Part shown: piece by piece, positions 1 through 64,000 of the stretch | Numbering within the stretch: the first letter of the stretch is position 1 | Layout of the letters: every line of letters begins with the position of its first letter | Assembly (NCBI GenBank): GCA_963829055.1 | Contig: CAWHHI010000011.1 | Coordinates: forward strand, 608,001-672,000 | DNA from: an uncultured Gemmatimonadaceae bacterium | Lineage (GTDB): Bacteria; Gemmatimonadota; Gemmatimonadetes; Gemmatimonadales; Gemmatimonadaceae | DNA length: 64,000 nt | Reading direction: 5' to 3' | The notes under the pieces: model-generated | What the model was told of the DNA's origin: nothing | Seen by the model: only the letters and a program-made list of their open reading frames with translations | The model's database searches: none | Program-made: the position numbers and the translations under genes

Positions 1-597
1 ACGTCGCGGCAGACACACCTCGTCGCCCGTGAGCGCGACCGGGCTCGCAATGTGGTCCGAGCATGAGAGCCGAACGTTGCGCCGCACACCGGCGCGCGCC
101 AGCAACGCCCGCATACGATCGGCGATTGGCGTCGCGTCGAGTGGCGTGCGGCCACCAAGGACCCGGAGCGTTCGGGCGTGGCCGGCGGTGAGCCACAGCA
201 GTCCCGCGCCCGCGGTCGTAAGCCACAGGATCAGCACTCCGGCCGTCCAGTGCGTCCCCCGCTGGCGCATGAAGAAGACGCGAGGCTCACTTCCCGGCGG
301 GCCGTCGCGAACCGCGAGCCGCATCGCCGGCACCGCTGAGGGCGCGGTTCTCGGCGCCAGGCGGAGTTGACCTGCGAGCGGCTCGCGCGCGACTGCCGTC
401 TGCAATGACGCGGTCACGATCCCACCCACGAGCGCGGTCTTCCAGAACAGGTCGCGCGTGGCATCGCCCATCCGCTTCCACGACGTTGCCACCCACGTCG
501 CGAGGAGGATGAGTGTGCTGTGGACGAGATACGTGAGGAGCCACGCGACGGCGATGTCAGTCCATCGGAGCACGACGAATTCCAGGCTAGCCAGCAT
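1..597 (-). CDS. M56 family metallopeptidase (BlaR1/MecR1-like), N-terminal part; runs off the window edge
   Basis: Manual translation from ATG at 597: MLASLEFVVLRWTDIAVAWLLTYLVHST...SPVALTGDEVCLPRR. Hydrophobic helices plus an SP...(I/V)xLP segment typical of M56; overlaps the stop of the upstream BlaI-like gene. The HExxH motif would lie outside the window. Confidence 0.75.
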   Translation of the reverse strand, partial: MLASLEFVVLRWTDIAVAWLLTYLVHSTLILLATWVATSWKRMGDATRDLFWKTALVGGIVTASLQTAVAREPLAGQLRLAPRTAPSAVPAMRLAVRDGPPGSEPRVFFMRQRGTHWTAGVLILWLTTAGAGLLWLTAGHARTLRVLGGRTPLDATPIADRMRALLARAGVRRNVRLSCSDHIASPVALTGDEVCLPRR

Positions 598-1054
598 CGC
601 TGCCACCGTCGTTGGGGGCGGGCTCGCGCGCGGCCGACGCACCGCGCCGAGTTCCGTTCTCCGCTTCGGCGATCATCCGCTTCACGCGGTCGAGGTCACC
701 GGGATTCATGTCGCGCGAGCGCAGGAGATGGCTCATGAGCGCGGCGGAGCTGCCGTTGAAGAGCAGCTCTGTGAGCTCGGAGACCATCGAGCCGCGCACG
801 TCCTGTTCGGTGATGAGCGGACGGTAGACGAACTGGCGCCCGTCCAGTCGGTGCTCGACGACGCCGCGCTTCTCGAGGCGCGAGAGGAGCGTCGCGATGG
901 TTGTTTGCGCGAGATCGCGCTCGGGGCGCAGCCGGTTCTGGACGTCCAACACCGTCGCCTCGGCGCGATCCCACAGGATGCGCATGATGGCGAGTTGGAG
1001 ATCGGTGAGAGAGGTTGGCACGGTTGAGAGGGATGAGGAACCCGGCGCGTTCAT
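587..1054 (-). CDS. BlaI/MecI/CopY family transcriptional repressor
   Basis: LTDLQLAIMRILW...AQTTIATLLSRLEKRGVV...FVYRP winged helix; start taken at MNAPG (1054). Confidence 0.9.
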   Translation of the reverse strand: MNAPGSSSLSTVPTSLTDLQLAIMRILWDRAEATVLDVQNRLRPERDLAQTTIATLLSRLEKRGVVEHRLDGRQFVYRPLITEQDVRGSMVSELTELLFNGSSAALMSHLLRSRDMNPGDLDRVKRMIAEAENGTRRGASAAREPAPNDGGSDAG

Positions 1055-1268
1055 GGAGTGGCTAGCCGCGTCGTTCACTTTGGTGAGACAAGCGCCGCGC
1101 GTCCGGGGTTGCCGATCACCGCGCAATCGCGGTCGTCATCAGGGTTGCGCCGGCGAACCCGTGCTCCAAAGTTGTTCGCGCCAATCCATACCTGAGCTGC
1201 CGTCCGCCTTCGGAGCGCGCACTCCGCAGACGGATCGGTCCATTCTCTACATCGAGGAGTCGCACCTG

Positions 1269-2150
1269 ATGATTCGCATCCCGTTCCACGCGACGGCCGC
1301 CGCGGCCATCGCCGTTCTGGCGTCTGGCTGCGCGAAGACCGAAACGAAACCGGCGGCTGATTCCGCCGCGAGCGTTGCTACACCCGCACCGGCGCCTGCT
1401 GCCACCGCGAACACGGTCAACTTTACCGCAAAGGAATTCGCGTTCGAGGGGCCGGACACGATTCCCGCGGGGCTCACGGCGTTTCACCTGACCGACGCTG
1501 GTAAGGAGTTGCACCACGTCGCGCTCATCAAGCTCGATCAGGGGAAGACGTACGCCGATCTGCAGACCGCGTTCAAGGCAGGTGGTGGTCCACCACCGGC
1601 GTGGGCGGTGGCGTACGGCGGTGTGAACCCGCCGGCGCCGGGCGAGTCGGCTACAGCCATGCAAGTGATGGAACCGGGCAACTATGCGGTGGTCTGCTTC
1701 GTCGAAGGCGCGGATCATGTCCCGCACATGGCAAAGGGCATGATGAAGCCGCTCACGGTGACGGCATCGGCGAACGCGAACATGACCGAGCCGACGGCCG
1801 ACGTCACGCTGACGCTCAGCGACTACAAGTTCGTTCTCTCGAAGCCGCTCGTCGCGGGCAAGCAGATGATCAAGGTCGAGAACGAAGCTACGCAGCCGCA
1901 CGAGGTCGTGCTGGTTCAGCTGGCGCCGGGGAAGACGATCGAGGACGTCGGCAAGTGGGTCATGGACATGAAGGGCCCGCCGCCGGGAAAGCCGATTGGT
2001 GGCATCCCGGGGTTCATGGCCGGGAAGAACACGTACTTCGAGGTGAACCTCGCGCCGGGCGACTACGGAATGATCTGCTTCATAGGGGATGCGAAGGACG
2101 GCAAGCCGCACTTCGCGCACGGCATGGCGCAGACGTTCAAGATCAGCTGA
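1269..2150 (+). CDS. Lipoprotein with two tandem cupredoxin-like (type-1 copper) domains
   Basis: GAGGAG RBS; lipobox LASGC; two repeats with H...C-x-H-x-M ligands (LHHVAL...VCFVEGADHVPHMAKGM and PHEVVL...ICFIGDAKDGKPHFAHGM). Confidence 0.75.
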   Translation: MIRIPFHATAAAAIAVLASGCAKTETKPAADSAASVATPAPAPAATANTVNFTAKEFAFEGPDTIPAGLTAFHLTDAGKELHHVALIKLDQGKTYADLQTAFKAGGGPPPAWAVAYGGVNPPAPGESATAMQVMEPGNYAVVCFVEGADHVPHMAKGMMKPLTVTASANANMTEPTADVTLTLSDYKFVLSKPLVAGKQMIKVENEATQPHEVVLVQLAPGKTIEDVGKWVMDMKGPPPGKPIGGIPGFMAGKNTYFEVNLAPGDYGMICFIGDAKDGKPHFAHGMAQTFKIS

Positions 2151-2160
2151 GCCCAGAGGG

Positions 2161-2390
2161 AGGCCTTAGGAAGGAGGCCGGAGGAAGGAGGGCGGACGGC
2201 GGATGGCGGACGTCGAGGCGGAGCGTGTCATCCCGAGCGTCGCGCGAGGGATCTTCTGCGACGTCATCGTGGCAGCCTCGCCACGAGGACGTCGAGAAGA
2301 TCCCTCGCTGCGCTGCTCGGGCTGACACGCTCGGCATGCCATCCGCCGTCCGCCGTCCGCCCTCCGAAGGCCGCCTCCTTCCTACGGCCT
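2161..2390. repeat. Nested inverted repeat: heptamer-rich outer arms enclosing a family-B REP-like doublet (2226-2327)
   Basis: Outer arms AGGCCTTAGGAAGGAGG...GGCGGACGGCGGATGGC and GCCATCCGCCGTCCGCC...CCTCCTTCCTACGGCCT; inner TGTCATCCCGAGCG...GAGGGATCTTCT...AGAAGATCCCTC...GCTCGGGCTGACA; lies between convergent genes. Confidence 0.85.
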
Positions 2391-3384
2391 ATTTCTTTGG
2401 TGGAGGCGGCGGCGGCGTTAGGCTCGCCTTCCATGCCGCCTCGAGTCCCGGGACGTCGTGCGGCAGTGACTTCGCCTGGGCGAGGGTGGCGCTGAGTGGC
2501 TCGCCGCGCCGCGTTCGGTCGACGACCTGCCTGATGATCCCGCGGCCCTCACGGGCCCACATGAACTCGACCAGGCTCGCGGACTGGAGCGCAGCCAGCG
2601 TCTCCCGCGGTTGTTTCCGGAGGTTCTGCGGCTGAACCGGCCGGCCACGGGAGTCGACCCGACTCTGGTCCATCCCGCTGAGCGCTCCTTCACTCGACAC
2701 ACCGGCAGGAATGGAGGATTCGGGGATCGACATCTGCACGAGCGTGTCGATCGGTACGAGGTCGCCCAGCTGCGACGCGAGCTGCGCGTTGCGATTACGA
2801 GACGACGGGTACCCAGTCACGAGCTGCGTCGCACCGGCGACAATCCAGTCCGGCAGCGGGCTCGCGCCCACCGCCGTATCCGCGCTCAGAACCCACTGCC
2901 GCGCGACCTTGTTACGCACCGACGACACCAGGAACCTCGCGATCGGGAGCGGATTTCCTTCGCGGTCTCGCGGAATGTTCACGTGCTCCCACACGATGAT
3001 CTTGGCTCCCGACGTTCGCACGACGCTATCCATGGCCGCGCTGTCCGCGGGCTGCACGATCAGGCCAACGGCCGTTCTGGGCGGAAGCGTCTGGAAGTAG
3101 CGACGATATGGTAGCTGCGCGTCGTCGAGCAGCAGGAAGATGCCGCCCAGCAGGGAGCGATCGCGTGAGGCGACGACGATGTCGCTGCTGTCCAGCACGG
3201 AGAAATGATCGTTCGCGCCGATCGGCACGACCTTGACGGTCGGCTCGAATCCGGGAATCCCGGTCGTTTCGGGGGGCGGCCCTGAGGAGCACGCCAACGC
3301 GAGTGCCAGCAGGAAGGTCGCGCTCGTCAGGCTCGTGAGGCGTACTACGGGTCGTCGCACCGCGTCCATCTGGATTCCTGGCAT
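2389..3384 (-). CDS. Hypothetical lipoprotein, degenerate peptidase-MA-like domain
   Basis: Lipobox LALAC; PLPDWIVAGA and QSASLVEFM segments recall MA-clan peptidase-like proteins, but there is no HExxH; start uncertain (3384 or 3369). Confidence 0.55.
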   Translation of the reverse strand: MPGIQMDAVRRPVVRLTSLTSATFLLALALACSSGPPPETTGIPGFEPTVKVVPIGANDHFSVLDSSDIVVASRDRSLLGGIFLLLDDAQLPYRRYFQTLPPRTAVGLIVQPADSAAMDSVVRTSGAKIIVWEHVNIPRDREGNPLPIARFLVSSVRNKVARQWVLSADTAVGASPLPDWIVAGATQLVTGYPSSRNRNAQLASQLGDLVPIDTLVQMSIPESSIPAGVSSEGALSGMDQSRVDSRGRPVQPQNLRKQPRETLAALQSASLVEFMWAREGRGIIRQVVDRTRRGEPLSATLAQAKSLPHDVPGLEAAWKASLTPPPPPPKK

Positions 3385-3497
3385 CGCGTTCTCAGTCCGT
3401 TCCGGTTTTGGGTCTGTCGGAAGCGTTCGGGGGGCCGTCCGCCGGGGTCTACTCCCAATGGGCCCGCCGGTTCCCTCGCTTTCCGGCCTCGACAAGT

Positions 3498-4322
3498 CTA
3501 GTGCCTCGGCACCAGTGCGACGACCCGCACGGGACCGCCGGAGCCGCCTTCGATCTTCATGGGCAGCGCGAACAGGAGCGCCCCGGTGGCGGGCAGCAGG
3601 TTCAGGTTCGTGAGGTTCTCGATGCCGGGAACGTCGGCGGCGGCCGCGATGCGGTGGACCATGAAGTCCTGCGACGCGCCGTAGTCGATGGACGCGGCGT
3701 CCACGCCAATGGCAGCCGCACGGCGCTCCTGAATCAGAAGCCTGGCGGCTTCGACGCCGTAGCTCGGGAAGTGGAGCTTGGAGGCGTCGTTTGGCGTGTC
3801 ATCGCCCATGTACGATTTCTTGTCAGGCCAGCGCGTGCTCCATCCGGTGCGCAGCAGCACGATCGTCCCGGGCGGAATGCGGCCGTTCGTGCGCTCGAAC
3901 GCGAGGACGTCGTCACGCGTTAGGCGGTAGTCCTGGTCAGCCCGGGTCCGCGCCGTGACGTCGATCACGACCGCCGGCGCGATGAGCCGGTCGAGCGGCA
4001 CGCGGTCGACGGTGAGGTGCCCTTCGCCGAAGTGGATCGGGGCGTCGAGGTGGGTGCCGCCGTGCTCGGGAGCCGAAAACGCGAACGACGAGTAGAACCA
4101 GCCGCCCGGCGTCTGTCCGTACGACAGGCTGTCGAGCTTGAACGTCGTCGGCGACGTCGGCCAGTAGATGGTCTTCGCGTTGAGCGCGTGCGTGAGATCG
4201 ACCGTTCGATAGCTCCGCAGGTCGAGCGTCTGCGCGCCCACGCCGCGCGCCCACGCCGGTATGACCGACGCGAGCACGAGCGCAACGGCGAACACGCGAG
4301 CCTGACGACGTCCGGGGTTCAT
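3498..4322 (-). CDS. Cyclase family protein (kynurenine formamidase-like) with signal peptide
   Basis: EHGGTHLDAPIHF metal motif, LLRTGW, GVDAASID, IENLTNL, GGSGGPVR. Confidence 0.9.
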   Translation of the reverse strand: MNPGRRQARVFAVALVLASVIPAWARGVGAQTLDLRSYRTVDLTHALNAKTIYWPTSPTTFKLDSLSYGQTPGGWFYSSFAFSAPEHGGTHLDAPIHFGEGHLTVDRVPLDRLIAPAVVIDVTARTRADQDYRLTRDDVLAFERTNGRIPPGTIVLLRTGWSTRWPDKKSYMGDDTPNDASKLHFPSYGVEAARLLIQERRAAAIGVDAASIDYGASQDFMVHRIAAAADVPGIENLTNLNLLPATGALLFALPMKIEGGSGGPVRVVALVPRH

Positions 4323-4629
4323 TGTTTCCTCCCTGTCGTTATCCGGCGCAACCGCGGTCTGCGGTCGCGCTTGTGTGAGCCGCGTCCATGAAGCAAGGGC
4401 GACGCAGCTTGCGGCTGTGCAGCCCATATAAAAGGTATGGCAACCAACGCGGCGCTCAGCGCTAGCGGATATGCGCCGTCGTATCGTGGAGGGCAAGCGC
4501 GAGAAGAGAACACGGAGGCAACACGCACGCGCCACACCGTATCGCAACGCTCGAACGAACCCTCCTAACGGCAGAGGTAGGCACGGTAAGTGGTCGTCCC
4601 GTTGTGATCCCAATGGACTACCTCTTGCT

Positions 4630-4820
4630 CAATGCACGAAGGTGAACAACTCGAACCCGCAGCTCGCGGTTCGGACCGCTGGCACCACGACGAGCCTGAC
4701 CGGCTTTTCGCCGTCGTTCGCCGCGAACGGGACATACACCGTGATCGTTACAGGCACGGCCGCGTCGCCGGTGTTCACGACGCTGAACGATGAGTTCATC
4801 ACGCCGACCAGCGGGTCGGC
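4630..4820 (+). pseudogene. Isolated gene fragment resembling a DUF4397-like beta-sandwich segment
   Basis: CTKVNNSNPQLAVRTAGTTTSLTGFSPSFAANGTYTVIVTGTAASPVFTTLND has coding-like codon usage but no credible start or continuation. Confidence 0.4.
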
Positions 4821-4909
4821 TCCGCCACGCCTAACGTCGACGTGCCATTGCGGCGTATGTCCGCGTCGTCGTACCTGACGGCTCGCGCCGCCAGGCAGGA
4901 GGATTTCCC

Positions 4910-5884
4910 ATGACGACCCTCGAACGTCACGAGCCGCAACCGGCGACCGCAGAAGAGCCGACACAGGTCGCACCGGGCCTGGCTTACCTGAGAGACCGTA
5001 TCGTGAACGTGGCGTTCATCGCGTCGTCCGATGGACGTGACGGTGAGTGGGTGCTCGTAGACGCCGGGCTCCCCGGTGCGGCATCGCGCATCGTCCGAGC
5101 CGCCGAGTCGCTGTTCGGTGCAGGCGCGACTCCGGCGGCCATCGTCCTCACGCACGGCCACTTCGACCATGTCGGGTCGCTGCGTGAGCTGGTCCGGCGC
5201 TGGCAGGTGCCGGTGTACGCCCACGAGCTCGAGTTGCCGTACCTGACGGGCCGCTCGTCCTATCCACCGCCGGATCCGGCGGTGGGCGGGGGAGCGATGG
5301 CGACGATGTCGCGCTTCTTCCCACGCAAGCCCATCGACCTTGGCGACTCGGTGCAGCCGCTCCCGAAAGATGGAACTGTTCCCGTGATCGGGGAGTGGCG
5401 ATGGCTCCATACACCGGGGCACGCGCCGGGCCACGTCTCGTTGTTTCGCGACTACGATCGCGCGCTCGTCGCTGGAGATGCGTTCGTCACGACGAAGCAG
5501 GAATCACTGTGGGCGGCGATGACACAGCGGCCCGAGGTCCACGGACCGCCGGCGTACTTCACCATGGATTGGACGGCGGCCGAGTCGTCGGTCGATGATC
5601 TCGTGGCGTTGCGGCCGAGCGTCGCGGTGACGGGCCACGGCATGGCCATGCGCGGTGAGCGGCTCGAGCGCGAGCTGCGCGAGCTATCGATGAACTTCCG
5701 CGACCGGGAGGTGCCTCGACGTGGTCGGTACGTCGGCCATCCGGCGGTCGCCGATCGCTCCGGCGTCATCTTCGTTCCGCCGCCCGTCGCTGACGTCGTC
5801 GGCCGCACGGTGACTGGCGTCGCCGCGGCCGCGGTGGCGCTGGTGACACTCGCCGCCGTTAGGCGGCGGAGCAACGGCGGATAG
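4910..5884 (+). CDS. MBL-fold metallo-hydrolase
   Basis: AGGAGG RBS; LVDAG, THGHFDHVG, HTPGHAPGH, AGDAF, TGHG motifs; C-terminal hydrophobic tail. Confidence 0.9.
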   Translation: MTTLERHEPQPATAEEPTQVAPGLAYLRDRIVNVAFIASSDGRDGEWVLVDAGLPGAASRIVRAAESLFGAGATPAAIVLTHGHFDHVGSLRELVRRWQVPVYAHELELPYLTGRSSYPPPDPAVGGGAMATMSRFFPRKPIDLGDSVQPLPKDGTVPVIGEWRWLHTPGHAPGHVSLFRDYDRALVAGDAFVTTKQESLWAAMTQRPEVHGPPAYFTMDWTAAESSVDDLVALRPSVAVTGHGMAMRGERLERELRELSMNFRDREVPRRGRYVGHPAVADRSGVIFVPPPVADVVGRTVTGVAAAAVALVTLAAVRRRSNGG

Positions 5885-6200
5885 CAGCACGCGAGCGGAT
5901 AGCATCACACGACCAGGAGGCGCGATCGCACGGTGCGATCGCGCCTCCGCGCGCATGACGGATCACTGTCTCCAGCTTCATAAACGCTCCATGAATACCT
6001 GCCCCGACCGTCTGATTCGTTAGGCGGCGACGGTCCGGCAGGTCATTCGGCGGTGCCCGCAACAGGACGCGGCCCGGCGCGGTTCCTGCACTAGATATAG
6101 TTGCGATACAGACCTTATTGCTTTGGACAGCAACTGTGCAGCTCAGCAGTATTCGCTGCACGGGCCAGGAGGTGCGTCGGAAATGGCTTGCGACCGGGCA

Positions 6201-8082
6201 ATGTTGAACGTCTCGAAATGCGGCCGAGTGGGCACGCTGCTGTTGGTGGCCGCGCTCTGCGGGTGCACGCGCGAGATCCCGCGGTCTGCCGAAGCCGAAA
6301 CCGCGTCGGCGCGACCTGCCACCACAACCGCCTCCAGCACGCCGTCCGCGACGGGCGCGCGCGCGGAGATCACCATCCCGGGCCGAGACGCTGAGGACGG
6401 GCAGTGGATCCGACCGGCGAAGGACTACGCGAGCACGCGGTTCAGCGGACTCGATCAGATCACGACCGCCAACGCCGCCTCACTCAAGCTCGCGTGGAGC
6501 TTCTCGACCGGCGTGCTGCGCGGGCAGGAGGCGGCGCCGCTCGTCGTGGGCAGCACGATGTACGTCGTGACGCCGTATCCGAACATCCTCTACGCGCTCG
6601 ATCTCTCGAAGCCCGGCGCGCCGGCGAAATGGAAGTACGAGCCGAAGCCGCTCGCCGCCTCGCAGGGCGTCGCGTGCTGCGACGTCGTGAACCGCGGCGC
6701 CGTCTACGACAACGGCAAGATCTTCTACAACACGCTCGACAATCAGACGGTCGCCGTCGACGCGAACACCGGGAAGGAGCTGTGGCGCACGCAGCTCGGT
6801 GACATCAACAACGGCGAGACGATCACGATGGCGCCGCTCGTCGTGAAGGGGAAAGTTCTCGTCGGCAACAGTGGCGGCGAGATGGGTGTGCGCGGATGGC
6901 TCACGGCCCTCGATGCCGGCACCGGCAGAGTGGCGTGGCGCGCGTATCACACCGGGCCCGACTCGCTCGTGCTCATCGGCTCGCGCTTCAAGCCGTTCTA
7001 CAAGAGCGATCAGGGCAAGGACCTGGGCGTGAAGACGTGGCCGCCCGACAAGTGGAAGCAGGGCGGCGCCGGCGCGTGGGGGTGGATCTCGTACGACGCG
7101 GCGCTCGACCTGATCTACTACGGCACGGCCAATCCGGGACCATGGAATCCCGAGCATGCGGCCCGGCGACAACAAGTGGTCGTCGACGACGTTCGCGCGC
7201 GACCCCGATACGGGTGAAGCGGTGTGGGCGTACCAGGTCACGCCGCACGATCTGCACGACTACGACGGCATCAACGAGAGCATCCTGCTCGACCTGCCAT
7301 GGAACGGGCAGCAACGCCGAGTGCTCGTGCGGCCAGAGCGAGATGGCTATGTGTACGTGCAGGACCGCGCGACCGGCGAGGTGCTGGCGGCCGACACGTT
7401 CGGCGTCGTCAACTCCACGTTAGGCGTCGATCTCAAGACGGGCCGTCCGGCGGTCAACAAGGAGAAGGAGCCCATCACCGGACAGGTCGTGCGGATGATC
7501 TGCCCGGCGTCACCGGGTACGAAGGACTGGCAGCCGTCGGCGTTCTCGCCGCGCACGGGGCTCATCTACATCCCGCACCAGAACCTGTGCATGGACGTCG
7601 AGAGCGTGGAGGCGAACTACATCGCCGGCACGCCGTACGTGGGCATGAACGTGAAGATGTACGCCGGACCGGGCGGGCACCGCGGCGAGTTCGACGCGTG
7701 GGACCCGATCGCGCGGAAGAAAGTATGGAGCCTCAAGGAGAACTTCCCGGTCTGGAGCGGAGCGCTCGTGACGGCGGGCGATGTCGCGTTCTACGGCACC
7801 ATGGACGGGTGGTTCAAGGCGGTCGACGCGCGCACCGGCAAGCAACTCTGGCAAACGAAGCTGGGCTCGGGGATCATCGGACAGCCGATCACGTACCGCG
7901 GCCCTGATGGCAAACAGTACGTGGCGATACTCGCCGGCGTCGGTGGTTGGACGGGCGCCATCGTCTCCGGAGGGCTCGACCCGCGTGACTCGAGCGCCGC
8001 GCTCGGGATGGTGAACGCGATGCGCGACCTGCCTAACGCCACGACCAAGGGAGGGACGCTCTACGTCTTCGCGTTGCCATGA
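6201..8082 (+). CDS. xoxF: PQQ-dependent methanol/ethanol dehydrogenase, lanthanide-type (XoxF-like), lipoprotein; frameshift at ~7155
   Basis: Lipobox LCGC; ACCDVVNRG vicinal Cys; GETITMAP; RPGDNKW; PHDLHDYDGINE carries the D-x-D extra Asp; ORFs 6123..7217 and 7156..8082 join after a 1-nt indel. Confidence 0.8.
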
Positions 8083-8961
8083 TCACGCCCATGATCACGC
8101 CTCGGAATGTTGCATTGGCCATGGTGACGTCGGTCGCGACGCTGCTCGGAACGGCAGGCACCACGACGGGCTCGGCCCGCCCGCTTCGCGTCTGCGCTGA
8201 CCCGAACAACCTGCCCTTCTCCGACTCGACCGGCGCGGGGTTCGAGAACCGGCTCGCCTCGCTCGTCGCCAGCGAGATGAAGACGACGGTGGCGTATACG
8301 TGGTGGGCGCAACGGCGCGGCTTCGTCCGCAACACGCTCAACGCGCAGGAGTGCGACGTCGTCATGGGCGTGCCCGCGTCGTTCGAGCTGACCGCGGTCA
8401 CGCGCCCGTACTACCGCTCGTCCTACGTCTTCGTCTCACGCCGCGACCGCGGGCTGCATGTCCGCTCGCTCGACGACCCGGCGCTCAGGCGCCTCACGAT
8501 CGGCGTGCAGCTCGTCGGAGACGACTACGCGAACACACCACCCGCCCATGCGCTCGCGCGGCGCGGCATCGTCCAGAACGTGCGCGGGTACCAGGTACAG
8601 GGAGACTATCGCCAGCAGTCGCCGCCGGCACGCATCGTCGACGCCGTCGCCAACGGCGACGTGGACATCGCGCTCGCGTGGGGACCGCTCGCCGGATACT
8701 TCGCGTCACGCGAGCGCGTGCCGCTGGATGTCGTGCCGGTGTCGCCGGAGTTCGACTCCGCCTTCGCTGCCGTTCGTGTTCGACATCTCGATGGGCGTGC
8801 GACGCGCGGACCGCACGCTTCGCGATACGCTCGACGCGATTCTCGTCCGGCGCCGTTCGTCGATCGACAGCCTGCTCCGCGCCTACGGCGTTCCGCTGGT
8901 GAACGCGAAGCGGTCGGCGTCGACGAACAGCGCGCCACGTCCAGGCCGGGAGGTCCAATGA
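8079..8961 (+). CDS. xoxJ: XoxJ/MoxJ-type substrate-binding protein; frameshift at ~8760
   Basis: LRVCADPNNLPFS, GFENRLA, PYYRSSYVFV, WGPLAGYF, then LPFVFDISMGVR in the shifted frame. Confidence 0.85.
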
Positions 8962-9551
8962 TCGCCCGCACCGCTTCACGCCGAGAGCGCTCGCGTGCGC
9001 AACGCTGTTGTCGTCGCCATCGCGCTCGCCGCCATGCAGCCGGGTGCAAACGCGAGGAGCGACGATTCGACGCCGAGGCGCCGTCGGCACCGGCCTACGC
9101 CGCGGTCGCGCAGGACACGCTGCAGCCTGGAGTGCCCAGGCCCGACATCGACGTCGTCAATTCGTCCGAGAAGAACGCGTACGACATCTCCGAGGGCAAA
9201 CGACTGTTCGAGCAGTGGAACTGCAGCGGCTGCCACTCGCACGGCGGCGGTGGAATGGGGCCGCCGCTGATGGATGACGAGTGGATCTACGGTAGCGATC
9301 CGGAGAACATCGTCGCCACGATCGTCGAGGGCCGGCCTAACGGGATGCCGTCGTTCCGCGCGCGGATCACGAACCAGCAGCTGTGGGAGATCGCTGCGTA
9401 CGTGCGTTCGATGGCCGGGCTGACACCCAAGGCTCCGAGTCCGGGGCGTGATGACGACATGCAGTACAAGGTGGACGAGCAGCGTACGGCGGCGCAGCCA
9501 CCCCGTGCGTCGGCATCGCGCGGCACGCCGCCGAAGTCGGAAAAGCCATGA
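8958..9551 (+). CDS. Monoheme c-type cytochrome (XoxG-like), probably a lipoprotein
   Basis: CSGCH heme motif, GGGGMGPPLMD, GRPNGMPSF; signal peptide disrupted by compensating indels before AGCKRE. Confidence 0.85.
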   Translation: MIARTASRRERSRAQRCCRRHRARRHAAGCKREERRFDAEAPSAPAYAAVAQDTLQPGVPRPDIDVVNSSEKNAYDISEGKRLFEQWNCSGCHSHGGGGMGPPLMDDEWIYGSDPENIVATIVEGRPNGMPSFRARITNQQLWEIAAYVRSMAGLTPKAPSPGRDDDMQYKVDEQRTAAQPPRASASRGTPPKSEKP

Positions 9552-10525
9552 GCGCCATGACGTGGGCGGGTAGCATCTTCGACACGGCTGGAAGCCAGGC
9601 GGAACGCATCGCGCGGCTCGCATGGTTCATCATCACCGTGTCGACCATCGTGTACGTGCTCGTGCTCGCGGCCACCGCGCTCGCGGTACGTCGCGCACGC
9701 GCGCGCACTGCGCGCGGTGATCTCGCTGATCAGGCGCCGGAGACCGAGCGCCGCCTCACGCGGCATGTGCTCATCGCGACGGGCGTGAGCACGATTCTCC
9801 TGCTCGTGTACGTCACGGTCACCGCGCAGACCGGACGCGCGATCGCGTGGCCCATGAACTCCACGCAACAACCGCTCACGGTCGAGGTCACAGGGCATCA
9901 GTGGTGGTGGGAGTTCCGCTATCGCGACTCCGTTCCGAGCAACTGGCTCAGCACGTCGAACGAGCTGCACATCCCCGTCGGGCGGCCCGTCCGGGTGATC
10001 CTGTTGTCGAACGACGTCATTCACAGCTTCTGGGTGCCCGAGCTGCACGGCAAGCAGGACGCGATTCCCGGCCACCGGAACACGACGTGGCTGCAGGCGG
10101 ATCGCCCCGGCGTGTGGAAGGCGCGGTGCGCGGAGTTCTGCGGCTACCAGCACGCGAAGATGGCGTTCGACGTCGTCGCCGAGTCGCCCGCGCGCTTCAA
10201 TCAGTGGTACGTGAGCCAGCTCGCGTCGGCGTCGCCGCCAACTGACACGTCGGCAAAGCGCGGGCAGGACGTCTTCGTGCAGCGCACGTGCGTCATGTGC
10301 CACACGATCAGCGGAACGCCGGCCGGTAGCCGTGTGGGTCCCGAGCTGTCACACCTCGCGACGCGCCCGTCGATCGCCGCTGGCTCCCTGCCTAACACGC
10401 GCGAGAACCTGAGCCGCTGGATTCTCAACCCTCAACTCATCAAGCCCGGCGTGCACATGCCGCCGAATCCGCTGCCGCCGTCCGAGATGAATGCGTTGCT
10501 CGATTACCTGGAGACACTCAAGTGA
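9548..10525 (+). CDS. coxB: Cytochrome c oxidase subunit II fused to cytochrome c (caa3-type)
   Basis: GHQWWWEF, DVIHSFW, CAEFCGYQHAKM CuA motif, C-terminal CVMCH. Confidence 0.95.
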   Translation: MSAMTWAGSIFDTAGSQAERIARLAWFIITVSTIVYVLVLAATALAVRRARARTARGDLADQAPETERRLTRHVLIATGVSTILLLVYVTVTAQTGRAIAWPMNSTQQPLTVEVTGHQWWWEFRYRDSVPSNWLSTSNELHIPVGRPVRVILLSNDVIHSFWVPELHGKQDAIPGHRNTTWLQADRPGVWKARCAEFCGYQHAKMAFDVVAESPARFNQWYVSQLASASPPTDTSAKRGQDVFVQRTCVMCHTISGTPAGSRVGPELSHLATRPSIAAGSLPNTRENLSRWILNPQLIKPGVHMPPNPLPPSEMNALLDYLETLK

Positions 10526-12456
10526 CCGCGCAACCCGTACCCGCCGAATCCGCGCCACGCGATGTGGCTGACGAATCGGTCCACGCTCGTCTGGAACGCG
10601 TCTGGGCAAACAAGCCCGGACTGTGGGGCTGGATCACGTCCGTCAATCACAAGTCGATCGCGCTCCGCTCCATCATCACCGCGTTCGCGTTCTTCGCCCT
10701 CGCCGGTGTGGAAGCCGCGCTCATCCGCGTTCAGCTCGCGCGCCCCGAGAATTCGCTCATCGGCCCCGACCGGTACAACCAGCTGTTCACGGTGCACGGA
10801 TCGACGATGATGTTCCTGTTCGCCGTGCCCGTCGTGCAGTCGGTCGCGCTGTACCTCGTGCCGATGATGATCGGCACGCGCAACGTCGCCTTCCCGCGTC
10901 TCAACGCGTTCGGGTACTGGACGTACCTGATCGGCGGCGTGCTGCTGTACGTCGGGCTGTTCACGAACACCGGCCCGGACCAGGGGTGGTTCAGCTACCC
11001 GCCGCTCGCGGGGCCCGAGTTCTCGCCGGGTAAGCGCGTCGACATCTGGGCGCAGATGATCACGTTCACGGAGATCGCGGCGATCGTCGCCGCCATCGAG
11101 ATCATCGCGACGGTCTTCAAGCAGCGCGCGCCCGGCATGTCGCTCAATCGCGTACCGCTGTTCGTCTGGGCGATGGTCATCATGTCGTTCATGGTGCTCG
11201 TCGCGATGCCATTCGTCGCGACCGCCAGCATGATGCTGGCGATGGATCGGCTCATCGCGACGCAGTTCTTCAATCCGGCCGAAGGCGGCGATGCGCTGCT
11301 CTGGCAGCACCTGTTCTGGTTCTTCGCGCATCCCGAGGTCTACATCATCTTCATCCCGGCGCTCGGGATGGTGTCGTCCATCGTCGCGACGTTCTCGCGA
11401 CGGCCGGTGTTCGGCTACACCGCGATCGTGCTCTCGATGGTGTCGGTGGCGTTCCTGTCGTTCGGACTGTGGGTGCACCACATGTTCGCGACGCCGCTTC
11501 CGCAGACCGGCCAGAGCTTCTTCACGGCCGCGAGCGCGATGATCGCGATCCCGACCGGCGTCCAGATCTTCTGCTGGATCGCGACGATCTGGGCCGGACG
11601 ACCGCGCTTCACGACGCCGATGCTGTTCGTCGTCGGCTTCATCGCGCTGTTCACCATCGGCGGACTGTCCGGGCTCATGATCGCCGCGGTTCCGGTCGAC
11701 CTGCAGCTCACCGACACGTTCTTCCTCCCGGGTCACATCCACTACGTGCTGCTCGGCGGCATGGTGTTCCCGTTGTTAGGCGGCGTGTTCTACTGGTTCC
11801 CAAAGATCACCGGGCGGATGCTCAGCGAGTCACTCGGCAAGCTGAGCTTCTGGCTGCTGTTCGTCGGCGTGAACGTCACGTTCTTCCCGCAGCTGTTGTT
11901 AGGCATGGCCGGCATGCCGCGGCGCATCTACACGTACAGCGCGGACACAGGCTGGGGCCCGCTGAACATGACGTCCAGCGTGGGCGCCGCGCTGCTCGCG
12001 CTTGGCATCATCGTTCTCGTCGTGAACATCGCCCGCGCACTCGCGTCCGAGCCTAACGCCGGCGCGGACCCATGGGGCGGTGAGACGCTCGAGTGGGCCA
12101 TGAGCTCGCCCGCGCCCGACTATAACTTCGCCTACATCCCGATCGTGCACGGACGCAGCGCCCTGTGGGCCGATACAGGTCCGCTCGAGGCCGTGTCCGG
12201 CCTGCGAGAGGACCGCCGCGAGGTGCTGGAGACGACGATGCTCGACGCGGAGCCCGACGCGCGCCACGAGCACCCCGATCCGACGATCACACCGCTGCTC
12301 GCCGCCATCGCGGTCGGCATCACGCTGATCTGGGGCATCTTCGACCCAATCGCGTTCGCTGTCGGTGGCGTACTGACGTTCTTCGCCCTGGTCGCGTGGG
12401 GATGGCCCAGGCGAGAGAAGCCGAACACGCGTGAGATCGTGGAGACACCGCAATGA
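10522..12456 (+). CDS. coxA: Heme-copper oxidase subunit I (A-family-like) with C-terminal extension
   Basis: TVHGSTMMF, WFFAHPEVYI, WVHHM, GHIHYV, GMPRR; GTG start overlapping coxB stop. Confidence 0.95.
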   Translation: MTAQPVPAESAPRDVADESVHARLERVWANKPGLWGWITSVNHKSIALRSIITAFAFFALAGVEAALIRVQLARPENSLIGPDRYNQLFTVHGSTMMFLFAVPVVQSVALYLVPMMIGTRNVAFPRLNAFGYWTYLIGGVLLYVGLFTNTGPDQGWFSYPPLAGPEFSPGKRVDIWAQMITFTEIAAIVAAIEIIATVFKQRAPGMSLNRVPLFVWAMVIMSFMVLVAMPFVATASMMLAMDRLIATQFFNPAEGGDALLWQHLFWFFAHPEVYIIFIPALGMVSSIVATFSRRPVFGYTAIVLSMVSVAFLSFGLWVHHMFATPLPQTGQSFFTAASAMIAIPTGVQIFCWIATIWAGRPRFTTPMLFVVGFIALFTIGGLSGLMIAAVPVDLQLTDTFFLPGHIHYVLLGGMVFPLLGGVFYWFPKITGRMLSESLGKLSFWLLFVGVNVTFFPQLLLGMAGMPRRIYTYSADTGWGPLNMTSSVGAALLALGIIVLVVNIARALASEPNAGADPWGGETLEWAMSSPAPDYNFAYIPIVHGRSALWADTGPLEAVSGLREDRREVLETTMLDAEPDARHEHPDPTITPLLAAIAVGITLIWGIFDPIAFAVGGVLTFFALVAWGWPRREKPNTREIVETPQ

Positions 12457-13106
12457 CGGTCGTCGGCCAGATCCCCGCGGATACGGCGAGCGCGGCCGCA
12501 CGACCGCTGCGTCCGGTCTTCGACGCGAGCGAGCTGCCGAGCGTTGCGTTTGGGAGCCGGACGGTGACCTGGTGGGGAACCGTCGGCTTCATGGTCGCCG
12601 AGACGGCGACGCTGGCCGCGTGCGTCGCTGCCTACTACTACGTGCGCCGCAACTTCAACGCGTGGCCACCGCTGCACACGCCGCTGCCCGATCTGCTCAT
12701 CCCGACGATCAGTCTCGTCGTGCTGATCCTCTCGGTGATCCCCTGCTACCTCTTCGCGAAAGCGTCGGAGCGGCTCGACGAAGCGGCGACGAAGCGGTGG
12801 ATGTGGATCGCGGTCGTCGTCATGATGGCGGCGACAGCGCTGCGGTTCCTCGAGTTCGGAGCGCTCAACGTACGCTGGGACGCGAATGCGTACGCGTCCG
12901 TTGCGTGGGCGATCGTCTTCGCGCACTTCACGCTCCTGCTCGCCGATACGCTCGAGACGCTGGTGTTCGCCGTCATTCTGACACGCGGTGACGCGCCGCC
13001 GCGCTTTTTCCCCGGCTTCGCCGAGGACGCGTTCTACACGTACTTCATGGTGCTGGCGTGGATTCCGTGTTACGTGACGGTGTACCTCGTGCCGCACTGG
13101 GTCTGA
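12453..13106 (+). CDS. Cytochrome c oxidase subunit III-like membrane protein
   Basis: About 5 TM helices; ANAYASVAWAIVFAH and DAFYTYF...W segments resemble the subunit III C-terminal half; position in operon. Confidence 0.8.
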   Translation: MTVVGQIPADTASAAARPLRPVFDASELPSVAFGSRTVTWWGTVGFMVAETATLAACVAAYYYVRRNFNAWPPLHTPLPDLLIPTISLVVLILSVIPCYLFAKASERLDEAATKRWMWIAVVVMMAATALRFLEFGALNVRWDANAYASVAWAIVFAHFTLLLADTLETLVFAVILTRGDAPPRFFPGFAEDAFYTYFMVLAWIPCYVTVYLVPHWV

Positions 13107-13109
13107 CGC

Positions 13110-13505
13110 ATGGCCACTGTCGACGTTCGCCCCGAAGCGCCACCGCGTGAGCATCCACCGGTGTCCGATACCGCGCTCTGGGTCTCGGTGCTCACCGGTC
13201 CGCTCGTGTTCCTGCTCAACCTCCAGATCAACTACGTCATGGTGGATTGGGCGTGCAACACCGGCAACGACTGGTCGCTGCACGTCGTTCACCTGGTGTG
13301 CCTTGTTGTCTCGGCCGCTGCCGGGTTCCTCGGCTTCTCGATGTGGAGACGCATCGGGGCAGAGTGGCCCGACCCCGGCGCCGGGTCGGTGTCTCGGTCG
13401 CGATTGCTGGCCATGGTCGGGGCGTTAGGCGGGGCGCTGTTCGCCATCAGCATCTTCGCGCAGTGGATCACGGTGATGGTCCTCGGCACGTGTCCCCGGG
13501 CCTGA
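13110..13505 (+). CDS. Small membrane protein of the oxidase operon
   Basis: Three hydrophobic helices, WAC and C-terminal CP; sits between subunit III-like gene and ctaG. Confidence 0.7.
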   Translation: MATVDVRPEAPPREHPPVSDTALWVSVLTGPLVFLLNLQINYVMVDWACNTGNDWSLHVVHLVCLVVSAAAGFLGFSMWRRIGAEWPDPGAGSVSRSRLLAMVGALGGALFAISIFAQWITVMVLGTCPRA

Positions 13506-14419
13506 TCGTCTTCGCACACATCGGCGCACCGCTCCGGCCACACGATCTGTGGCGAGCGTGGACGTTCGAACCGGTGACGATCGTTCTGCTCGTGCTTTCC
13601 GCCGGGATGTACGCGCGTGGGCTGACGCGCCTCTGGCACGCGGCAGGTGTTGCGCGTGGCGTGCGTCGCCGCGACGCATGGGCCTTCGCGGCCGGGTGGA
13701 CGCTGCTGGCCCTCGCGCTCCTGTCACCACTCCACGCGCTCGGCGGCGTGCTGTTCTCGGCCCACATGACGCAGCACGAGCTGCTGATGACCGTGGCGGC
13801 GCCACTGTTGGTGTTAGGCAGACCGCTCATTCCATTCGTCTGGGCGCTCTCGCCGCGGTGGCGGAGGATCAGCGGACGCTGGGTGAGCGCGCGCGTAGTC
13901 GCGCAGCCATGGCACGTGCTGACTCATCCGGCGAGCGCGTTCCTGCTCCATGGAGCAGCGATCTGGTTCTGGCATCTGCCGTCACTCTATGATGCGACCG
14001 TCGAGAGTGAGCTCATGCACACGGCGCAACACCTGAGCTTCGTGCTCACCGCATTGCTGTTCTGGTGGGTGGTACTTCAGCCAAGTGGCGTGCGTGGTGG
14101 CGCGCCTGCGTCTATCGGAATGCTGTTCGGCACCGTGCTGCATACTGGAGCGCTCGGTGCGCTCCTCACGCTGACGTCGCGGCTCATCTACTCCGCGTAC
14201 GCGACGACGACGGGACCATGGGGCCTCACGCCAGTCGAGGACCAGCAGCTCGGCGGCATCATCATGTGGGTGCCCGGCGGACTGGCGTACGTCGTCGCGG
14301 CGCTGGCCCTGGTGGTGAGGATGCTTCGTGAGTCGGAGCACCGCGTCGCGCGACGCGAGTTGGCACGTGCATCGACATTCGATGCAGGGCAGTCGCATTC
14401 TGGCTGGGACCCCATTTGA
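13502..14419 (+). CDS. ctaG: Caa3-type cytochrome c oxidase assembly factor
   Basis: LFSAHMTQHELL, WFWHLP, HTAQHLSF, EDQQLGGIIMWVPGG; start uncertain (CTG at 13502 overlapping the previous stop). Confidence 0.9.
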   Translation: MIVFAHIGAPLRPHDLWRAWTFEPVTIVLLVLSAGMYARGLTRLWHAAGVARGVRRRDAWAFAAGWTLLALALLSPLHALGGVLFSAHMTQHELLMTVAAPLLVLGRPLIPFVWALSPRWRRISGRWVSARVVAQPWHVLTHPASAFLLHGAAIWFWHLPSLYDATVESELMHTAQHLSFVLTALLFWWVVLQPSGVRGGAPASIGMLFGTVLHTGALGALLTLTSRLIYSAYATTTGPWGLTPVEDQQLGGIIMWVPGGLAYVVAALALVVRMLRESEHRVARRELARASTFDAGQSHSGWDPI

Positions 14420-14693
14420 TGTCGGAAATCATCACGGAGTCCCTGTTGGGCGTAGATGCCGCCAGTGAAGCCATCGCCGAGTCGCCCTGCGTCACACCCC
14501 ATGTCGTCAGGCGGCTCGTGGCACGTGCATGGTGGCTCGTGTGTCTGCTACCTGCCGCGGTCCTGCTCGCCGTCGCCATGTCGCGCGGATGAAACACGTC
14601 CTCGACTAGTCAGGCCCGTGCCGGCACGAGACACGCGATTGCGAGCGATGAACCTACCCGAGTGATCGATGCCGCCATATCAAGCCGTCGCGG

Positions 14694-15542
14694 ATGCCAA
14701 GGCGGATGAGCGCCGTGAGCCGCCACCGGACCAAGGGTCCGGAGCTCGAGGAGAAGGAAAAGAAGAAGGCGGACGAGGAGGAGTCGCTCAACGCGAGCAT
14801 CACCTACGAGGTGATTCGCCGCGAGGGCGAGACGGAGCTCGAGCGTTCACCGCAGGCGCTCGCCTGGTCGGGGCTCGCGGCCGGGCTTTCCATGGGGTTC
14901 ATCCTCGTCGCGGAGGGATTACTCCGCTCGCACCTGCCTGACGCGCCGTGGCGGCCGCTCGTCGCGAAGCTCGGCTACAGCGTCGGCTTTCTCATCGTGA
15001 TTCTGGGGAGTCAGCAGCTGTACACCGAGAATACGCTCACGCCGATCGTCCCGCTGCTGACGCGGAAGTCCGGCGAGATGCTTGGCCGCGTGCTGCGACT
15101 GTGGGCGATCGTGCTCGTGACGAATCTCGTGGGCACGATCGTGTTCGCGTGGGTGCTGGCGCGAACGACACTGTTCGACCCCGAGGTACACGTCGCGTTT
15201 CTGGGCGTAGCGAGCGAGGCGCTTCGCGGGGAGTTCGCCACGACGTTCCTGCGCGCGATCTTCGCCGGCTGGCTCATTGCGCTGATGGTCTGGATGCTGC
15301 CGGCGTCACAGCAGGAGCAGGTGCCGGTGATCGTGGGGATGACGTACCTCGTGGGCGTCGCGGGTCTGGCGCACATCATCGCGGGGTCGACGGAGGTGGC
15401 GTACCTGGTCGCGCGTGGCGCGGCGACGTGGGGGGACTACTTCGGCCGGTTCGTGATTCCGACCGCGTTGGGTAATACGTTAGGCGGGGTGACGCTCGTC
15501 GCCGCGCTCAATCATGCCCAGGTAGTTGGTGGGAAGGATTGA
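14694..15542 (+). CDS. Formate/nitrite transporter family protein (YfdC-like)
   Basis: SGLAAGLSMGF, QQLYTENT, AHIIAGS, GNTLGG motifs; exact start uncertain. Confidence 0.88.
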   Translation: MPRRMSAVSRHRTKGPELEEKEKKKADEEESLNASITYEVIRREGETELERSPQALAWSGLAAGLSMGFILVAEGLLRSHLPDAPWRPLVAKLGYSVGFLIVILGSQQLYTENTLTPIVPLLTRKSGEMLGRVLRLWAIVLVTNLVGTIVFAWVLARTTLFDPEVHVAFLGVASEALRGEFATTFLRAIFAGWLIALMVWMLPASQQEQVPVIVGMTYLVGVAGLAHIIAGSTEVAYLVARGAATWGDYFGRFVIPTALGNTLGGVTLVAALNHAQVVGGKD

Positions 15543-15573
15543 TTGCCGACAAGACAGATGGTTCATCTCGAGG

Positions 15574-15835
15574 TCCAACAGCGACGCAGAAGACGCAGGC
15601 GGGCGCTCGCGGGCGCAACGCAGAAGGACGCAGAAACTGCAACACTCCTATGGGGACAGGCCCTGTTGCCGGTCAGGCCACGAAAAACGGGGAACCGCTT
15701 CGGGCGAGCCAATGCGTCCCGAGGTCGTCCCCCTTTTCAAAGCTTGGCGCACCGCGACTGTCCCGAGCGGCTGTTTTCCTGCGTCCTTCTGCGTTGCGCG
15801 CAGAGCGCGCCTGCGTATTCTGCGTCGCTGTTGGA
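15574..15835. repeat. Long inverted-repeat element (family C, ACGCAGAA-rich arms) with internal hairpin
   Basis: TCCAACAGCGACGCAGAAGACGCAGGCG...CGCAACGCAGAAGGACGCAG versus CTGCGTCCTTCTGCGTTGCG...CGCCTGCGTATTCTGCGTCGCTGTTGGA; a second copy of the right arm lies at ~24290-24348. Confidence 0.85.
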
Positions 15836-15847
15836 GGCGCGACGCAA

Positions 15848-16819
15848 CTATGCGGACCACGCCGTCGGACGCCGGTCCCACCGATGTGATCGCAAACGCG
15901 ACACGAGCTCGGGGTCCAGCGGGCCGCGGTCGCTCGCCCTGATGTTCGCCTGGACGTGTGGGACGCGGCGCATGCCCGGGATGACCGTCGCGACGTCGGC
16001 GTTCGCGAGAATAAATCGCAGCGCCAACTCAGGCAGAGTCGACCCCTGCGGTACGAGCGGTGTGAGCGCATCCACGCGATCCATCGTCGGGCCGAGGTTC
16101 TCGGGGCCGAAGTAGATCCGCCGGAAGTCGCCTTGGGGGAACTGCGTCTCCCTCGTTAGGTGGCCCGTCAGCGAGCCTTCGTCGAAGGGAACCCGCGCGA
16201 TCACCGCGATGCCGAGCTCGCGACACAGCGGGAAGAGCTCATCTTCCGGCGCCTGGTCGAAGATGTTGTAGATGACCTGCACGGCGTCGATGAGACCCGT
16301 GCGCAGCGTCTCGAGGCCGTTCTCCGGTTCCCAGCGGTTGACGCTGATGCCCGCGCCGCCGATGAGCCCTTCGCGCTTCAGGTCTTCGATCACGCGCTGC
16401 CAGCGGTCGTCGCGCGCCCACGCGTCTTCCCAGACGTGGAACTGCAGCAGATCCACCGACTCGAGGCCGAGATTCTCGAGGCTGGACTCGGCGTAGCGGC
16501 GGATGTGATCGGGCGGAAACACGTCGTCGAGTGAGAACTCCGGACGCGACGGCCACGTCCGGTTCTTCGGCGGAACCTTTGTCGCCGTGTACAGGCGCTG
16601 GTCGGGATGCGCCCGCACGAGCTCGCCGAGGAAGCGCTCGCTGCGGCCGTCGCCGTACGCCCATGCGGTGTCGAAGAAGTTGCACCCGAGACGCACCGCT
16701 TCGTCGAGCGCCTGACGAGTCAGGTCATCGTCGGACCCGGTCCAGCCAGCGAGCCCCCACATGCCGTAGCCGACTTCGCTGACCTTCCAGCCCAGTCGGC
16801 CGAACGTCCGATATTGCAT
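15848..16819 (-). CDS. Aldo/keto reductase
   Basis: VSEVGYGMW, FFDTAWAYG, ATK, DLLQFH, VIPG motifs. Confidence 0.92.
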   Translation of the reverse strand: MQYRTFGRLGWKVSEVGYGMWGLAGWTGSDDDLTRQALDEAVRLGCNFFDTAWAYGDGRSERFLGELVRAHPDQRLYTATKVPPKNRTWPSRPEFSLDDVFPPDHIRRYAESSLENLGLESVDLLQFHVWEDAWARDDRWQRVIEDLKREGLIGGAGISVNRWEPENGLETLRTGLIDAVQVIYNIFDQAPEDELFPLCRELGIAVIARVPFDEGSLTGHLTRETQFPQGDFRRIYFGPENLGPTMDRVDALTPLVPQGSTLPELALRFILANADVATVIPGMRRVPHVQANIRASDRGPLDPELVSRLRSHRWDRRPTAWSA

Positions 16820-16979
16820 GATCCGATGACCTAACGAGAACGGTGAGCGCCTGCGAACGGGGCGGGAATCTGAAAGCTAGCAGAAGCGCTAGCAGCAAGG
16901 CGACCAGCGACCAGCACGAGCGACCAGCCACAAGCTGCAGTGATCAGTTCCCGTTGCGGTTCCCCGTTCCCGGTTCCCG

Positions 16980-19900
16980 CTACGGTCTCGGCCGTCGGTT
17001 CTGTCCACCCTGCTGCTGTCCCGCGTTCTTGATGCGGTCCGGCAACCGCGCCCACTGCTCCGCCGTCAATATCGCCTCCGCCTCGGCTACCGCCTTCTGG
17101 GCATTTGCTCGGCCCTCCTCGAGTTTCGGCCGCAGCGCGCCGAACAGCGCTCCCGGATCCGGGTTCGCGCCCGCCTTCTCGATCTCCTTTCGCACCTCCT
17201 CCGATACGCGCTGATTTCTCGCATCGAGCGAGTCGCGCAGCGTCGTTAGGCGAACGGTCTGCGAATCCGTGAGCGCGATCGAGTCCTTGCGCGCCAGGAT
17301 CTGCGTGATCGGGTTCGGGAGCACGCGCTCGAATCGCGACGCGAAATTGCCCGGGCCTCCGGGGCCGCCGGTTCGCCCAACGCCGCGTTGCGCGAGTGCG
17401 CCGCGGACGAGATCGCGCGTGCGATCCGGTCCGAGCGTGTAGCGTGCCTGGAAGCCGATCTGAAACGGCAGAACAACGCTTCCCTGCCCACTTCTCTGTG
17501 CGCCGAAGCGCTCGTTCACCTGATAGAGATACCGCTCCGACGACGCGTCGAACCCGCGCACGTACAACAGCGTCGGGTCACCTGCGCGGAAGCTTCCCCA
17601 ACCCTGCAGGTTTTTCTGACCATTGAACAGCTGATCGATGCCGCCGAGGAAGTTGACCGTCGTCACCGAGAGCATGAGGCGTCGGTCGAGTCCGAGCGCG
17701 CGCGGACGGTAGTTCACCTGAAAATCGAGCGACGGCTGCCACGGACCCGTGCACGAGTTGCGACCCGCCACGGCACCGATCTGCGAGCGCAGGCAATCAG
17801 CGACGCTGGAGGAGCTCTTGTCGATGAGCCGCTGCATCGCGTTCGCCACGCCTGTATCGGCCGTGGCGCTCGGGATCGAAAACGAACGCGCGGTCGTTGC
17901 GTGCGCCGTCGGCGTTGATGTCCGACGCGACGATCGGTGTGAACGGCGCACCCGAGGACAGACGCGCAATCGTCGTGAGCTCGAGCCCTTCGTTGAACGG
18001 ATACGTCACCGTCCCCACGATCGAGTGTCGCCGATCGAAGTTGCTCGGCGCCCATTCCCGGACGTTCGGATCGCCGGCGGTTGTTGCCGAAGCGAAGCCA
18101 CCGGTTGCGGAGCCGCCGCCCGCGGAGGATTGATCGCGCGATCGCCCGAGCGTGTACGACACGTTGAAGATCGCGCCCGAGCGCGTGATGCCGTTCGCGC
18201 CCACCGTCACCTGTTCGCTGTGCGACGCGAGATCCGACCCTACCGCGATCACCTGACCATACTGCGGCGCGATTCGGGACGAGGCGATCGACACAACGCC
18301 CGTCGCCGGCACGATGGCCGACGCGTCCGCGAAGACCGGTCGCCCACCTTCCGCCGCGAGTCCGAATCGCGGCGTGACGTTCAGATTCAGATCGCGGAAG
18401 CCGTACTGGTTCACGCCGCGCGCATAGTTCGCGTCCACGGACAGCTGCATGCGATCGAAGACTCGTCGCTGAGCACCTAACGACGCGCGCCATGCGCGCG
18501 GCGCGCCGAAATTCGGGTCGAACACCGTCACGTTAGGCCGAGCAGTCGTGGGAGGCGTGTTGACGGTGCCGCCGGCACAGGTGGCGGGGATGTCCGAGGC
18601 ATCACCCGACAGATTGTCCCAGTTCGGCGCCGGAACGAACGCGCCGATGCAGTAGAGCTGCGATTCGGACAGCAACAGCCCGGTCGCGTTCTGTGCCGCC
18701 GAGTAGAGCGATGTCGGAATGACGCTCCGGAACTCTCCGATGCCACCGCGGATGATGACGGGCGTCGTCTGGGCGGCTGTGGCGTTAGGCCTGGCGCCGT
18801 TTCCACCGCCGGCAGCGCCTCCACCACCTCCTCGCCGTCCGCCGCCAGGACCGCCGCCTCCGAACCCGCCAGCACCAAAGCCCCCGCCCGTTCCGGCTCC
18901 TCCCAACGCCCATGTGAAACCGACGCGCGGGCTCACACGCACGTCGGTCGGGATCTCGTCTGTCCGGTAGCCGAAGAGCTGCTCGACCGCCGGGTTGTAC
19001 GCCGGTGCGCCGTTGAACTGCGATCGCTCGAGGCGTGCGCCGTACGTGAGTTGCAGCGAGCGTGATTGCCGCCACGTGTCACCCATGTACACCGCGGAGT
19101 TGACGCTCGTGCCGCTTCGGATGCGCGGCGACAGGGTGCGGGTGAAGCTCGACGGGCGGTTGGCCTCGAGATCCTCGAGCGAGTTGAACGTGTACGTCCC
19201 AAGGCGGTTCGTCGTCATGTTCTGGTCGAACCGCGATCCGCTGAACAGCAGCCCGAGCTTGATCCGGTGATCGCCGTTGCCGGACAGCCAGGAGAGCTCG
19301 TCCGAGAGGTCGAGGCTCCTCGTGTGCGACCACTGCGGTAGCCCGGCGTTGCCGCCGAACACGAGCGTCGTGATGGACCGCGCATCGGTGAGGTCCGAGT
19401 TCACCTGCACGCGTCCCGCCGGCAGAACGGCGAACGGGTCGGAGTGGCGTTGGTCGGTCTGCCCGTACGCGCGCAGCTCGTTGATGAATCTGCCGGCGAA
19501 GTTCGATGACAGCACCGCCATCACGCCGCCGCCACTGCTCTGCTGGTTTCCGCCCGTCTGCGGGAGCGAGAGTGTGCCGACGCGGGTCGGATCCTGACCG
19601 GTTCCGCGAAAGTCGCCGCGCAGCGTTAGGGTATGCCCATTCGACGCGAGCCAGTCCACGCGCACGAGCGAGGAATACGTATCCGCATCCCGGCTATCGT
19701 CGAGCCCAGTGGTCGTCGAGAGGCCGAAGCCCTGGACGATGGAGAAGAACCGATCGACGGAGTCCTGGCTGACGCCAGCCCGCTCGAGCGTCGCGGCATC
19801 GGCATTCACGAGTGACGGAACGGCGTCGATGCGACGCCTGACCTGCATCGAGCCGAACACGAACAGCTTGTCCTTCACGATGGGTCCACCGAGACCGCCG

Positions 19901-20754
19901 CTCAGCTGGTTCTGCGTGTAGCCACGGTTGAACGACGTCTCGTCGCCGGCTTCCCACGCGAGCTGGTCATCGCGCAGCGAATAGTTGAACGAGCCCTGCT
20001 TGAAGTTGCTGCCGCTGCGCGTCGTGGACGCGATCTGCCCGCCGGAAAACTGTCCGCGCGCGACATCGTAGCTGCTCGTGATGACGCGAGTGTTGCGCAC
20101 CGCGTCCTGCGGTATGGTGGACGCGCCGAACGTTAGGCCATCGAGCGTCACGCTGTTCGCGTCCGGTCGCTGGCCCGCGACGGAGAATGCCGACGCGGTG
20201 GAATCAGTGCCTTCGATGCCGACGACGCCGGGCGCGAGTGTCGCGAGCAGCGCGAGATCGGTCGGGTCGATGGGCAGCCGTGCGACCTGATCGGGCGTCA
20301 GATTTCGCTCTTGCGACCCGGGCGTCGGGCGGTCGGGGACGTCGCGCGGTGTTGGTCGAGCGCGCACGACGACGCCCTGGATCTGCGTCGGGTTCTGCGA
20401 CAGCTGCACGTTCGTGACGAGCCGGTCTTCATCGGCGACGTGCGCAACGTTGAGCGTCGCCGGCGCCATGCCGAGGAACTTGACGGTGAGCTGGTACTGC
20501 CCACCACCGTCAGGGAAGAGGATGGTGTACCGCCCGTCGGAGTTCGTGCGTGTGCGCCGCGTGACCTGGGTCTCGACCGACTTGGCTTCGACCGTAGCGC
20601 CCGGAATCGGAGCGCCGGCGGGATTGCTGACGACGCCGGTGAGAATGTCGGTCGTCGATCCAACCTGAGCGGCGGCGCGCGTGGATGAAAGCGAGAGCAG
20701 GCACAAGAGAGCAACGAGCGGAACAAACCACTCACGACGTCGAGAGCGATGCAT
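16980..20754 (-). CDS. Oar-like outer-membrane protein (carboxypeptidase-regulatory N-domain plus TonB-dependent-receptor-like barrel); frameshift at ~17873
   Basis: Signal peptide; GVVSNPAGAPIPGATV...TNSDGRY; GQFSGGQI..TTRSGSN; SPRVGFTW; Gly-rich loop; ORFs 17797..20754 and 16980..17969 join. Confidence 0.8.
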
Positions 20755-20977
20755 GCAGCGGCGAGATTTGGAGAACGAGCGGTGCTGACCAGGTTGGACG
20801 CTATAGGCTATACCGTCGTTAACGGGCTGACGTTTGCGGACGTGGGGGAAAGGGCGTACCGCGCTTCATGCATCGCCGCGGACCCTGGGGGTATCTGGCA
20901 TCGCGACGTACACCCTCGGTCACTGAGTACCGAGGAGTCAGTCGTTGGTCATCAGGTTTCAGTGGGAGTCTGTCAGT

Positions 20978-21097
20978 TGTCATTCCGAGCGAGCGTCACC
21001 GAGCGAGCGAGGAATCACGATCGCGTCCTGAGGTAGAGGGCCTCTATCGGGACGATCGCGATTCCTCGACTCGGCTTCGGCCTCGCTCGGAATGACA
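20978..21097. repeat. Family-A REP-like inverted doublet
   Basis: TGTCATTCCGAGCG...GAGGAATC...TAGAGGGCCTCTA...GATTCCTCG...CGCTCGGAATGACA. Confidence 0.9.
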
Positions 21098-21319
21098 CCA
21101 GCCGGCGGATACGGGGACTGAAACCTGATGACTCGAACTGAGTGACTGACACACTTGGTACTGGCCAAGCCCAGTCGCGATGCCAGCGTTCTCCGTCGTT
21201 TTATCGAGCACGAAGTCAGCCGTTCGGGCGATCCCCGCAGTTCTCCTCACCATCCATTGTTCCCTGCAGGTGGGTGCGCATCGAACAGCCCGCGCGCGCC
21301 CCGATACTCGGGAGATACC

Positions 21320-22282
21320 ATGGCTGGACCAACGACCTCTTCGTCCACGCCGACTGGCGGCGTGCTCGAATCCCTCTCCAATGACCTCGCCGGCGCCGTG
21401 GACCGCGCCGGCCAATCCGTCGTCGCCATCCACGCGCGACGTCGCATCCCCGCGAGCGGCATTCACTGGCGCCCGGGCATCATCGTCGCCGCGCATCACA
21501 CCATTCAGCGCGACGAGGAGATCACGGTCTCACTCGCCGACGGCTCGAGCGTCGCCGCCACGCTCGTCGGCCGCGATCCCACGACCGATCTCGCCGTCCT
21601 CAAAGTCGACGAAGCGAAGGTGCCCGTCGCCTCGTTCGCCGAGTCGTCCGGTCTCCGCGTTGGCGCACTCGTCCTCGCGCTCGGCCGGCCCGGCTCGGCC
21701 ATCACCGCGAGCCTCGGCGTCGTCAGCGCGATCGGTGGTGAGTGGCGCACGTGGCATGGCGGAACGATCGATCGCTTCGTGCGACTCGATGTCTCCATCT
21801 ATGACGGCTTCTCCGGCGGTCCGCTCATCGACGCCGGCGGACGCGTGCTCGGACTCAACACGTCCGGCCTCTCGCGCGGCGCGGCGCTCGCGATTCCGGC
21901 GGAGACCGTGAACCGCGTCGTCGATCAACTGCTGAAGAGCGGGCGCGTCGCGCGCGGCTACCTCGGTCTCGGCATGCAGGCAGTCCGGCTTCCGGCCGCG
22001 CTCGTCGAGCGACTGCGAATGCCTAACGACATCGGACTCATGGTCGTGAGCGCGGAACCTGGCGGTCCCGGCGACCGCGCCGGTATTCTCATCGGCGACG
22101 TGCTCATCGCCGTCGGCGACACACCGGTCTCCGACCCGGCCGAGCTGCTGGCGTTCCTCGGTGGTGATCAGATCGGCAAGCCGGTAACCGCGAAGCTGAT
22201 CAGAGCCGGAGAACCGACCACCGTGTCCATCACCGTCGGCGAACGGCCGCAGCAGTCGCGCGGCTCCCGGAGGGGCAGATGA
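21320..22282 (+). CDS. S1C (HtrA/DegP-like) serine protease with PDZ domain, no signal peptide
   Basis: GGAG RBS; VAAHH, DLAVLK, GFSGGP triad; RGYLGLG PDZ. Confidence 0.9.
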   Translation: MAGPTTSSSTPTGGVLESLSNDLAGAVDRAGQSVVAIHARRRIPASGIHWRPGIIVAAHHTIQRDEEITVSLADGSSVAATLVGRDPTTDLAVLKVDEAKVPVASFAESSGLRVGALVLALGRPGSAITASLGVVSAIGGEWRTWHGGTIDRFVRLDVSIYDGFSGGPLIDAGGRVLGLNTSGLSRGAALAIPAETVNRVVDQLLKSGRVARGYLGLGMQAVRLPAALVERLRMPNDIGLMVVSAEPGGPGDRAGILIGDVLIAVGDTPVSDPAELLAFLGGDQIGKPVTAKLIRAGEPTTVSITVGERPQQSRGSRRGR

Positions 22283-22914
22283 CCAGCGGCCTCTCCGCGA
22301 CCAGCGCCACGACCGAACCGCTCGGGCGCGAGCTGGCCGATCTCGCATCCGTGCTTCGACAGAGTACCGTCGAAGTGCGGACGGGCGGGACGGGATCCGG
22401 TTCGGGGATCATCTGGACCACGAACGGACTCATTGTGACGAACGCGCACGTCGCCCGCACCGAGCGGGCGACGATCATCCTCTGGGATGGCCGAACATTC
22501 GACGGCGTGGTCACAGCGCGCGACCCGCGGCGTGACCTCGCGACGATCGCCATCGACGTCGGATCGGCGATACTTCCTGCCGCCGCGATCGGCCATCCCA
22601 CGGACCTGCGCACCGGGGACGTCGTCGTCGCGCTCGGCAACCCGTTAGGCATCGCCGGCGCGCTGGCGCTCGGCGTCGTTCACGTGGTCGAACAGCGTCG
22701 CGGCGGTCCGCGGTGGATTCGCGCGGACATTCGGCTCGCGCCCGGGAATTCGGGCGGTCCGCTGGCCGACGCGCACGGACGCGTCGTCGGTGTGAACACG
22801 CTCATCGCCAATGGACTTGGCGTCGCCGTTCCGGTGACGACGGTCGCGCGATTCCTTGGCGACGCCGAAGTGGAGCGCGCGAACGTCAAATACCGAGGCG
22901 ACCGAGCGGCGTGA
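22279..22914 (+). CDS. S1C serine protease without PDZ domain
   Basis: GSGSG, VTNAHV, DLA, GNSGGP; ATGA overlap with the upstream gene. Confidence 0.9.
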   Translation: MTSGLSATSATTEPLGRELADLASVLRQSTVEVRTGGTGSGSGIIWTTNGLIVTNAHVARTERATIILWDGRTFDGVVTARDPRRDLATIAIDVGSAILPAAAIGHPTDLRTGDVVVALGNPLGIAGALALGVVHVVEQRRGGPRWIRADIRLAPGNSGGPLADAHGRVVGVNTLIANGLGVAVPVTTVARFLGDAEVERANVKYRGDRAA

Positions 22915-23568
22915 TTCGCACGCTCGTCGTGGCCGGTTCGCCGGTGGTTCGCGCAGGCCTCGAGGCGCTCCTGACGCGGAGCGCCTCGGTAGCCATTGTC
23001 GCGGTCACGAACGGCGAGACGCCTGACCGATGATATCGAGGCGCACGAACCTCAGGTCGTGCTGTTCGCGGTGGACTCGCGCGACGACGCAGCACCAACG
23101 ATCGCGTCACGAATCGCGCTCTCGCCCGACGCGGTGTCACGAACACCAGCATTCGTGCTGCTGACCGAAGCGCCGACAGCACAGTGGGCGGCAGCAGCGC
23201 TGCGGGCCGGCGCGCGCGGCGTGTTGCCACGCGACGCCACGCCTGACGAGATCGTTGCCGCAGTCGAAGCCGCGGCGGTCGGACTCGTGACATTGCCCGC
23301 GGAGCTCGCGGCCAATGTCGCGGCCGCCGCACGTCCAGCCAGCACGGCGAGGCCGACGGCGCCGACATCGCAGCCGCTCACGCGTCGCGAGATCGAGGTG
23401 CTGGGCATGCTGGCCGAGGGGTTGGCGAACAAGAACATTGCGGCGCGGCTTGGTATCTCGGAGCACACGGTGAAGACGCACGTGGCGTCCATTCTCATGA
23501 AGCTCGACGCGTTTTCACGCGCCGAAGCCGTTGCGATCGGTGCTCGGCAGGGCCTGATCCTGTTGTAG
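22911..23568 (+). CDS. LuxR/NarL-type response regulator with atypical receiver; frameshift at ~23020
   Basis: GTG start (IRTLVVAGSPVVRAGL); C-terminal LTRREIEVL...NKNIAARLGISEHTVKTHV. Confidence 0.85.
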
Positions 23569-23644
23569 ACCGCCCGACAGCGGCGCAGGACACTGGACAC
23601 ACCGCGTAGTGCGCGAGCCCATCCCTTGCGTTAGGACCCGGGTA

Positions 23645-24178
23645 ATGGGGCAACCGCGACAATGGCTCGGACGATGGACGGCGCTGACGTGGATCACGGG
23701 ATTCGCGGGACTCGGCGCGGGCGCGCAAGTGCGGTCGAGCCCGGTCGACCTCAGCCGTCCCGTATCCATGGTGGAGCCCGCATCTGGCGACGTTTCCGGG
23801 TCATGGGCCGGGACGTTCAGCCTCGACTCGACGTGGGGGCTCGATCAACGCGCGTCGACGCGGTCCATACCAGCACGACTGCACTTCAATCCGGTCGGTG
23901 ACGCGTCGCCCACCACGTCCAGCGCGCGGTCGGTTCACCCCGGCACATTCGAGATCGACTTCTCGCGTTTCGGGATCACACTCTCGACGCAGGAAGCGCT
24001 CGGCTGGAGCGCGACGCCCGATTCGATGCGCGCGGTGCTCAACCCGACGGTGGACCACGGCCTGGTGGAGGTTCACGGCGTCTTTCGCGGCGAGACAATC
24101 TCCGGCACGTGGAGTTACAAGAGCGACCCCGGCGGGGCGAGCGGCACGTTCGAGGTGAAGCGAGTCCAGTCGCGTTAG
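23645..24178 (+). CDS. Hypothetical secreted beta-rich protein
   Basis: Signal-like N-terminus; DVSGSWAGTF and ISGTWSY...GTFEV strands; start uncertain. Confidence 0.55.
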   Translation: MGQPRQWLGRWTALTWITGFAGLGAGAQVRSSPVDLSRPVSMVEPASGDVSGSWAGTFSLDSTWGLDQRASTRSIPARLHFNPVGDASPTTSSARSVHPGTFEIDFSRFGITLSTQEALGWSATPDSMRAVLNPTVDHGLVEVHGVFRGETISGTWSYKSDPGGASGTFEVKRVQSR

Positions 24179-24189
24179 GCGCACGGAGT

Positions 24190-24348
24190 TGTCATCGCGC
24201 GCAGCGTCATCCCGAGCGAGGCGCGACGGCTTCTCTGTCTAGGGCCGAATTCGCCGTGAGCTCGAGAGATCCCGCTGCGCGCAGCAGCGTTTCTGCGTCT
24301 CGCGTTGCGGACGCGGAGCGCGCCTGCGAATTCTGCGTCGCTGTTGGA
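24190..24348. repeat. Composite of a partial family-B arm and a family-C right arm
   Basis: GTCATCCCGAGCG at ~24206; CGCGCCTGCGAATTCTGCGTCGCTGTTGGA matching ~15806-15835. Confidence 0.7.
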
Positions 24349-24474
24349 TTTAGAGGCCGAACGTATGACACGTCGCCATAGCCTCCGTCCTATGCCAGGA
24401 ATCAATCCGTCAGATCCCCACGATCCGTTCCCGTTTGTCTGAGTGGGTTGCCGAAGCAGTTCCCTGTTACTCAG

Positions 24475-26007
24475 CTACCGTGATGACTGACGCAGCAGCC
24501 TCCCTGCTTCCACGACGATGTCCGGCACCGCATCCACGTCAGCCACCGACGTTCGGAAATTCACGATGCACGCCCGCAGCGCGAACACGCCGTCGATGAC
24601 CGCGTTCGACAGGTAAATGGCGCCGCCCTCCTGCAATCGCGTCAGGAGCGTCGTGTTCAACTCGTTCAGATATTTCGTGCGCTCGTCAGGCGACAGCGAC
24701 GGGGACAGGTCCCGCGGAACGTAGCGGAACGTCGTGATGCTCAGCCCGTGCGTCAGTGCCTCGAGCTCCGGGTGCGCCTCGACCTTCTCGTACATACGCC
24801 GACTCAGCGCGATGTCATCGGCGATGAGCTTCGTGTAGCCCTCGCGGCCAACCTGCTTGAAGGCGAGCCACACCTTGAGCGCACGGAAGCCGCGCGAGTT
24901 CTGCGGACCCAGCTCGTGGAAGTTGATCGCCGGGTCTTCGGCCACGTCGGGAAAATGGTAGTACGACGGCTGGTGCGAGAACGCCGCACGTAACGCGTTA
25001 GGGTCACGAACCAGCGCGCAACCCGCCTCGAGTGGCGCATAGAACCACTTGTGTGGGTCGACCGCCACCGAATCCGCATCGCCTAACGCCGCAAGCGTCG
25101 CCGGTGCGCCAGGCACTCGCGCAGCCGGCGCGCCGTACGCCCCGTCGACGTGGAACCACACGCGCTCCTCTCGACACAGCGTCGCGATGTCCGGCAGCGG
25201 GTCCACCGCGCCCGTCGCCACAGAGCCTCCTGTACCAATCACGAGGAACGGCAGGAACCCCGCGCGACGATCTTCGGCCATCCGCTCGCGCAGTCGGTCC
25301 ATACGCATGCGCTGCTCGCTATCGACTTCGATCCACCGCACGGCATCGTTGCCGAGTCCGTAGAGCTCGACCGCTTTCTGGATCCACGTGTGCGTCTCGG
25401 CCGATGTGTACACCGTGAGCTTCGCGCCGTCGCCTGCAACCATTCCCTTCGCTCGCAGGTCCCACCCGGCGCGCGTCGCGTACGCCGTGCGTGCGGCGAG
25501 GAAGCAGACCATGTTCGCCATGTTCCCGCCGCTCACGAACAGCCCGCCACACGATGCCGGGAAGCCGAGGAACTCCGCCACCCACCGCACTGCTTGTCGC
25601 TCGATCTCCGTCGCGCTGGGCGACAGCGACCACGCGCCGACGTTCGGGTTGACCGCGGCGGCCAACATGTCGGCGAGAATGCCGATCGGGGCTGCCGATG
25701 CCGTGATGTAGCCGAAGAAGCGCGGATGTCCGTTGAACGTCGAATTGTCGAACAACACGGACGCCGCGTCGTTCAACAGCTTCGCCGGATCGTCGCCGGT
25801 TTCAGGAAGGCGACCGTCCCCCAACAGCGCGCGGATCGCGCTCGGCGTGGTGTGAGGGGCGACCGGCCGATCGGAAAGCGACGCGAGCAGAGCGGCAATG
25901 CGATCGACGAGCGCGTGTCCGGCCGCGCGGAATTGCGCGGGGTCCATCTCCAATGACGCATCCCGCCGGTCGCTCACAGCGGCGACGTGGTCCTGCGTGG
26001 TGCTCAC
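24475..26007 (-). CDS. Group II PLP-dependent amino-acid decarboxylase family protein
   Basis: HPRFFGYI, SGGNMAN, HVDGAYG, VDPHKW. Confidence 0.92.
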   Translation of the reverse strand: MSTTQDHVAAVSDRRDASLEMDPAQFRAAGHALVDRIAALLASLSDRPVAPHTTPSAIRALLGDGRLPETGDDPAKLLNDAASVLFDNSTFNGHPRFFGYITASAAPIGILADMLAAAVNPNVGAWSLSPSATEIERQAVRWVAEFLGFPASCGGLFVSGGNMANMVCFLAARTAYATRAGWDLRAKGMVAGDGAKLTVYTSAETHTWIQKAVELYGLGNDAVRWIEVDSEQRMRMDRLRERMAEDRRAGFLPFLVIGTGGSVATGAVDPLPDIATLCREERVWFHVDGAYGAPAARVPGAPATLAALGDADSVAVDPHKWFYAPLEAGCALVRDPNALRAAFSHQPSYYHFPDVAEDPAINFHELGPQNSRGFRALKVWLAFKQVGREGYTKLIADDIALSRRMYEKVEAHPELEALTHGLSITTFRYVPRDLSPSLSPDERTKYLNELNTTLLTRLQEGGAIYLSNAVIDGVFALRACIVNFRTSVADVDAVPDIVVEAGRLLRQSSR

Positions 26008-26189
26008 GACGTCTCCTCCGTTGACGAAATTCCCAGCGGTCTCGCGGTCAGTCTACCGCCGCCGCCCACTGAACGATATAAGGTATGGCATCCGGCAACC
26101 CGTTTCTTGTACAAAGTGAACGCACGCGAGGAATTGAAGTCATGACCTGCCAGGTGCCAGTGGGTCGGGTATCGCTGCTCACGGCTGCC

Positions 26190-27140
26190 ATGTCGGAGCG
26201 TAGGCGCGCGTTGCGGACGGTCGCCCTGACGATCGGCATCGTCGCGTTCGCATCGGCGCCCGCGACTCACGCGTTAGGTGCGCAGCCGCCGCACCGTTCG
26301 ATCCTCGCCGAGAAGATGCGCGCGGACCTGCGCCGTATCGCTGACGACACCCGAGGGGTAGTCGGCGCGCAGGTCATCGATCTCGCGACCGGCGATCGCA
26401 TTGGCGTGAACGACACGCTGACGTTCCCGCAGGGCAGCGCGATCAAGATCCCGCTGCTGATCGAGCTGTACCGACAGGACGCGGTCGGTCAACTCAAGCT
26501 CTCGACGCGCGTGCCGGTTCGTCAGGCGGATCGTACTGGCGGCAGCGGTCTCCTCCTCAACCTTGGCGACGGCACGAGCGAGCTGTCACTCGGCGATCTC
26601 GCCATGTTCATGATCACCGTGTCCGACAACACGGCGACGAACATGCTCATCGACCGCGTGGGCATGGACAAGGTGAACGGGACGATGCGCGAGCTCGGCG
26701 TGCCTCAGGTCAAGCTGCAGCGGAAGATGATTCGTCCGAAGGACAGCGCGGCGGGAAACGAGAACATCGCGACGCCAACCGGGGCGGCAACGATCATGGC
26801 GAAGATCGCGCGATGCGAGCTCCCGATGCCGAAGGAGCGGTGTGGTGAGCTGCGGAAGCTGCTCGAGATTCCGAAAGGCGGACCGATCGAGGCGTCGGTC
26901 CCGGAAGGCGTGCGGGTCGCCTGGAAACCGGGGGACATCGAGGGCGTGAACACGGCATGGGGTCTCGTGGATCTTCCGGGCCGCCCGTATGTGGTAGTGG
27001 GGATGGTCAACTACAGCGACGCGAGCGACGCGGAGCGCGCGCTCAGGCGCATTGCCGACGCTGCCTACGGATACTTCCACGTCCTGGCGCGATCGACACC
27101 GTACGGGGCGCGAGTGCCGCTCGAGGTCATGCCGAAGTAG
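26190..27140 (+). CDS. Serine hydrolase, class A beta-lactamase-like fold, secreted
   Basis: SAIK (SxxK), SDN, KPG; signal peptide; no ExxLN omega-loop motif seen. Confidence 0.85.
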   Translation: MSERRRALRTVALTIGIVAFASAPATHALGAQPPHRSILAEKMRADLRRIADDTRGVVGAQVIDLATGDRIGVNDTLTFPQGSAIKIPLLIELYRQDAVGQLKLSTRVPVRQADRTGGSGLLLNLGDGTSELSLGDLAMFMITVSDNTATNMLIDRVGMDKVNGTMRELGVPQVKLQRKMIRPKDSAAGNENIATPTGAATIMAKIARCELPMPKERCGELRKLLEIPKGGPIEASVPEGVRVAWKPGDIEGVNTAWGLVDLPGRPYVVVGMVNYSDASDAERALRRIADAAYGYFHVLARSTPYGARVPLEVMPK

Positions 27141-27141
27141 C

Positions 27142-27283
27142 TGTCATTCCGAGCGGAGCGTCAGCGGAGTCGAGGAATCGCGATCGTAGCGGTAGAGGGG
27201 CCCCTCTACCGGTAGGATCGCGATTCCTCGACTGCGCCGCTTCGCGGCTCCGCTCGGAATGACAGCCCGGCTCGGAATGACAG
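27142..27283. repeat. Family-A REP-like inverted doublet with duplicated right end
   Basis: TGTCATTCCGAGCG...GGTAGAGGGGCCCCTCTACC...CGCTCGGAATGACAG, then a second GCTCGGAATGACAG; begins right after the stop at 27140. Confidence 0.9.
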
Positions 27284-27347
27284 CCGGGCCAAACCTTGGT
27301 CCCCATTCGCCTGTCTCATGTGGCAGTCCACTCACGGAGACACCCGA

Positions 27348-28253
27348 ATGCTTTCCCGTTTCGCACCTGCGCTGGTCGCCGCGTGCGTGCTCGCTTCACC
27401 GCTCGCCGCCCAGAACCAACTCCAGGGCCGCGAGGGGAATCGGTTCACGTGGTCCGAGCGTGTGCCTGCCGGCCAATGGCTGCGCGTCTACGGAAACAAT
27501 GGACGGATCACCGTCAGCGAAGCGACGGGCGATGCAGCCGAGGTCGTGGGAGAGAAGGACGTGCGACGCGGACGTCCCGAGGACATCGCGTTCGAGGTCC
27601 GGCGGACGAGTGACGGCGTCACCATCTGCGCGATCATCGACGACGACACCGACTGCGATGACAGGGGCGTGCGCCATCGCGGCCGATGGAACGACGAGTC
27701 GAACGGGTTGCGCGTGCACTTCACCGTTCGCGTTCCGAAAGGCGTGAAGCTCGCCGTCGGATCGGGCAACGGCGATGTGGCGGTGACCGGCGCAACGGCA
27801 GACGTCCAGGCGTCGAGCGGCAACGGGAAGGTGCGCGTATCGGCCGGCGGGCCTGTGAGCGCCTCGAGCGGGAACGGTGATGTGCGCGTCGACCGCGCGG
27901 GCGGGCCAGTAAAGGCGTCGAGCGGCAACGGCAGCGTGTTCGTAGTCACCACCCGCGGACCCGTGAATGCGTCGAGCGGCAACGGAGATGTGGAAGTCTC
28001 GATGGATGCGCTCGCCGACACGGCCGAGGACATGGAGCTGTCGAGCGGCAACGGCACGGTGACGGCCACGGTGCCATCGGACTTCGCTGGCGAGCTCGAT
28101 GCGTCGACGGGCTCGGGGAAGTTCTACAGCGACTTCCCGCTCACGCTGCAGGGCCGCATCAACCCACACCGTGTCCATGCGACGATCGGCCGTGGCGGCA
28201 GGCGGATCACGATGAGCTCCGGGAACGGCGACGTGGAGTTGAAGAAAAAATGA
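27348..28253 (+). CDS. DUF4097-like (putative adhesin) beta-strand repeat protein
   Basis: Signal peptide; at least 6 repeats of S(S)GNG(D/K/S)V. Confidence 0.85.
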   Translation: MLSRFAPALVAACVLASPLAAQNQLQGREGNRFTWSERVPAGQWLRVYGNNGRITVSEATGDAAEVVGEKDVRRGRPEDIAFEVRRTSDGVTICAIIDDDTDCDDRGVRHRGRWNDESNGLRVHFTVRVPKGVKLAVGSGNGDVAVTGATADVQASSGNGKVRVSAGGPVSASSGNGDVRVDRAGGPVKASSGNGSVFVVTTRGPVNASSGNGDVEVSMDALADTAEDMELSSGNGTVTATVPSDFAGELDASTGSGKFYSDFPLTLQGRINPHRVHATIGRGGRRITMSSGNGDVELKKK

Positions 28254-28283
28254 GCTCGTGGATCATCGCGGATCGAGCGATAC

Positions 28284-28647
28284 GCATCATCGCGCCGCGG
28301 CCGGTGGGAACTACGATTGACGCGGATTGAACGGAAAACAGCCGGATACACCTTTGCATCGACGCTGGCTCTCGCCGGGCCTGAATGAAAGAGGAACGGC
28401 CGCTCGGGACGCAGGAGTCTCCCGAGCGGCCGTTCCCAAAGAATCCGGGCTCGTGGCGCGAGGGGCCGTCCCGAACGCGATCGATCCTGCTTCTTCCGCG
28501 TCATCCGCGAAATCGCAGTTCCCACCGATCCGGCGCGATGATGCTCGAATGCAAAGCCGGATCCGGCAGTTTCGCAGTACCGATCCGCACAATCGTAGTT
28601 CCCACCGGCCCGGCGCGATGGTGCGCGAATGCAAAGCCGGATCCGGC
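28284..28647. repeat. Intergenic structure: 80-bp-period direct repeat, an inverted copy and a 17-bp hairpin
   Basis: 28503-28567 ~ 28583-28647; inverted partial copy 28284-28327; GGAACGGCCGCTCGGGA/TCCCGAGCGGCCGTTCC at 28393-28436. Confidence 0.8.
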
Positions 28648-28650
28648 TGC

Positions 28651-30801
28651 CTATCGCCCCACAGAGATCGTCATTCCCGCATAGACGGTCCGCCCAGGCG
28701 AGGGCTCGAAGTAGCGGCCAGCCGCAGCATTCACCACGATCGACCCCGCATACGCGCGGTCGAACAGATTCGACACACCGAACACCGGCACCAGCGCCAT
28801 CCCCGCAACCGTCACACGCCCACCGATCCGCGCGTTCGCCACCTCCCAACCACCCGCGCGCAGCGTGTTCGCGTCGTCCATGAACATCCCGCCCGCTGTC
28901 TGTCCTTCCACCGTCCCGAACCAGCCGCGCCAGTTGTACGTCACGTAGCCTTGCAACTGCTGGTTAGGCACGCCCGGAATCGTGTTCCCACTGAAGTCGT
29001 TCGCGCCGACGGTGTAGTCCTCGAACGCGAAGTCCGAATAGCTGTACGACGCACCGATCGTCGTCGCGCCTAACGCCGATGCCAGGCCCAGCTCGCCGCC
29101 GCGCCGCCGCGTCGACCCCGCGTTCCGGAAGTACCGCCGCCCCGCCCCGCCCGGCACCTCGAATGGAATGAGCTCGTCCCTGACGCGCGTCGCGAACAGC
29201 GCCGCGTCATAGCGCAGTCTACCGAACGCTACTCCTTTCACCCCCGCCTCGAACGTGGTCGCGTACTGCGGGTCGAGCGTCGGGTTGATCCCCGCGGAGC
29301 CATCGGGCTTGTTCGCGAGCTCCGTCGCCGTCGGCGTCTCGAACGCGGTCGAGAGGTTCGCGTACACGGAGTGCAGCGCGCCGACGCGCGCGACGAGGCC
29401 GACCAGCGGGCTCACCGCGTGCAGCGTGCGCTCGCCCGAGTCGTCCGGATTCGTCGCCGTGATGAGGTGATCGCCGACCCGGAACTGCACGTAGTCGGCG
29501 CGCACGCCTAACGTCAGACGGTAGCGGTCCGAGAATGCGATCTCGTCCCGCACGAACGGCCCGAGCCCCGAGACCCGCTCACGCTGGTCGAGCTGCACCA
29601 CGCCGCGCTCACGCGAGACGACGGGACACGCCGCCGTCGGCTGCGTGAGCGGCGGCACGAAGTTGCAGTTCGCGAAGTTCTTGCGCTCGTCGTCCTGAAA
29701 CTGCGCGTCCATGCCCGCACTCACACGATGGTCGAGCCCGAGGAAGCGAACCGGAACGGTCACGCGCGCGTTTGCACCGGACGTCGTGCGGTCGACATCC
29801 ACGATCGCGAACGTGAGCGGATTGTCGAGCGTGCGCCAACCGAAGTGCGCCGCGGCGGACCACTCCACCCCGCTCGACGAGCGTCGGTTCGCGGTCAGGC
29901 CGAGCTGCGACTGCTGCACCGCCTTGCGCGTCGCCTTCCGGATCTGCGCCGGATCCGCCTGACGCGGATCACTCTTCATCTCGGCCGCCGTGAGCGCGCC
30001 CGGATTCTCCGCCGTCGGCGTGTCGTACCCGGTGTACGTGAGCGCGAGATCGCCGGCCTCGCCCGACAGCATCGCCCGCGCCGTCCCACTCGTGGATTGT
30101 TGCCGAGCGTAGAGGCGGTACCCGTCCTGGTCGGTGCGCGAGAGGTCACCCTGGTACTGAATCGCACCCGCCGTCCCACCGGCAGCGCCCGCCCAACGCT
30201 TCAGGCCATACGAACCGCCAGTCCCCGTCACACGACCCGCGATCGCGTCAGATGGCGGATCCGCCGTGCGAACCTCGACGACTCCGCCCGCCGCGTTTCC
30301 GTACAGAGAGCCCGCGCTCCCACGAATGACCTCGATGCTCCCAACCGACTCGAGATCGAGGTAGTCGATGGGCGTCTGCCCATCGGGTAGCGTGAGCGGA
30401 ATGCCGTCGCGCACCACCCGAACGCCGCGCACGCCGAACGCCGATCGCGCGCCGAAGCCTCGGATGGAGATGCGCGGGTCCTGCGTGGGGTTGCTCCGGT
30501 TGGCAACGGCGAGGCCCGGGATCGCCAGCAGCATCTCGTCGAACGAGACATGACGGAGAGACGGTCGGCCACTGTCCGGCACAATCCGCGAGATCGCGTA
30601 CGGGAGGTCGAGCGTCGGGCGCGCGGCGTCACGCGTGACGGTGACCTGCACGGGCGGCAGCGTCGACGGCCGCGGTCTGGGCGGCGTGGTGTCTTGCTGT
30701 GCGTCGAGGCGGTGCGTGATGCCGACACTCATCGACGCAACACACAGCGCGGTGATGTTGAGCCCCGTGAACCTTCGACCCGCGAACGTCTGTATCGGCA
30801 C
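28651..30801 (-). CDS. TonB-dependent receptor, YncD/PqqU-like
   Basis: RISIRGFGARSAFGVRG..DGIPLTLPDGQ plug; IEVIRG..SLYGNAAGGV; FETPT; C-terminal GSIVVN..GRYFEPSPGR; start uncertain. Confidence 0.85.
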   Translation of the reverse strand: MPIQTFAGRRFTGLNITALCVASMSVGITHRLDAQQDTTPPRPRPSTLPPVQVTVTRDAARPTLDLPYAISRIVPDSGRPSLRHVSFDEMLLAIPGLAVANRSNPTQDPRISIRGFGARSAFGVRGVRVVRDGIPLTLPDGQTPIDYLDLESVGSIEVIRGSAGSLYGNAAGGVVEVRTADPPSDAIAGRVTGTGGSYGLKRWAGAAGGTAGAIQYQGDLSRTDQDGYRLYARQQSTSGTARAMLSGEAGDLALTYTGYDTPTAENPGALTAAEMKSDPRQADPAQIRKATRKAVQQSQLGLTANRRSSSGVEWSAAAHFGWRTLDNPLTFAIVDVDRTTSGANARVTVPVRFLGLDHRVSAGMDAQFQDDERKNFANCNFVPPLTQPTAACPVVSRERGVVQLDQRERVSGLGPFVRDEIAFSDRYRLTLGVRADYVQFRVGDHLITATNPDDSGERTLHAVSPLVGLVARVGALHSVYANLSTAFETPTATELANKPDGSAGINPTLDPQYATTFEAGVKGVAFGRLRYDAALFATRVRDELIPFEVPGGAGRRYFRNAGSTRRRGGELGLASALGATTIGASYSYSDFAFEDYTVGANDFSGNTIPGVPNQQLQGYVTYNWRGWFGTVEGQTAGGMFMDDANTLRAGGWEVANARIGGRVTVAGMALVPVFGVSNLFDRAYAGSIVVNAAAGRYFEPSPGRTVYAGMTISVGR

Positions 30802-31100
30802 GCGATGCCTTGATACTGGTGCAGTGGTATGTCCGCCGAGCACCGATTCCGAACGTTTCTCGACACGTGTTCGAATCGTGTTCAACGCGGGTTCGAGCGC
30901 CGGCGAAGCTGCAGGCGGTCTCGGACCCGTGCAACCCCTGTGCAACCCTGATGCTGGATTGCGGCGGCCGCGCAACTCGGGCTACCCACAGTGTTCAGTG
31001 CGTTCGCCAGGCGCTACAGTATCGAAGTTGCCGTCGCTCACTTTCACCTGTCCGGCCGCGCGCAGCGTGGCAACGCCGGCCCGTACACGCGGAGAACTCG

Positions 31101-31409
31101 ATGACGAATCCTCGCCCACCACGGAAGCACGTGATCACGCACGAAGAAGCGGTCGCACAGCTGAGCCGCCGTCCGAAGGAGCTGAAAGAGCGAGGCGGTC
31201 ACTTTCCTCGCGAAGCCATCGAGCAGATCCTCGCGCAGCCGGGTTGCGCCAGCATTCGCTTCTACTTCGGGACCAAGACAGACGGTTCCCTGGCGGTCGT
31301 GATGGTCGGTATGGACGAGAACGAGAAAGACATGACCGCCGGCGTCATCATCGAGGATCACTATCCCTGCCCACCATTCTGCGACGCGACGAGCAGCCTG
31401 ATTCGGTAG
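31101..31409 (+). CDS. Small hypothetical protein (102 aa) ending in PCPPFC
   Basis: GGAG RBS; MTNPRPPRKHVITHEEA...ILAQPGCASIRFYFG...VMVGMD...IIEDHYPCPPFCDATSSLIR; no signal peptide. Confidence 0.8.
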   Translation: MTNPRPPRKHVITHEEAVAQLSRRPKELKERGGHFPREAIEQILAQPGCASIRFYFGTKTDGSLAVVMVGMDENEKDMTAGVIIEDHYPCPPFCDATSSLIR

Positions 31410-31469
31410 CATGGGCAGTAGACTGCTCGCATTCGTTGTAGACGTGGCGCAGATCGCTTCCGCTGACGG

Positions 31470-32129
31470 CGCACACCGCTCATCCTCCACGCTGCTGCGT
31501 TATCCCAGGCACTGCCGGTTCTCGCGGGGCTTCGTCATGGTCGGCGACTTCCGGCAGCGCGATTGCTGGACCATCGCGTGGTGCGTGGCGCTCATGGTCG
31601 GCGACGGCGCGCAGCTCTGGTGGCGAGGTGGCGAGCGGCACGAACAATCTCTGGCTTCAGGCAGCTGGCAACTCCGCTTCAGAACGCGATCATGCTGTGG
31701 ACGTTGTCGCTCTGGCAGCGTCACGCGGTGTCGCGACTCGCCTTTCGCATCGCAATTCCGCTGTTCCTCGTCACCGTCCTGGCGCTCATCCCGACCGTCA
31801 GCGACACGTCGGACGTTCGATACCGTCACCGACCGTTTCAGGCGTTGGTCCTTCTCGCGGGCGCGTTGTATACGCTCGTACGGAACGCGGCGAGCGAACC
31901 GGGCGACGTCACACGCCAGGACTGGTTCTGGATCACGCTCGGCACATCGCTGTACTTCGCGATGCGCGTCGCGCTACCGCCGTTCGCTGCGATCCTGATG
32001 AGCTCCCATGTGGAGCTCGTCCGGCTCGCTTACTTTGTCCAGGCGTGGGCCGACATCGCGGTCTTCCTGCTCATTGCCCGAGGGATCTGGTGTCCCCTTC
32101 CGCAGGCGCGTTCTGGTGGCTTTTTCTGA
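31470..32129 (+). CDS. Multi-pass (about 6-7 TM) membrane protein, several indels in the 5' half
   Basis: Pieces in three frames: LILHAAALSQALPVLAG / WTIAWCVALMVGDGAQLW / GTNNLWLQ / PLQNAIMLWTLSLWQ...DWFWITLGTSLYF...FLLIARGIW; start not resolvable. Confidence 0.65.
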   Translation, partial: RTPLILHAAALSQALPVLAGLRHGRRLPAARLLDHRVVRGAHGRRRRAALVARWRAARTISGFRQLATPLQNAIMLWTLSLWQRHAVSRLAFRIAIPLFLVTVLALIPTVSDTSDVRYRHRPFQALVLLAGALYTLVRNAASEPGDVTRQDWFWITLGTSLYFAMRVALPPFAAILMSSHVELVRLAYFVQAWADIAVFLLIARGIWCPLPQARSGGFF

Positions 32130-32869
32130 TGGCGGTGCTCGCGCTCGTCGTGATCCTCACGGCGTTCGCGGCGGCGCTGATCATCTATCAACGGCGGTTC
32201 CTCCAGATGCACCGGACGTTCGCCGACAACCTGCTCGCCGCGCACGAGGAGGAACGCGCGTGGGTCGCGCGTGAGGTCCACGACGACGCGCTGCAACGCG
32301 TCGCGATGCTGGTCCACGAGCTCGATGAATGGCCGGGAATCCCCGCGGGGAATGCGTCGGCCAGCGCAACCGAACGCGTTGCCGCGCTGCGTGAAGAGAT
32401 CGAGGATCTCGGTGTCATGCTGCGCCGAGTCGCGCATCGCATGCACCCCGCGCTCATCGATCACGCGGGGCTCGTTCCGGCGCTCCAATCGCTCGCGATG
32501 GACGTCACCAGATCGTCAGGGATTCGCGTGGAAGTGACGGACGAATTGCGGCTCGATGGCGCGTCGCCGCCAGCCGGCGAGCGCGCGCTACTCGTCTACC
32601 GCATCGCGCAGGAAGCACTGCGTAACGTCGTCAAGCACGCCGGCGTATCGCAGTGCGACATGCTCGTCGCGCTCTCTCCTGCCAGCATCGAGCTTCGCGT
32701 GACAGACCGCGGCAAAGGCTTTGTCGCCGACGACTCGGCCAAGGGACGTGGGCTGGGTCTCATCAGCATGGCGGAACGTGCGCGCCTTGCCGATGGCCGG
32801 TTGGAAGTGTGGTCACGACCGGGCGACGGCACGACCGTGCGAGCACTCATTCCTCGTCAGGCACTTTGA
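32090..32869 (+). CDS. HisKA_3 (NarX/UhpB-type) histidine kinase with one N-terminal TM helix and no sensor domain
   Basis: GTG start after GAGGGA; one TM helix; EEERAWVAREVHDDALQ; YRIAQEALRNVVKHA; DRGKGF; GLGLISM. Confidence 0.9.
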   Translation: MSPSAGAFWWLFLMAVLALVVILTAFAAALIIYQRRFLQMHRTFADNLLAAHEEERAWVAREVHDDALQRVAMLVHELDEWPGIPAGNASASATERVAALREEIEDLGVMLRRVAHRMHPALIDHAGLVPALQSLAMDVTRSSGIRVEVTDELRLDGASPPAGERALLVYRIAQEALRNVVKHAGVSQCDMLVALSPASIELRVTDRGKGFVADDSAKGRGLGLISMAERARLADGRLEVWSRPGDGTTVRALIPRQAL

Positions 32870-32879
32870 CCGGATCAAC

Positions 32880-33518
32880 GTGACTGTGCAGCGCCGTCCA
32901 TCGGTCCTCATCGCCGACGATCACCCGCTCGTGAGCCACGGGCTCCGCGAGCTCCTGCGGTCCACACACACAGTCGTGGGAACGGTCGGTGACGGCCGAG
33001 AAGTGCACGACGCGGTGGAGCGGACGAAGCCCGATGTGCTGCTGCTGGATCTCTCCATGCCGCATCGCAATGGACTGGACCTGATCCCGGAGCTCGTGGC
33101 AGCGTTTCCCTCGCTTCGTATCCTTATTGTAACAATGCACCTCGACCGCACGCTCGCGGATCTCGCGCTGCAGTCCGGCGCGCATGGTTTCATTCCCAAG
33201 GGAGCGACGGCGGAGGAATTGAACGGCGCCATTCATGACGTGTTGAGGGGCGAACGGTATATATCGCCGAAGATTCCGCGTCGCAGCTTCCGAGACGGGG
33301 CGGCCCTCGAGGACCCGTCCCTCGATCGTTTGACGCCTCGTCAGCGCCAGATCCTGGATTTGATCGGTCAAGGCAAGAGCAGCGCTCAGATCGCCGAAGC
33401 GCTAAGCGTGAGTCCGCGTACGATTGAATTCCATCGCGCGCAGATCCGGAAAACTCTTGGCATATCGAACGAGATGGGTTTACTTCGGTACGCCATCATG
33501 CTTGGGACAAGGGATTAG
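32880..33518 (+). CDS. NarL/LuxR family response regulator
   Basis: IADDH, LLDLSMP, VTMH, FIPK; LTPRQRQIL...VSPRTIEFHR. Confidence 0.93.
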   Translation: MTVQRRPSVLIADDHPLVSHGLRELLRSTHTVVGTVGDGREVHDAVERTKPDVLLLDLSMPHRNGLDLIPELVAAFPSLRILIVTMHLDRTLADLALQSGAHGFIPKGATAEELNGAIHDVLRGERYISPKIPRRSFRDGAALEDPSLDRLTPRQRQILDLIGQGKSSAQIAEALSVSPRTIEFHRAQIRKTLGISNEMGLLRYAIMLGTRD

Positions 33519-33664
33519 GGGCGCTAAACTCGAGTCGGGGCAACACTGACGCTTACCTGACGGCGACCGGCTAGTAGTTCTCCGAGTGTACAGGCCAAAT
33601 CCCCCGTCGTAGCGTAGGTCCATGAGTCGCCTCTCTCTGTACGTGACCGCCCCGCCGTTCATGC

Positions 33665-34453
33665 ATGTGCGACGGCTTGGAGACGGTAGACCGCCCCTCG
33701 GAGCCATTCTTGCTCGCTGACGTGGCCGAGCGCCCGGCCACGTCGGAAGAGCTCAAAGAGTTGTTCGCGCTCGCGCCCTGGTGTCCGGTGTGCGTGCTGC
33801 TGCGCTCCACTGCCGAACGCCGACGGATTCCTCGGTCACCGCGGATGTGTTCCGTCAGCTCACTCGTTGGTGGTGGCGGCGCGGCATCCATCCTCGCTGC
33901 TGTTCGGGAGCGACCGCGTCCTGCACCGATGGAGATGGCTGAGTGGCTCGCCGATCGCGCGCGAACGCCCGGTTTGCGCGCTCCGCTCGCGACGCTGTTC
34001 GGCCGCGCCATCTCCGGCATCTCGCATTCGGGACTTGGTTCTACCTGGTCGGACACCCCGGTCTCCGCGCTCGGGAATTGGCCGGGGACTACGTGGCAGG
34101 AAGTCGCGCGGCTTGCCGACCTTGCCGCCAACCGCGAGGCGATGGGTCGCCTGCTCGGGCGCCGCAATCCGCAGGGAGTGCAGGCGGTGCATGCGATGGA
34201 GGAATTCCTCGGCGCCACTGAAGAGGAGTTCCGTGAGCGCGCCGGTTGGGAATGGGTGTTGGAGGCAGCGGTGCGGCGCTCCCGCGAGCAGAGTCTCGAG
34301 ATCCTCGCGTCGGCGCTGGGCACGTCTCCGCTCGGCTCCGCCCGCGTCGGTCAAGCGGCAGATACGCCTCGTGTTCCTTCCGGCGTCACACCCGAGTGGC
34401 CTCGCGCCGCGCAGTTGGCCGACGCTCCGCTCCGGGCCGCCGCGGGCAGATAG
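33665..34453 (+). CDS. Hypothetical protein (true start may be ATG 33622 with an indel)
   Basis: 262-aa ORF filling the gap co-directionally; APWCPVC and GWEWVLEA segments; no recognised family. Confidence 0.5.
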   Translation: MCDGLETVDRPSEPFLLADVAERPATSEELKELFALAPWCPVCVLLRSTAERRRIPRSPRMCSVSSLVGGGGAASILAAVRERPRPAPMEMAEWLADRARTPGLRAPLATLFGRAISGISHSGLGSTWSDTPVSALGNWPGTTWQEVARLADLAANREAMGRLLGRRNPQGVQAVHAMEEFLGATEEEFRERAGWEWVLEAAVRRSREQSLEILASALGTSPLGSARVGQAADTPRVPSGVTPEWPRAAQLADAPLRAAAGR

Positions 34454-34519
34454 ACGAGACATGCTGGCGATTCCGGGGCGCGGGCCGCATCATCGGCCGG
34501 CCTTCGTCCCGGAGCTCAG

Positions 34520-35725
34520 GTGTCGCGTATCCGATCGAGCATTGCCGCCCTTCTGCTAGCCGCGCCAGTCGCCGCCAGCACGTCCTCGGCGCAGAATGCT
34601 TCGCCTCCAGCCGGTTGGGCGAACTTCACACGTCTGCTCGAGGCATATACGGACAGCGACCACATCGTGGGCGCGAGCGCGTTCGTCATGCGCGATGGCC
34701 GAGTGCTGGCGCGGCACAACGTGGGGTTCGCGGACAAGGCGGCAGGCAAGCGCGTCGATGACCGCTCGATCTTCCACTGGGGATCGGTCACCAAGACGCT
34801 GACTGCAATCTCGATCATGCAGCTTCGCGATCGGGGTAAGCTCTCGCTGGACGACAAGGTCACGCGATGGGTGCCGGAGCTGCGACGGATCCACGACCCG
34901 TACGGCATGATCGACAGCATCACGATACGGATGCTCATGTCGCACTCGGCCGGATTCCGGAACGGGACCTGGCCGTATGGATCGGGCGAGGCATGGGAAC
35001 CGTTCGAGCCCACCGAGTGGGCGCAGCTGGTCGCGATGATGCCGTATCAGCAGTTGCTGTTCAAACCCGGCACGAAGTACAGCTACTCGAATCCGGGGTT
35101 CGTCTATCTCGCTCGGATCATCGAGGCGGTGAGCGGCGATCCCTGGGCGACGTACGTGCAGAAGAACATTTTCTCGCCGCTCGGTCTGGATCGGAGCTAC
35201 TTCGGAACGACGCCGTACTATCTCGCCGCCGACCGATCGCACAACTACTACGTCGCGCACGACTCGGTCTCGCGCCGGGACAGCGTCATCGACAATGGCG
35301 CGGACTTCGATCCGGGCATCACGATCCCGAATGGCGGCTGGAACTCGCCGCTCGATGACCTGGCCACGTATCTCGCGTTTCTGACGAACGCGCCCGGCGG
35401 CCGTCTCCCGAAAGAGCGCTACGACGTGATCCTCAAGCGCGCGTCGCTGGAGGAGATGTGGCGCCCGGTGGTGAATACGAACGGCAACGGTTACGGCTCG
35501 GAGAACGACTGGATGGGGCTCTCGTTCTTCGGCATGAAGTCGGGAGACGTGACGATCCTGGGCCACACGGGAAGCCAGGCGGGGTTCCACTGCTTCACGT
35601 ACTTCGATCCGGTGAAGCGCACGGCGGTGCTGGTGGTGTTCAACACGTCGTCGGAGCGAAGCACCCCGGGCGCGCGTGCGGCACAAAAAGCAATGACGGA
35701 AGCGGCGCTCGGATTACTGAAGTAA
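34520..35725 (+). CDS. Serine hydrolase, class C beta-lactamase/esterase family, secreted
   Basis: SVTK, LMSHSAG, YSYSN, GHTG. Confidence 0.9.
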   Translation: MSRIRSSIAALLLAAPVAASTSSAQNASPPAGWANFTRLLEAYTDSDHIVGASAFVMRDGRVLARHNVGFADKAAGKRVDDRSIFHWGSVTKTLTAISIMQLRDRGKLSLDDKVTRWVPELRRIHDPYGMIDSITIRMLMSHSAGFRNGTWPYGSGEAWEPFEPTEWAQLVAMMPYQQLLFKPGTKYSYSNPGFVYLARIIEAVSGDPWATYVQKNIFSPLGLDRSYFGTTPYYLAADRSHNYYVAHDSVSRRDSVIDNGADFDPGITIPNGGWNSPLDDLATYLAFLTNAPGGRLPKERYDVILKRASLEEMWRPVVNTNGNGYGSENDWMGLSFFGMKSGDVTILGHTGSQAGFHCFTYFDPVKRTAVLVVFNTSSERSTPGARAAQKAMTEAALGLLK

Positions 35726-35736
35726 TGCGAGCACCA

Positions 35737-35993
35737 CGGAAGGAGGAACGGAGCGGAAGGCAGGCGAGACGGCGGAGAAAAGCGTATCATCCCGAGCGCG
35801 GGAGCCCGCGCAGCGGGCAGATGAGGGACCTTCTCGACCGTCATCGTGGCCAATCGCGCCACGATGACAATCACAGAAGGTCCCTCGTCGCTTCGCTCCT
35901 CGGGATGACATGCGCTTCGCTCGGATGGATAACGCTTTTTCTCCGCCATCCGCCTTCCGCCCTCCTCCTTCCGCAGGCCTCCTTCCTCGGCCT
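35737..35993. repeat. Nested inverted repeat: GGAAGGA/GGCGGA-rich outer arms around a family-B doublet (35786-35910)
   Basis: CGGAAGGAGG...GGCGGAGAAAAGCGT versus ACGCTTTTTCTCCGCC...CCTCCTTCCG; inner ATCATCCCGAGCG...GTCATCGTGGC..GCCACGATGAC...CTCGGGATGACA. Confidence 0.85.
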
Positions 35994-35995
35994 CG

Positions 35996-37033
35996 CTAGA
36001 ACCGATACCTCACCGACAGATACGTCGGCTCCATACCGGTCGACGAGGACACCTCGTCGAACAGGCGCGCGAAGTCGATCGCCAGGTTGCCCGAGTCGTA
36101 GCCCACGCCTAACGACGGACCACCGTAGCCGCCCGAGCGCGACGCGTAGCCACCACGGAACAGCAGTCGTCGCCGCCAGCCGAGCTCCGCGCCAACGCGC
36201 GGCGACGGGTCCATGCGTCGGAGCTCGCTCACCATGTCCGCACTGAGCCGAAGCTGCGCGCCGTCCACCATCGCTTCCAGCGCCGAGACGCGCCACTCCA
36301 TCCCGGCCTGCAGGCGGGACGGAAGCTGGTCCGCTTGCGGCTCGTCGTTGACCTGCATCGGAAGGCCCATGTTGCGGACGCTCGCACCGAGCGTGATCGG
36401 AATCTGTGGGTCGAGCGAAAACTGCGCGCCCGCGTCGACCGCGCTCGTGGATGCCATGATGCCCGTTTCGCCCGTACACGGGCCGGTGCAGTCGATCCGC
36501 CACTGCACGAGTTTGTAGCTCAGTCCCACGTTGAGTCGTTCGAGCGCCGCGGCGTACGTCGCCGCGTAGATCAGACTTCGCGGAAGGATCGTGCCGCCTT
36601 CCGCTCCAGACTCGTCCGCGTTGCCTGACGACCCGAAGTCCCGCAGGCTTGCCGAGACGCCGAATGATCCGAGCAGTCGCGAGTGTGCGACGACCGAGAG
36701 GGCGTCGGCCTTGCCGCCGATGCTCTGCGAGTGGTGAATCGCGGCACTGGTGCCCTTCATGCGCGCCAGACCAGACGGGTTCCACCACACGGATTCAGTC
36801 GTGCCGTCCATCGCCATCGCCGCCTGCCCGAGCGCGACGGCCCGCGCGCCGGTGGGCAGCAACAGATCGAGCGCGCCCTCGCCCATGGCCGGGTGTTGCG
36901 CCTCGGTGCGCACCGGCAGAAACGTGGACGCGACGGACGCGACGATCGCGATCCGCGCGCGCAGTCCTCGGTCGAGCGGCTTTCCAAGCGGCTTTGCAAG
37001 CGGCTTTGTACGACGGTGCGGTACCAGCATCAT
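35996..37033 (-). CDS. PorV/PorQ-like (FadL-superfamily) outer-membrane beta-barrel
   Basis: LLLPTGARAVALGQA...VWWNPSGLA N-terminus; alternating beta strands; terminal YRF; start uncertain. Confidence 0.75.
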   Translation of the reverse strand: MMLVPHRRTKPLAKPLGKPLDRGLRARIAIVASVASTFLPVRTEAQHPAMGEGALDLLLPTGARAVALGQAAMAMDGTTESVWWNPSGLARMKGTSAAIHHSQSIGGKADALSVVAHSRLLGSFGVSASLRDFGSSGNADESGAEGGTILPRSLIYAATYAAALERLNVGLSYKLVQWRIDCTGPCTGETGIMASTSAVDAGAQFSLDPQIPITLGASVRNMGLPMQVNDEPQADQLPSRLQAGMEWRVSALEAMVDGAQLRLSADMVSELRRMDPSPRVGAELGWRRRLLFRGGYASRSGGYGGPSLGVGYDSGNLAIDFARLFDEVSSSTGMEPTYLSVRYRF

Positions 37034-37114
37034 CGAACCGCTCCTGATTGGCTCGCGTTGCCATCCACATCGAGTGCCGGCATGGATGACGGTCGCGCGC
37101 TGCGAGATCTTTAC

Positions 37115-37187
37115 GTAGCCTTACCCCAGGTAGCCTTACCCGTCGGGTGTCCACCAGGTCACATACTGTCGCATACGGTCGCATACT
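37115..37187. promoter_or_regulatory. Direct repeats in a divergent promoter region
   Basis: GTAGCCTTACCC x2 (37115, 37130); GTC(A/G)CATAC(T/G) x3 at 10-bp period (37158-37187). Confidence 0.45.
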
Positions 37188-37234
37188 GAGCCGGGACGGA
37201 GCAGGCGACCGCTCGTCCCACCGTCGGAGGTCCA

Positions 37235-38851
37235 GTGCACGTGTTCAAGAAGTTCCGCGCGATTCGAGCCGGCGCAATAGTTGGGGCGGCCATGGTCGTC
37301 ACTGCGCCAGCCGGGATCGCGGCGCAACAGCCCGCATCGTCCGCGCGCCCTGCCGCATCGGGCGCGAGCGTGCGCGCGGCAACGCGGCAATATCGTGAGT
37401 CGCACGAGGCCGAGATCGCGCGGGAATTCGTGGAGCTGCTCGCGATTCCTGACGTGGCGTCGGACACCGCGAACATTGGTCGGAACGCCACGGCGGTGAT
37501 GGCGATGTTGCGTCGTCGCGGCGTGACGACGCGGACCCTCGACGGTGCCGGCGGGCCACCGGCGGTGTACGGCGAGCTGCGCTCGCCTAACGCCACGAGA
37601 ACCGTGGTGTTCTACGCGCACTACGACGGCCAGCCCGTGGATCCGTCGCAGTGGACCGGCGCGCCGTTCACGCCGGTGCTCCGCGATGGATCGCTCGCGG
37701 CCGGCGCCAAAGTCATCCCGATGCCTGCCGCCGGCGAACGCATGCGAGGCGACTCGCGCATCTACGCGCGGTCGGCGAGCGACGACAAGGGCGCCATCAT
37801 CGCGATGATGAGCGCGCTCGACGCATTGCGCGCTGGCGGCATCGCGCCGTCGGTGAATCTCAAGTTCTTCTTCGAGGGCGAGGAGGAGGCCGGTTCGTCG
37901 CATCTGCGTCGCGTCCTGCAGGCGAACGCCGAGCTCCTGCGCGCGGACGCGTGGGTGTTCTGCGATGGGCCGGTGCATCAGAGCGGCCGCCAGCAGGTGG
38001 TGTTTGGTGCTCGCGGCGTGATGGGGCTCGAGCTCACGACCTATGGGCCGCTGCGCCCGCTGCACAGCGGCCATTACGGCAACTGGGCACCGAATCCGGC
38101 CGTACTCATGGCGACGCTGATCGCCAGCATGCGCGACGACGACGGCCGCATCCTGATCGCCGGCTTCAACGACGACGTCCGCCCCATCTCGGCAGCGGAG
38201 CGTACCGCGTTAGGCGCGATCCCTCCGGTCGACACCACCCTTCGACGCGCGCTTCAACTGGGCGCGACCGAGGCCGGCAACGCGTCGTTGGCGGAGCGGA
38301 TCATGGCGCCGGCGCTGAACGTGCGCGGGATCAAGGTGGGTGGCGTGCGCGAGCTGGCCGCCAACGCCATTCCTACCGAGGCGTCGGCCTCGATCGACTT
38401 CCGACTCGTGCCTAACCAGACACCCGAGCACGTACGACAGCTGGTCGAGGCGCACCTTCGTTCGCGTGGCTACCATCTCGTCGCCGACACGCCGGATTCG
38501 GCGACACGCGTGACGCATCCGAAGATCGTACGCGTCGAATGGGAAGGTGGGTACGCCGCGACGCGCGCTCCGATGGACATTCCGTTCTCGCGGGCGTTGC
38601 TCGCCGCCGCGTCGAGTGGCGCCGCGACGCCGCCGCTCGCGGTCCCGATGCTCGGCGGCAGTCTTCCCACGTCCACGTTCGAGCAGGTGCTCGGCGTGCC
38701 GCTCGTGGTGTTGCCGATTGCCAATTACGACAACAACCAGCACGCGGCGAACGAGAACATCCGTGTTCAGAACCTGTGGGATGGGATCGAGCTGTTTGCC
38801 GCGGTCATGGCGCGGGTCGGGCACGAGTGGAAGGAGAGTGCGGTCCCATGA
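37235..38851 (+). CDS. M20/M25/M40 family metallopeptidase, secreted
   Basis: YAHYDGQP, ARSASDDKG, EGEEEAGS, LHSGHYG, NQHAANEN. Confidence 0.93.
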   Translation: MHVFKKFRAIRAGAIVGAAMVVTAPAGIAAQQPASSARPAASGASVRAATRQYRESHEAEIAREFVELLAIPDVASDTANIGRNATAVMAMLRRRGVTTRTLDGAGGPPAVYGELRSPNATRTVVFYAHYDGQPVDPSQWTGAPFTPVLRDGSLAAGAKVIPMPAAGERMRGDSRIYARSASDDKGAIIAMMSALDALRAGGIAPSVNLKFFFEGEEEAGSSHLRRVLQANAELLRADAWVFCDGPVHQSGRQQVVFGARGVMGLELTTYGPLRPLHSGHYGNWAPNPAVLMATLIASMRDDDGRILIAGFNDDVRPISAAERTALGAIPPVDTTLRRALQLGATEAGNASLAERIMAPALNVRGIKVGGVRELAANAIPTEASASIDFRLVPNQTPEHVRQLVEAHLRSRGYHLVADTPDSATRVTHPKIVRVEWEGGYAATRAPMDIPFSRALLAAASSGAATPPLAVPMLGGSLPTSTFEQVLGVPLVVLPIANYDNNQHAANENIRVQNLWDGIELFAAVMARVGHEWKESAVP

Positions 38852-38870
38852 CGTCATCCCGATTCATCCA

Positions 38871-39728
38871 GTGAACCGACGCGACTTTCTGCACACGACC
38901 GGCGGCGCGATGGCGAGCGCCGCACTCGGCTCCAGGGCACTGGGCGTGTCGCCTAACGCGCCGCACTCGACGGCGCCTCTCGAGCGAATCGGCCTCGAGC
39001 TGTACAGCGTCCGCAAAGAGATGGCTCGGGATTTCGATCGCACGCTGGCGACGGTGCGTGAGATCGGCTACACCGACGTCGAGCTGCTCTGGTCGTTCGA
39101 CAACTGGGGGAAGTCGACGGCGGAGGTGAAGGCGGCACTCGCGCGTGAAGGCCTGCGCGCGCCGTCGGCGCACATCGCGCCGATCACGATGCTGATCGGG
39201 TGGGAGCGGCGCCTCGACACCGCCAACGCGTTAGGCCACGAGTATCTCATCGTGCCGAGCCTGACGAGCGACACGAGTCGCACGCTCGATGACTGGCGCG
39301 AGTGGGCGGATCGCTTCAATCAGGCGGGCGCCGTCGCGCGGCGCCACGGCGTCTGGCTCGCGTTTCATAGCGAGCCGGATCACATGAAGCCGATCGACGG
39401 GCAGGTGCCGTACGAGGTCTTCGTCGAGCGCACCGACCCATCGGTGGTTCGCCATCAGCTCGACGTGGGCAACATGGCACTCGGCGGTGCCGATCCGATG
39501 CGATACCTGGAGCGATACCGCGACCGCTACTGGAGCTTCCACTTCAAGGATGTGGTGGCGGATCGGTCGCACGACACGGAGCTGGGGACGGGCACGCTGG
39601 ATCTTCGCCGGATCATTGCGGCAATCCCGAACATCGCCGCCAAGCCGTGCTACGTGGAGCAGGAGGGCTCGACGGACTCGCTGGCGAGCGCTCGCCGGAA
39701 CTTCGAGTTCCTGCGTCGGCTTGCGTGA
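38871..39728 (+). CDS. Sugar phosphate isomerase/epimerase (IolE-like TIM barrel), Tat-exported
   Basis: NRRDFL Tat motif; GLELYSVR, LDVGN, HFKD, YVEQE. Confidence 0.88.
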   Translation: MNRRDFLHTTGGAMASAALGSRALGVSPNAPHSTAPLERIGLELYSVRKEMARDFDRTLATVREIGYTDVELLWSFDNWGKSTAEVKAALAREGLRAPSAHIAPITMLIGWERRLDTANALGHEYLIVPSLTSDTSRTLDDWREWADRFNQAGAVARRHGVWLAFHSEPDHMKPIDGQVPYEVFVERTDPSVVRHQLDVGNMALGGADPMRYLERYRDRYWSFHFKDVVADRSHDTELGTGTLDLRRIIAAIPNIAAKPCYVEQEGSTDSLASARRNFEFLRRLA

Positions 39729-39829
39729 AGAGCTGCTTGCTGGTTGAACGGCAATTTTACCGCAGAGGACGCCAAGGACGCAGAGCACTGCTTCGGCAGC
39801 CATCCAGAGCGGAGGTGTTTTTGAGAAGA

Positions 39830-40014
39830 GGCCGGAAACCACTGAAACGACCTGATCCGATCGCGACCGGGACAGGTGGTCACGCAAGCGGCCGAATCTT
39901 TGGCAACGGCCTCGGGGCGCGTTCGTCTCTTCACGGGCCGTTCCTCTTCAATTGCCCCGCTCGAAGAACCGTCGCGGTCGCGATCGGATCGGGCTGTTTC
40001 AGTCGTTTCCGGCC
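39830..40014. repeat. Intergenic inverted repeat with ~40-bp arms
   Basis: GGCCGGAAACCACTGAAACGACCTGATCCGATCGCGACCG (39830-39869) versus CGGTCGCGATCGGATCGGGCTGTTTCAGTCGTTTCCGGCC (39975-40014). Confidence 0.8.
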
Positions 40015-40159
40015 GTTTCCGTTCACACCCCCGGTTCTGGCTGGCCTGTCGAAGCAGTTCGTCGGAGAGGGTAAGTGACCGGAACCGTGTACATTGGGTG
40101 CGTCGGAGCCACGGCACGATGGCGCCGAGATCCCTACCGCTCGGAGTTTCGTTACGTTC

Positions 40160-42467
40160 ATGTCCAGTCTCGCGACGCGCCTGCAGAACGCGTTAGGACC
40201 ATCCTTCGCCATCGAGCGTGAGCTCAGCGGCGGCGGAATGTCGCACGTCTTCCTCGTCGCCGACGCCGCGCTGTCGCGTCGCATCGTCGTCAAGATCCTC
40301 GCCCCGAACCCTAACGCGAAGGTCGACGCCGAACGCTTCGCCCGCGAGATCCGGATCGCGTCCAGCCTGCAGCATCCGTGCATCGTCCCGGTGCTGACGG
40401 CGGGGATGATGGATGACGTCCCGTACTACACGATGCCGTTCGTCGCCGGCGAATCGCTCCGCACGAAGCTCGCGACCGGCCAGCTCCTGCCCGTCGGGCG
40501 CGCCGTCCGTGTGCTGCGAGACGTCGCGTCGGCAATCGCGCACGCCCACGAGCACGGCGTCGCGCACCGCGACCTCAAGCCCGACAACGTGCTGCTGTCA
40601 TCAGGGTACGCGGTGGTCACCGACTTCGGCATTGCCAAGGCGGTCTCCTCGTCACGCGGCGAGGTGGACCCGGAGCTGACGTCGAGCGGGATGACCGTCG
40701 GAACGCCGGCATACATGGCGCCCGAACAGGCGGCCGCGGATCCGGACGCCGACCATCGCGTCGACCTGTACGCGTTAGGCATCATGGGCTACGAGATCCT
40801 CACCGGCCAGCGTCCATTCGTGGCGCGAACCGCGCAGGAGCTGCTCGTCGCGCACATCACGCGCCCGCCAACGCCCATCACCGACCGGCGACTCGACCTG
40901 CCGCCAGCGCTCTCGTCGCTCGTGATGCGCTGCCTCGCGAAAGCCGCGGCCGAACGCCCATCAGCGATAGAGGTCGTCGACGCCCTCGACGAGATCGCGG
41001 CCGCCGTTGGACACGGAACACCGACGCCATCCACACCCGCGCCCACTGCGGCGGCGCTGCCGTCGATCGCGGTGCTGCCGTTCGTGAATCTCACCGGAAC
41101 GCCCGACAACGATCACCTCGCCGACGGTATCGCCGAGGAGATTCTGAACGCGCTCGCTCGGCTCCGCACGATGCACGTCGCGGCCCGGAGCTCGTCGTTC
41201 GCGTTTCGCGGGTCGAGCATCGACCTGCGCGCTGTCGGCGAGCGACTCGGCGTACGCACGGTGCTCGAAGGAAGCGTGAGGCGATCCGGCAACCGCCTGC
41301 GAGTGACGGTGCAGCTCGCGGACGTCGCCACCGGCTTTCAGCTGTGGTCGGAACGCTACGATCGTGAGGCCGCGGACGTGTTCGACGTCGAGGACGAGAT
41401 CGCGTCGGCCGTCGTGGACACACTGAAGGTCACGCTGCTCAAGGCGCCGGGCACGCCGCTCGCACCGCGCCGGACGACCAACTTCGACGCGTACGAGCTC
41501 TATCTCCGCGGCCGCCACGCGTGGAACAACGTCGGCGCGAGCATCGAGCGCGCGCTCGAGCTGTTCGAAGCAGCGCTGGAGATCGACCCGGAATTCGCGC
41601 TCGCCCACGCGGGCGTTGCCGACGTATTCATTCTCTCGGGCATCTTCCAGTCGCTGCCGCCCACCGAGGCGTTCCCGCTCGCGCGCGTTGCAGCCGAGCG
41701 CGCGCGGTCGCTCGACGAATCGCTGTCGGAGGCCCACGCATTGCTCGGCGCCATCAGCCTCTTTCACGACTGGGACTTCGCCGCCGCGCGGACGTTCCTC
41801 GAGAAGGCGATCGCACTCAACCCGAGCAACGCGGGAGCGTACGGGTGGCTCGCGATGTACCACAGCTTCCGCGGGGATCACGACACAGCGCTCGACTGGG
41901 CACGTCGCAGTGTGCAGGTCGACCCACTTGCGGCAACGGCGTCCTACAGCGAGCTGTTCACGCTCTACACGGCGCGGCGCTTCGAGGAGGCGGTCACGTG
42001 CGCGGACCGCGTGCTCATGTTGAACCCGTCCTACGCCGAGGGATATCGGTGTCTCGGCGCGTGCCTGCTCGCGCTCGGGCGCACAGGGCCTGCGCTCGAT
42101 GCGCTGCGACAGGCGGTGAAGATCGGCGAGTCGTACGCGTGGGCTGTCGCCACGCTCGCCACGTCGCTTGGCTTCCCTCGGCGATACGGAGGAAGCAGAG
42201 CGGTTGCTCGGTGAGCTCGAGGCGCGCGCCCGCGAGGACTGGATCTCACCCATGTCGCGAGGCGTGGTCTACGCGGCGCTGGGTCGGTTCGACGATGCGC
42301 TCGCGGCGCTCGAACAATCCGTGGACGACCGCGAGTGCTGGGTGGTCGGTCTCGCGGTCGAGCCGGCGTGGGATATTCTCCGTGGACACCCGCGCTTCGA
42401 GGCGCTGATCGCGAAGATCGACGTCACCGACCGTCAGCAGCCGAGTGCGGCGTTAGGCGTCGCGTGA
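40160..42467 (+). CDS. Hanks-type Ser/Thr protein kinase with TolB-like and TPR domains; frameshift at ~42170
   Basis: GGMSHV, VVK, HRDLKPDN, DFGIAK, GTPAYMAPEQ; SIAVLPFVNL; TPR helices; LRGHPRF terminus. Confidence 0.92.
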
Positions 42468-42471
42468 GCGT

Positions 42472-42593
42472 TGTCATTCCGAGCGGAGCGCCGCAGCGGA
42501 GTCGAGGAATCGCGATCGTCCCGATAGAGGGCCCTCTACCGCGGCAGAGGCTCGATTCCTCGACTCCCGCTTCGCGGCTCGCTCGGAATGACA
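42472..42593. repeat. Family-A REP-like inverted doublet
   Basis: TGTCATTCCGAGCG...TAGAGGGCCCTCTA...CGCTCGGAATGACA filling the gap between convergent stops. Confidence 0.9.
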
Positions 42594-42601
42594 CAGATCC
42601 A

Positions 42602-44000
42602 CTAGCGCGCGGTACGCGGGAACGTCCACAGGAACATTTGCCCGAAGGCCGGCGTCGTTCCCCGTGCCGGCACGACCGAGAAACGATCCACGGTCGGCGA
42701 CCCGGGAGTCTGAACGGCGAACGTGTCGTCACCGAGCGGCACGACGGGCAGCTCGGCGCCGAATCGTCGGAGGACCAGGCCGTCGTCTTTCAGCCGTAGC
42801 TCGAACGAGAACCGGTTCGCATACGTCCCGACGTAGTCGGCGAGCCTAACGCCCGGCAGCGGGCTGTGGCAGCCGAGCCGCGACGGTCGGCGATGCGGCG
42901 AACGGAACACCCAGCGGGCGAAGCGCGTCTTCGAGCGCCGCCTCGGCCACACGATCCAGGCGCACCTCGTCGCGGTTCGCGATGATCACCACACCGACAT
43001 GGCGCGCCGGGATCATCCGCACGAGCGTCGAGAAGCCGGGCATCGACCCTGGGTGCCACGTGCTCTCCTGGCCGCGCAGCGAGTCGATGAACATGCCGTA
43101 GCCGTAGCGTGTGGCGTTAGGCATGCCGGGCAATGCCACGTGCGTCGCGAACATGCTGTCGGTGACGCCGACCGGTAGCGCCTGCCTGCCGTCGATGCGG
43201 CCGCCGTTCACCAGGGCGATGACGAATCGCGACGCTTCGCGCGCGCTCGTATACAGGTAGCCGGCGGGCCAGATGCGCGTGTCGTCGGCGATGGGGCGGA
43301 CGACCACGACGGAGTCGCCCTTCTGCGTCAGCTTGTGGCCCTGCGCGCGTGGATACGTCGCGGCTTCCAGCGGACGCATTGTCGACTTCATCATGCCTAA
43401 CGGGCGAAGGAGCCGGTCGCGCATGAGGTCCGCGAACGGCTGCTTCGCGGACTCCTGCGTCGCCAGCCCCGCGAGCGCGAAGCCGATGTTCGAGTACGAG
43501 AACGACAATCCGGGCGGCAGGAAGGCAACCGAGTCGGGCATCTCACGAGCGGCGCGAAGCAGTGCGCCTTCGTCGGACGTGCCGTAGCTCCCTTCCCTAT
43601 CGCCGAGACCCGCAGTCTGGCTGAGAAGTTGAGAAAGGGTGAGCGCGCCGAACTTTGGTCGGAGTCCGGACACGACGCGCGAGATGGGTGCACGCAAACT
43701 CAGCGTCCCCGGGCGCGCGACGGTGAGCGCGAGAGCCGCGGTGAACGGCTTCGTGAGCGACCCGACCTGGGCGAGCAGATCGGGCGTCATCGGCGCACCG
43801 GTCTCGACATCCGCGACGCCGAAGCCACGCGCGTATACGACGCTGTCGCCGCGCACGACGACGACCTGTACGCCGGGCGTCTTCGTCGTGCGCATGACGT
43901 CTGCCGTCACGCGCTCGAGGACGTCCCAGTTGCCGGATTGCGCAGCGAGTGGCGCGGCCGCGACGTCGACTGCCAGTGCGCCGAGCGAAGTGAATCGCAT
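42602..44000 (-). CDS. Serine hydrolase (beta-lactamase family) with C-terminal domain; frameshift at ~42870
   Basis: SLTK, FSYSN, WHPG; continues LADYVGTY...FPRTAR in the shifted frame. Confidence 0.85.
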
Positions 44001-44003
44001 TGT

Positions 44004-44128
44004 TGTCATCCCGAGCGACAGCGACGGGATCTTCTGTGAGGTCATCGTAGCCAGTCTGGCCACGATAACGTTCAGAAGAGATCCCTCGCTACCGCTCGGG
44101 ATGACAATCGCTGACGCTCGGGATGACA
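44004..44128. repeat. Family-B REP-like inverted doublet with duplicated right end
   Basis: TGTCATCCCGAGCG...GGGATCTTCT...GATCCCTCG...CGCTCGGGATGACA plus a second CGCTCGGGATGACA. Confidence 0.9.
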
Positions 44129-44138
44129 GCCGCCTCGC

Positions 44139-45329
44139 TCAGGTCTTCCAGACCTCTGACAAGACTCGGATGAAGTTCCCACCGAGCACGCCCTCGATCT
44201 CGGCGTCGCTGTACTTCCGACGGATGAGTCCCTCCGTCAGGTCGAACATCCGCTTCGGATGGCTGAGCCCCTCGACGTCGATCTTCTCGCGGAAGCCGTA
44301 GCTGCCCTTGTAGCCCGCGCGCAGCTGCTTGTTCATCTCCGGCGGCATGTCGTCGTAGCCCTCGAGCGAGATGTCGCTACCCACGCCGAGGTGCTCGGGG
44401 CCGATGAGCTTCCGCACGTGGTCGTAGTGATCGAGGACGTTCTCCACCGTCGTTGGCTCGTCGACCTTCACGAACATGCGCACGCCCGTGATCCCCATGA
44501 CGCTGCCCGCCTTGCCCACCGCCCGGATCGCGTCATCCGTCTTGCAGCGCGGATGACCCGGCGCGAGTGCTCGGCAATTCGAGTGCGTGATGAGCACCGG
44601 TCGCTTCGAGAGCTCGAACGCGTCGAGCGTCGTGCGATCACCGCAGTGCGACACGTCCACCGCCATGCCGACGGTGTTCATGCGCTCGATGATGCGCACG
44701 CCGAAGTCGCTGATGCCTTCATCGCGACGCTCGGTCGATCCATTGCCAATCAGATTGCGCGAGTTGTACGTCAACTGCGAGACGCGCTGGCCGAGGCCGT
44801 AGAACATGTTCACGTCATCGGGCCGGCGGAAATGCTCCGAGTTCTGCAGGCCGAGCAGGACGCCGACCTTGCCGGATCCCTTGATGCGCTTGAAGTCTGC
44901 GGCGCTGTCGATGCGGTCGAAGTACTGCGTCGAACCGGCGATGAACGAGTTCCATCCCGCAAAGAACGTCAGTCCCTGCTCGTACGCGTTCGTGCCGCCG
45001 AGTCCGACGGCGGGATGCATCACGTTGATGCCCGAGTCGCGCCAGCGCTGAAAGTCCTTGTCCGTGAACGTCTCGGGAGCCGCCATCCACTTGTCGGCCT
45101 GTGTGAAGTTCATGCTGAGGATGCACAGCATGTCCACCACGGTCGATCGCTGCACGAGCCCGATCGCGCGCGCGGAGTACTCGGCCTCACTGAACGCGAA
45201 CAGCCGGTAGCGCCCGCGATTGACGAACGGCGCTGCCACGACCGCGGCGCCCGCGACCGCGGCCTGCGCGAGCAGCGTCCGCCGCGAGATCGCGCGGCGG
45301 TCGTCGTTAGGTACGTCAGGTGCGCTCAT
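44139..45329 (-). CDS. Membrane dipeptidase (M19 family), Tat-exported
   Basis: SRRTLL Tat motif; QLTYN, VDVSHC, ITHSN, GVGSD, LGGNF. Confidence 0.9.
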   Translation of the reverse strand: MSAPDVPNDDRRAISRRTLLAQAAVAGAAVVAAPFVNRGRYRLFAFSEAEYSARAIGLVQRSTVVDMLCILSMNFTQADKWMAAPETFTDKDFQRWRDSGINVMHPAVGLGGTNAYEQGLTFFAGWNSFIAGSTQYFDRIDSAADFKRIKGSGKVGVLLGLQNSEHFRRPDDVNMFYGLGQRVSQLTYNSRNLIGNGSTERRDEGISDFGVRIIERMNTVGMAVDVSHCGDRTTLDAFELSKRPVLITHSNCRALAPGHPRCKTDDAIRAVGKAGSVMGITGVRMFVKVDEPTTVENVLDHYDHVRKLIGPEHLGVGSDISLEGYDDMPPEMNKQLRAGYKGSYGFREKIDVEGLSHPKRMFDLTEGLIRRKYSDAEIEGVLGGNFIRVLSEVWKT

Positions 45330-46885
45330 CGCGGCGCGCTCCCGGTTACAGCGGCGGCAGGGCGCGCCGGTCGATCGGGGACGCGCTTGAACGTCACCTG
45401 ACCCGCGAGATCGAGTTGCACTTCGTCCACCTTGCCGGCCGCGTTCAGGCGGAACGTCACCGGCACCGGCGGAAGGATCGGGGTGTCGAGCTTCATACGG
45501 AACGTATCGAAGTGGTAGTGCTCGAGCGGCCCGCGCCACGTCGGCCCGAAGGCGAGGTTCAACGTTCCGTTGGCCTCGGTGACATCCAGGACGCCGTACG
45601 CGCTGTCGGCATACGTGCCCACGTACCCCGAAAGCGGGAGCGACGGCTTCGTGTTGGCGACGCGCTGCTCCGTTCGACCCTGCGCCGCGCGCGCCCGCGC
45701 CATCATGCTGTCCTGGCGCGCGTGGAGCTCCCCGCTCCAGTCCTTGGCCGGCCGCTTGAGCTGCAGGTCGAGCGTCTTGAGCATGAGCGCGGTGGGCAGC
45801 GTCGAGCCGTTCATGTTCGAGAGGATGACGATGCCGAACTTGTCTTCCGGGAGCATGGCGACGAGCGCCGTCATGCCGTCGATGTTGCCGCCGTGCTGGA
45901 CGAGGTACTTGCCCTCGTAGTCGCTCAGGAACCACCCGAGCCCGTAGGCCATGAGGTGAGCCGACGGGTTCATGTTGCCCATTCCGCCGTCGCGGCGAAT
46001 GATCATCTGCGCGGTGCGCATCTCGTCGACCATGCGCTTGCTGATGAGTTGCTTGCCCTGGAACTTGCCGTCGCCGAGATGCAGCCGGACCCACTGCGCC
46101 ATGTCGACCGCGTTCGAGTTGATCGACCCTGCCGGCGCGATGTTGTCGATCTGCCGGTACGGAATGGCGCGGACGGTGTCGTTCAGCTCAGCGTGCGGCG
46201 CGGCGACGTCCTCGATGCCCTTGAGCGCGGAGACGGACGTGTTGCTCGAGGTCATTCCGAGCGGCTGGAAAATGCGCTGCTTGATGAAGTCGTCCCACGA
46301 CGCGTTCGTCGTCTTCGCGACGATCTGCCCGGCCGCGAGGAACATGATGTTCTGGTAGCCGAACGTCGAGCGGAAGCTCCACGTGGGCGGGAGGTAACGC
46401 ACGCGTCGGAGGATCTCGTCCCGGTCATACGCCGAGCCATACCAGATGAGCTCACCGCGCGCGAGGCCGCTGCGATGACTCAGGAGATCGCGGACGGTGA
46501 TCTCGCGCGACGCGAAGGGATCGGCGAGTTGGAAGTTGGGGAGATACGTGTTGGCCGCCGCGTCGAGTCGCACCTTCCCGCTATCGACGAGCATGGCCAC
46601 GGCGGCAGACGTGAACGCCTTGGACGAGGACCCGATGGCGAACAGCGTGTGCTCGTCGACGGGCGCCGGCTTGCCGATCTCGCGCACGCCGTAGCCCTTG
46701 GCGTAGATGACCGAGTCGTTGCGCACGATGGCGACGGACGCGCCAGGCACCTTCCACGTGGCGAGCGCGGCGCGCACGTACGCGTCGAAGCCGGGGTACG
46801 GCTCGCGCTGCTGCTGCGCGGTCGCCGGTGATGCCAACGCGAGCACGGCGAGTATGCCGGTCGCGATGGTACGAGTGCGCCTCAT
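45326..46885 (-). CDS. Serine hydrolase with C-terminal DUF3471-like domain
   Basis: GGAG RBS; SSSK, LLSHRSG, YQN, QHGG; YVGTYADSAYG C-domain. Confidence 0.92.
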   Translation of the reverse strand: MRRTRTIATGILAVLALASPATAQQQREPYPGFDAYVRAALATWKVPGASVAIVRNDSVIYAKGYGVREIGKPAPVDEHTLFAIGSSSKAFTSAAVAMLVDSGKVRLDAAANTYLPNFQLADPFASREITVRDLLSHRSGLARGELIWYGSAYDRDEILRRVRYLPPTWSFRSTFGYQNIMFLAAGQIVAKTTNASWDDFIKQRIFQPLGMTSSNTSVSALKGIEDVAAPHAELNDTVRAIPYRQIDNIAPAGSINSNAVDMAQWVRLHLGDGKFQGKQLISKRMVDEMRTAQMIIRRDGGMGNMNPSAHLMAYGLGWFLSDYEGKYLVQHGGNIDGMTALVAMLPEDKFGIVILSNMNGSTLPTALMLKTLDLQLKRPAKDWSGELHARQDSMMARARAAQGRTEQRVANTKPSLPLSGYVGTYADSAYGVLDVTEANGTLNLAFGPTWRGPLEHYHFDTFRMKLDTPILPPVPVTFRLNAAGKVDEVQLDLAGQVTFKRVPDRPARPAAAVTGSAPR

Positions 46886-46936
46886 GGACTGGCTCCCTGT
46901 CGAGAAGAAAATGGTCGTGAATTGCTGTGTGCCAAA

Positions 46937-46948
46937 TTGGTATACCAA
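46937..46948. promoter_or_regulatory. Palindrome TTGGTATACCAA, candidate GntR/FadR-type operator
   Basis: Perfect 12-bp AT-rich palindrome ~50 bp upstream of the 46885 start; TGGT-n-ACCA form. Confidence 0.45.
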
Positions 46949-46973
46949 ACGGCCCAACGCCAGTCCGGCGGCT

Positions 46974-47099
46974 GTCATTCCGAGCGGAGCCGCGGAGCGG
47001 CGGAGTCGAGGAATCGCGATCGTACTGGCAGAGAGGCCCTCTACCGGGATGATCGCGATTCCTCGACTTGCGGCCCTTCGGGCCTCCGCTCGGAATGAC
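46974..47099. repeat. Family-A REP-like inverted doublet
   Basis: GTCATTCCGAGCG...GAGGAATCGCGATC...GATCGCGATTCCTCG...CGCTCGGAATGAC; 3 bp from the lctP stop. Confidence 0.9.
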
Positions 47100-47102
47100 G
47101 TC

Positions 47103-48788
47103 TTACCTCACGACCAGACGCGTGAACGGCCACACGTACGCCAGCAGCATCACCCAGATGCCGACCAGCGCCGCCAACGCGATGCTGTGCCGGAACACGT
47201 AGCGCAGAATCCGCGACTCGTGCCCGTACCACCGCGTTGCCGTGCTCGCGACCACGATGCTCTGCGCATCGATCATCTTCCCCATGACGCCGCCCGCGCT
47301 GTTCGACGCCGCCATGAGCGTCGGGCTCACACCCACCTTCTGCGCCGTGATCGTCTGCAGGCTCCCGAACAGCACGTTCGATGACGTATCCGAGCCCGTG
47401 AGCGCCACGCCAAGCCAGCCGAGCATCGTGCCGAAAAACGGGTAGAGCACGCCCGTGTGCGCGAACGCGAGCCCGAGGATCGCATCCTGTCCGGCATAGC
47501 GAGCCGTGTAGCCGAGCGCCAACATCGCGGCGATCGTGATGAGCGACGTGCTCGCGCGTTTGAGCGTCGCCACGTACGTCCGCGCGATGTCTGTCGGGCG
47601 AGAGCCAATGGCGATCCCCGTGATCAGTGCCGCCAGCAGAATCGCCGTGCCGGTCGCCGACAGCCAGTTGAACGTGAAGACGGCCGCCTCGGGAGCGGCC
47701 GTTGGCACCACGGGCGGGATGCGGAAGACCGCCTTATCGAGGCCGGCGATCGGGATCTTGGGCGCCGAGATGTTGTTGAGAATCGTCTTCACCTGCGGGA
47801 GCCCCCAGGCGAACACGAGGACGCTCAGCACCACCCACGGCAGATACGCGCGTGAGCTGGCCCGCCCCGCGGTTGGATTCGCGGGCGCTGGCGTGAACCC
47901 AGCGGGCTCGGCTCCGACCGTTGATCCGGCCACCGAGCTGTCCGCGTTAGGCTCGGCGCGCGTGCCAGCCCAGAGCGCCTTCGGCTGCCAGCGTCTCAGG
48001 AACGCCGCGAGCGCGCCCATCGACACGACCGACGCGACGATGTCCACGAGCCACGGCCCGTGAAAGTTCGAGACGAGAAACTGCGGCACCGCGAACGCGA
48101 CGCCGGCGACGAGCACCGCGGGCCACACCTCGAGCATGCCGCGGAACCCGGCGTACGCCCAGATGAGCCAGAACGGGACGATCAGCGAGAACAGTGGGAG
48201 CTGACGTCCGACCATGGCGCTCAGGTCGTTGAGGTCCAATCCGGTCACACCCTGCAGCGCGATGATCGGCGTGCCGAGCGCGCCGTACGCCACAGGCGCG
48301 GTGTTCGCGATGAGCGAGAGACCGGACGCCTCGAGCGGTCCGAAGCCGAGCGCGATGAGCAGCGCGCCAGTGACGGCGACCGGCGTCCCGAAACCGGCCG
48401 CGCCCTCGAAGAACGCGCCGAAGCAGAACGCGACGAACAGCAGCTGTAGCCGCCGGTCAGCCGTTAGGCGCGTGATCCCGACGCGGAGCTCGTCCACGAG
48501 ACCGCGCTCGCTCGCCAGCGCGTGCAGAAAGAGCACGTTGAGCACGATCCAGCCGATGGGAAAGAAGCCGTACGCGGCGCCGAACGCGGCCGCCCGAAGG
48601 GCCATCCCCGCCGGCATGCCCTGCGCGACGATCGCGACGGCGAGAGCAGCGGCGAGCCCGAGCAGAGCCGCGTAGTGCGCCCGAACGCCGTGACGCGCGA
48701 GCAACCCGAGCAGCACGACGAGCGGCAGCGCCGCGATGAGCGTCGAGAAGACCGGCGAGTTGAGCGGATCGTAGGCCTGGTTCCACAT
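47103..48788 (-). CDS. lctP: L-lactate/glycolate permease
   Basis: MWNQAYDP; FFEGAAGFGTP; ANTAPVAYGALG; GSDTSSNVLF; GGVMGKMI. Confidence 0.95.
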   Translation of the reverse strand: MWNQAYDPLNSPVFSTLIAALPLVVLLGLLARHGVRAHYAALLGLAAALAVAIVAQGMPAGMALRAAAFGAAYGFFPIGWIVLNVLFLHALASERGLVDELRVGITRLTADRRLQLLFVAFCFGAFFEGAAGFGTPVAVTGALLIALGFGPLEASGLSLIANTAPVAYGALGTPIIALQGVTGLDLNDLSAMVGRQLPLFSLIVPFWLIWAYAGFRGMLEVWPAVLVAGVAFAVPQFLVSNFHGPWLVDIVASVVSMGALAAFLRRWQPKALWAGTRAEPNADSSVAGSTVGAEPAGFTPAPANPTAGRASSRAYLPWVVLSVLVFAWGLPQVKTILNNISAPKIPIAGLDKAVFRIPPVVPTAAPEAAVFTFNWLSATGTAILLAALITGIAIGSRPTDIARTYVATLKRASTSLITIAAMLALGYTARYAGQDAILGLAFAHTGVLYPFFGTMLGWLGVALTGSDTSSNVLFGSLQTITAQKVGVSPTLMAASNSAGGVMGKMIDAQSIVVASTATRWYGHESRILRYVFRHSIALAALVGIWVMLLAYVWPFTRLVVR

Positions 48789-48850
48789 AGGTCCGTCGTT
48801 GTCCGAAGCTAGAGTTTGCCGGCGGCACAATGCTCGCTCAGAGGCGAGAC

Positions 48851-50353
48851 ATGATCCATGGGAACCAAACAATCGAGCCGAGTCCGCGGCGACGCCCGTT
48901 GCAGGTGCTGCACCTCGCGGCCCTCATGGCCGCCTGGTGCGTAGCCACCACCTGCTCTGCGACGCGCGAACCGGCGAAGTCGTCCATCACGATATCGCGC
49001 GTGGTGCCGGGACGCGACCTGTTCGTCGTGCCCAATCCGCACAACGCGCTCTCCACCGTCGTCACGTTCGACGCGCGAGGATTCGACTCCGCCCGCGTCG
49101 TGTACTGGTCGGCGGGCGAACCGCCTCGCGCCACGCCGTTCTCCAGAGCGCAGGGCGTCGGCCGGATCGTCACGCTCGGACTCCGACCGGAGACCGCATA
49201 CCTCCACGTTCTGGAACGGGTGCGCGGCGATCAGGTGATCACGTCGGACACGGTTCAGTCGAACTCGGGCAGCCTCCCCGAATACCTTCGCCGCGCGCAC
49301 ATGCGGATGACGGGACGACCGACCAGCGGCTACGTCCTGACGGCGATGGCGGACTCGGGGCGCACGGGCTTCGTCGTCGCCTTCGATTCCACGGGGCAGC
49401 TCCGCTGGTACCGCGAGTTTCCCGGCGAGATGCCCACCGGCGAGACGAAGCAGCAGCCTAACGGGGACTTCACCGTGTTTCTCGGGCGGACGCCGGGCTG
49501 GATGTTCTTTCCCGGCTCGTACGAGCAGTTCCGCCCGAGTGGCGAGGTGGTCCGAACCATCATGGCGCCACCCCCGATGTACACGGACAACCACGAGCTC
49601 GTGCTCACGTTCCGCGACACCACGTTCGAGGCGGCGCACTTCTTCAGCTTCGACGGACGGCCCGGTGACATCTCGCAGTGGGGCGGCCCGCGCGACACGC
49701 TGATCATCGGGCATCAGCTCGTGCGCATGGGCGCGGATGGTATGCCTCAGACCGTGCTCGATGGCTGGAATCATTTCAGCTGGAAGGACCGGATCGAGCC
49801 GCCGCGTGATACGCTCTACGACTTCGATCACCCTAACGCGCTCGACTTCGACCACGACGGCAACTACATCGTCTCGTACCGCAACATGGGCGAGATCACG
49901 AAGATCGACGCGAAGAGCGGCGCGATCATCTGGCGCCTCGGCGGCCGCAACAACCAGTTCACGATCCGGAACGATCCATTCAACGGCTTCAGCGCCCAGC
50001 ACTCCGCACGCATCCTCGACAACGGCAACCTGCTGCTGTACGACAACGGCACACGCCACACGCCGCCGGAAACGCGAGTGGTCGAGTACCGTCTCGATCC
50101 TGACGCGAAGACCGCCGACATGGTGTGGCAGTACCGGCACTCGCCGCCGTTCTACGTCCCGTACACAGGGTCCGTGCAGCGACTCAAGAGTGGGAACACG
50201 GTGATCGGCTACAGCAACCGCGGGATCGTCACGGAGGTGGACCAGAAGGGAGCCGTGGTGTGGGAAGGAACGGTCATGGTGAACCCGGACAGGCCGGGCG
50301 ACTTCTACCGCGCGATCAAGATCGCGTCGCTGTACCGCTACGAGCGACCTTGA
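48851..50353 (+). CDS. Arylsulfotransferase (ASST) family protein
   Basis: DNHEL, DFDHPNAL, IVSYRN, WRLGG, FSAQHSA, LYDNG, GSVQRLKSGNT. Confidence 0.85.
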   Translation: MIHGNQTIEPSPRRRPLQVLHLAALMAAWCVATTCSATREPAKSSITISRVVPGRDLFVVPNPHNALSTVVTFDARGFDSARVVYWSAGEPPRATPFSRAQGVGRIVTLGLRPETAYLHVLERVRGDQVITSDTVQSNSGSLPEYLRRAHMRMTGRPTSGYVLTAMADSGRTGFVVAFDSTGQLRWYREFPGEMPTGETKQQPNGDFTVFLGRTPGWMFFPGSYEQFRPSGEVVRTIMAPPPMYTDNHELVLTFRDTTFEAAHFFSFDGRPGDISQWGGPRDTLIIGHQLVRMGADGMPQTVLDGWNHFSWKDRIEPPRDTLYDFDHPNALDFDHDGNYIVSYRNMGEITKIDAKSGAIIWRLGGRNNQFTIRNDPFNGFSAQHSARILDNGNLLLYDNGTRHTPPETRVVEYRLDPDAKTADMVWQYRHSPPFYVPYTGSVQRLKSGNTVIGYSNRGIVTEVDQKGAVVWEGTVMVNPDRPGDFYRAIKIASLYRYERP

Positions 50354-50397
50354 TACGCGCGGACACGTGCTACGCTCGGACTTCGCCGGGACGGGCT

Positions 50398-53300
50398 CTA
50401 CTCTCGTCCCGGCAGTCTTCTGCCCGACGACCTTCAAGAGCTCACGCACCGCCGCGTCGAGCTGCGAATCCTTGCCGGTGTAACTCTCGCCGATCGGTCG
50501 CTCGACCAGGACGTCGACCTGGCCGCGGGTTCATCTCCATCACCTTGCCGTCGCTGCCGCGAATCACCGTGGACGGAATGCGCAGCGACGAGCCGTCGAT
50601 CAGGTTCACGTTCGACGTGTAGATGATCCAGCCCGCCGTCGGCTCACCGATCACGGGACCGAGCTTCAACGTCCGGTACCCCTCCGTGAAATCCTCGGCG
50701 TCCGAGAGCGAGTGCTGATCCGTCACCAGCGCCGTCGGTGCCTCGAGCGACCGCTGGCCTAGCACCGTTCGCGCTGGGGCCTCGACGCCGCCACGCGATG
50801 TCATCGTCATGTAGCCCTTCCGCGCGAAGACATCGATCGCGTACGCGTTGACGAAGCCGCCGTTGTTGTGCCGCACGTCGATCACGACGCCCTCGCGCGT
50901 CTGATTCTCCGCGTCCAGATCCACGTACAACTGCGCGAGCGAGCCCGCGCCCATGTCGAACATGTGCACGTAGCCGAGTCGGCCGCCGCTCGCCTTGGCG
51001 ACGTAGGCGCGGCGTTCCTCGACCCACTCGCGGTACAGCAGCGCCTTCTCGGTCTGTGCGTTGATCGGGACGGACGGCGACGTCCACCGCTTCTCCGTCC
51101 GCGCTCGGTGCCATGGACAACACGACGCGCCGGCCAATCGTGTTCGACAGCAGCTCGTCCAGGTTCGTGCGGGCATCGATCTTCTGCCCGTCCACGGCCG
51201 TGAGGTACTGGCCCGCCTTGATGCCGGCGATGGCCGCGGCGCCTAACGGGACGACGCCCGTCACCTTCAGCCGGCCGTTCGCCTCGTATTCCCCACGGTC
51301 GAAGCGAAGTCCAATGCGCCCGGTCGTGGGGCCAGGGCCGCCACCAGGGCCGCCGACGCCCGAATGAGAGGCGTTCAGCTCGCCGACCATGAGGTTCAGC
51401 ATCCGACGCATCTCGTCAGGCGTCCTGGCGCCGGCGATATGCGGCGCATAACGCGTTCGCACCGCCGCCCAGTCGACGCCGTTCATCGTCGAGTCGGCGA
51501 AGTTGTCCGCGAGGTACCGCCACGCCTGCGAGAACACCTCCATCTTCTCGTCGTCGAAGTTGACGTCCATCTCCGCCGTCACCGCCACGGGGCGCGCCTG
51601 ACGCGACTCGACGTTCACGCTGTTGATGCGTCCCTGTTCGAGGAAGAAGACTTCCTTCCCGTCGGGCGACCACTGGGCATCGCGCTTGGCGCCGGCCGTC
51701 GACGTGAGCTGCCGAGCCACGGCCGGATCGCGCGAGAGCTCGTCGAGCGGGTAGACGTACAGATTCTGCTGGCCACCCGCCGTCGCCGGAGCAGCAACGA
51801 CTTGCCGTCCGGGCTGATCGACGTGCGTCGCGACCGACACGCCGACGTCGAGCATCGACAGGCGGCGCCGGATGTCGTCGAACACGATCTGGACCGGCGC
51901 GCGGCGCGCTCGCCGCGTTAGGCCGCGGCGGCGCTGTCGCCGGGAGTGGTGCGGCGGGTGGAGTCGGTCGCTGGCAACGGCGCCGGGGTCGGTGGACGTC
52001 GGCTGCGCCGGACGTCGGCTGCGCCGGATTCGGCTGCGCCGGAGTTCCGCGTCTCGACGCGGAACAGATCGCGGAACTGATCCTCGCGGAATCGCGGCGT
52101 GCGCAGCGACGAGGTCGATGCGCGCGAGCTGGCGATCCTCCGTGCGCTGCGACGAGTCGTAGATCAGATACGTGCCGTCCGTGCTCCACGAGATCGTGCC
52201 GCCCGAGACGTTCGCGAGGAACGTCACCTGCCGACTCTCGCCGCCGGCCGACGGCACGACGTACACGTTGCTGAACGATCGCGCGGCTTCTGGTCGACGT
52301 ACGCGATCCAGCGGCCATCCGGCGACCAGGCCACCGACCCGTCAGCCGTGAACGGCACGCGGTCGAGCTGTCGCGCGCGCGAGCAGGCGGTCGCGCTTCG
52401 TATCGACGTCCACTACGCGCAGCTCTCGGCCGCCGCGCTGAAACACGATCGACTTGCCGTCGGGCGAGAACACGGGCGTGACATCGCCCGACGGCGCTTG
52501 CGTGAGCCGCGTCTCCTGTCCGCGTGCGAGAAATCGTAGAGGTAGAGCCCCTGCGATCCGTCGCGGTCGGACACGTACACGAGGCGCCGGCTGTCCGGCG
52601 CCCACGTCACCTGGCGCTCTCTGCCCGCGCGTCGATGTCACGCGCGTGGCGTTCCCACCATCGCGCGCAGACGCCGCGAAGACCTCGCCATGGACGACGA
52701 ACGCGACCTTCTTGCCGTCCGGCGCGAGCGCCATCTCCTCGAGGCCGTTGGTCAGCGTCAGGCGCTCGACCGACGGGCCGGCCGGCGCGCCGCGCAACGT
52801 GATGGGCACCGCCTTCGCGTCGCCGGACTGCGTGTCGAGCGTCCAGATGCCGAAGTCGCGCTCGAACGCGATCATCCGGCCGTCCGTCGAGATGGTCGGC
52901 CACAGCACGCGCCCACTCGTGAACCGCGTGACCACCGACGGCTCGCCGCCGACGGGCCGCTTCACAATGTTCTGCGGACCGTCGCGGTCGGACACGTAGT
53001 ACAGCGTGCGACCATCGGGCGTCCACATGGGCCACGTGTCCTTGGACTTGCCGGCGCTCACACGCTCGTAGCGCATCGCCTGCGGGTCGCGGAGGATCCA
53101 GATCTCCGATTCGTCGAGGTGGCTCCGGCCATTCCGCCACCACTGGCCGGACGTCGTCCCGCGCGCGGTGATGGCGATCGCGCCGCCGTTAGGCGCCGGC
53201 GCGGCCCAGTACTCGTTGGTGTACCGATCGGCGCTGACCGGCATCGGCGTCCCGCCTTCGGCGCTGACGCGGAATACGTCGTTCATCCCCGCGATCTCGC

Positions 53301-53721
53301 GGCTCGACGATGAGAAGTACACCCAGCGCCCGTCGGGCGACCACGCGTCGAGCTGATCGGGAAGATCGTCGAACGTCAGACGACGGATGTCGCCGGTCGC
53401 GAACGTGAGCATGTAGACGTCGCCGCCGCCGGTCCGCGTGGAGATGAACGCGAGGCGCTTCCCGTCCGGCGAGTACAGCGGCCGCGACTCGTTGGCGGGG
53501 TGCGAGACGAGCAGCCGGGCGACGCCGCCTGACGAGGGAACGGTCCAGATGTCGCCGCCGGACGCGAACGCGATCTCGGCATGGTCGGGCGAGATCCCGG
53601 GTTCGGCGAACGTGGGCACGGCCGCCGGCGACTGGCTCTGCGCGCTTACGGCCGAGGCGGTAACGAGACAGGATGTGAAGGACGCGAGGGCGTACCCGAG
53701 CTGACGATGCCGTCGAGTCAT
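50398..53721 (-). CDS. Tricorn-like S41 protease (PD40 propellers, PDZ, S41 domain); multiple frameshifts
   Basis: Signal peptide; repeated P.(W/Y/F)SPDG; GELNASH; GYVHM, IDVRHNNGG, SLSDAEDF, GEPTAG; split over ORFs 52342..53721, 50644..52266 and 50442..51176; 3' end approximate. Confidence 0.88.
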
Positions 53722-53819
53722 TGGCTACTCCGGGCGGGGCGGTGACGGACAGGATGCGCGGCGCACTGACAGCGGCGCGGGCTCATTCTGGTGCACTGCC
53801 GCCGTTGACGCCAGCAGAG

Positions 53820-54204
53820 TGCCATCCCGAGCGTGTGTGTCATCATCCCGGGCAAGGCGGATGTCATCCCGAGCGTCAGCGAGGGACCTTCTTGAACGTC
53901 CTCGTGGCCGGTCTGGTTACGATCCCAGCACGAAAGGGTCGCTGACACAGGCCAATCCGCTGAGCCCGCAAGAGAAGAGCAAACGACAACAGAGACAGGA
54001 TTGCCAGGATTGGCAGGATTAACGGGATGTCGCGGGGCGGCCGGGATCGGCCGCAGTTCAATCCTGTCCATCCTGCAAATCCTGTCTGCTGTTGTCTTGT
54101 CTGTGTCATCCCGAGCAGCCGCGAGGGATCTCGTGTGAGGGCATCGTAGCCGACACTAGCCACGATCACGTTCGAGAAGATCCCTCGCGGCCGCTCGGGA
54201 TGAC
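53820..54204. repeat. Repeat cluster: degenerate family-B doublet (53862-53947) with extra left ends, a CAGGATT 9-mer inverted element (53985-54096), and a family-B doublet (54104-54204)
   Basis: Several CATCCCG(A/G)GC ends; GACAGGATTGCCAGGATTGGCAGGATT versus AATCCTGTCCATCCTGCAAATCCTGTC. Confidence 0.85.
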
Positions 54205-54287
54205 CTGACAATCAGCTATCAGGATTGCCCGTCAGAAGGTGCGTCGTTCACCGTCAGGCTCTCGGGCGATCATCACATCGCGTCGGA

Positions 54288-56913
54288 TCACTCACCGCGC
54301 AGCACCAACATCGGATCCACAGTCGCCGCACGCCGGGCGGGGATGTAGGCGGCGATGAGCGCGACACCCATGAGAAGGACAATGACGACCACATAAGTCC
54401 GCGGATCTGTCGGGCTGACGCCGAACAGCAGCGTACTCATGAGCCGCGTGACTGCCCGCGCGAATACCAGTCCGATCGCGGCCGATATCATGGTCACCCG
54501 CAACACGTGTCCTACTACGAGGCGAAGCACGCGCCGGCGCTCGGCGCCGAGTGCCATCCGGACGGCGATCTCGCGCGTACGCTGCGCGACCGTGAACGAC
54601 AGGACGCCGTACACCCCGATCGCCGCCATCACGAGCGCAAGCGCGCCGAACGCGGCGAGCACCGTCATGATGAAACGCCGTTCGGAGAGAGAGCGATCAA
54701 CGCGCGCCGACAGCGTGCCAATGTCCACCGGCACATCACGATCGATGGAGCGGATGCGATCACGCACCGCGCGCATGAGCTGCGCCAGGTCGCCGCTTCC
54801 GCGCACTACGATGGAGGTGGTGAGCGCGAACTCGGGTCTCTGACGGTACAGGACGAAGTGCTCCGGGACTGCGTCCTGCTCGAGACCCCAGTGCCTAACG
54901 TTGCCGACGACGCCAACAACCGTGAGCCATGGCGTGTCCTTCCATTCCATGCTCTTCGCCTTGAACCGCTTCCCGATCGGATCCTGCCCTGGCCAGTACC
55001 GCTCGGCCATTCTGGCGATTCACGAGCGTGACACGCGCGGTGCCCGAATCATCGGCTGCAGTGAAGAATCGACCTTTCCACAGCGGTATACCCATGGCAT
55101 TGAAGTACTGGTCGCTCACGACGCGGTAGCCAGCACCGGCGCCGACGTCTCCCTGTCCCTCGACCACGATGAATCCGCTGGCACCCGAGCTCAACGGAAG
55201 CGCGTTCGTCTCCGCGACGGCGCTCACGCCGGGAATGGCTCTGAGTGCGGCAAACGTCTCGGCGTAGAACTGCGTGGCACGACTCCCGGAATACCTCGAG
55301 GCTGGCAGCGAGATCTCCGCGGCGACCGCGCCCTCAGGAACGAAGCCGAGGTCTCGCGAAATCACTGTGCGGAAGCTGCGGATCAACAGACCGGCCGCGA
55401 CAAGCAGTACGATCGCGAGCGCCAACTCCGCGCCGATCAGAATGTCACGCGAGAACGCGCGACGTCGCGTCGCCGTCGAGCGGGCACCCGTCGCAATCAC
55501 CGCGTAAAGATGGCCGCGTCCGATCTGAAACGCCGGCGCGAGACCCACGGCCAACCCGACGAGTATGGAAAGCGCCACAGCGAACGCCAGCGCGGTTCCG
55601 TTCACGCCTATTTCGGCCGCTCGTGGAAGTTGGATGGCCGTGGTGCGAGCGACGAGTCGTACGAACATCCATGCGAGCGCGACCCCGCCCGCTCCGCCGG
55701 CGACGGCCAGCACGATGCTCTCCACCAACAGCTGCCTGACGAGTCGCATGCGGCCCGCGCCTAACGCAGTGCGAATGGCGAGCTCCCGAGCGCGCACCTC
55801 GGCACGGGCGAGATTCGCACTCGCGAGGTTGGCACACGCGACGAGCAGCACGGCGGCTACCGCTGCGCCGATCAGCGCCAGGTACGACCTCGAACCTCCG
55901 ACGATTCTCTCCTGAAGCGTCGTCACTGACACATCGTACGCGTAGAGATCCTCCGGATGCGCTGCGTGGATCCCGGCCGCGATCGTGCGCATCTCCGCGC
56001 GCGCCCGTGTGAGTGTGATGCTCGGGGCGAGACGAGCGATCGCCCGGAAGTTGATGTTGTTGCGGCTGGCTGTGCGCCACGGGTTGCCGTACGAATACGG
56101 CACGAAGAGGTCGGTCCCCGCCGGGAACTCGCGCCCCTTGGGCAGCACCCCGACGATCCGATACGTGCCGTTACCGATGCGGAGCGGCGTGGCAGGCAGC
56201 GTGGGCGCGCCGCCTAACGCCCGGACCCAGAAGCCGTGACTCACCACGGCTACCGACTCGTCCCCCTGTGCGTCGGCCGCGGTCAGCGTACGCCCCATCG
56301 CGGCTGGAATGCGAAGCACGCGAAAGAAGTCGCCCGTGACGCTCGTCGTCTCGACGTGCTGCGCGTCGTCGCCGTTGATGACCGCGCGTCTCGCCGTCGA
56401 GTACAGCGCCATGGCTTCGAAGCTCCGGCCCTGCTCGCGCCAGTCGTAGTAGTTCGGGGCGGAGACGGTCTGGATCTCGTTGCCGAGTGAGTCGTTGCCC
56501 GTGAGCGTGACGATCCGCTCGGGCTCGGGGTATGGGAGTGGCCTGAGCAGGACCGCGTCGATGATGGAGAACGCGGCTGTCGTCGTCCCGATGCCGAGCG
56601 TGAGCGTGAGCAATGCGACGGCGGTGAAGCTCGGACTCCGTCGGTAGGATCGCAGCGCGAAGTGGACGTCGCGGGTGAGGTCGTGGGCCCATGACATTCC
56701 CCGCGCGTCGCGCACGGCCTCCTTGAACCGCGTCTCGCCGCCGAACTCGCGGGCGGCAAGCGCACGCGCCTCGACGGGACCAAGCCCGTGCGACTCGTGC
56801 CAGCGTGTTTGCATCTCGAGGTGGAAGCTCAGCTCCTCGTCGAGCTCGCGCTCGAAGCGGCGCGGACGTACGAGGGTCCGAAGGCGGCGGAGCAACTTGT
56901 TCAGGAATCGCAT
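54288..56913 (-). CDS. ABC transporter permease, ADOP (duplicated MacB/FtsX) type; frameshift at ~55012
   Basis: LDEELSFHLE prefix; LGIGTTTAAFS; LLVACANLA; ELAIRTALGA; QRTREIAVRMALGA; PARRAATVDPMLVLR. Confidence 0.92.
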
Positions 56914-56922
56914 GGGCCTGCC

Positions 56923-57255
56923 TCACGCGAACTGGAGAACGAGCTGTATGGCTTCGGAGAAACGACGCCACGTCGCCGTCTCGCGCGCGAGCTGTCGTTT
57001 GCCGGCGCCAGTGATCTCGTAGAACTTGGCCCGGCGGCCGAGCTCCGAGACGCCCCACTCGGACCTAACGAGTCCGTCGTCCTCGAGTCGGTGGAGCGCG
57101 GGATAGAGCGATCCCTGATTCACGCGCAGTGCGTCGCGCGAGATCTCCTGGATGCGGTGCGAGACGGCCCATCCATGCATGGGCTCGCGCGAGAGCGTGC
57201 GCAGGATGAGGAGGTCGACGGTACCCTGGAGGAGCTCGTCGGTAGGGAGTGGCAT
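56923..57255 (-). CDS. PadR family regulator (ADOP-associated type)
   Basis: LLQGTVDLLILRTL...HGW...QGSLYPALHRLE...RRAKFY. Confidence 0.93.
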   Translation of the reverse strand: MPLPTDELLQGTVDLLILRTLSREPMHGWAVSHRIQEISRDALRVNQGSLYPALHRLEDDGLVRSEWGVSELGRRAKFYEITGAGKRQLARETATWRRFSEAIQLVLQFA

Positions 57256-57271
57256 CGCGGAGTCCGGTGGT

Positions 57272-57328
57272 TGTTGTCGGCAGGCTACACCAGGACAGTA
57301 TACCACTTGGTGTCAGCCGTCGACAACA
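57272..57328. promoter_or_regulatory. Inverted repeat over the padR promoter, candidate autoregulatory operator
   Basis: TGTTGTCGGCAGGCTACACCA...TGGTGTCAGCCGTCGACAACA flanking a TATACT -10-like hexamer on the minus strand. Confidence 0.5.
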
Positions 57329-57336
57329 GCGCGCGG

Positions 57337-57443
57337 TGTCATCCCGAGGAGCGCCAGCGACGAGGGATCTTCTGTGAAGTCATCGTGGCCAGACCGGCTA
57401 CAATGACATCACAGAAGGTCCCTCGCTGCCGCTCGGGATGACA
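57337..57443. repeat. Family-B REP-like inverted doublet
   Basis: TGTCATCCCGAGG...GAGGGATCTTCTGTGA...TCACAGAAGGTCCCTCG...GCTCGGGATGACA. Confidence 0.9.
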
Positions 57444-57542
57444 TGGATGCTTCTGCGGCTTCTGCGCGGTCTGAGCGCTCTGCGTGCCGTAGTTCGACCG
57501 CGCCCGCCCTGCCTCTAGCCGCGCCAACCACCTGGTCGTACC

Positions 57543-58193
57543 ATGGAGGCGAACCAGAACCCGAGGCTTCGAGTGCCCGATTCATCCAGCGGATCGCGCC
57601 CCTCACGCCGAGACTTCGTCAGTCAGCTCGGCGCCGGTGTCAGCGCGGCGCTGCTCGCGTCGCTGTGGCCGCAAGCGCTCGCTGATGCGGCTGCTGCCGA
57701 GGACGCGGTCGCCCTCGGCCAGACACCCAGGTACAAGACCCTCACGGTGGCGCAGGCGAACGACTTCGGTGCCATCGCCGACCGCATTATTCCCCCTGAC
57801 GACACGCCGGGTGCGCGAGCCGCGGGTGTCGTGTTCTTCGCGGACCGCATGCTCGCAGGCTTCGGCGCTGCGCAGAAGCCCGCCTTCGACAAGGCACTCG
57901 CGGCCGTGAATGCCGCGTCTCGAAAGCGCGTGGCCAAAACGGCGTCGTTCGCGGCGCTCTCGGCGAAGCAGCAGGACGAAATCCTCGCGTCGATCGAGAC
58001 GACCGACGGTTTCGGCGTGCTGCGCGCGATCACCGTCGCCGGCTACTTCTCGCACCCGAGCTACGGAGGCAACCGCGACAAGGGCGGATGGAAGGCGATT
58101 GGCTTCGAGGATCGCATGCAGTGGTCGCCGCCGTTCGGGTACTACGATCGGCCTGCCGTCATGGCGCAACTGCTCCCGAGGAAGACCACGTGA
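57543..58193 (+). CDS. Gluconate 2-dehydrogenase subunit 3 family protein, Tat-exported
   Basis: SRRDFV; IADRIIPPDDTPGA; GYFSHPSYGGNRD..GWKAIGF. Confidence 0.9.
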   Translation: MEANQNPRLRVPDSSSGSRPSRRDFVSQLGAGVSAALLASLWPQALADAAAAEDAVALGQTPRYKTLTVAQANDFGAIADRIIPPDDTPGARAAGVVFFADRMLAGFGAAQKPAFDKALAAVNAASRKRVAKTASFAALSAKQQDEILASIETTDGFGVLRAITVAGYFSHPSYGGNRDKGGWKAIGFEDRMQWSPPFGYYDRPAVMAQLLPRKTT

Positions 58194-59870
58194 CGCCTGC
58201 CGTTAGGCAGTCGCCGTCCGTTCGCTACGCGCCCACCGATGAGGTGGATTTCGTCATCGTCGGGGCCGGCGCCGCGGGCGGCGTCATGGCACGTGAGCTC
58301 GCGACGAACGGCTTCCGCGTCGTCGTCCTCGAACAGGGCCCGTACCTGCACGAGACGGACTTCAAGCATGATGAGCTCGCGTCGTTCCAGCGACACCAGC
58401 TCACGAACGACTTCACGCAACAGCCGCAGACCTTCCGGAAGTCCGCCGCCGACAAGGCCGAGCGGCGCGACTATCTCGCGTATGGCCGTATGGTGGGCGG
58501 CGGTAGCGTGCACTTCACCGCGAACTACTGGCGCTTCCACGAAGTCGACTTCGAGGAACGCAGTCGTAACGGCTCCGTGGCCGGCGCGAGCATCGAAGAC
58601 TGGCCGATTCGTTATGCAGACCTCGAGCCCTACTATACGAAAGTCGAATGGGAAGTCGGCGTGAGCGGGCTTGCCGGCGCCAACCCGTTCGATCCGCCAC
58701 GATCGAAGCCGTACCCGCTGCCGCCACTCCCGGTCAAACCGTCGGGCGTCCTGTTCGAGGTCGCGGCCCGGAAGCTGGGCTGGCACGCCGCGCCCGCACC
58801 AATGGCCGTGCTGTCACAGCCGTACCGCGGACGCCCGGCGTGTCAGCACTGCGGATTCTGCGAGTCGTTCGGCTGCGAATGGAAGGCGAAGTCGAGCGCA
58901 CTCGCGACGGTCATCCCGGAAGCCGAACGAACGGGTCGCTGCGAGATCCGACCGAACAGCTACGTGCGCCGCATCCAGACCAACAACAGCGGGCTGGTGA
59001 CGGGCGTCGTCTACTTCGATGGCGCGAAGCGCGAGGTCATGCAGCGCGCGAAGGCCGTCGTCGTCTGCGCGAACGGAGCGGAGACGCCGCGTCTCCTGCT
59101 CATGTCGGCGTCGAATCAGTTTCCGAACGGGCTCGCGAACTCGAGCGGCGCCGTCGGTAAGTACCTCATGTTCAACGGCGGCGCGTTCGCCGGCGGGCTG
59201 TACGAGCACGAGGTCAACGGCCACAAGAGCGTGCAGGTGAGCCGGTACATGCAGGACTTCTATCGGCTCGACAAGAAGTACGGGCTCGCGGGCGGTGGCG
59301 GCATCGACACGCGGTTCGACTGGTATCCGGTCGGCTTCGCGATGGACGCGCTGCCATCCGACGGCCCCCGCTGGGGAGCGGAGTACAAGCGCATGCTCCG
59401 CGAGTACTACACGCGCTCCATGTACGCGCTCGCGCACACGACGTCGCTGCCACAGGAGACGAGCACGATCACGCTCGATCCGGAGCTCGAGGACGCGTGG
59501 GGCCTTCCGGCGATCCGCACGACGTTCACCGAGCACCCGAACGATGTGAAGCTCTACGAGTTCTTCCTCGAACGCTGCGTCGAGCTGCTGGACGCGGCCG
59601 GCGCGAAGCGCACGTGGAAGTTCGGGCTGGACGCGCCGTGGCAGGTCCACTTGTTAGGCACGTGCCGGATGGGCAACGACCCGAAGGCGTCGGTCGTGGA
59701 CAAGTTCCATCGCGCGCACGACGTGGCCGAATCTGTTCATCGTGGACGGGAGCAGCTTCGTCACGTCAGGCACGGGACAGCCGACGATGACGATTCAGGC
59801 GCTGGCATTTCGGGCGGCAGAGGCCATCACAGGAATGGCCAGGCGCGGCGAGATCTCCAGGCGCGCGTAA
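58190..59870 (+). CDS. GMC family FAD oxidoreductase; frameshift at ~59727
   Basis: VGAGAAGG, LEQG, GGGSVHF, CQHCGFC...C, HLLGTCRMG; continues NLFIVDGS...PTMTIQALA in the shifted frame to TAA at 59870. Confidence 0.92.
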
Positions 59871-59885
59871 CAGCGTGACAGGGCC

Positions 59886-60096
59886 GGGCATCCGGCGGCG
59901 GCATGGCCAGTTCCAAGTGCGTCAGCAACTGCTCAGGGTGAGGTGTCAGGCATCAGGTCCGCGTCGACACGGAGCTGGTGCGCAATGGCTCGAACGACGG
60001 CAGCGACCGTGCCGACCGTGGCTCAGCCTGATGCCTGACACCTCATACTGAAGTGCTGACGTGCTGAGTGACTGGCCATGCCGCCGCCGGATGCCC
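59886..60096. repeat. Long nested inverted repeat between convergent genes
   Basis: 26-bp perfect arms 59886-59911/60071-60096; 19-bp perfect inner arms 59939-59957/60027-60045. Confidence 0.88.
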
Positions 60097-60121
60097 GCCG
60101 AATGCCTGCCGCTGTCGAGCA

Positions 60122-61407
60122 CTAACGAATCTCCTTGAGCCGCCTGAGCGGCGGAACCTTCCACGCCGTCGCACTCACGACCAGCAGCGTCATCGCGCCG
60201 CCGAAGACCACCGCCCGAACCGCGCCTAACAACTTCGCCGCCACGCCGGACTCGAACGCACCAATCTCGTTCGATGACCCGATGAAGATCGAGTTCACCG
60301 CCGACACCCGCCCCATGCAGATGCGGCCGGCGTGAACACCTGAAGCAGCGTCGAGCGGATGACGACGCTCACCATGTCGAACAGTCCGCTCGCCACGAGG
60401 AGCGCGACGGACAGCACGAAGGATCGCGACAGTCCAAAGCCGATGATCGAGAGCCCGAAGCCCGCGACGGCGATGAACAACGCGCGTCCGGCACGTCGGA
60501 TCGGCGGACGATGCGTGAGCACGAGCGACATCGCCACCGCGCCCGCGGCGGGCGCCGCCTGCATGATGCCGAGCCCCTCCGGCCCGACGTGCAGGATCTC
60601 CGCGGCAAAGATCGGCAGCAACGCCACCGCGCCGCCGAACAGCACCGAGAACATGTCGAGCGTCAGGGCGCCGAGAACGACAGGCTGATGCAGGACGAAC
60701 CGGACGCCGACGCCAAGGCTCTCCCACACCGTCTCCGATTTCGCCTCCACTGGTGTCACGACACGGCGCACCTGCGCGAGACACGCGAGCGCCACGAGGA
60801 ACAGCGACGCCGCGACGCCATACGCGAGACGCGCGCTGCCGAACGCGTACAGCAGTCCTCCGAGCGCCGGCCCGACCACCGCGGCGAGCTGCCACGCAGC
60901 ACTCCGCCACGCCGACGCCCGCGCATACAGCTCACGCACCACCAGCTCGGCCGCCAGTGCCGCTCGCGCCGGCGTGAGAAAGCTGCGCGCGATCCCGCTC
61001 ACCGCGATGACGAGGTAGATCGGCCAGATCGCGCTGCCCGGCCGGAGGCGGAATGACAGCGCGAAGAGCGTCGCTGAACACAGCAGCATGACGCCGAGCG
61101 AGACGATGGAGACCTGGCGGCGGTCGATGCGATCGGCCACGTGGCCGGCGAACAACGCGACGCCGATGAACGGCAACGCTTCGGAGAGTCCGATGAGCCC
61201 GAGCGCGAGCGGGTCGTGTGTGAGCGCGTAGATCTGCCATCCCACGACGACTGCCTGCACCTGCTGCGCGAGCGTCGCCGGAAGCAGACTCACGATGAAC
61301 CACCGGAACGACGCAAACCGAAGCGGCGCGTACGGATCCTCGGGCGTACCTATGAGCTCCGGGCGCACCTTTGGCCGCCGCACGCGCGAGCGAAACGGAA
61401 TCGACAT
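60122..61407 (-). CDS. MFS transporter (EntS/H+ antiporter-like); frameshift at ~60320
   Basis: [11 protein letters not shown] motif [40 protein letters not shown]. Confidence 0.92.
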
Positions 61408-61480
61408 TCCGATGAGTGAGAGCGACGGTCGGGCCGGAAGGATCCGGCGACGTCCGGAAAGCTAAACGTCGAGGGTCCCG

Positions 61481-61652
61481 GTCATTCCGAGCGGACTTTT
61501 GTCATTCCGAGCGGAGCGCGCGCGGAGCGCACGCGCAGTCGAGGAATCGAGATCGTATGTGTAGAGAGGGCTCTCTATCGGGACGTTCGCGATTCCTCGA
61601 CTCGCTGTCGCTCGCTCGGAATGACAGCCGGCTGACGCTCGCTCGGAGTGAC
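61481..61652. repeat. Family-A REP-like inverted doublet (61500-61626) with extra ends on both sides
   Basis: GTCATTCCGAGCGG at 61481 and 61501; TAGAGAGGGCTCTCTA centre; CGCTCGGAATGACA then CGCTCGGAGTGAC. Confidence 0.9.
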
Positions 61653-61817
61653 CCGTCGCCAGCCTCGCGTCCACCGGCGGACCGCCGACGAGCCAGCCCC
61701 GACAGCTCGTCCCTAACGCGGACGGGTGGACCCAATGTAACAGCGGTCCGGTCCCTGATGCCTTTCTGGTAGGTGCGGGCCATACCAGTTTCGGCCACCC
61801 CTTATCGGAGCAACCCG

Positions 61818-63375
61818 ATGCCGCCTCGCGCGCGCCGCGGACGCATCCTCGCCGTCGCCATCGACCAGAAGTCGGGGCAGCCGTTGTACCGCCAGATCTA
61901 TAGCCACGTCCGCCAGTGCATCCTCGACGGTCGACTGGCGCCGGGCTCCCGCCTGCCGTCTACGCGACAGCTCGCGGCGGACCTCCGCGTCTCGCGGAGC
62001 ACGGCGGTCCAGGCCTACGAGCAGCTCAGAGCCGAGGGGTACATCGAAGGCCTCGGCGGTGCGGAGACGCGGGTGAGTGGGGCGCTCCCGGATTCGTTCG
62101 TCCGTACCGCCGCCCGCGAAGCCGATCACGCGGTGCCGTTGAGATCGTTGCTGGTGCCGTCCAGCCGTGCTCGCGCGGCGGCCGCGGCCCTCCGAAGAAC
62201 GCCAGCACCCGTCGGCATGGGACCGCGCGCGTTTCGCGCCGGTGTCCCCGCCGTCGACGTGTTTCCCGTGGACACGTGGGGGCGGATCATGGCGCGTCGC
62301 TGGGGGCGAACACCCGCCCGCGATCTCTCCTACGGCGAGCCGTTCGGCTATCGCCCGCTTCGCGAGGCCGTCGCCGACTACCTCCGCGCCGCGCGCGGCG
62401 TCCGATGCACCGCCGATCAGGTGATGATCACGTCCGGCTCGCAGCAGGCGCTCGACCTCACGTTGCGCGTGCTGATCGATCCCGGTGACAAGATCTGGCA
62501 CGAGGACCCGGGGTATCACGGCGCCCGCGGAGCCTTCGTGGCGGCTGGCGCGAACGTCATCCCGGTGCCGGTCGACCAGGATGGGCTGGACGTGATGGCC
62601 GGACGGACGCTGGCCCCGGACGCTCGCCTCGCCTTCGTGACGCCGTCTCGCCAGCTACCCCTCGGCGCGACGATGTCGCTGCCGCGGCGACTCGCGCTGC
62701 TCGAGTGGGCTGCCGCGTCGCGGTCGGCGATCTTCGAGGACGACTACGATAGCGAGTTCCGCTACGCGTCCCGTCCGTTGCCGGCGCTGCAGGGTCTCGA
62801 CCGCGGCGGCTGCGTGCTGTACTCCGGCACGTTCAGCAAGGTCACGTTCCCGTCGATGCGACTCGGCTATCTCGTGGTGCCGACGGCGTTGATCGACGTG
62901 TTCGCCGCGGCGCGACACTTCTGCGACATGCACTCGCCGTTCCTCGAGCAGGCGGTGATGACGGACTTCATCGTCGAGGGACATTTCGAGCGGCACATCA
63001 GGCGCATGCGCGCGATCTACCACGAGCGCCAGGTGCTGCTCGTGAATCTCGCGCGCGAGCGGTTCGGTGGGCTGCTCGATGTCCGTCCCGCGGATGCCGG
63101 GATGACGGTGGTCGGCTGGTTAGGCGGCGGACTCGACGACGTCACGACCACACGCGCGGCCGAGCGTGCGGGATTGCACGTGCTATCCGTTGTCGCCGCT
63201 GTCCGTCCGTCCGATGCCCCCCGCCCTGCTCCTCGGCTACGCCGGCGTGCGCGACGACGAGATCAGGGATGGCGTGAATCGTCTGGCGATCGTGCTCGAG
63301 CAGCTGATGCGGAGCCGCATCGCACCTAACGATTCCGTGCGGCGGATGAGCGCGGTGGGGGCGTCGGTGGCCTGA
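61818..63375 (+). CDS. MocR/GabR family regulator (GntR HTH plus PLP aminotransferase domain); frameshift at ~63190
   Basis: PLYRQIY...LPSTRQLA...VSRSTAVQAYEQL; GSQQAL; EDPGY; EDDYDSEF; GTFSK; LLLGYA. Confidence 0.93.
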
Positions 63376-63399
63376 ACGACACCCGACTTCGTGAGAACC

Positions 63400-64000
63400 C
63401 TACGCCACGTCAGTCGTCGCGGCTGACGCGTGCCACCACGAGAGCACGAGCGTCGAGCCGATGATCGTGACGGCGCCGGCGAGCGTCCACACGTCCGGGA
63501 TCTCGCCGAGGAGCAGCGCGCCCCACACGACCGCGAACGCGACCTGCAGATAGCCGGTCGTCGTCGCGCGCGCGGTCCGCTCGAGCTGGAGCCCGCGCGT
63601 CATGCTCACCTGCGCGAGCTGCGTCGTTATCCCGACGCCGAGCAGCAGCACCCACTCCTACGGCGTTAGGCCACTGCCAGTCCAGCGAGCGCGAACGGCA
63701 GCGACATCGGAACGCTCAGCAGCGGGAGGTAGAACGACGATCACGAGCGGGTGCTCGGCACCGCGCATCTTCCGCACGAGCGTGTACGCGGCGCCGCTGC
63801 AGAGCGCGCCCGAGCAGCGCGATCGCGATGTCCAGCGGGCTGCGGGCGCGGCGACGGCGGCACCGAACAGCCACGACGGGTGCGCGATGAACATGCACGC
63901 CGACGAGGCTCGCCACGAGACAGAGGATCTCTGGCGCGCGAATGAACTCGTCGAGGATGACGGCCGCGAGCAGCGTGGCGAACACGGGATTCATGTTCTG
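63400..64000 (-). CDS. DMT/EamA family transporter, C-terminal part, several indels
   Basis: MNPVFATLLAAVILDE..., SGAAYTLVRKM, AQVSMTRGL...YLQVAFAVVWG..LGEIP. Confidence 0.85.

Follow-up and report, generated by a model that had tools for sequence, protein, structure and literature searches.

A dispersed word in several reading frames

The window, a 64,000-nt stretch of DNA from an uncultured Gemmatimonadaceae bacterium with a GC content of 66.75%, carries 66 copies of the hexamer GTTAGG (CCTAAC in the opposite orientation), dispersed over 2417..63670 on both strands (37 plus, 29 minus) and forming a subset of the 7,103 copies in the genome. Extended to CGTTAGG, the motif occurs 57 times (31 plus, 26 minus), and as the octamer CGTTAGGC 42 times (24 plus, 18 minus). 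CGTTAGG averaged 2.6 copies in 100 dinucleotide-preserving shuffles of the window, with a maximum of 6, and none reached 57. An earlier, sequence-only reading had described a highly iterated motif of about 65 copies; this count holds, the abundance is larger genome-wide, and all 14 of its example coordinates are exact.

Assigned against our own gene calls, the 66 sites fall into several frames, as had been claimed. The commonest is x-Leu-Gly (TTA GGN; 23 sites), exemplified by NCG TTA GGC at 7418..7425 (plus) within ORF 7156-8082; the same ORF contains an antisense CCT AAC (Pro-Asn; 19 sites) at 8031..8038 (minus). Six sites encode x-Leu-Thr (CTA ACN), including an antisense CTA ACG at 2416..2423 (plus) in a minus-strand gene, and three encode Val-Arg (GTT AGG), one of them at 58201..58208 (plus). 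The motif also makes stop codons: TAG in three cases, at 24173..24180 (plus; the stop at 24176-24178 of ORF 23609-24178, already noticed in the earlier reading) and at sites 42845 and 54894 (both minus), and TAA in one, at 63324..63331 (minus), where CC-TAA-C terminates a plus-strand ORF ending at 63329. The remaining 11 sites are intergenic or uncalled. Four reading frames, both orientations and the use as stop codons argue that the pressure acts on DNA rather than on protein.

A rare close pair, CCTAAC...GTTAGG at 18475..18538, has its members 56 bp apart and lies inside the minus-strand ORF 17797-20754, where it encodes Leu-Gly and Pro-Asn; its geometry is like that of an integron attC site, but it sits in coding sequence and we rejected that identity. 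The longest gap without the motif, 29513..36107 (6.6 kb), has a GC content of 65.3%.

Genome-wide abundance

In the genome as a whole (G000), GTTAGG is present at 13.9 times the order-2 Markov expectation (0.91 per kb) and CGTTAGGC, with 5,004 copies, at 49 times (0.64 per kb); CGTTAGG reaches 0.82 per kb. All 20 contigs carry the motif, at 0.75-1.22 per kb. CGTTAGGC is non-palindromic, its reverse complement being GCCTAACG, and the two strands hold 2,547 vs 2,457 copies. Around dif on contig C16 the leading strand has 518 copies vs 439 (54%; controls 48-59%), which is no motif-specific skew beyond the controls; together with the lack of directionality this makes Chi or KOPS unlikely, as the sequence-only reading had argued.

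Five synonymous-codon shuffles of the called CDS yielded 124-151 GTTAGG and 289-329 CCTAAC, against 2,378 and 2,052 observed, and the enrichment claimed from the window persists under both nulls. A codon-pair-preserving null would hold the motif by construction, and sister codon pairs were therefore used in its place: CCT-AAC makes up 1,285 of 3,290 Pro-Asn pairs vs 6 of 2,374 Pro-Lys pairs for its sister CCT-AAG, and TTA-GGN 1,872 of 16,237 Leu-Gly pairs vs 53 of 24,995 Leu-Ala pairs for TTA-GCN. Of the 871 TAA stops called in the genome, 308 have the CC-TAA-C form. The functional word is the 8-mer YGTTAGGY plus the variant CGTTATGC; TGTTAGGC and CGTTATGC are enriched genome-wide, one-off variants are mostly depleted (observed/expected 0.2-0.8), and CGTTAGAC and CGTTGGGC are depleted (0.42 and 0.59). 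A basecalling artefact, which the earlier reading had kept in view, is rejected because 6 of 6 congeneric assemblies (260-1,170 contigs) hold 2,501-5,112 copies and two foreign-looking stretches of the same assembly, of 48.2 kb and 36.7 kb, have 0 copies where 44 and 33 were expected.

Maintenance at silent positions

In orthologs (4D divergence 0.44), TTA is kept in 118 of 147 cases inside the motif vs 4 of 26 outside, and CCT in 58 of 68 vs 30 of 181, an overall codon retention of 80-85% vs 15-17%. The copies lie at synonymous positions and are actively maintained, well above neutral expectation; the earlier reading had suggested a check for such conservation. The word is gained and lost via point changes at silent positions: orthologous sites that lack it have their flanks intact and an ordinary synonymous word between them (GCTCGG 36, GTCAGG 28, GTTCGG 20), and the commonest alternative allele is two changes from the motif.

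Density climbs with gene GC3 from 0.59 to 1.0 per kb across octiles, and no copy lies in either of the two EF-Tu genes or in GroEL, DnaK, RecA or S12. Pro-Asn-type peptides are doubled; PN[GAVDE] occurs at 1.02 per 1,000 aa (1.6 in genome G014) vs 0.50 in low-motif relatives, a set enriched for one gene neighbourhood, and the reversed control gave 0.63/0.51/0.49.

Self-avoidance and a GC halo

Pro-Asn-G.. positions are occupied in 13 of 68 cases with a neighbour closer than 50 bp vs 264 of 367 at 400-600 bp, and [ASTP]-Leu-Gly positions in 11 of 341 vs 359 of 953. A logistic fit over 14,271 eligible positions shows that each neighbour cuts the log-odds of occupancy by 2.8·exp(-d/140 bp). The exponential kernel (LL -6582.6, 140 bp, coefficient -2.82±0.11) is better than Gaussian (-6601.8), triangular (-6608.4) and box (-6687.6) kernels; it is symmetric, with no directionality of the neighbour effect, which is the same in four geometries (-1.86, -1.87, -2.03, -2.03). 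The word is orientation-blind, and its value drops exponentially with a neighbouring copy, over about 140 bp on each side. Four unrelated control hexamers have no short-range deficit, and G014 is also under-dispersed (5 gaps <50 bp vs 28 expected). Among about 7,080 gaps, inverted neighbours within 30 bp of each other are convergent in 10 cases and divergent in 4. Where a site has been lost, compensatory gain nearby is weak: 31 pairs lie within 200 bp, where 23.3 were expected (P=0.023).

Occupied sites are flanked by a symmetric halo of silent-site GC, +1.4 to +2.5 points within about 85 bp, and the halo at matched empty Leu-Gly sites is about 0. At lineage-private sites, the causal test, it is +1.35±1.04 points.

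Distribution in relatives, a second phylum and phages

At least 400 copies are present in 16 of 400 genomes of the phylum, and the motif is patchy and polyphyletic within Gemmatimonadales. Across genomes CGTTAGGC density ranges continuously from under 0.01 to 1.25 per kb; within genus g40, three genomes hold 3,479-4,141 copies and one holds 66. CGTTAGG reaches about 1.85 per kb in G014. The complete genome G300 carries the motif on all four replicons, including one of 21 kb (20 copies in 20 kb). Low-motif genomes contain a background of 24 GTTAGG in 1.16 Mb, with no substitute over-represented word in those 1.16 Mb.

Contigs of Chthoniobacterales (Verrucomicrobiota) carry the same core as a TCGTTAGGC dialect, with T at -2 in 52 of 60 vs 30% in G000. 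Tailed phages carry it too, at eight loci. Phage contigs G414 and G415 hold 2.3 and 3.3 CGTTAGG per kb, densities biased upward by the way the contigs were found; G417, 98% complete, has 0.77 per kb and no integrase among the 28 ORFs scanned. The earlier analogy to an uptake or HIP1-like signal stands for most tested features, but the signal is not lineage-specific in any simple sense, being polyphyletic and present in Verrucomicrobiota contigs and phages. In abundant soil bacteria the motif alters which codons and stop codons are used and which peptides are encoded, and it is a marker of host range that can serve binning and the prediction of phage hosts.

Comparison with known genome words and a possible transmission tag

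Few hyper-abundant genome words of this class have been described (DUS, USS, HIP1), and it has long been asked why they exist. The motif resembles DUS of Neisseriaceae and USS of Pasteurellaceae, as portrayed in two accounts (PMC2817400, PMC2397512), in being non-palindromic, present about once per kb without orientation bias, conserved beyond its flanks and scarcer in recently acquired and constrained genes. It also doubles encoded peptides and has flank dialects; uptake sequences are reported to raise the peptides that they encode (PMC2817400) and DUS to have dialects (PMC3630211). Unlike DUS and USS, this word is 8 bp long, uses the rarest codons, forms almost no inverted terminator pairs, reaches about 140 bp, is polyphyletic and occurs in two phyla as well as in phages; unlike DUS dialects, it is not confined to one clade, occurring in Gemmatimonadota and Chthoniobacterales. 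With HIP1 of cyanobacteria (GCGATCGC), as characterized in PMC13756078 and PMC4390886, it shares octamer length, a density of up to >1 per kb, mainly coding location and silent-site conservation. HIP1 is likewise patchy among relatives, and its function is described as unsettled; evidence ties it to transformation (PMC13756078, 10.1101/2024.09.10.611283), which it is reported to increase through uptake and/or recombination (10.1101/2024.09.10.611283). Unlike HIP1, the motif is not a palindrome, and its AT-containing core costs rare codons.

Our best reading, held tentatively, is a tag of the DUS/HIP1 kind, through which short-tract recombination or transformation would favour the DNA that bears it. 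CGTTAGGC (YGTTAGGY plus CGTTATGC) would act in cis, giving the surrounding DNA a transmission advantage at uptake or recombination of homologous DNA. A putative sequence-specific reader would bind the word on donor DNA and promote its uptake, survival or strand invasion along short tracts (a few hundred bp) with geometrically distributed lengths, and tag-bearing alleles would convert tag-less ones by molecular drive. A second tag within one tract would add little, which would lead to self-avoidance, and GC-biased conversion in the tracts would lead to the halo. The reader, or its altered specificity, may have been repeatedly gained and lost, with a probable transfer from one soil phylum to another; the tag would enter plasmids and temperate phages during their residence in a host.

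Several observations count against a transmission tag. Competence machinery is present, in keeping with such a tag (ComEC in 5 of 5 genomes, ComEA-type HhH (HhH_3) in 59 of 59 and the DprA motif in G000), but it does not separate high from low, since low-motif genomes have competence genes to the same extent. The 140-bp reach is far below the tract lengths reported in DUS/USS species, 1.1-1.7 kb for Neisseria in a paper that argues for a link between tag spacing and tract length (PMC2397512) and 6.9 kb for Haemophilus. The densities of phages G414 and G415, above those of G000 and G014 though biased upward, and that of G417, with no integrase among its 28 scanned ORFs, are poorly explained by uptake-only drive. 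There are next to none of the inverted terminator pairs that DUS typically form, and compensatory gain near lost sites is weak. One word common to two phyla defeats a species-barrier function.

We consider rather unlikely the bolder proposal that one horizontally mobile reader, with the specificity of the word that ends integron cassettes, drove it independently to about one per kb in several soil lineages of two phyla and in plasmids and phages, as a shared cross-phylum exchange or handling tag of ~140-bp reach. If true, this would be the first genome tag common to two phyla and would explain the convergence of attC cores on GTTAGGC. The motif offers what DUS, USS and HIP1 lack, namely many independent gains and losses, a within-genus contrast, a second phylum, phages and a measurable interaction length, so that the putative reader should be findable by phylogenetic profiling and drive testable against selection. 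It may also be key to transforming Gemmatimonadota and Chthoniobacterales.

Alternative explanations

The main rival to a transmission tag, a serious but doubtful one, is a site at which a cytoplasmic protein, either a DNA-binding enzyme or a nucleoid protein, would load and then slide or spread over about 140 bp in both directions. Such sites would benefit any DNA in the cell (damage repair, desiccation protection, supercoil relief, chromosome architecture) and be selected directly, with diminishing returns, and the halo would come from a preference in the flanks or from GC-to-AT lesions being fewer. Sliding with a constant off-rate also predicts the symmetric exponential kernel, the presence of the motif on all four G300 replicons and at eight phage loci fits, and near shared sites W/S exchanges are a little less frequent (0.172 vs about 0.19). 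Stress-type genes co-vary loosely with the motif (Ku in 25 of 26 high-motif vs 27 of 40 low-motif genomes, TopIB in 16 of 26 vs 13 of 40), with kinship and habitat as confounders; however, both occur in many low-motif genomes, TopIB is missing from 10 of 26 high-motif ones, and none of the candidates tested (IntI, methyltransferases, AddAB, Ku, TopIB, ComEA) tracks the motif. Gaps of 2-7 kb are common and the next-site hazard does not rise with gap length; coverage is therefore not required. Neither 10.5-bp phasing nor a second box was seen in the flanks, and the sites keep no set distance from starts.

Neutral drive by motif-directed mismatch repair, Elhai's model for HIP1 (PMC4390886), in which a methyl mark on CCTAAC would steer repair toward the motif, appears improbable. 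An order-wide Eco57I/MmeI-like adenine methyltransferase and its SNF2 neighbour could write the mark and a patchy second factor read it. The site is non-palindromic and has a penultimate A, as suits an MmeI-type enzyme. The methyltransferase-SNF2 pair is present in all high-motif genomes, one-off variants are depleted, and a neutral process would hit phages and plasmids too. Against this, our survey, which covered three Pfam families in 5 high-motif genomes plus this shared methyltransferase in 73 genomes, found the latter in 73 of 73, high and low, with no alignment column splitting the two; PF01555 is present in 2 of 5 and PF00145 in 0 of 5 high-motif genomes, neither in G000 or the complete G300. 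Unlike HIP1, the motif thus has no co-occurring cognate methyltransferase in this survey. No alternative over-represented word shows up in 1.16 Mb of low-motif genomes, and the allele most often seen in place of the motif differs from it by two changes. 4D divergence does not vary with the distance to shared sites, being 0.445 at 9-50 bp and 0.442 beyond 1 kb; no protected patch therefore explains self-avoidance. The modification- or repair-driven motif suggested in the sequence-only reading gains no support here, as no methyltransferase in this survey discriminates and the substitution rate is not lowered beside sites.

That the word marks self DNA at a nuclease checkpoint (Chi-like or 'missing-self' defence), with DNA that has no tag nearby being degraded and phages mimicking the tag, is very unlikely. 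Like Chi (RecBCD/AddAB), the motif is a non-palindromic over-represented octamer found in phages too; its distribution is patchy, as for defence genes, and in the structural genes of the two densest phages the tags are dense and evenly spaced (0 gaps <50 bp vs 9.5 expected). Unlike Chi, it has neither directionality nor replichore skew beyond controls, and AddAB-type nuclease domains occur in 5 of 26 high-motif vs 16 of 40 low-motif genomes and are absent from the complete, high-motif G300; PF12705 had no match in G300, G014, G236, G293 or G397. PglZ matches are ORFs of 519-604 aa, and the one in G000 starts like a response regulator and lacks BREX neighbours. At the low-genome background of 24 GTTAGG in 1.16 Mb, a tag-demanding system could not be acquired without killing the host.

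Least likely of all is spread or selection of the word as an integron attC core (GTTRRRY, inverse RYYYAAC) via integron-integrase activity: its letters are identical to the commonest R' box in these lineages, CGTTAGGC, with R'' GCCTAAC(A/G), the enriched TGTTAGGC and CGTTATGC are also attC boxes, most copies in low-motif relatives are attC cores of cassette arrays, G000 has an integron and IntI is reported to act on transforming ssDNA (PMC12614218), but IntI occurs in 21 of 26 high-motif vs 31 of 40 low-motif genomes, is scattered over the tree in the former and has a genomic target consensus given as only GWT (10.1101/2022.09.11.507474), CGTTAGAC and CGTTGGGC, likewise variants of attC, are under-represented in the genome, and the dispersed copies are single, unpaired, self-avoiding, in coding frames and derived from silent point changes, not crossover scars. 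R''-then-R' pairs are depleted like all other pairs, the attC-type pairs within 200 bp numbering 128 genome-wide, below expectation. True attC sites in G000 lie only near intI on contig C20, plus one on C9.

Abundance and sequence of the motif

The sequence-only reading had counted by eye about 65 copies of GTTAGG/CCTAAC in the window, about 56 of them CGTTAGG. Our count in the window (66.75% GC) gave 66 (37 plus, 29 minus) and 57, respectively, together with 42 copies of the octamer CGTTAGGC, and all 14 example positions were correct. Shuffles of the window contained on average 2.6 copies of CGTTAGG, and none of 100 reached 57. Codons accommodate 51 of the 66 sites (23 Leu-Gly, 19 Pro-Asn, 6 Leu-Thr, and 3 Val-Arg), 4 provide stops, and the other 11 fall between genes or in uncalled sequence; genes were called with our own hexamer caller on the source genome G000 (6,839 genes covering 72% of bases, with starts placed late). 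The claimed use of several frames, stop included, holds for four frames and both orientations, which rules out a peptide- or RNA-level cause. Three parts of the window (40094-42214, 47103-48872, and 50644-53721) belong to multi-hit families with many congener paralogs, which fits expanded kinase and transporter families.

G000 (7.78 Mb, 20 contigs) carries 7,103 copies of GTTAGG and 5,004 of CGTTAGGC. In the genome-wide k-mer check that had been proposed, CGTTAGGC is the top 8-mer, at 49 times its order-2 Markov expectation. At position –1, 90% of copies have C and 6.5% T; at +6, 79% have C and 12% T. Among core variants, only CGTTATGC (7.7-fold) and CGTCAGGC (2.1-fold) exceed expectation; the others lie at 0.2–0.8. 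We defined the functional class, YGTTAGGY plus one variant, by the spacing rule described below because only some variants obey it: CGTTATGC, TGTTAGGC, CGTTAGGT, and CGTTAGGG do, CGTCAGGC and CGTTCGGC do not. Coding sequences contain 2,378 GTTAGG versus 124–151 in synonymous shuffles and 2,052 CCTAAC versus 289–329. Of ~2,670 TTA codons, 1,872 stand ahead of Gly, and 308 of 871 TAA stops have the form CC-TAA-C.

Leading-strand skew is a feature of Chi. The little skew noted earlier was borne out: 54% of copies on the terminus contig are leading-strand, with four control words at 48–59%. Density is mostly 0.5–0.8 per kb on the terminus-bearing contig C16 and 1.07 on C20. Spacers show a mild 3' excess (convergent 1.85, tandem 1.55, and divergent 1.13 per kb; coding sequence 0.79). 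A promoter or terminator element was rejected, as copies show no preferred position ahead of 2,421 starts. Neither a second box nor helical phasing was found around motif sites, and close clusters, considered as flags of autoregulation, gave no candidate gene.

Retention and turnover of sites

G000 was aligned to five congeners of 76–81% identity, giving 179 shared motif sites; a further 159 occur only in G000 and 111 only in the other genome. The conservation anticipated at synonymous positions is evident: at codon triplets with unchanged amino acids, TTA is kept in 118 of 147 cases in the motif versus 4 of 26 outside, and CCT in 58 of 68 versus 30 of 181, with a weaker effect for CTA (19/39), GTT (5/12), and AGG (6/15). 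Non-motif alleles at orthologous sites are the usual codons and the flanks are unchanged. Sites turn over by silent point changes and are strongly retained. Silent divergence is flat near shared sites (0.445 vs 0.442). Motif density follows gene GC3, climbing from 0.59 to 1.0 per kb. No copy lies in six highly expressed genes, while rpoB, rpoC, mutS, uvrB, and smc contain 2–4 each. PN[GAVDE] peptides are twice as frequent in G000, and three times in the motif-rich genome G014, as in low-motif relatives; the reversed peptide has no such excess.

An artefact was rejected as the source of the motif. Two stretches near contig starts, G000:C6:6860-55030 and G000:C11:7385-44050, have outlying tetranucleotide profiles and housekeeping genes that are second copies (26–60% identity), with 0 motif copies in 85 kb. 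They are probably foreign sequence merged into the assembly, and they act as a control, within the genome itself, against basecalling as the cause; the motif makes a sensitive marker of contamination. Among contigs of four runs with 98–99% identity over motif sites, 0 of 40 listed differences fall inside the motif; with a further 2,076 differences beyond those 40, the sample is too small to serve as a test.

Self-avoidance and a GC halo

Motif copies avoid each other. Their pair correlation is 0.21–0.25 below 100 bp and recovers to ~0.9 by 350 bp. Over the 14,271 positions at which the encoded protein allows a motif, occupancy log-odds drop by 2.82·exp(–d/140 bp) for each neighbour, equally for upstream, downstream, same-orientation, and opposite-orientation neighbours. 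This exponential kernel outperforms Gaussian, triangular, and box kernels by 19–105 log units; the Gaussian 'footprint', suggested by the raw pair correlation, was beaten once spacers were excluded. Occupancy beside another copy is 13/68 versus a sister-pair background of 6/2,374, still far above background, which argues for a diminishing return and not a prohibition. The hazard of the next site has a plateau of 1.1–1.2 per kb and declines past 1.5 kb; long gaps are therefore tolerated.

The orientation-blind exponential saturation over ~140 bp is accompanied by a GC halo. Within ~85 bp of occupied positions, fourfold-site GC exceeds the gene mean by 1.4–2.5 points. Codons ending in A or T are reduced, with one exception. 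Matched empty Leu-Gly positions lack the halo; empty Pro-Asn positions are noisy. At 369 private sites, which bear on whether the motif itself may produce the halo, the GC difference is +1.35±1.04 points.

Distribution among genomes, phages, and phyla

The motif is present on every replicon type and in two phyla. At least 345 copies of CGTTAGGC occur in 9 of 30 relatives and at least 400 in 16 of 400 genomes of a phylum-wide sample, tallies that include the unpublished genomes G013, G079, G118, and G199 as low-count rows only. The 16 comprise 12 of 93 Gemmatimonadaceae and 4 of 166 members of a second family; none of 136 sampled genomes outside the order reaches 400. Within genus g40, copy numbers are 3,479–4,141 in three genomes and 66 in one. 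A quick tree built from one universal single-copy protein (24 rows without G000; 7 of 21 inner branches well supported) shows high genomes intermixed with low ones. The complete genome G300 carries the word on all four replicons. In 1.16 Mb of low-motif family DNA, GTTAGG occurs 24 times and no substitute word is over-represented. At loci L057-L060 of G289, the low member of g40, a word around AAAGCAG recurs 34 times in 79 kb, against an expectation of 3.4, and is probably a local repeat.

Pair-pattern scans of IMG/VR yielded 121 and 48 stretches, mostly chance pairs; most viral and several metagenome matches (e.g. L153, L377) were set aside as chance pairs or attC arrays. Nine dense viral loci, from eight records, use the motif in the same frames as G000, and their products are phage proteins (terminase, portal, capsid, tail, or others). 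In whole phage records, CGTTAGG numbers 39 (17.0 kb), 26 (7.8 kb), 27 (25.5 kb), 34 (44.1 kb), and 87 (82.1 kb), against 2–10 for reversed-word controls; selection of the records for a close motif pair biases these densities upward. Phage G416 is Mu-like; G418 has an integrase, near which lies a 46-bp stretch sharing 97.8% identity with the 3' terminus of a tRNA gene of G000. A tail-module spacer of G418 (L159:12571-12607) holds four tandem tags with a 10-bp period.

A JGI pair-pattern scan returned 119 stretches. Proteins of L357, L370, L380, and L390 cluster at 90% with Chthoniobacterales proteins, and L406 was placed in that order by gene content alone; on all five the word is dispersed in housekeeping genes. 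L357, L370, L380, and L406 contain 49 CGTTAGG in 51 kb versus 2.8 expected (8 of the 49 are seed pairs), with T at –2 in 52 of 60 cases. The evidence for Verrucomicrobiota is at the level of contigs.

Possible mechanisms and related systems

We tentatively favor a tag that would tip homologous exchange over short tracts toward the DNA carrying it; given tracts of geometric length and GC-biased conversion, it could account for retention, turnover, saturation, the halo, and the presence on all replicons and in two phyla. A rival reading, that a cytoplasmic protein uses the word as its loading site and acts ~140 bp to either side, would explain the findings nearly as well and copes better with the phages; we consider it somewhat unlikely. 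Motif-directed repair fails a test and is improbable; a nuclease self-mark, which also fails one, is very improbable.

The tag works most like DUS/USS and HIP1. Unlike DUS/USS, it has almost no terminator pairs and no clade confinement; unlike HIP1, it is not palindromic, and no cognate methyltransferase was found among the families searched. As a tag it belongs with DUS and HIP1, but its spread over two phyla is unusual. Published work was consulted alongside the analysis (PMC13756078; 10.1101/2024.09.10.611283; PMC3630211; PMC12614218; PMC2397512; PMC4390886; PMC7811141; PMC2817400; 10.1101/2022.09.11.507474; PMC8919816; PMC13340088; 10.64898/2026.06.24.734251). A literature search, with most subscription papers and REBASE outside its scope, found neither CGTTAGGC nor GCCTAACG as whole words. 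Searches for Gemmatimonads joined with over-represented octamers or HIP1, for CCTAAC as a methylation motif, and for such repeats in the Gemmatirosa literature found none. The word is absent from the main text of three methylome papers that mention the phylum, whose motif tables would be in supplements. The motif is a real, strongly maintained, and apparently undescribed genome tag.

Candidates for a reader

A hypothesis-led search through a dozen families found no reader of the motif, a lack that says little given this design. Co-occurrence with a methyltransferase, proposed by the sequence-only reading, was not found: PF01555, PF02384, and PF00145 were rejected, PF01555 and PF00145 failing to discriminate. 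Enzymes of the MmeI type suit non-palindromic sites with an A as the penultimate base. An Eco57I/MmeI-like adenine methyltransferase (~1,070 aa), single-copy and followed by an SNF2 helicase, at G000:C8:73545-78317 (L073; the G000 copy frameshifted in the assembly), looked promising in five high genomes, but orthologs (L067-L070, L074-L093, L214-L293) with a conserved C-terminal region occur in 73/73 Gemmatimonadales genomes tested and lack group-specific residues. The pair is order-wide and vertically kept; the best 120 of 2,135 methyltransferase homologs bear only Gemmatimonadota names.

AddAB, PglZ, Ku, ComEA, TopIB, and GIY-YIG do not discriminate; counts of 26 high versus 40 low genomes leave out 7 intermediates of the 73. 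The tilt of Ku and TopIB toward high genomes probably stems from habitat and kinship. G000 has two type IB topoisomerase genes, at C4:50277-51404 and, close to gyrB, C19:85120-85710; all seven genomes of its genus have two, and most have two Ku loci. A Xer/dif half-site was rejected: the dif-like site, at the GC-skew switch on C16 near 560.8 kb (G000:C16 near 560800) and ~19 kb from a xer gene, contains no copy of the motif, and full tyrosine recombinases in G000 number only three.

Coincidence with integron sites

The few copies in low-motif relatives sit in cassette arrays as GCCTAAC...CGTTAGGC attC ends. G000 has a chromosomal integron at C20:163000-209000 (L004), with intI and scattered attC sites, and a second, cut intI at C4:2850-3239 (L005), at a probable chimeric junction. 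The inverse core of attC is GCCTAACG in the high-motif G000 and G300 and GCCTAACA in most low-motif relatives. The match of attC core and motif may reflect a common reader, or chance. Integrase action, the least probable explanation, fails a test, and integrase catalysis is unlikely to have written the motif. IntI is present in 21 of the 26 high and 31 of the 40 low genomes, and neither its tree nor its residues group the high genomes. Two common attC variants are depleted genome-wide in G000, attC-like pairs are not enriched there, and no standalone IntI N-terminal domain is evident in 5 high genomes. L377 is a 57%-GC cassette array with the full tag at both ends of its attC sites.
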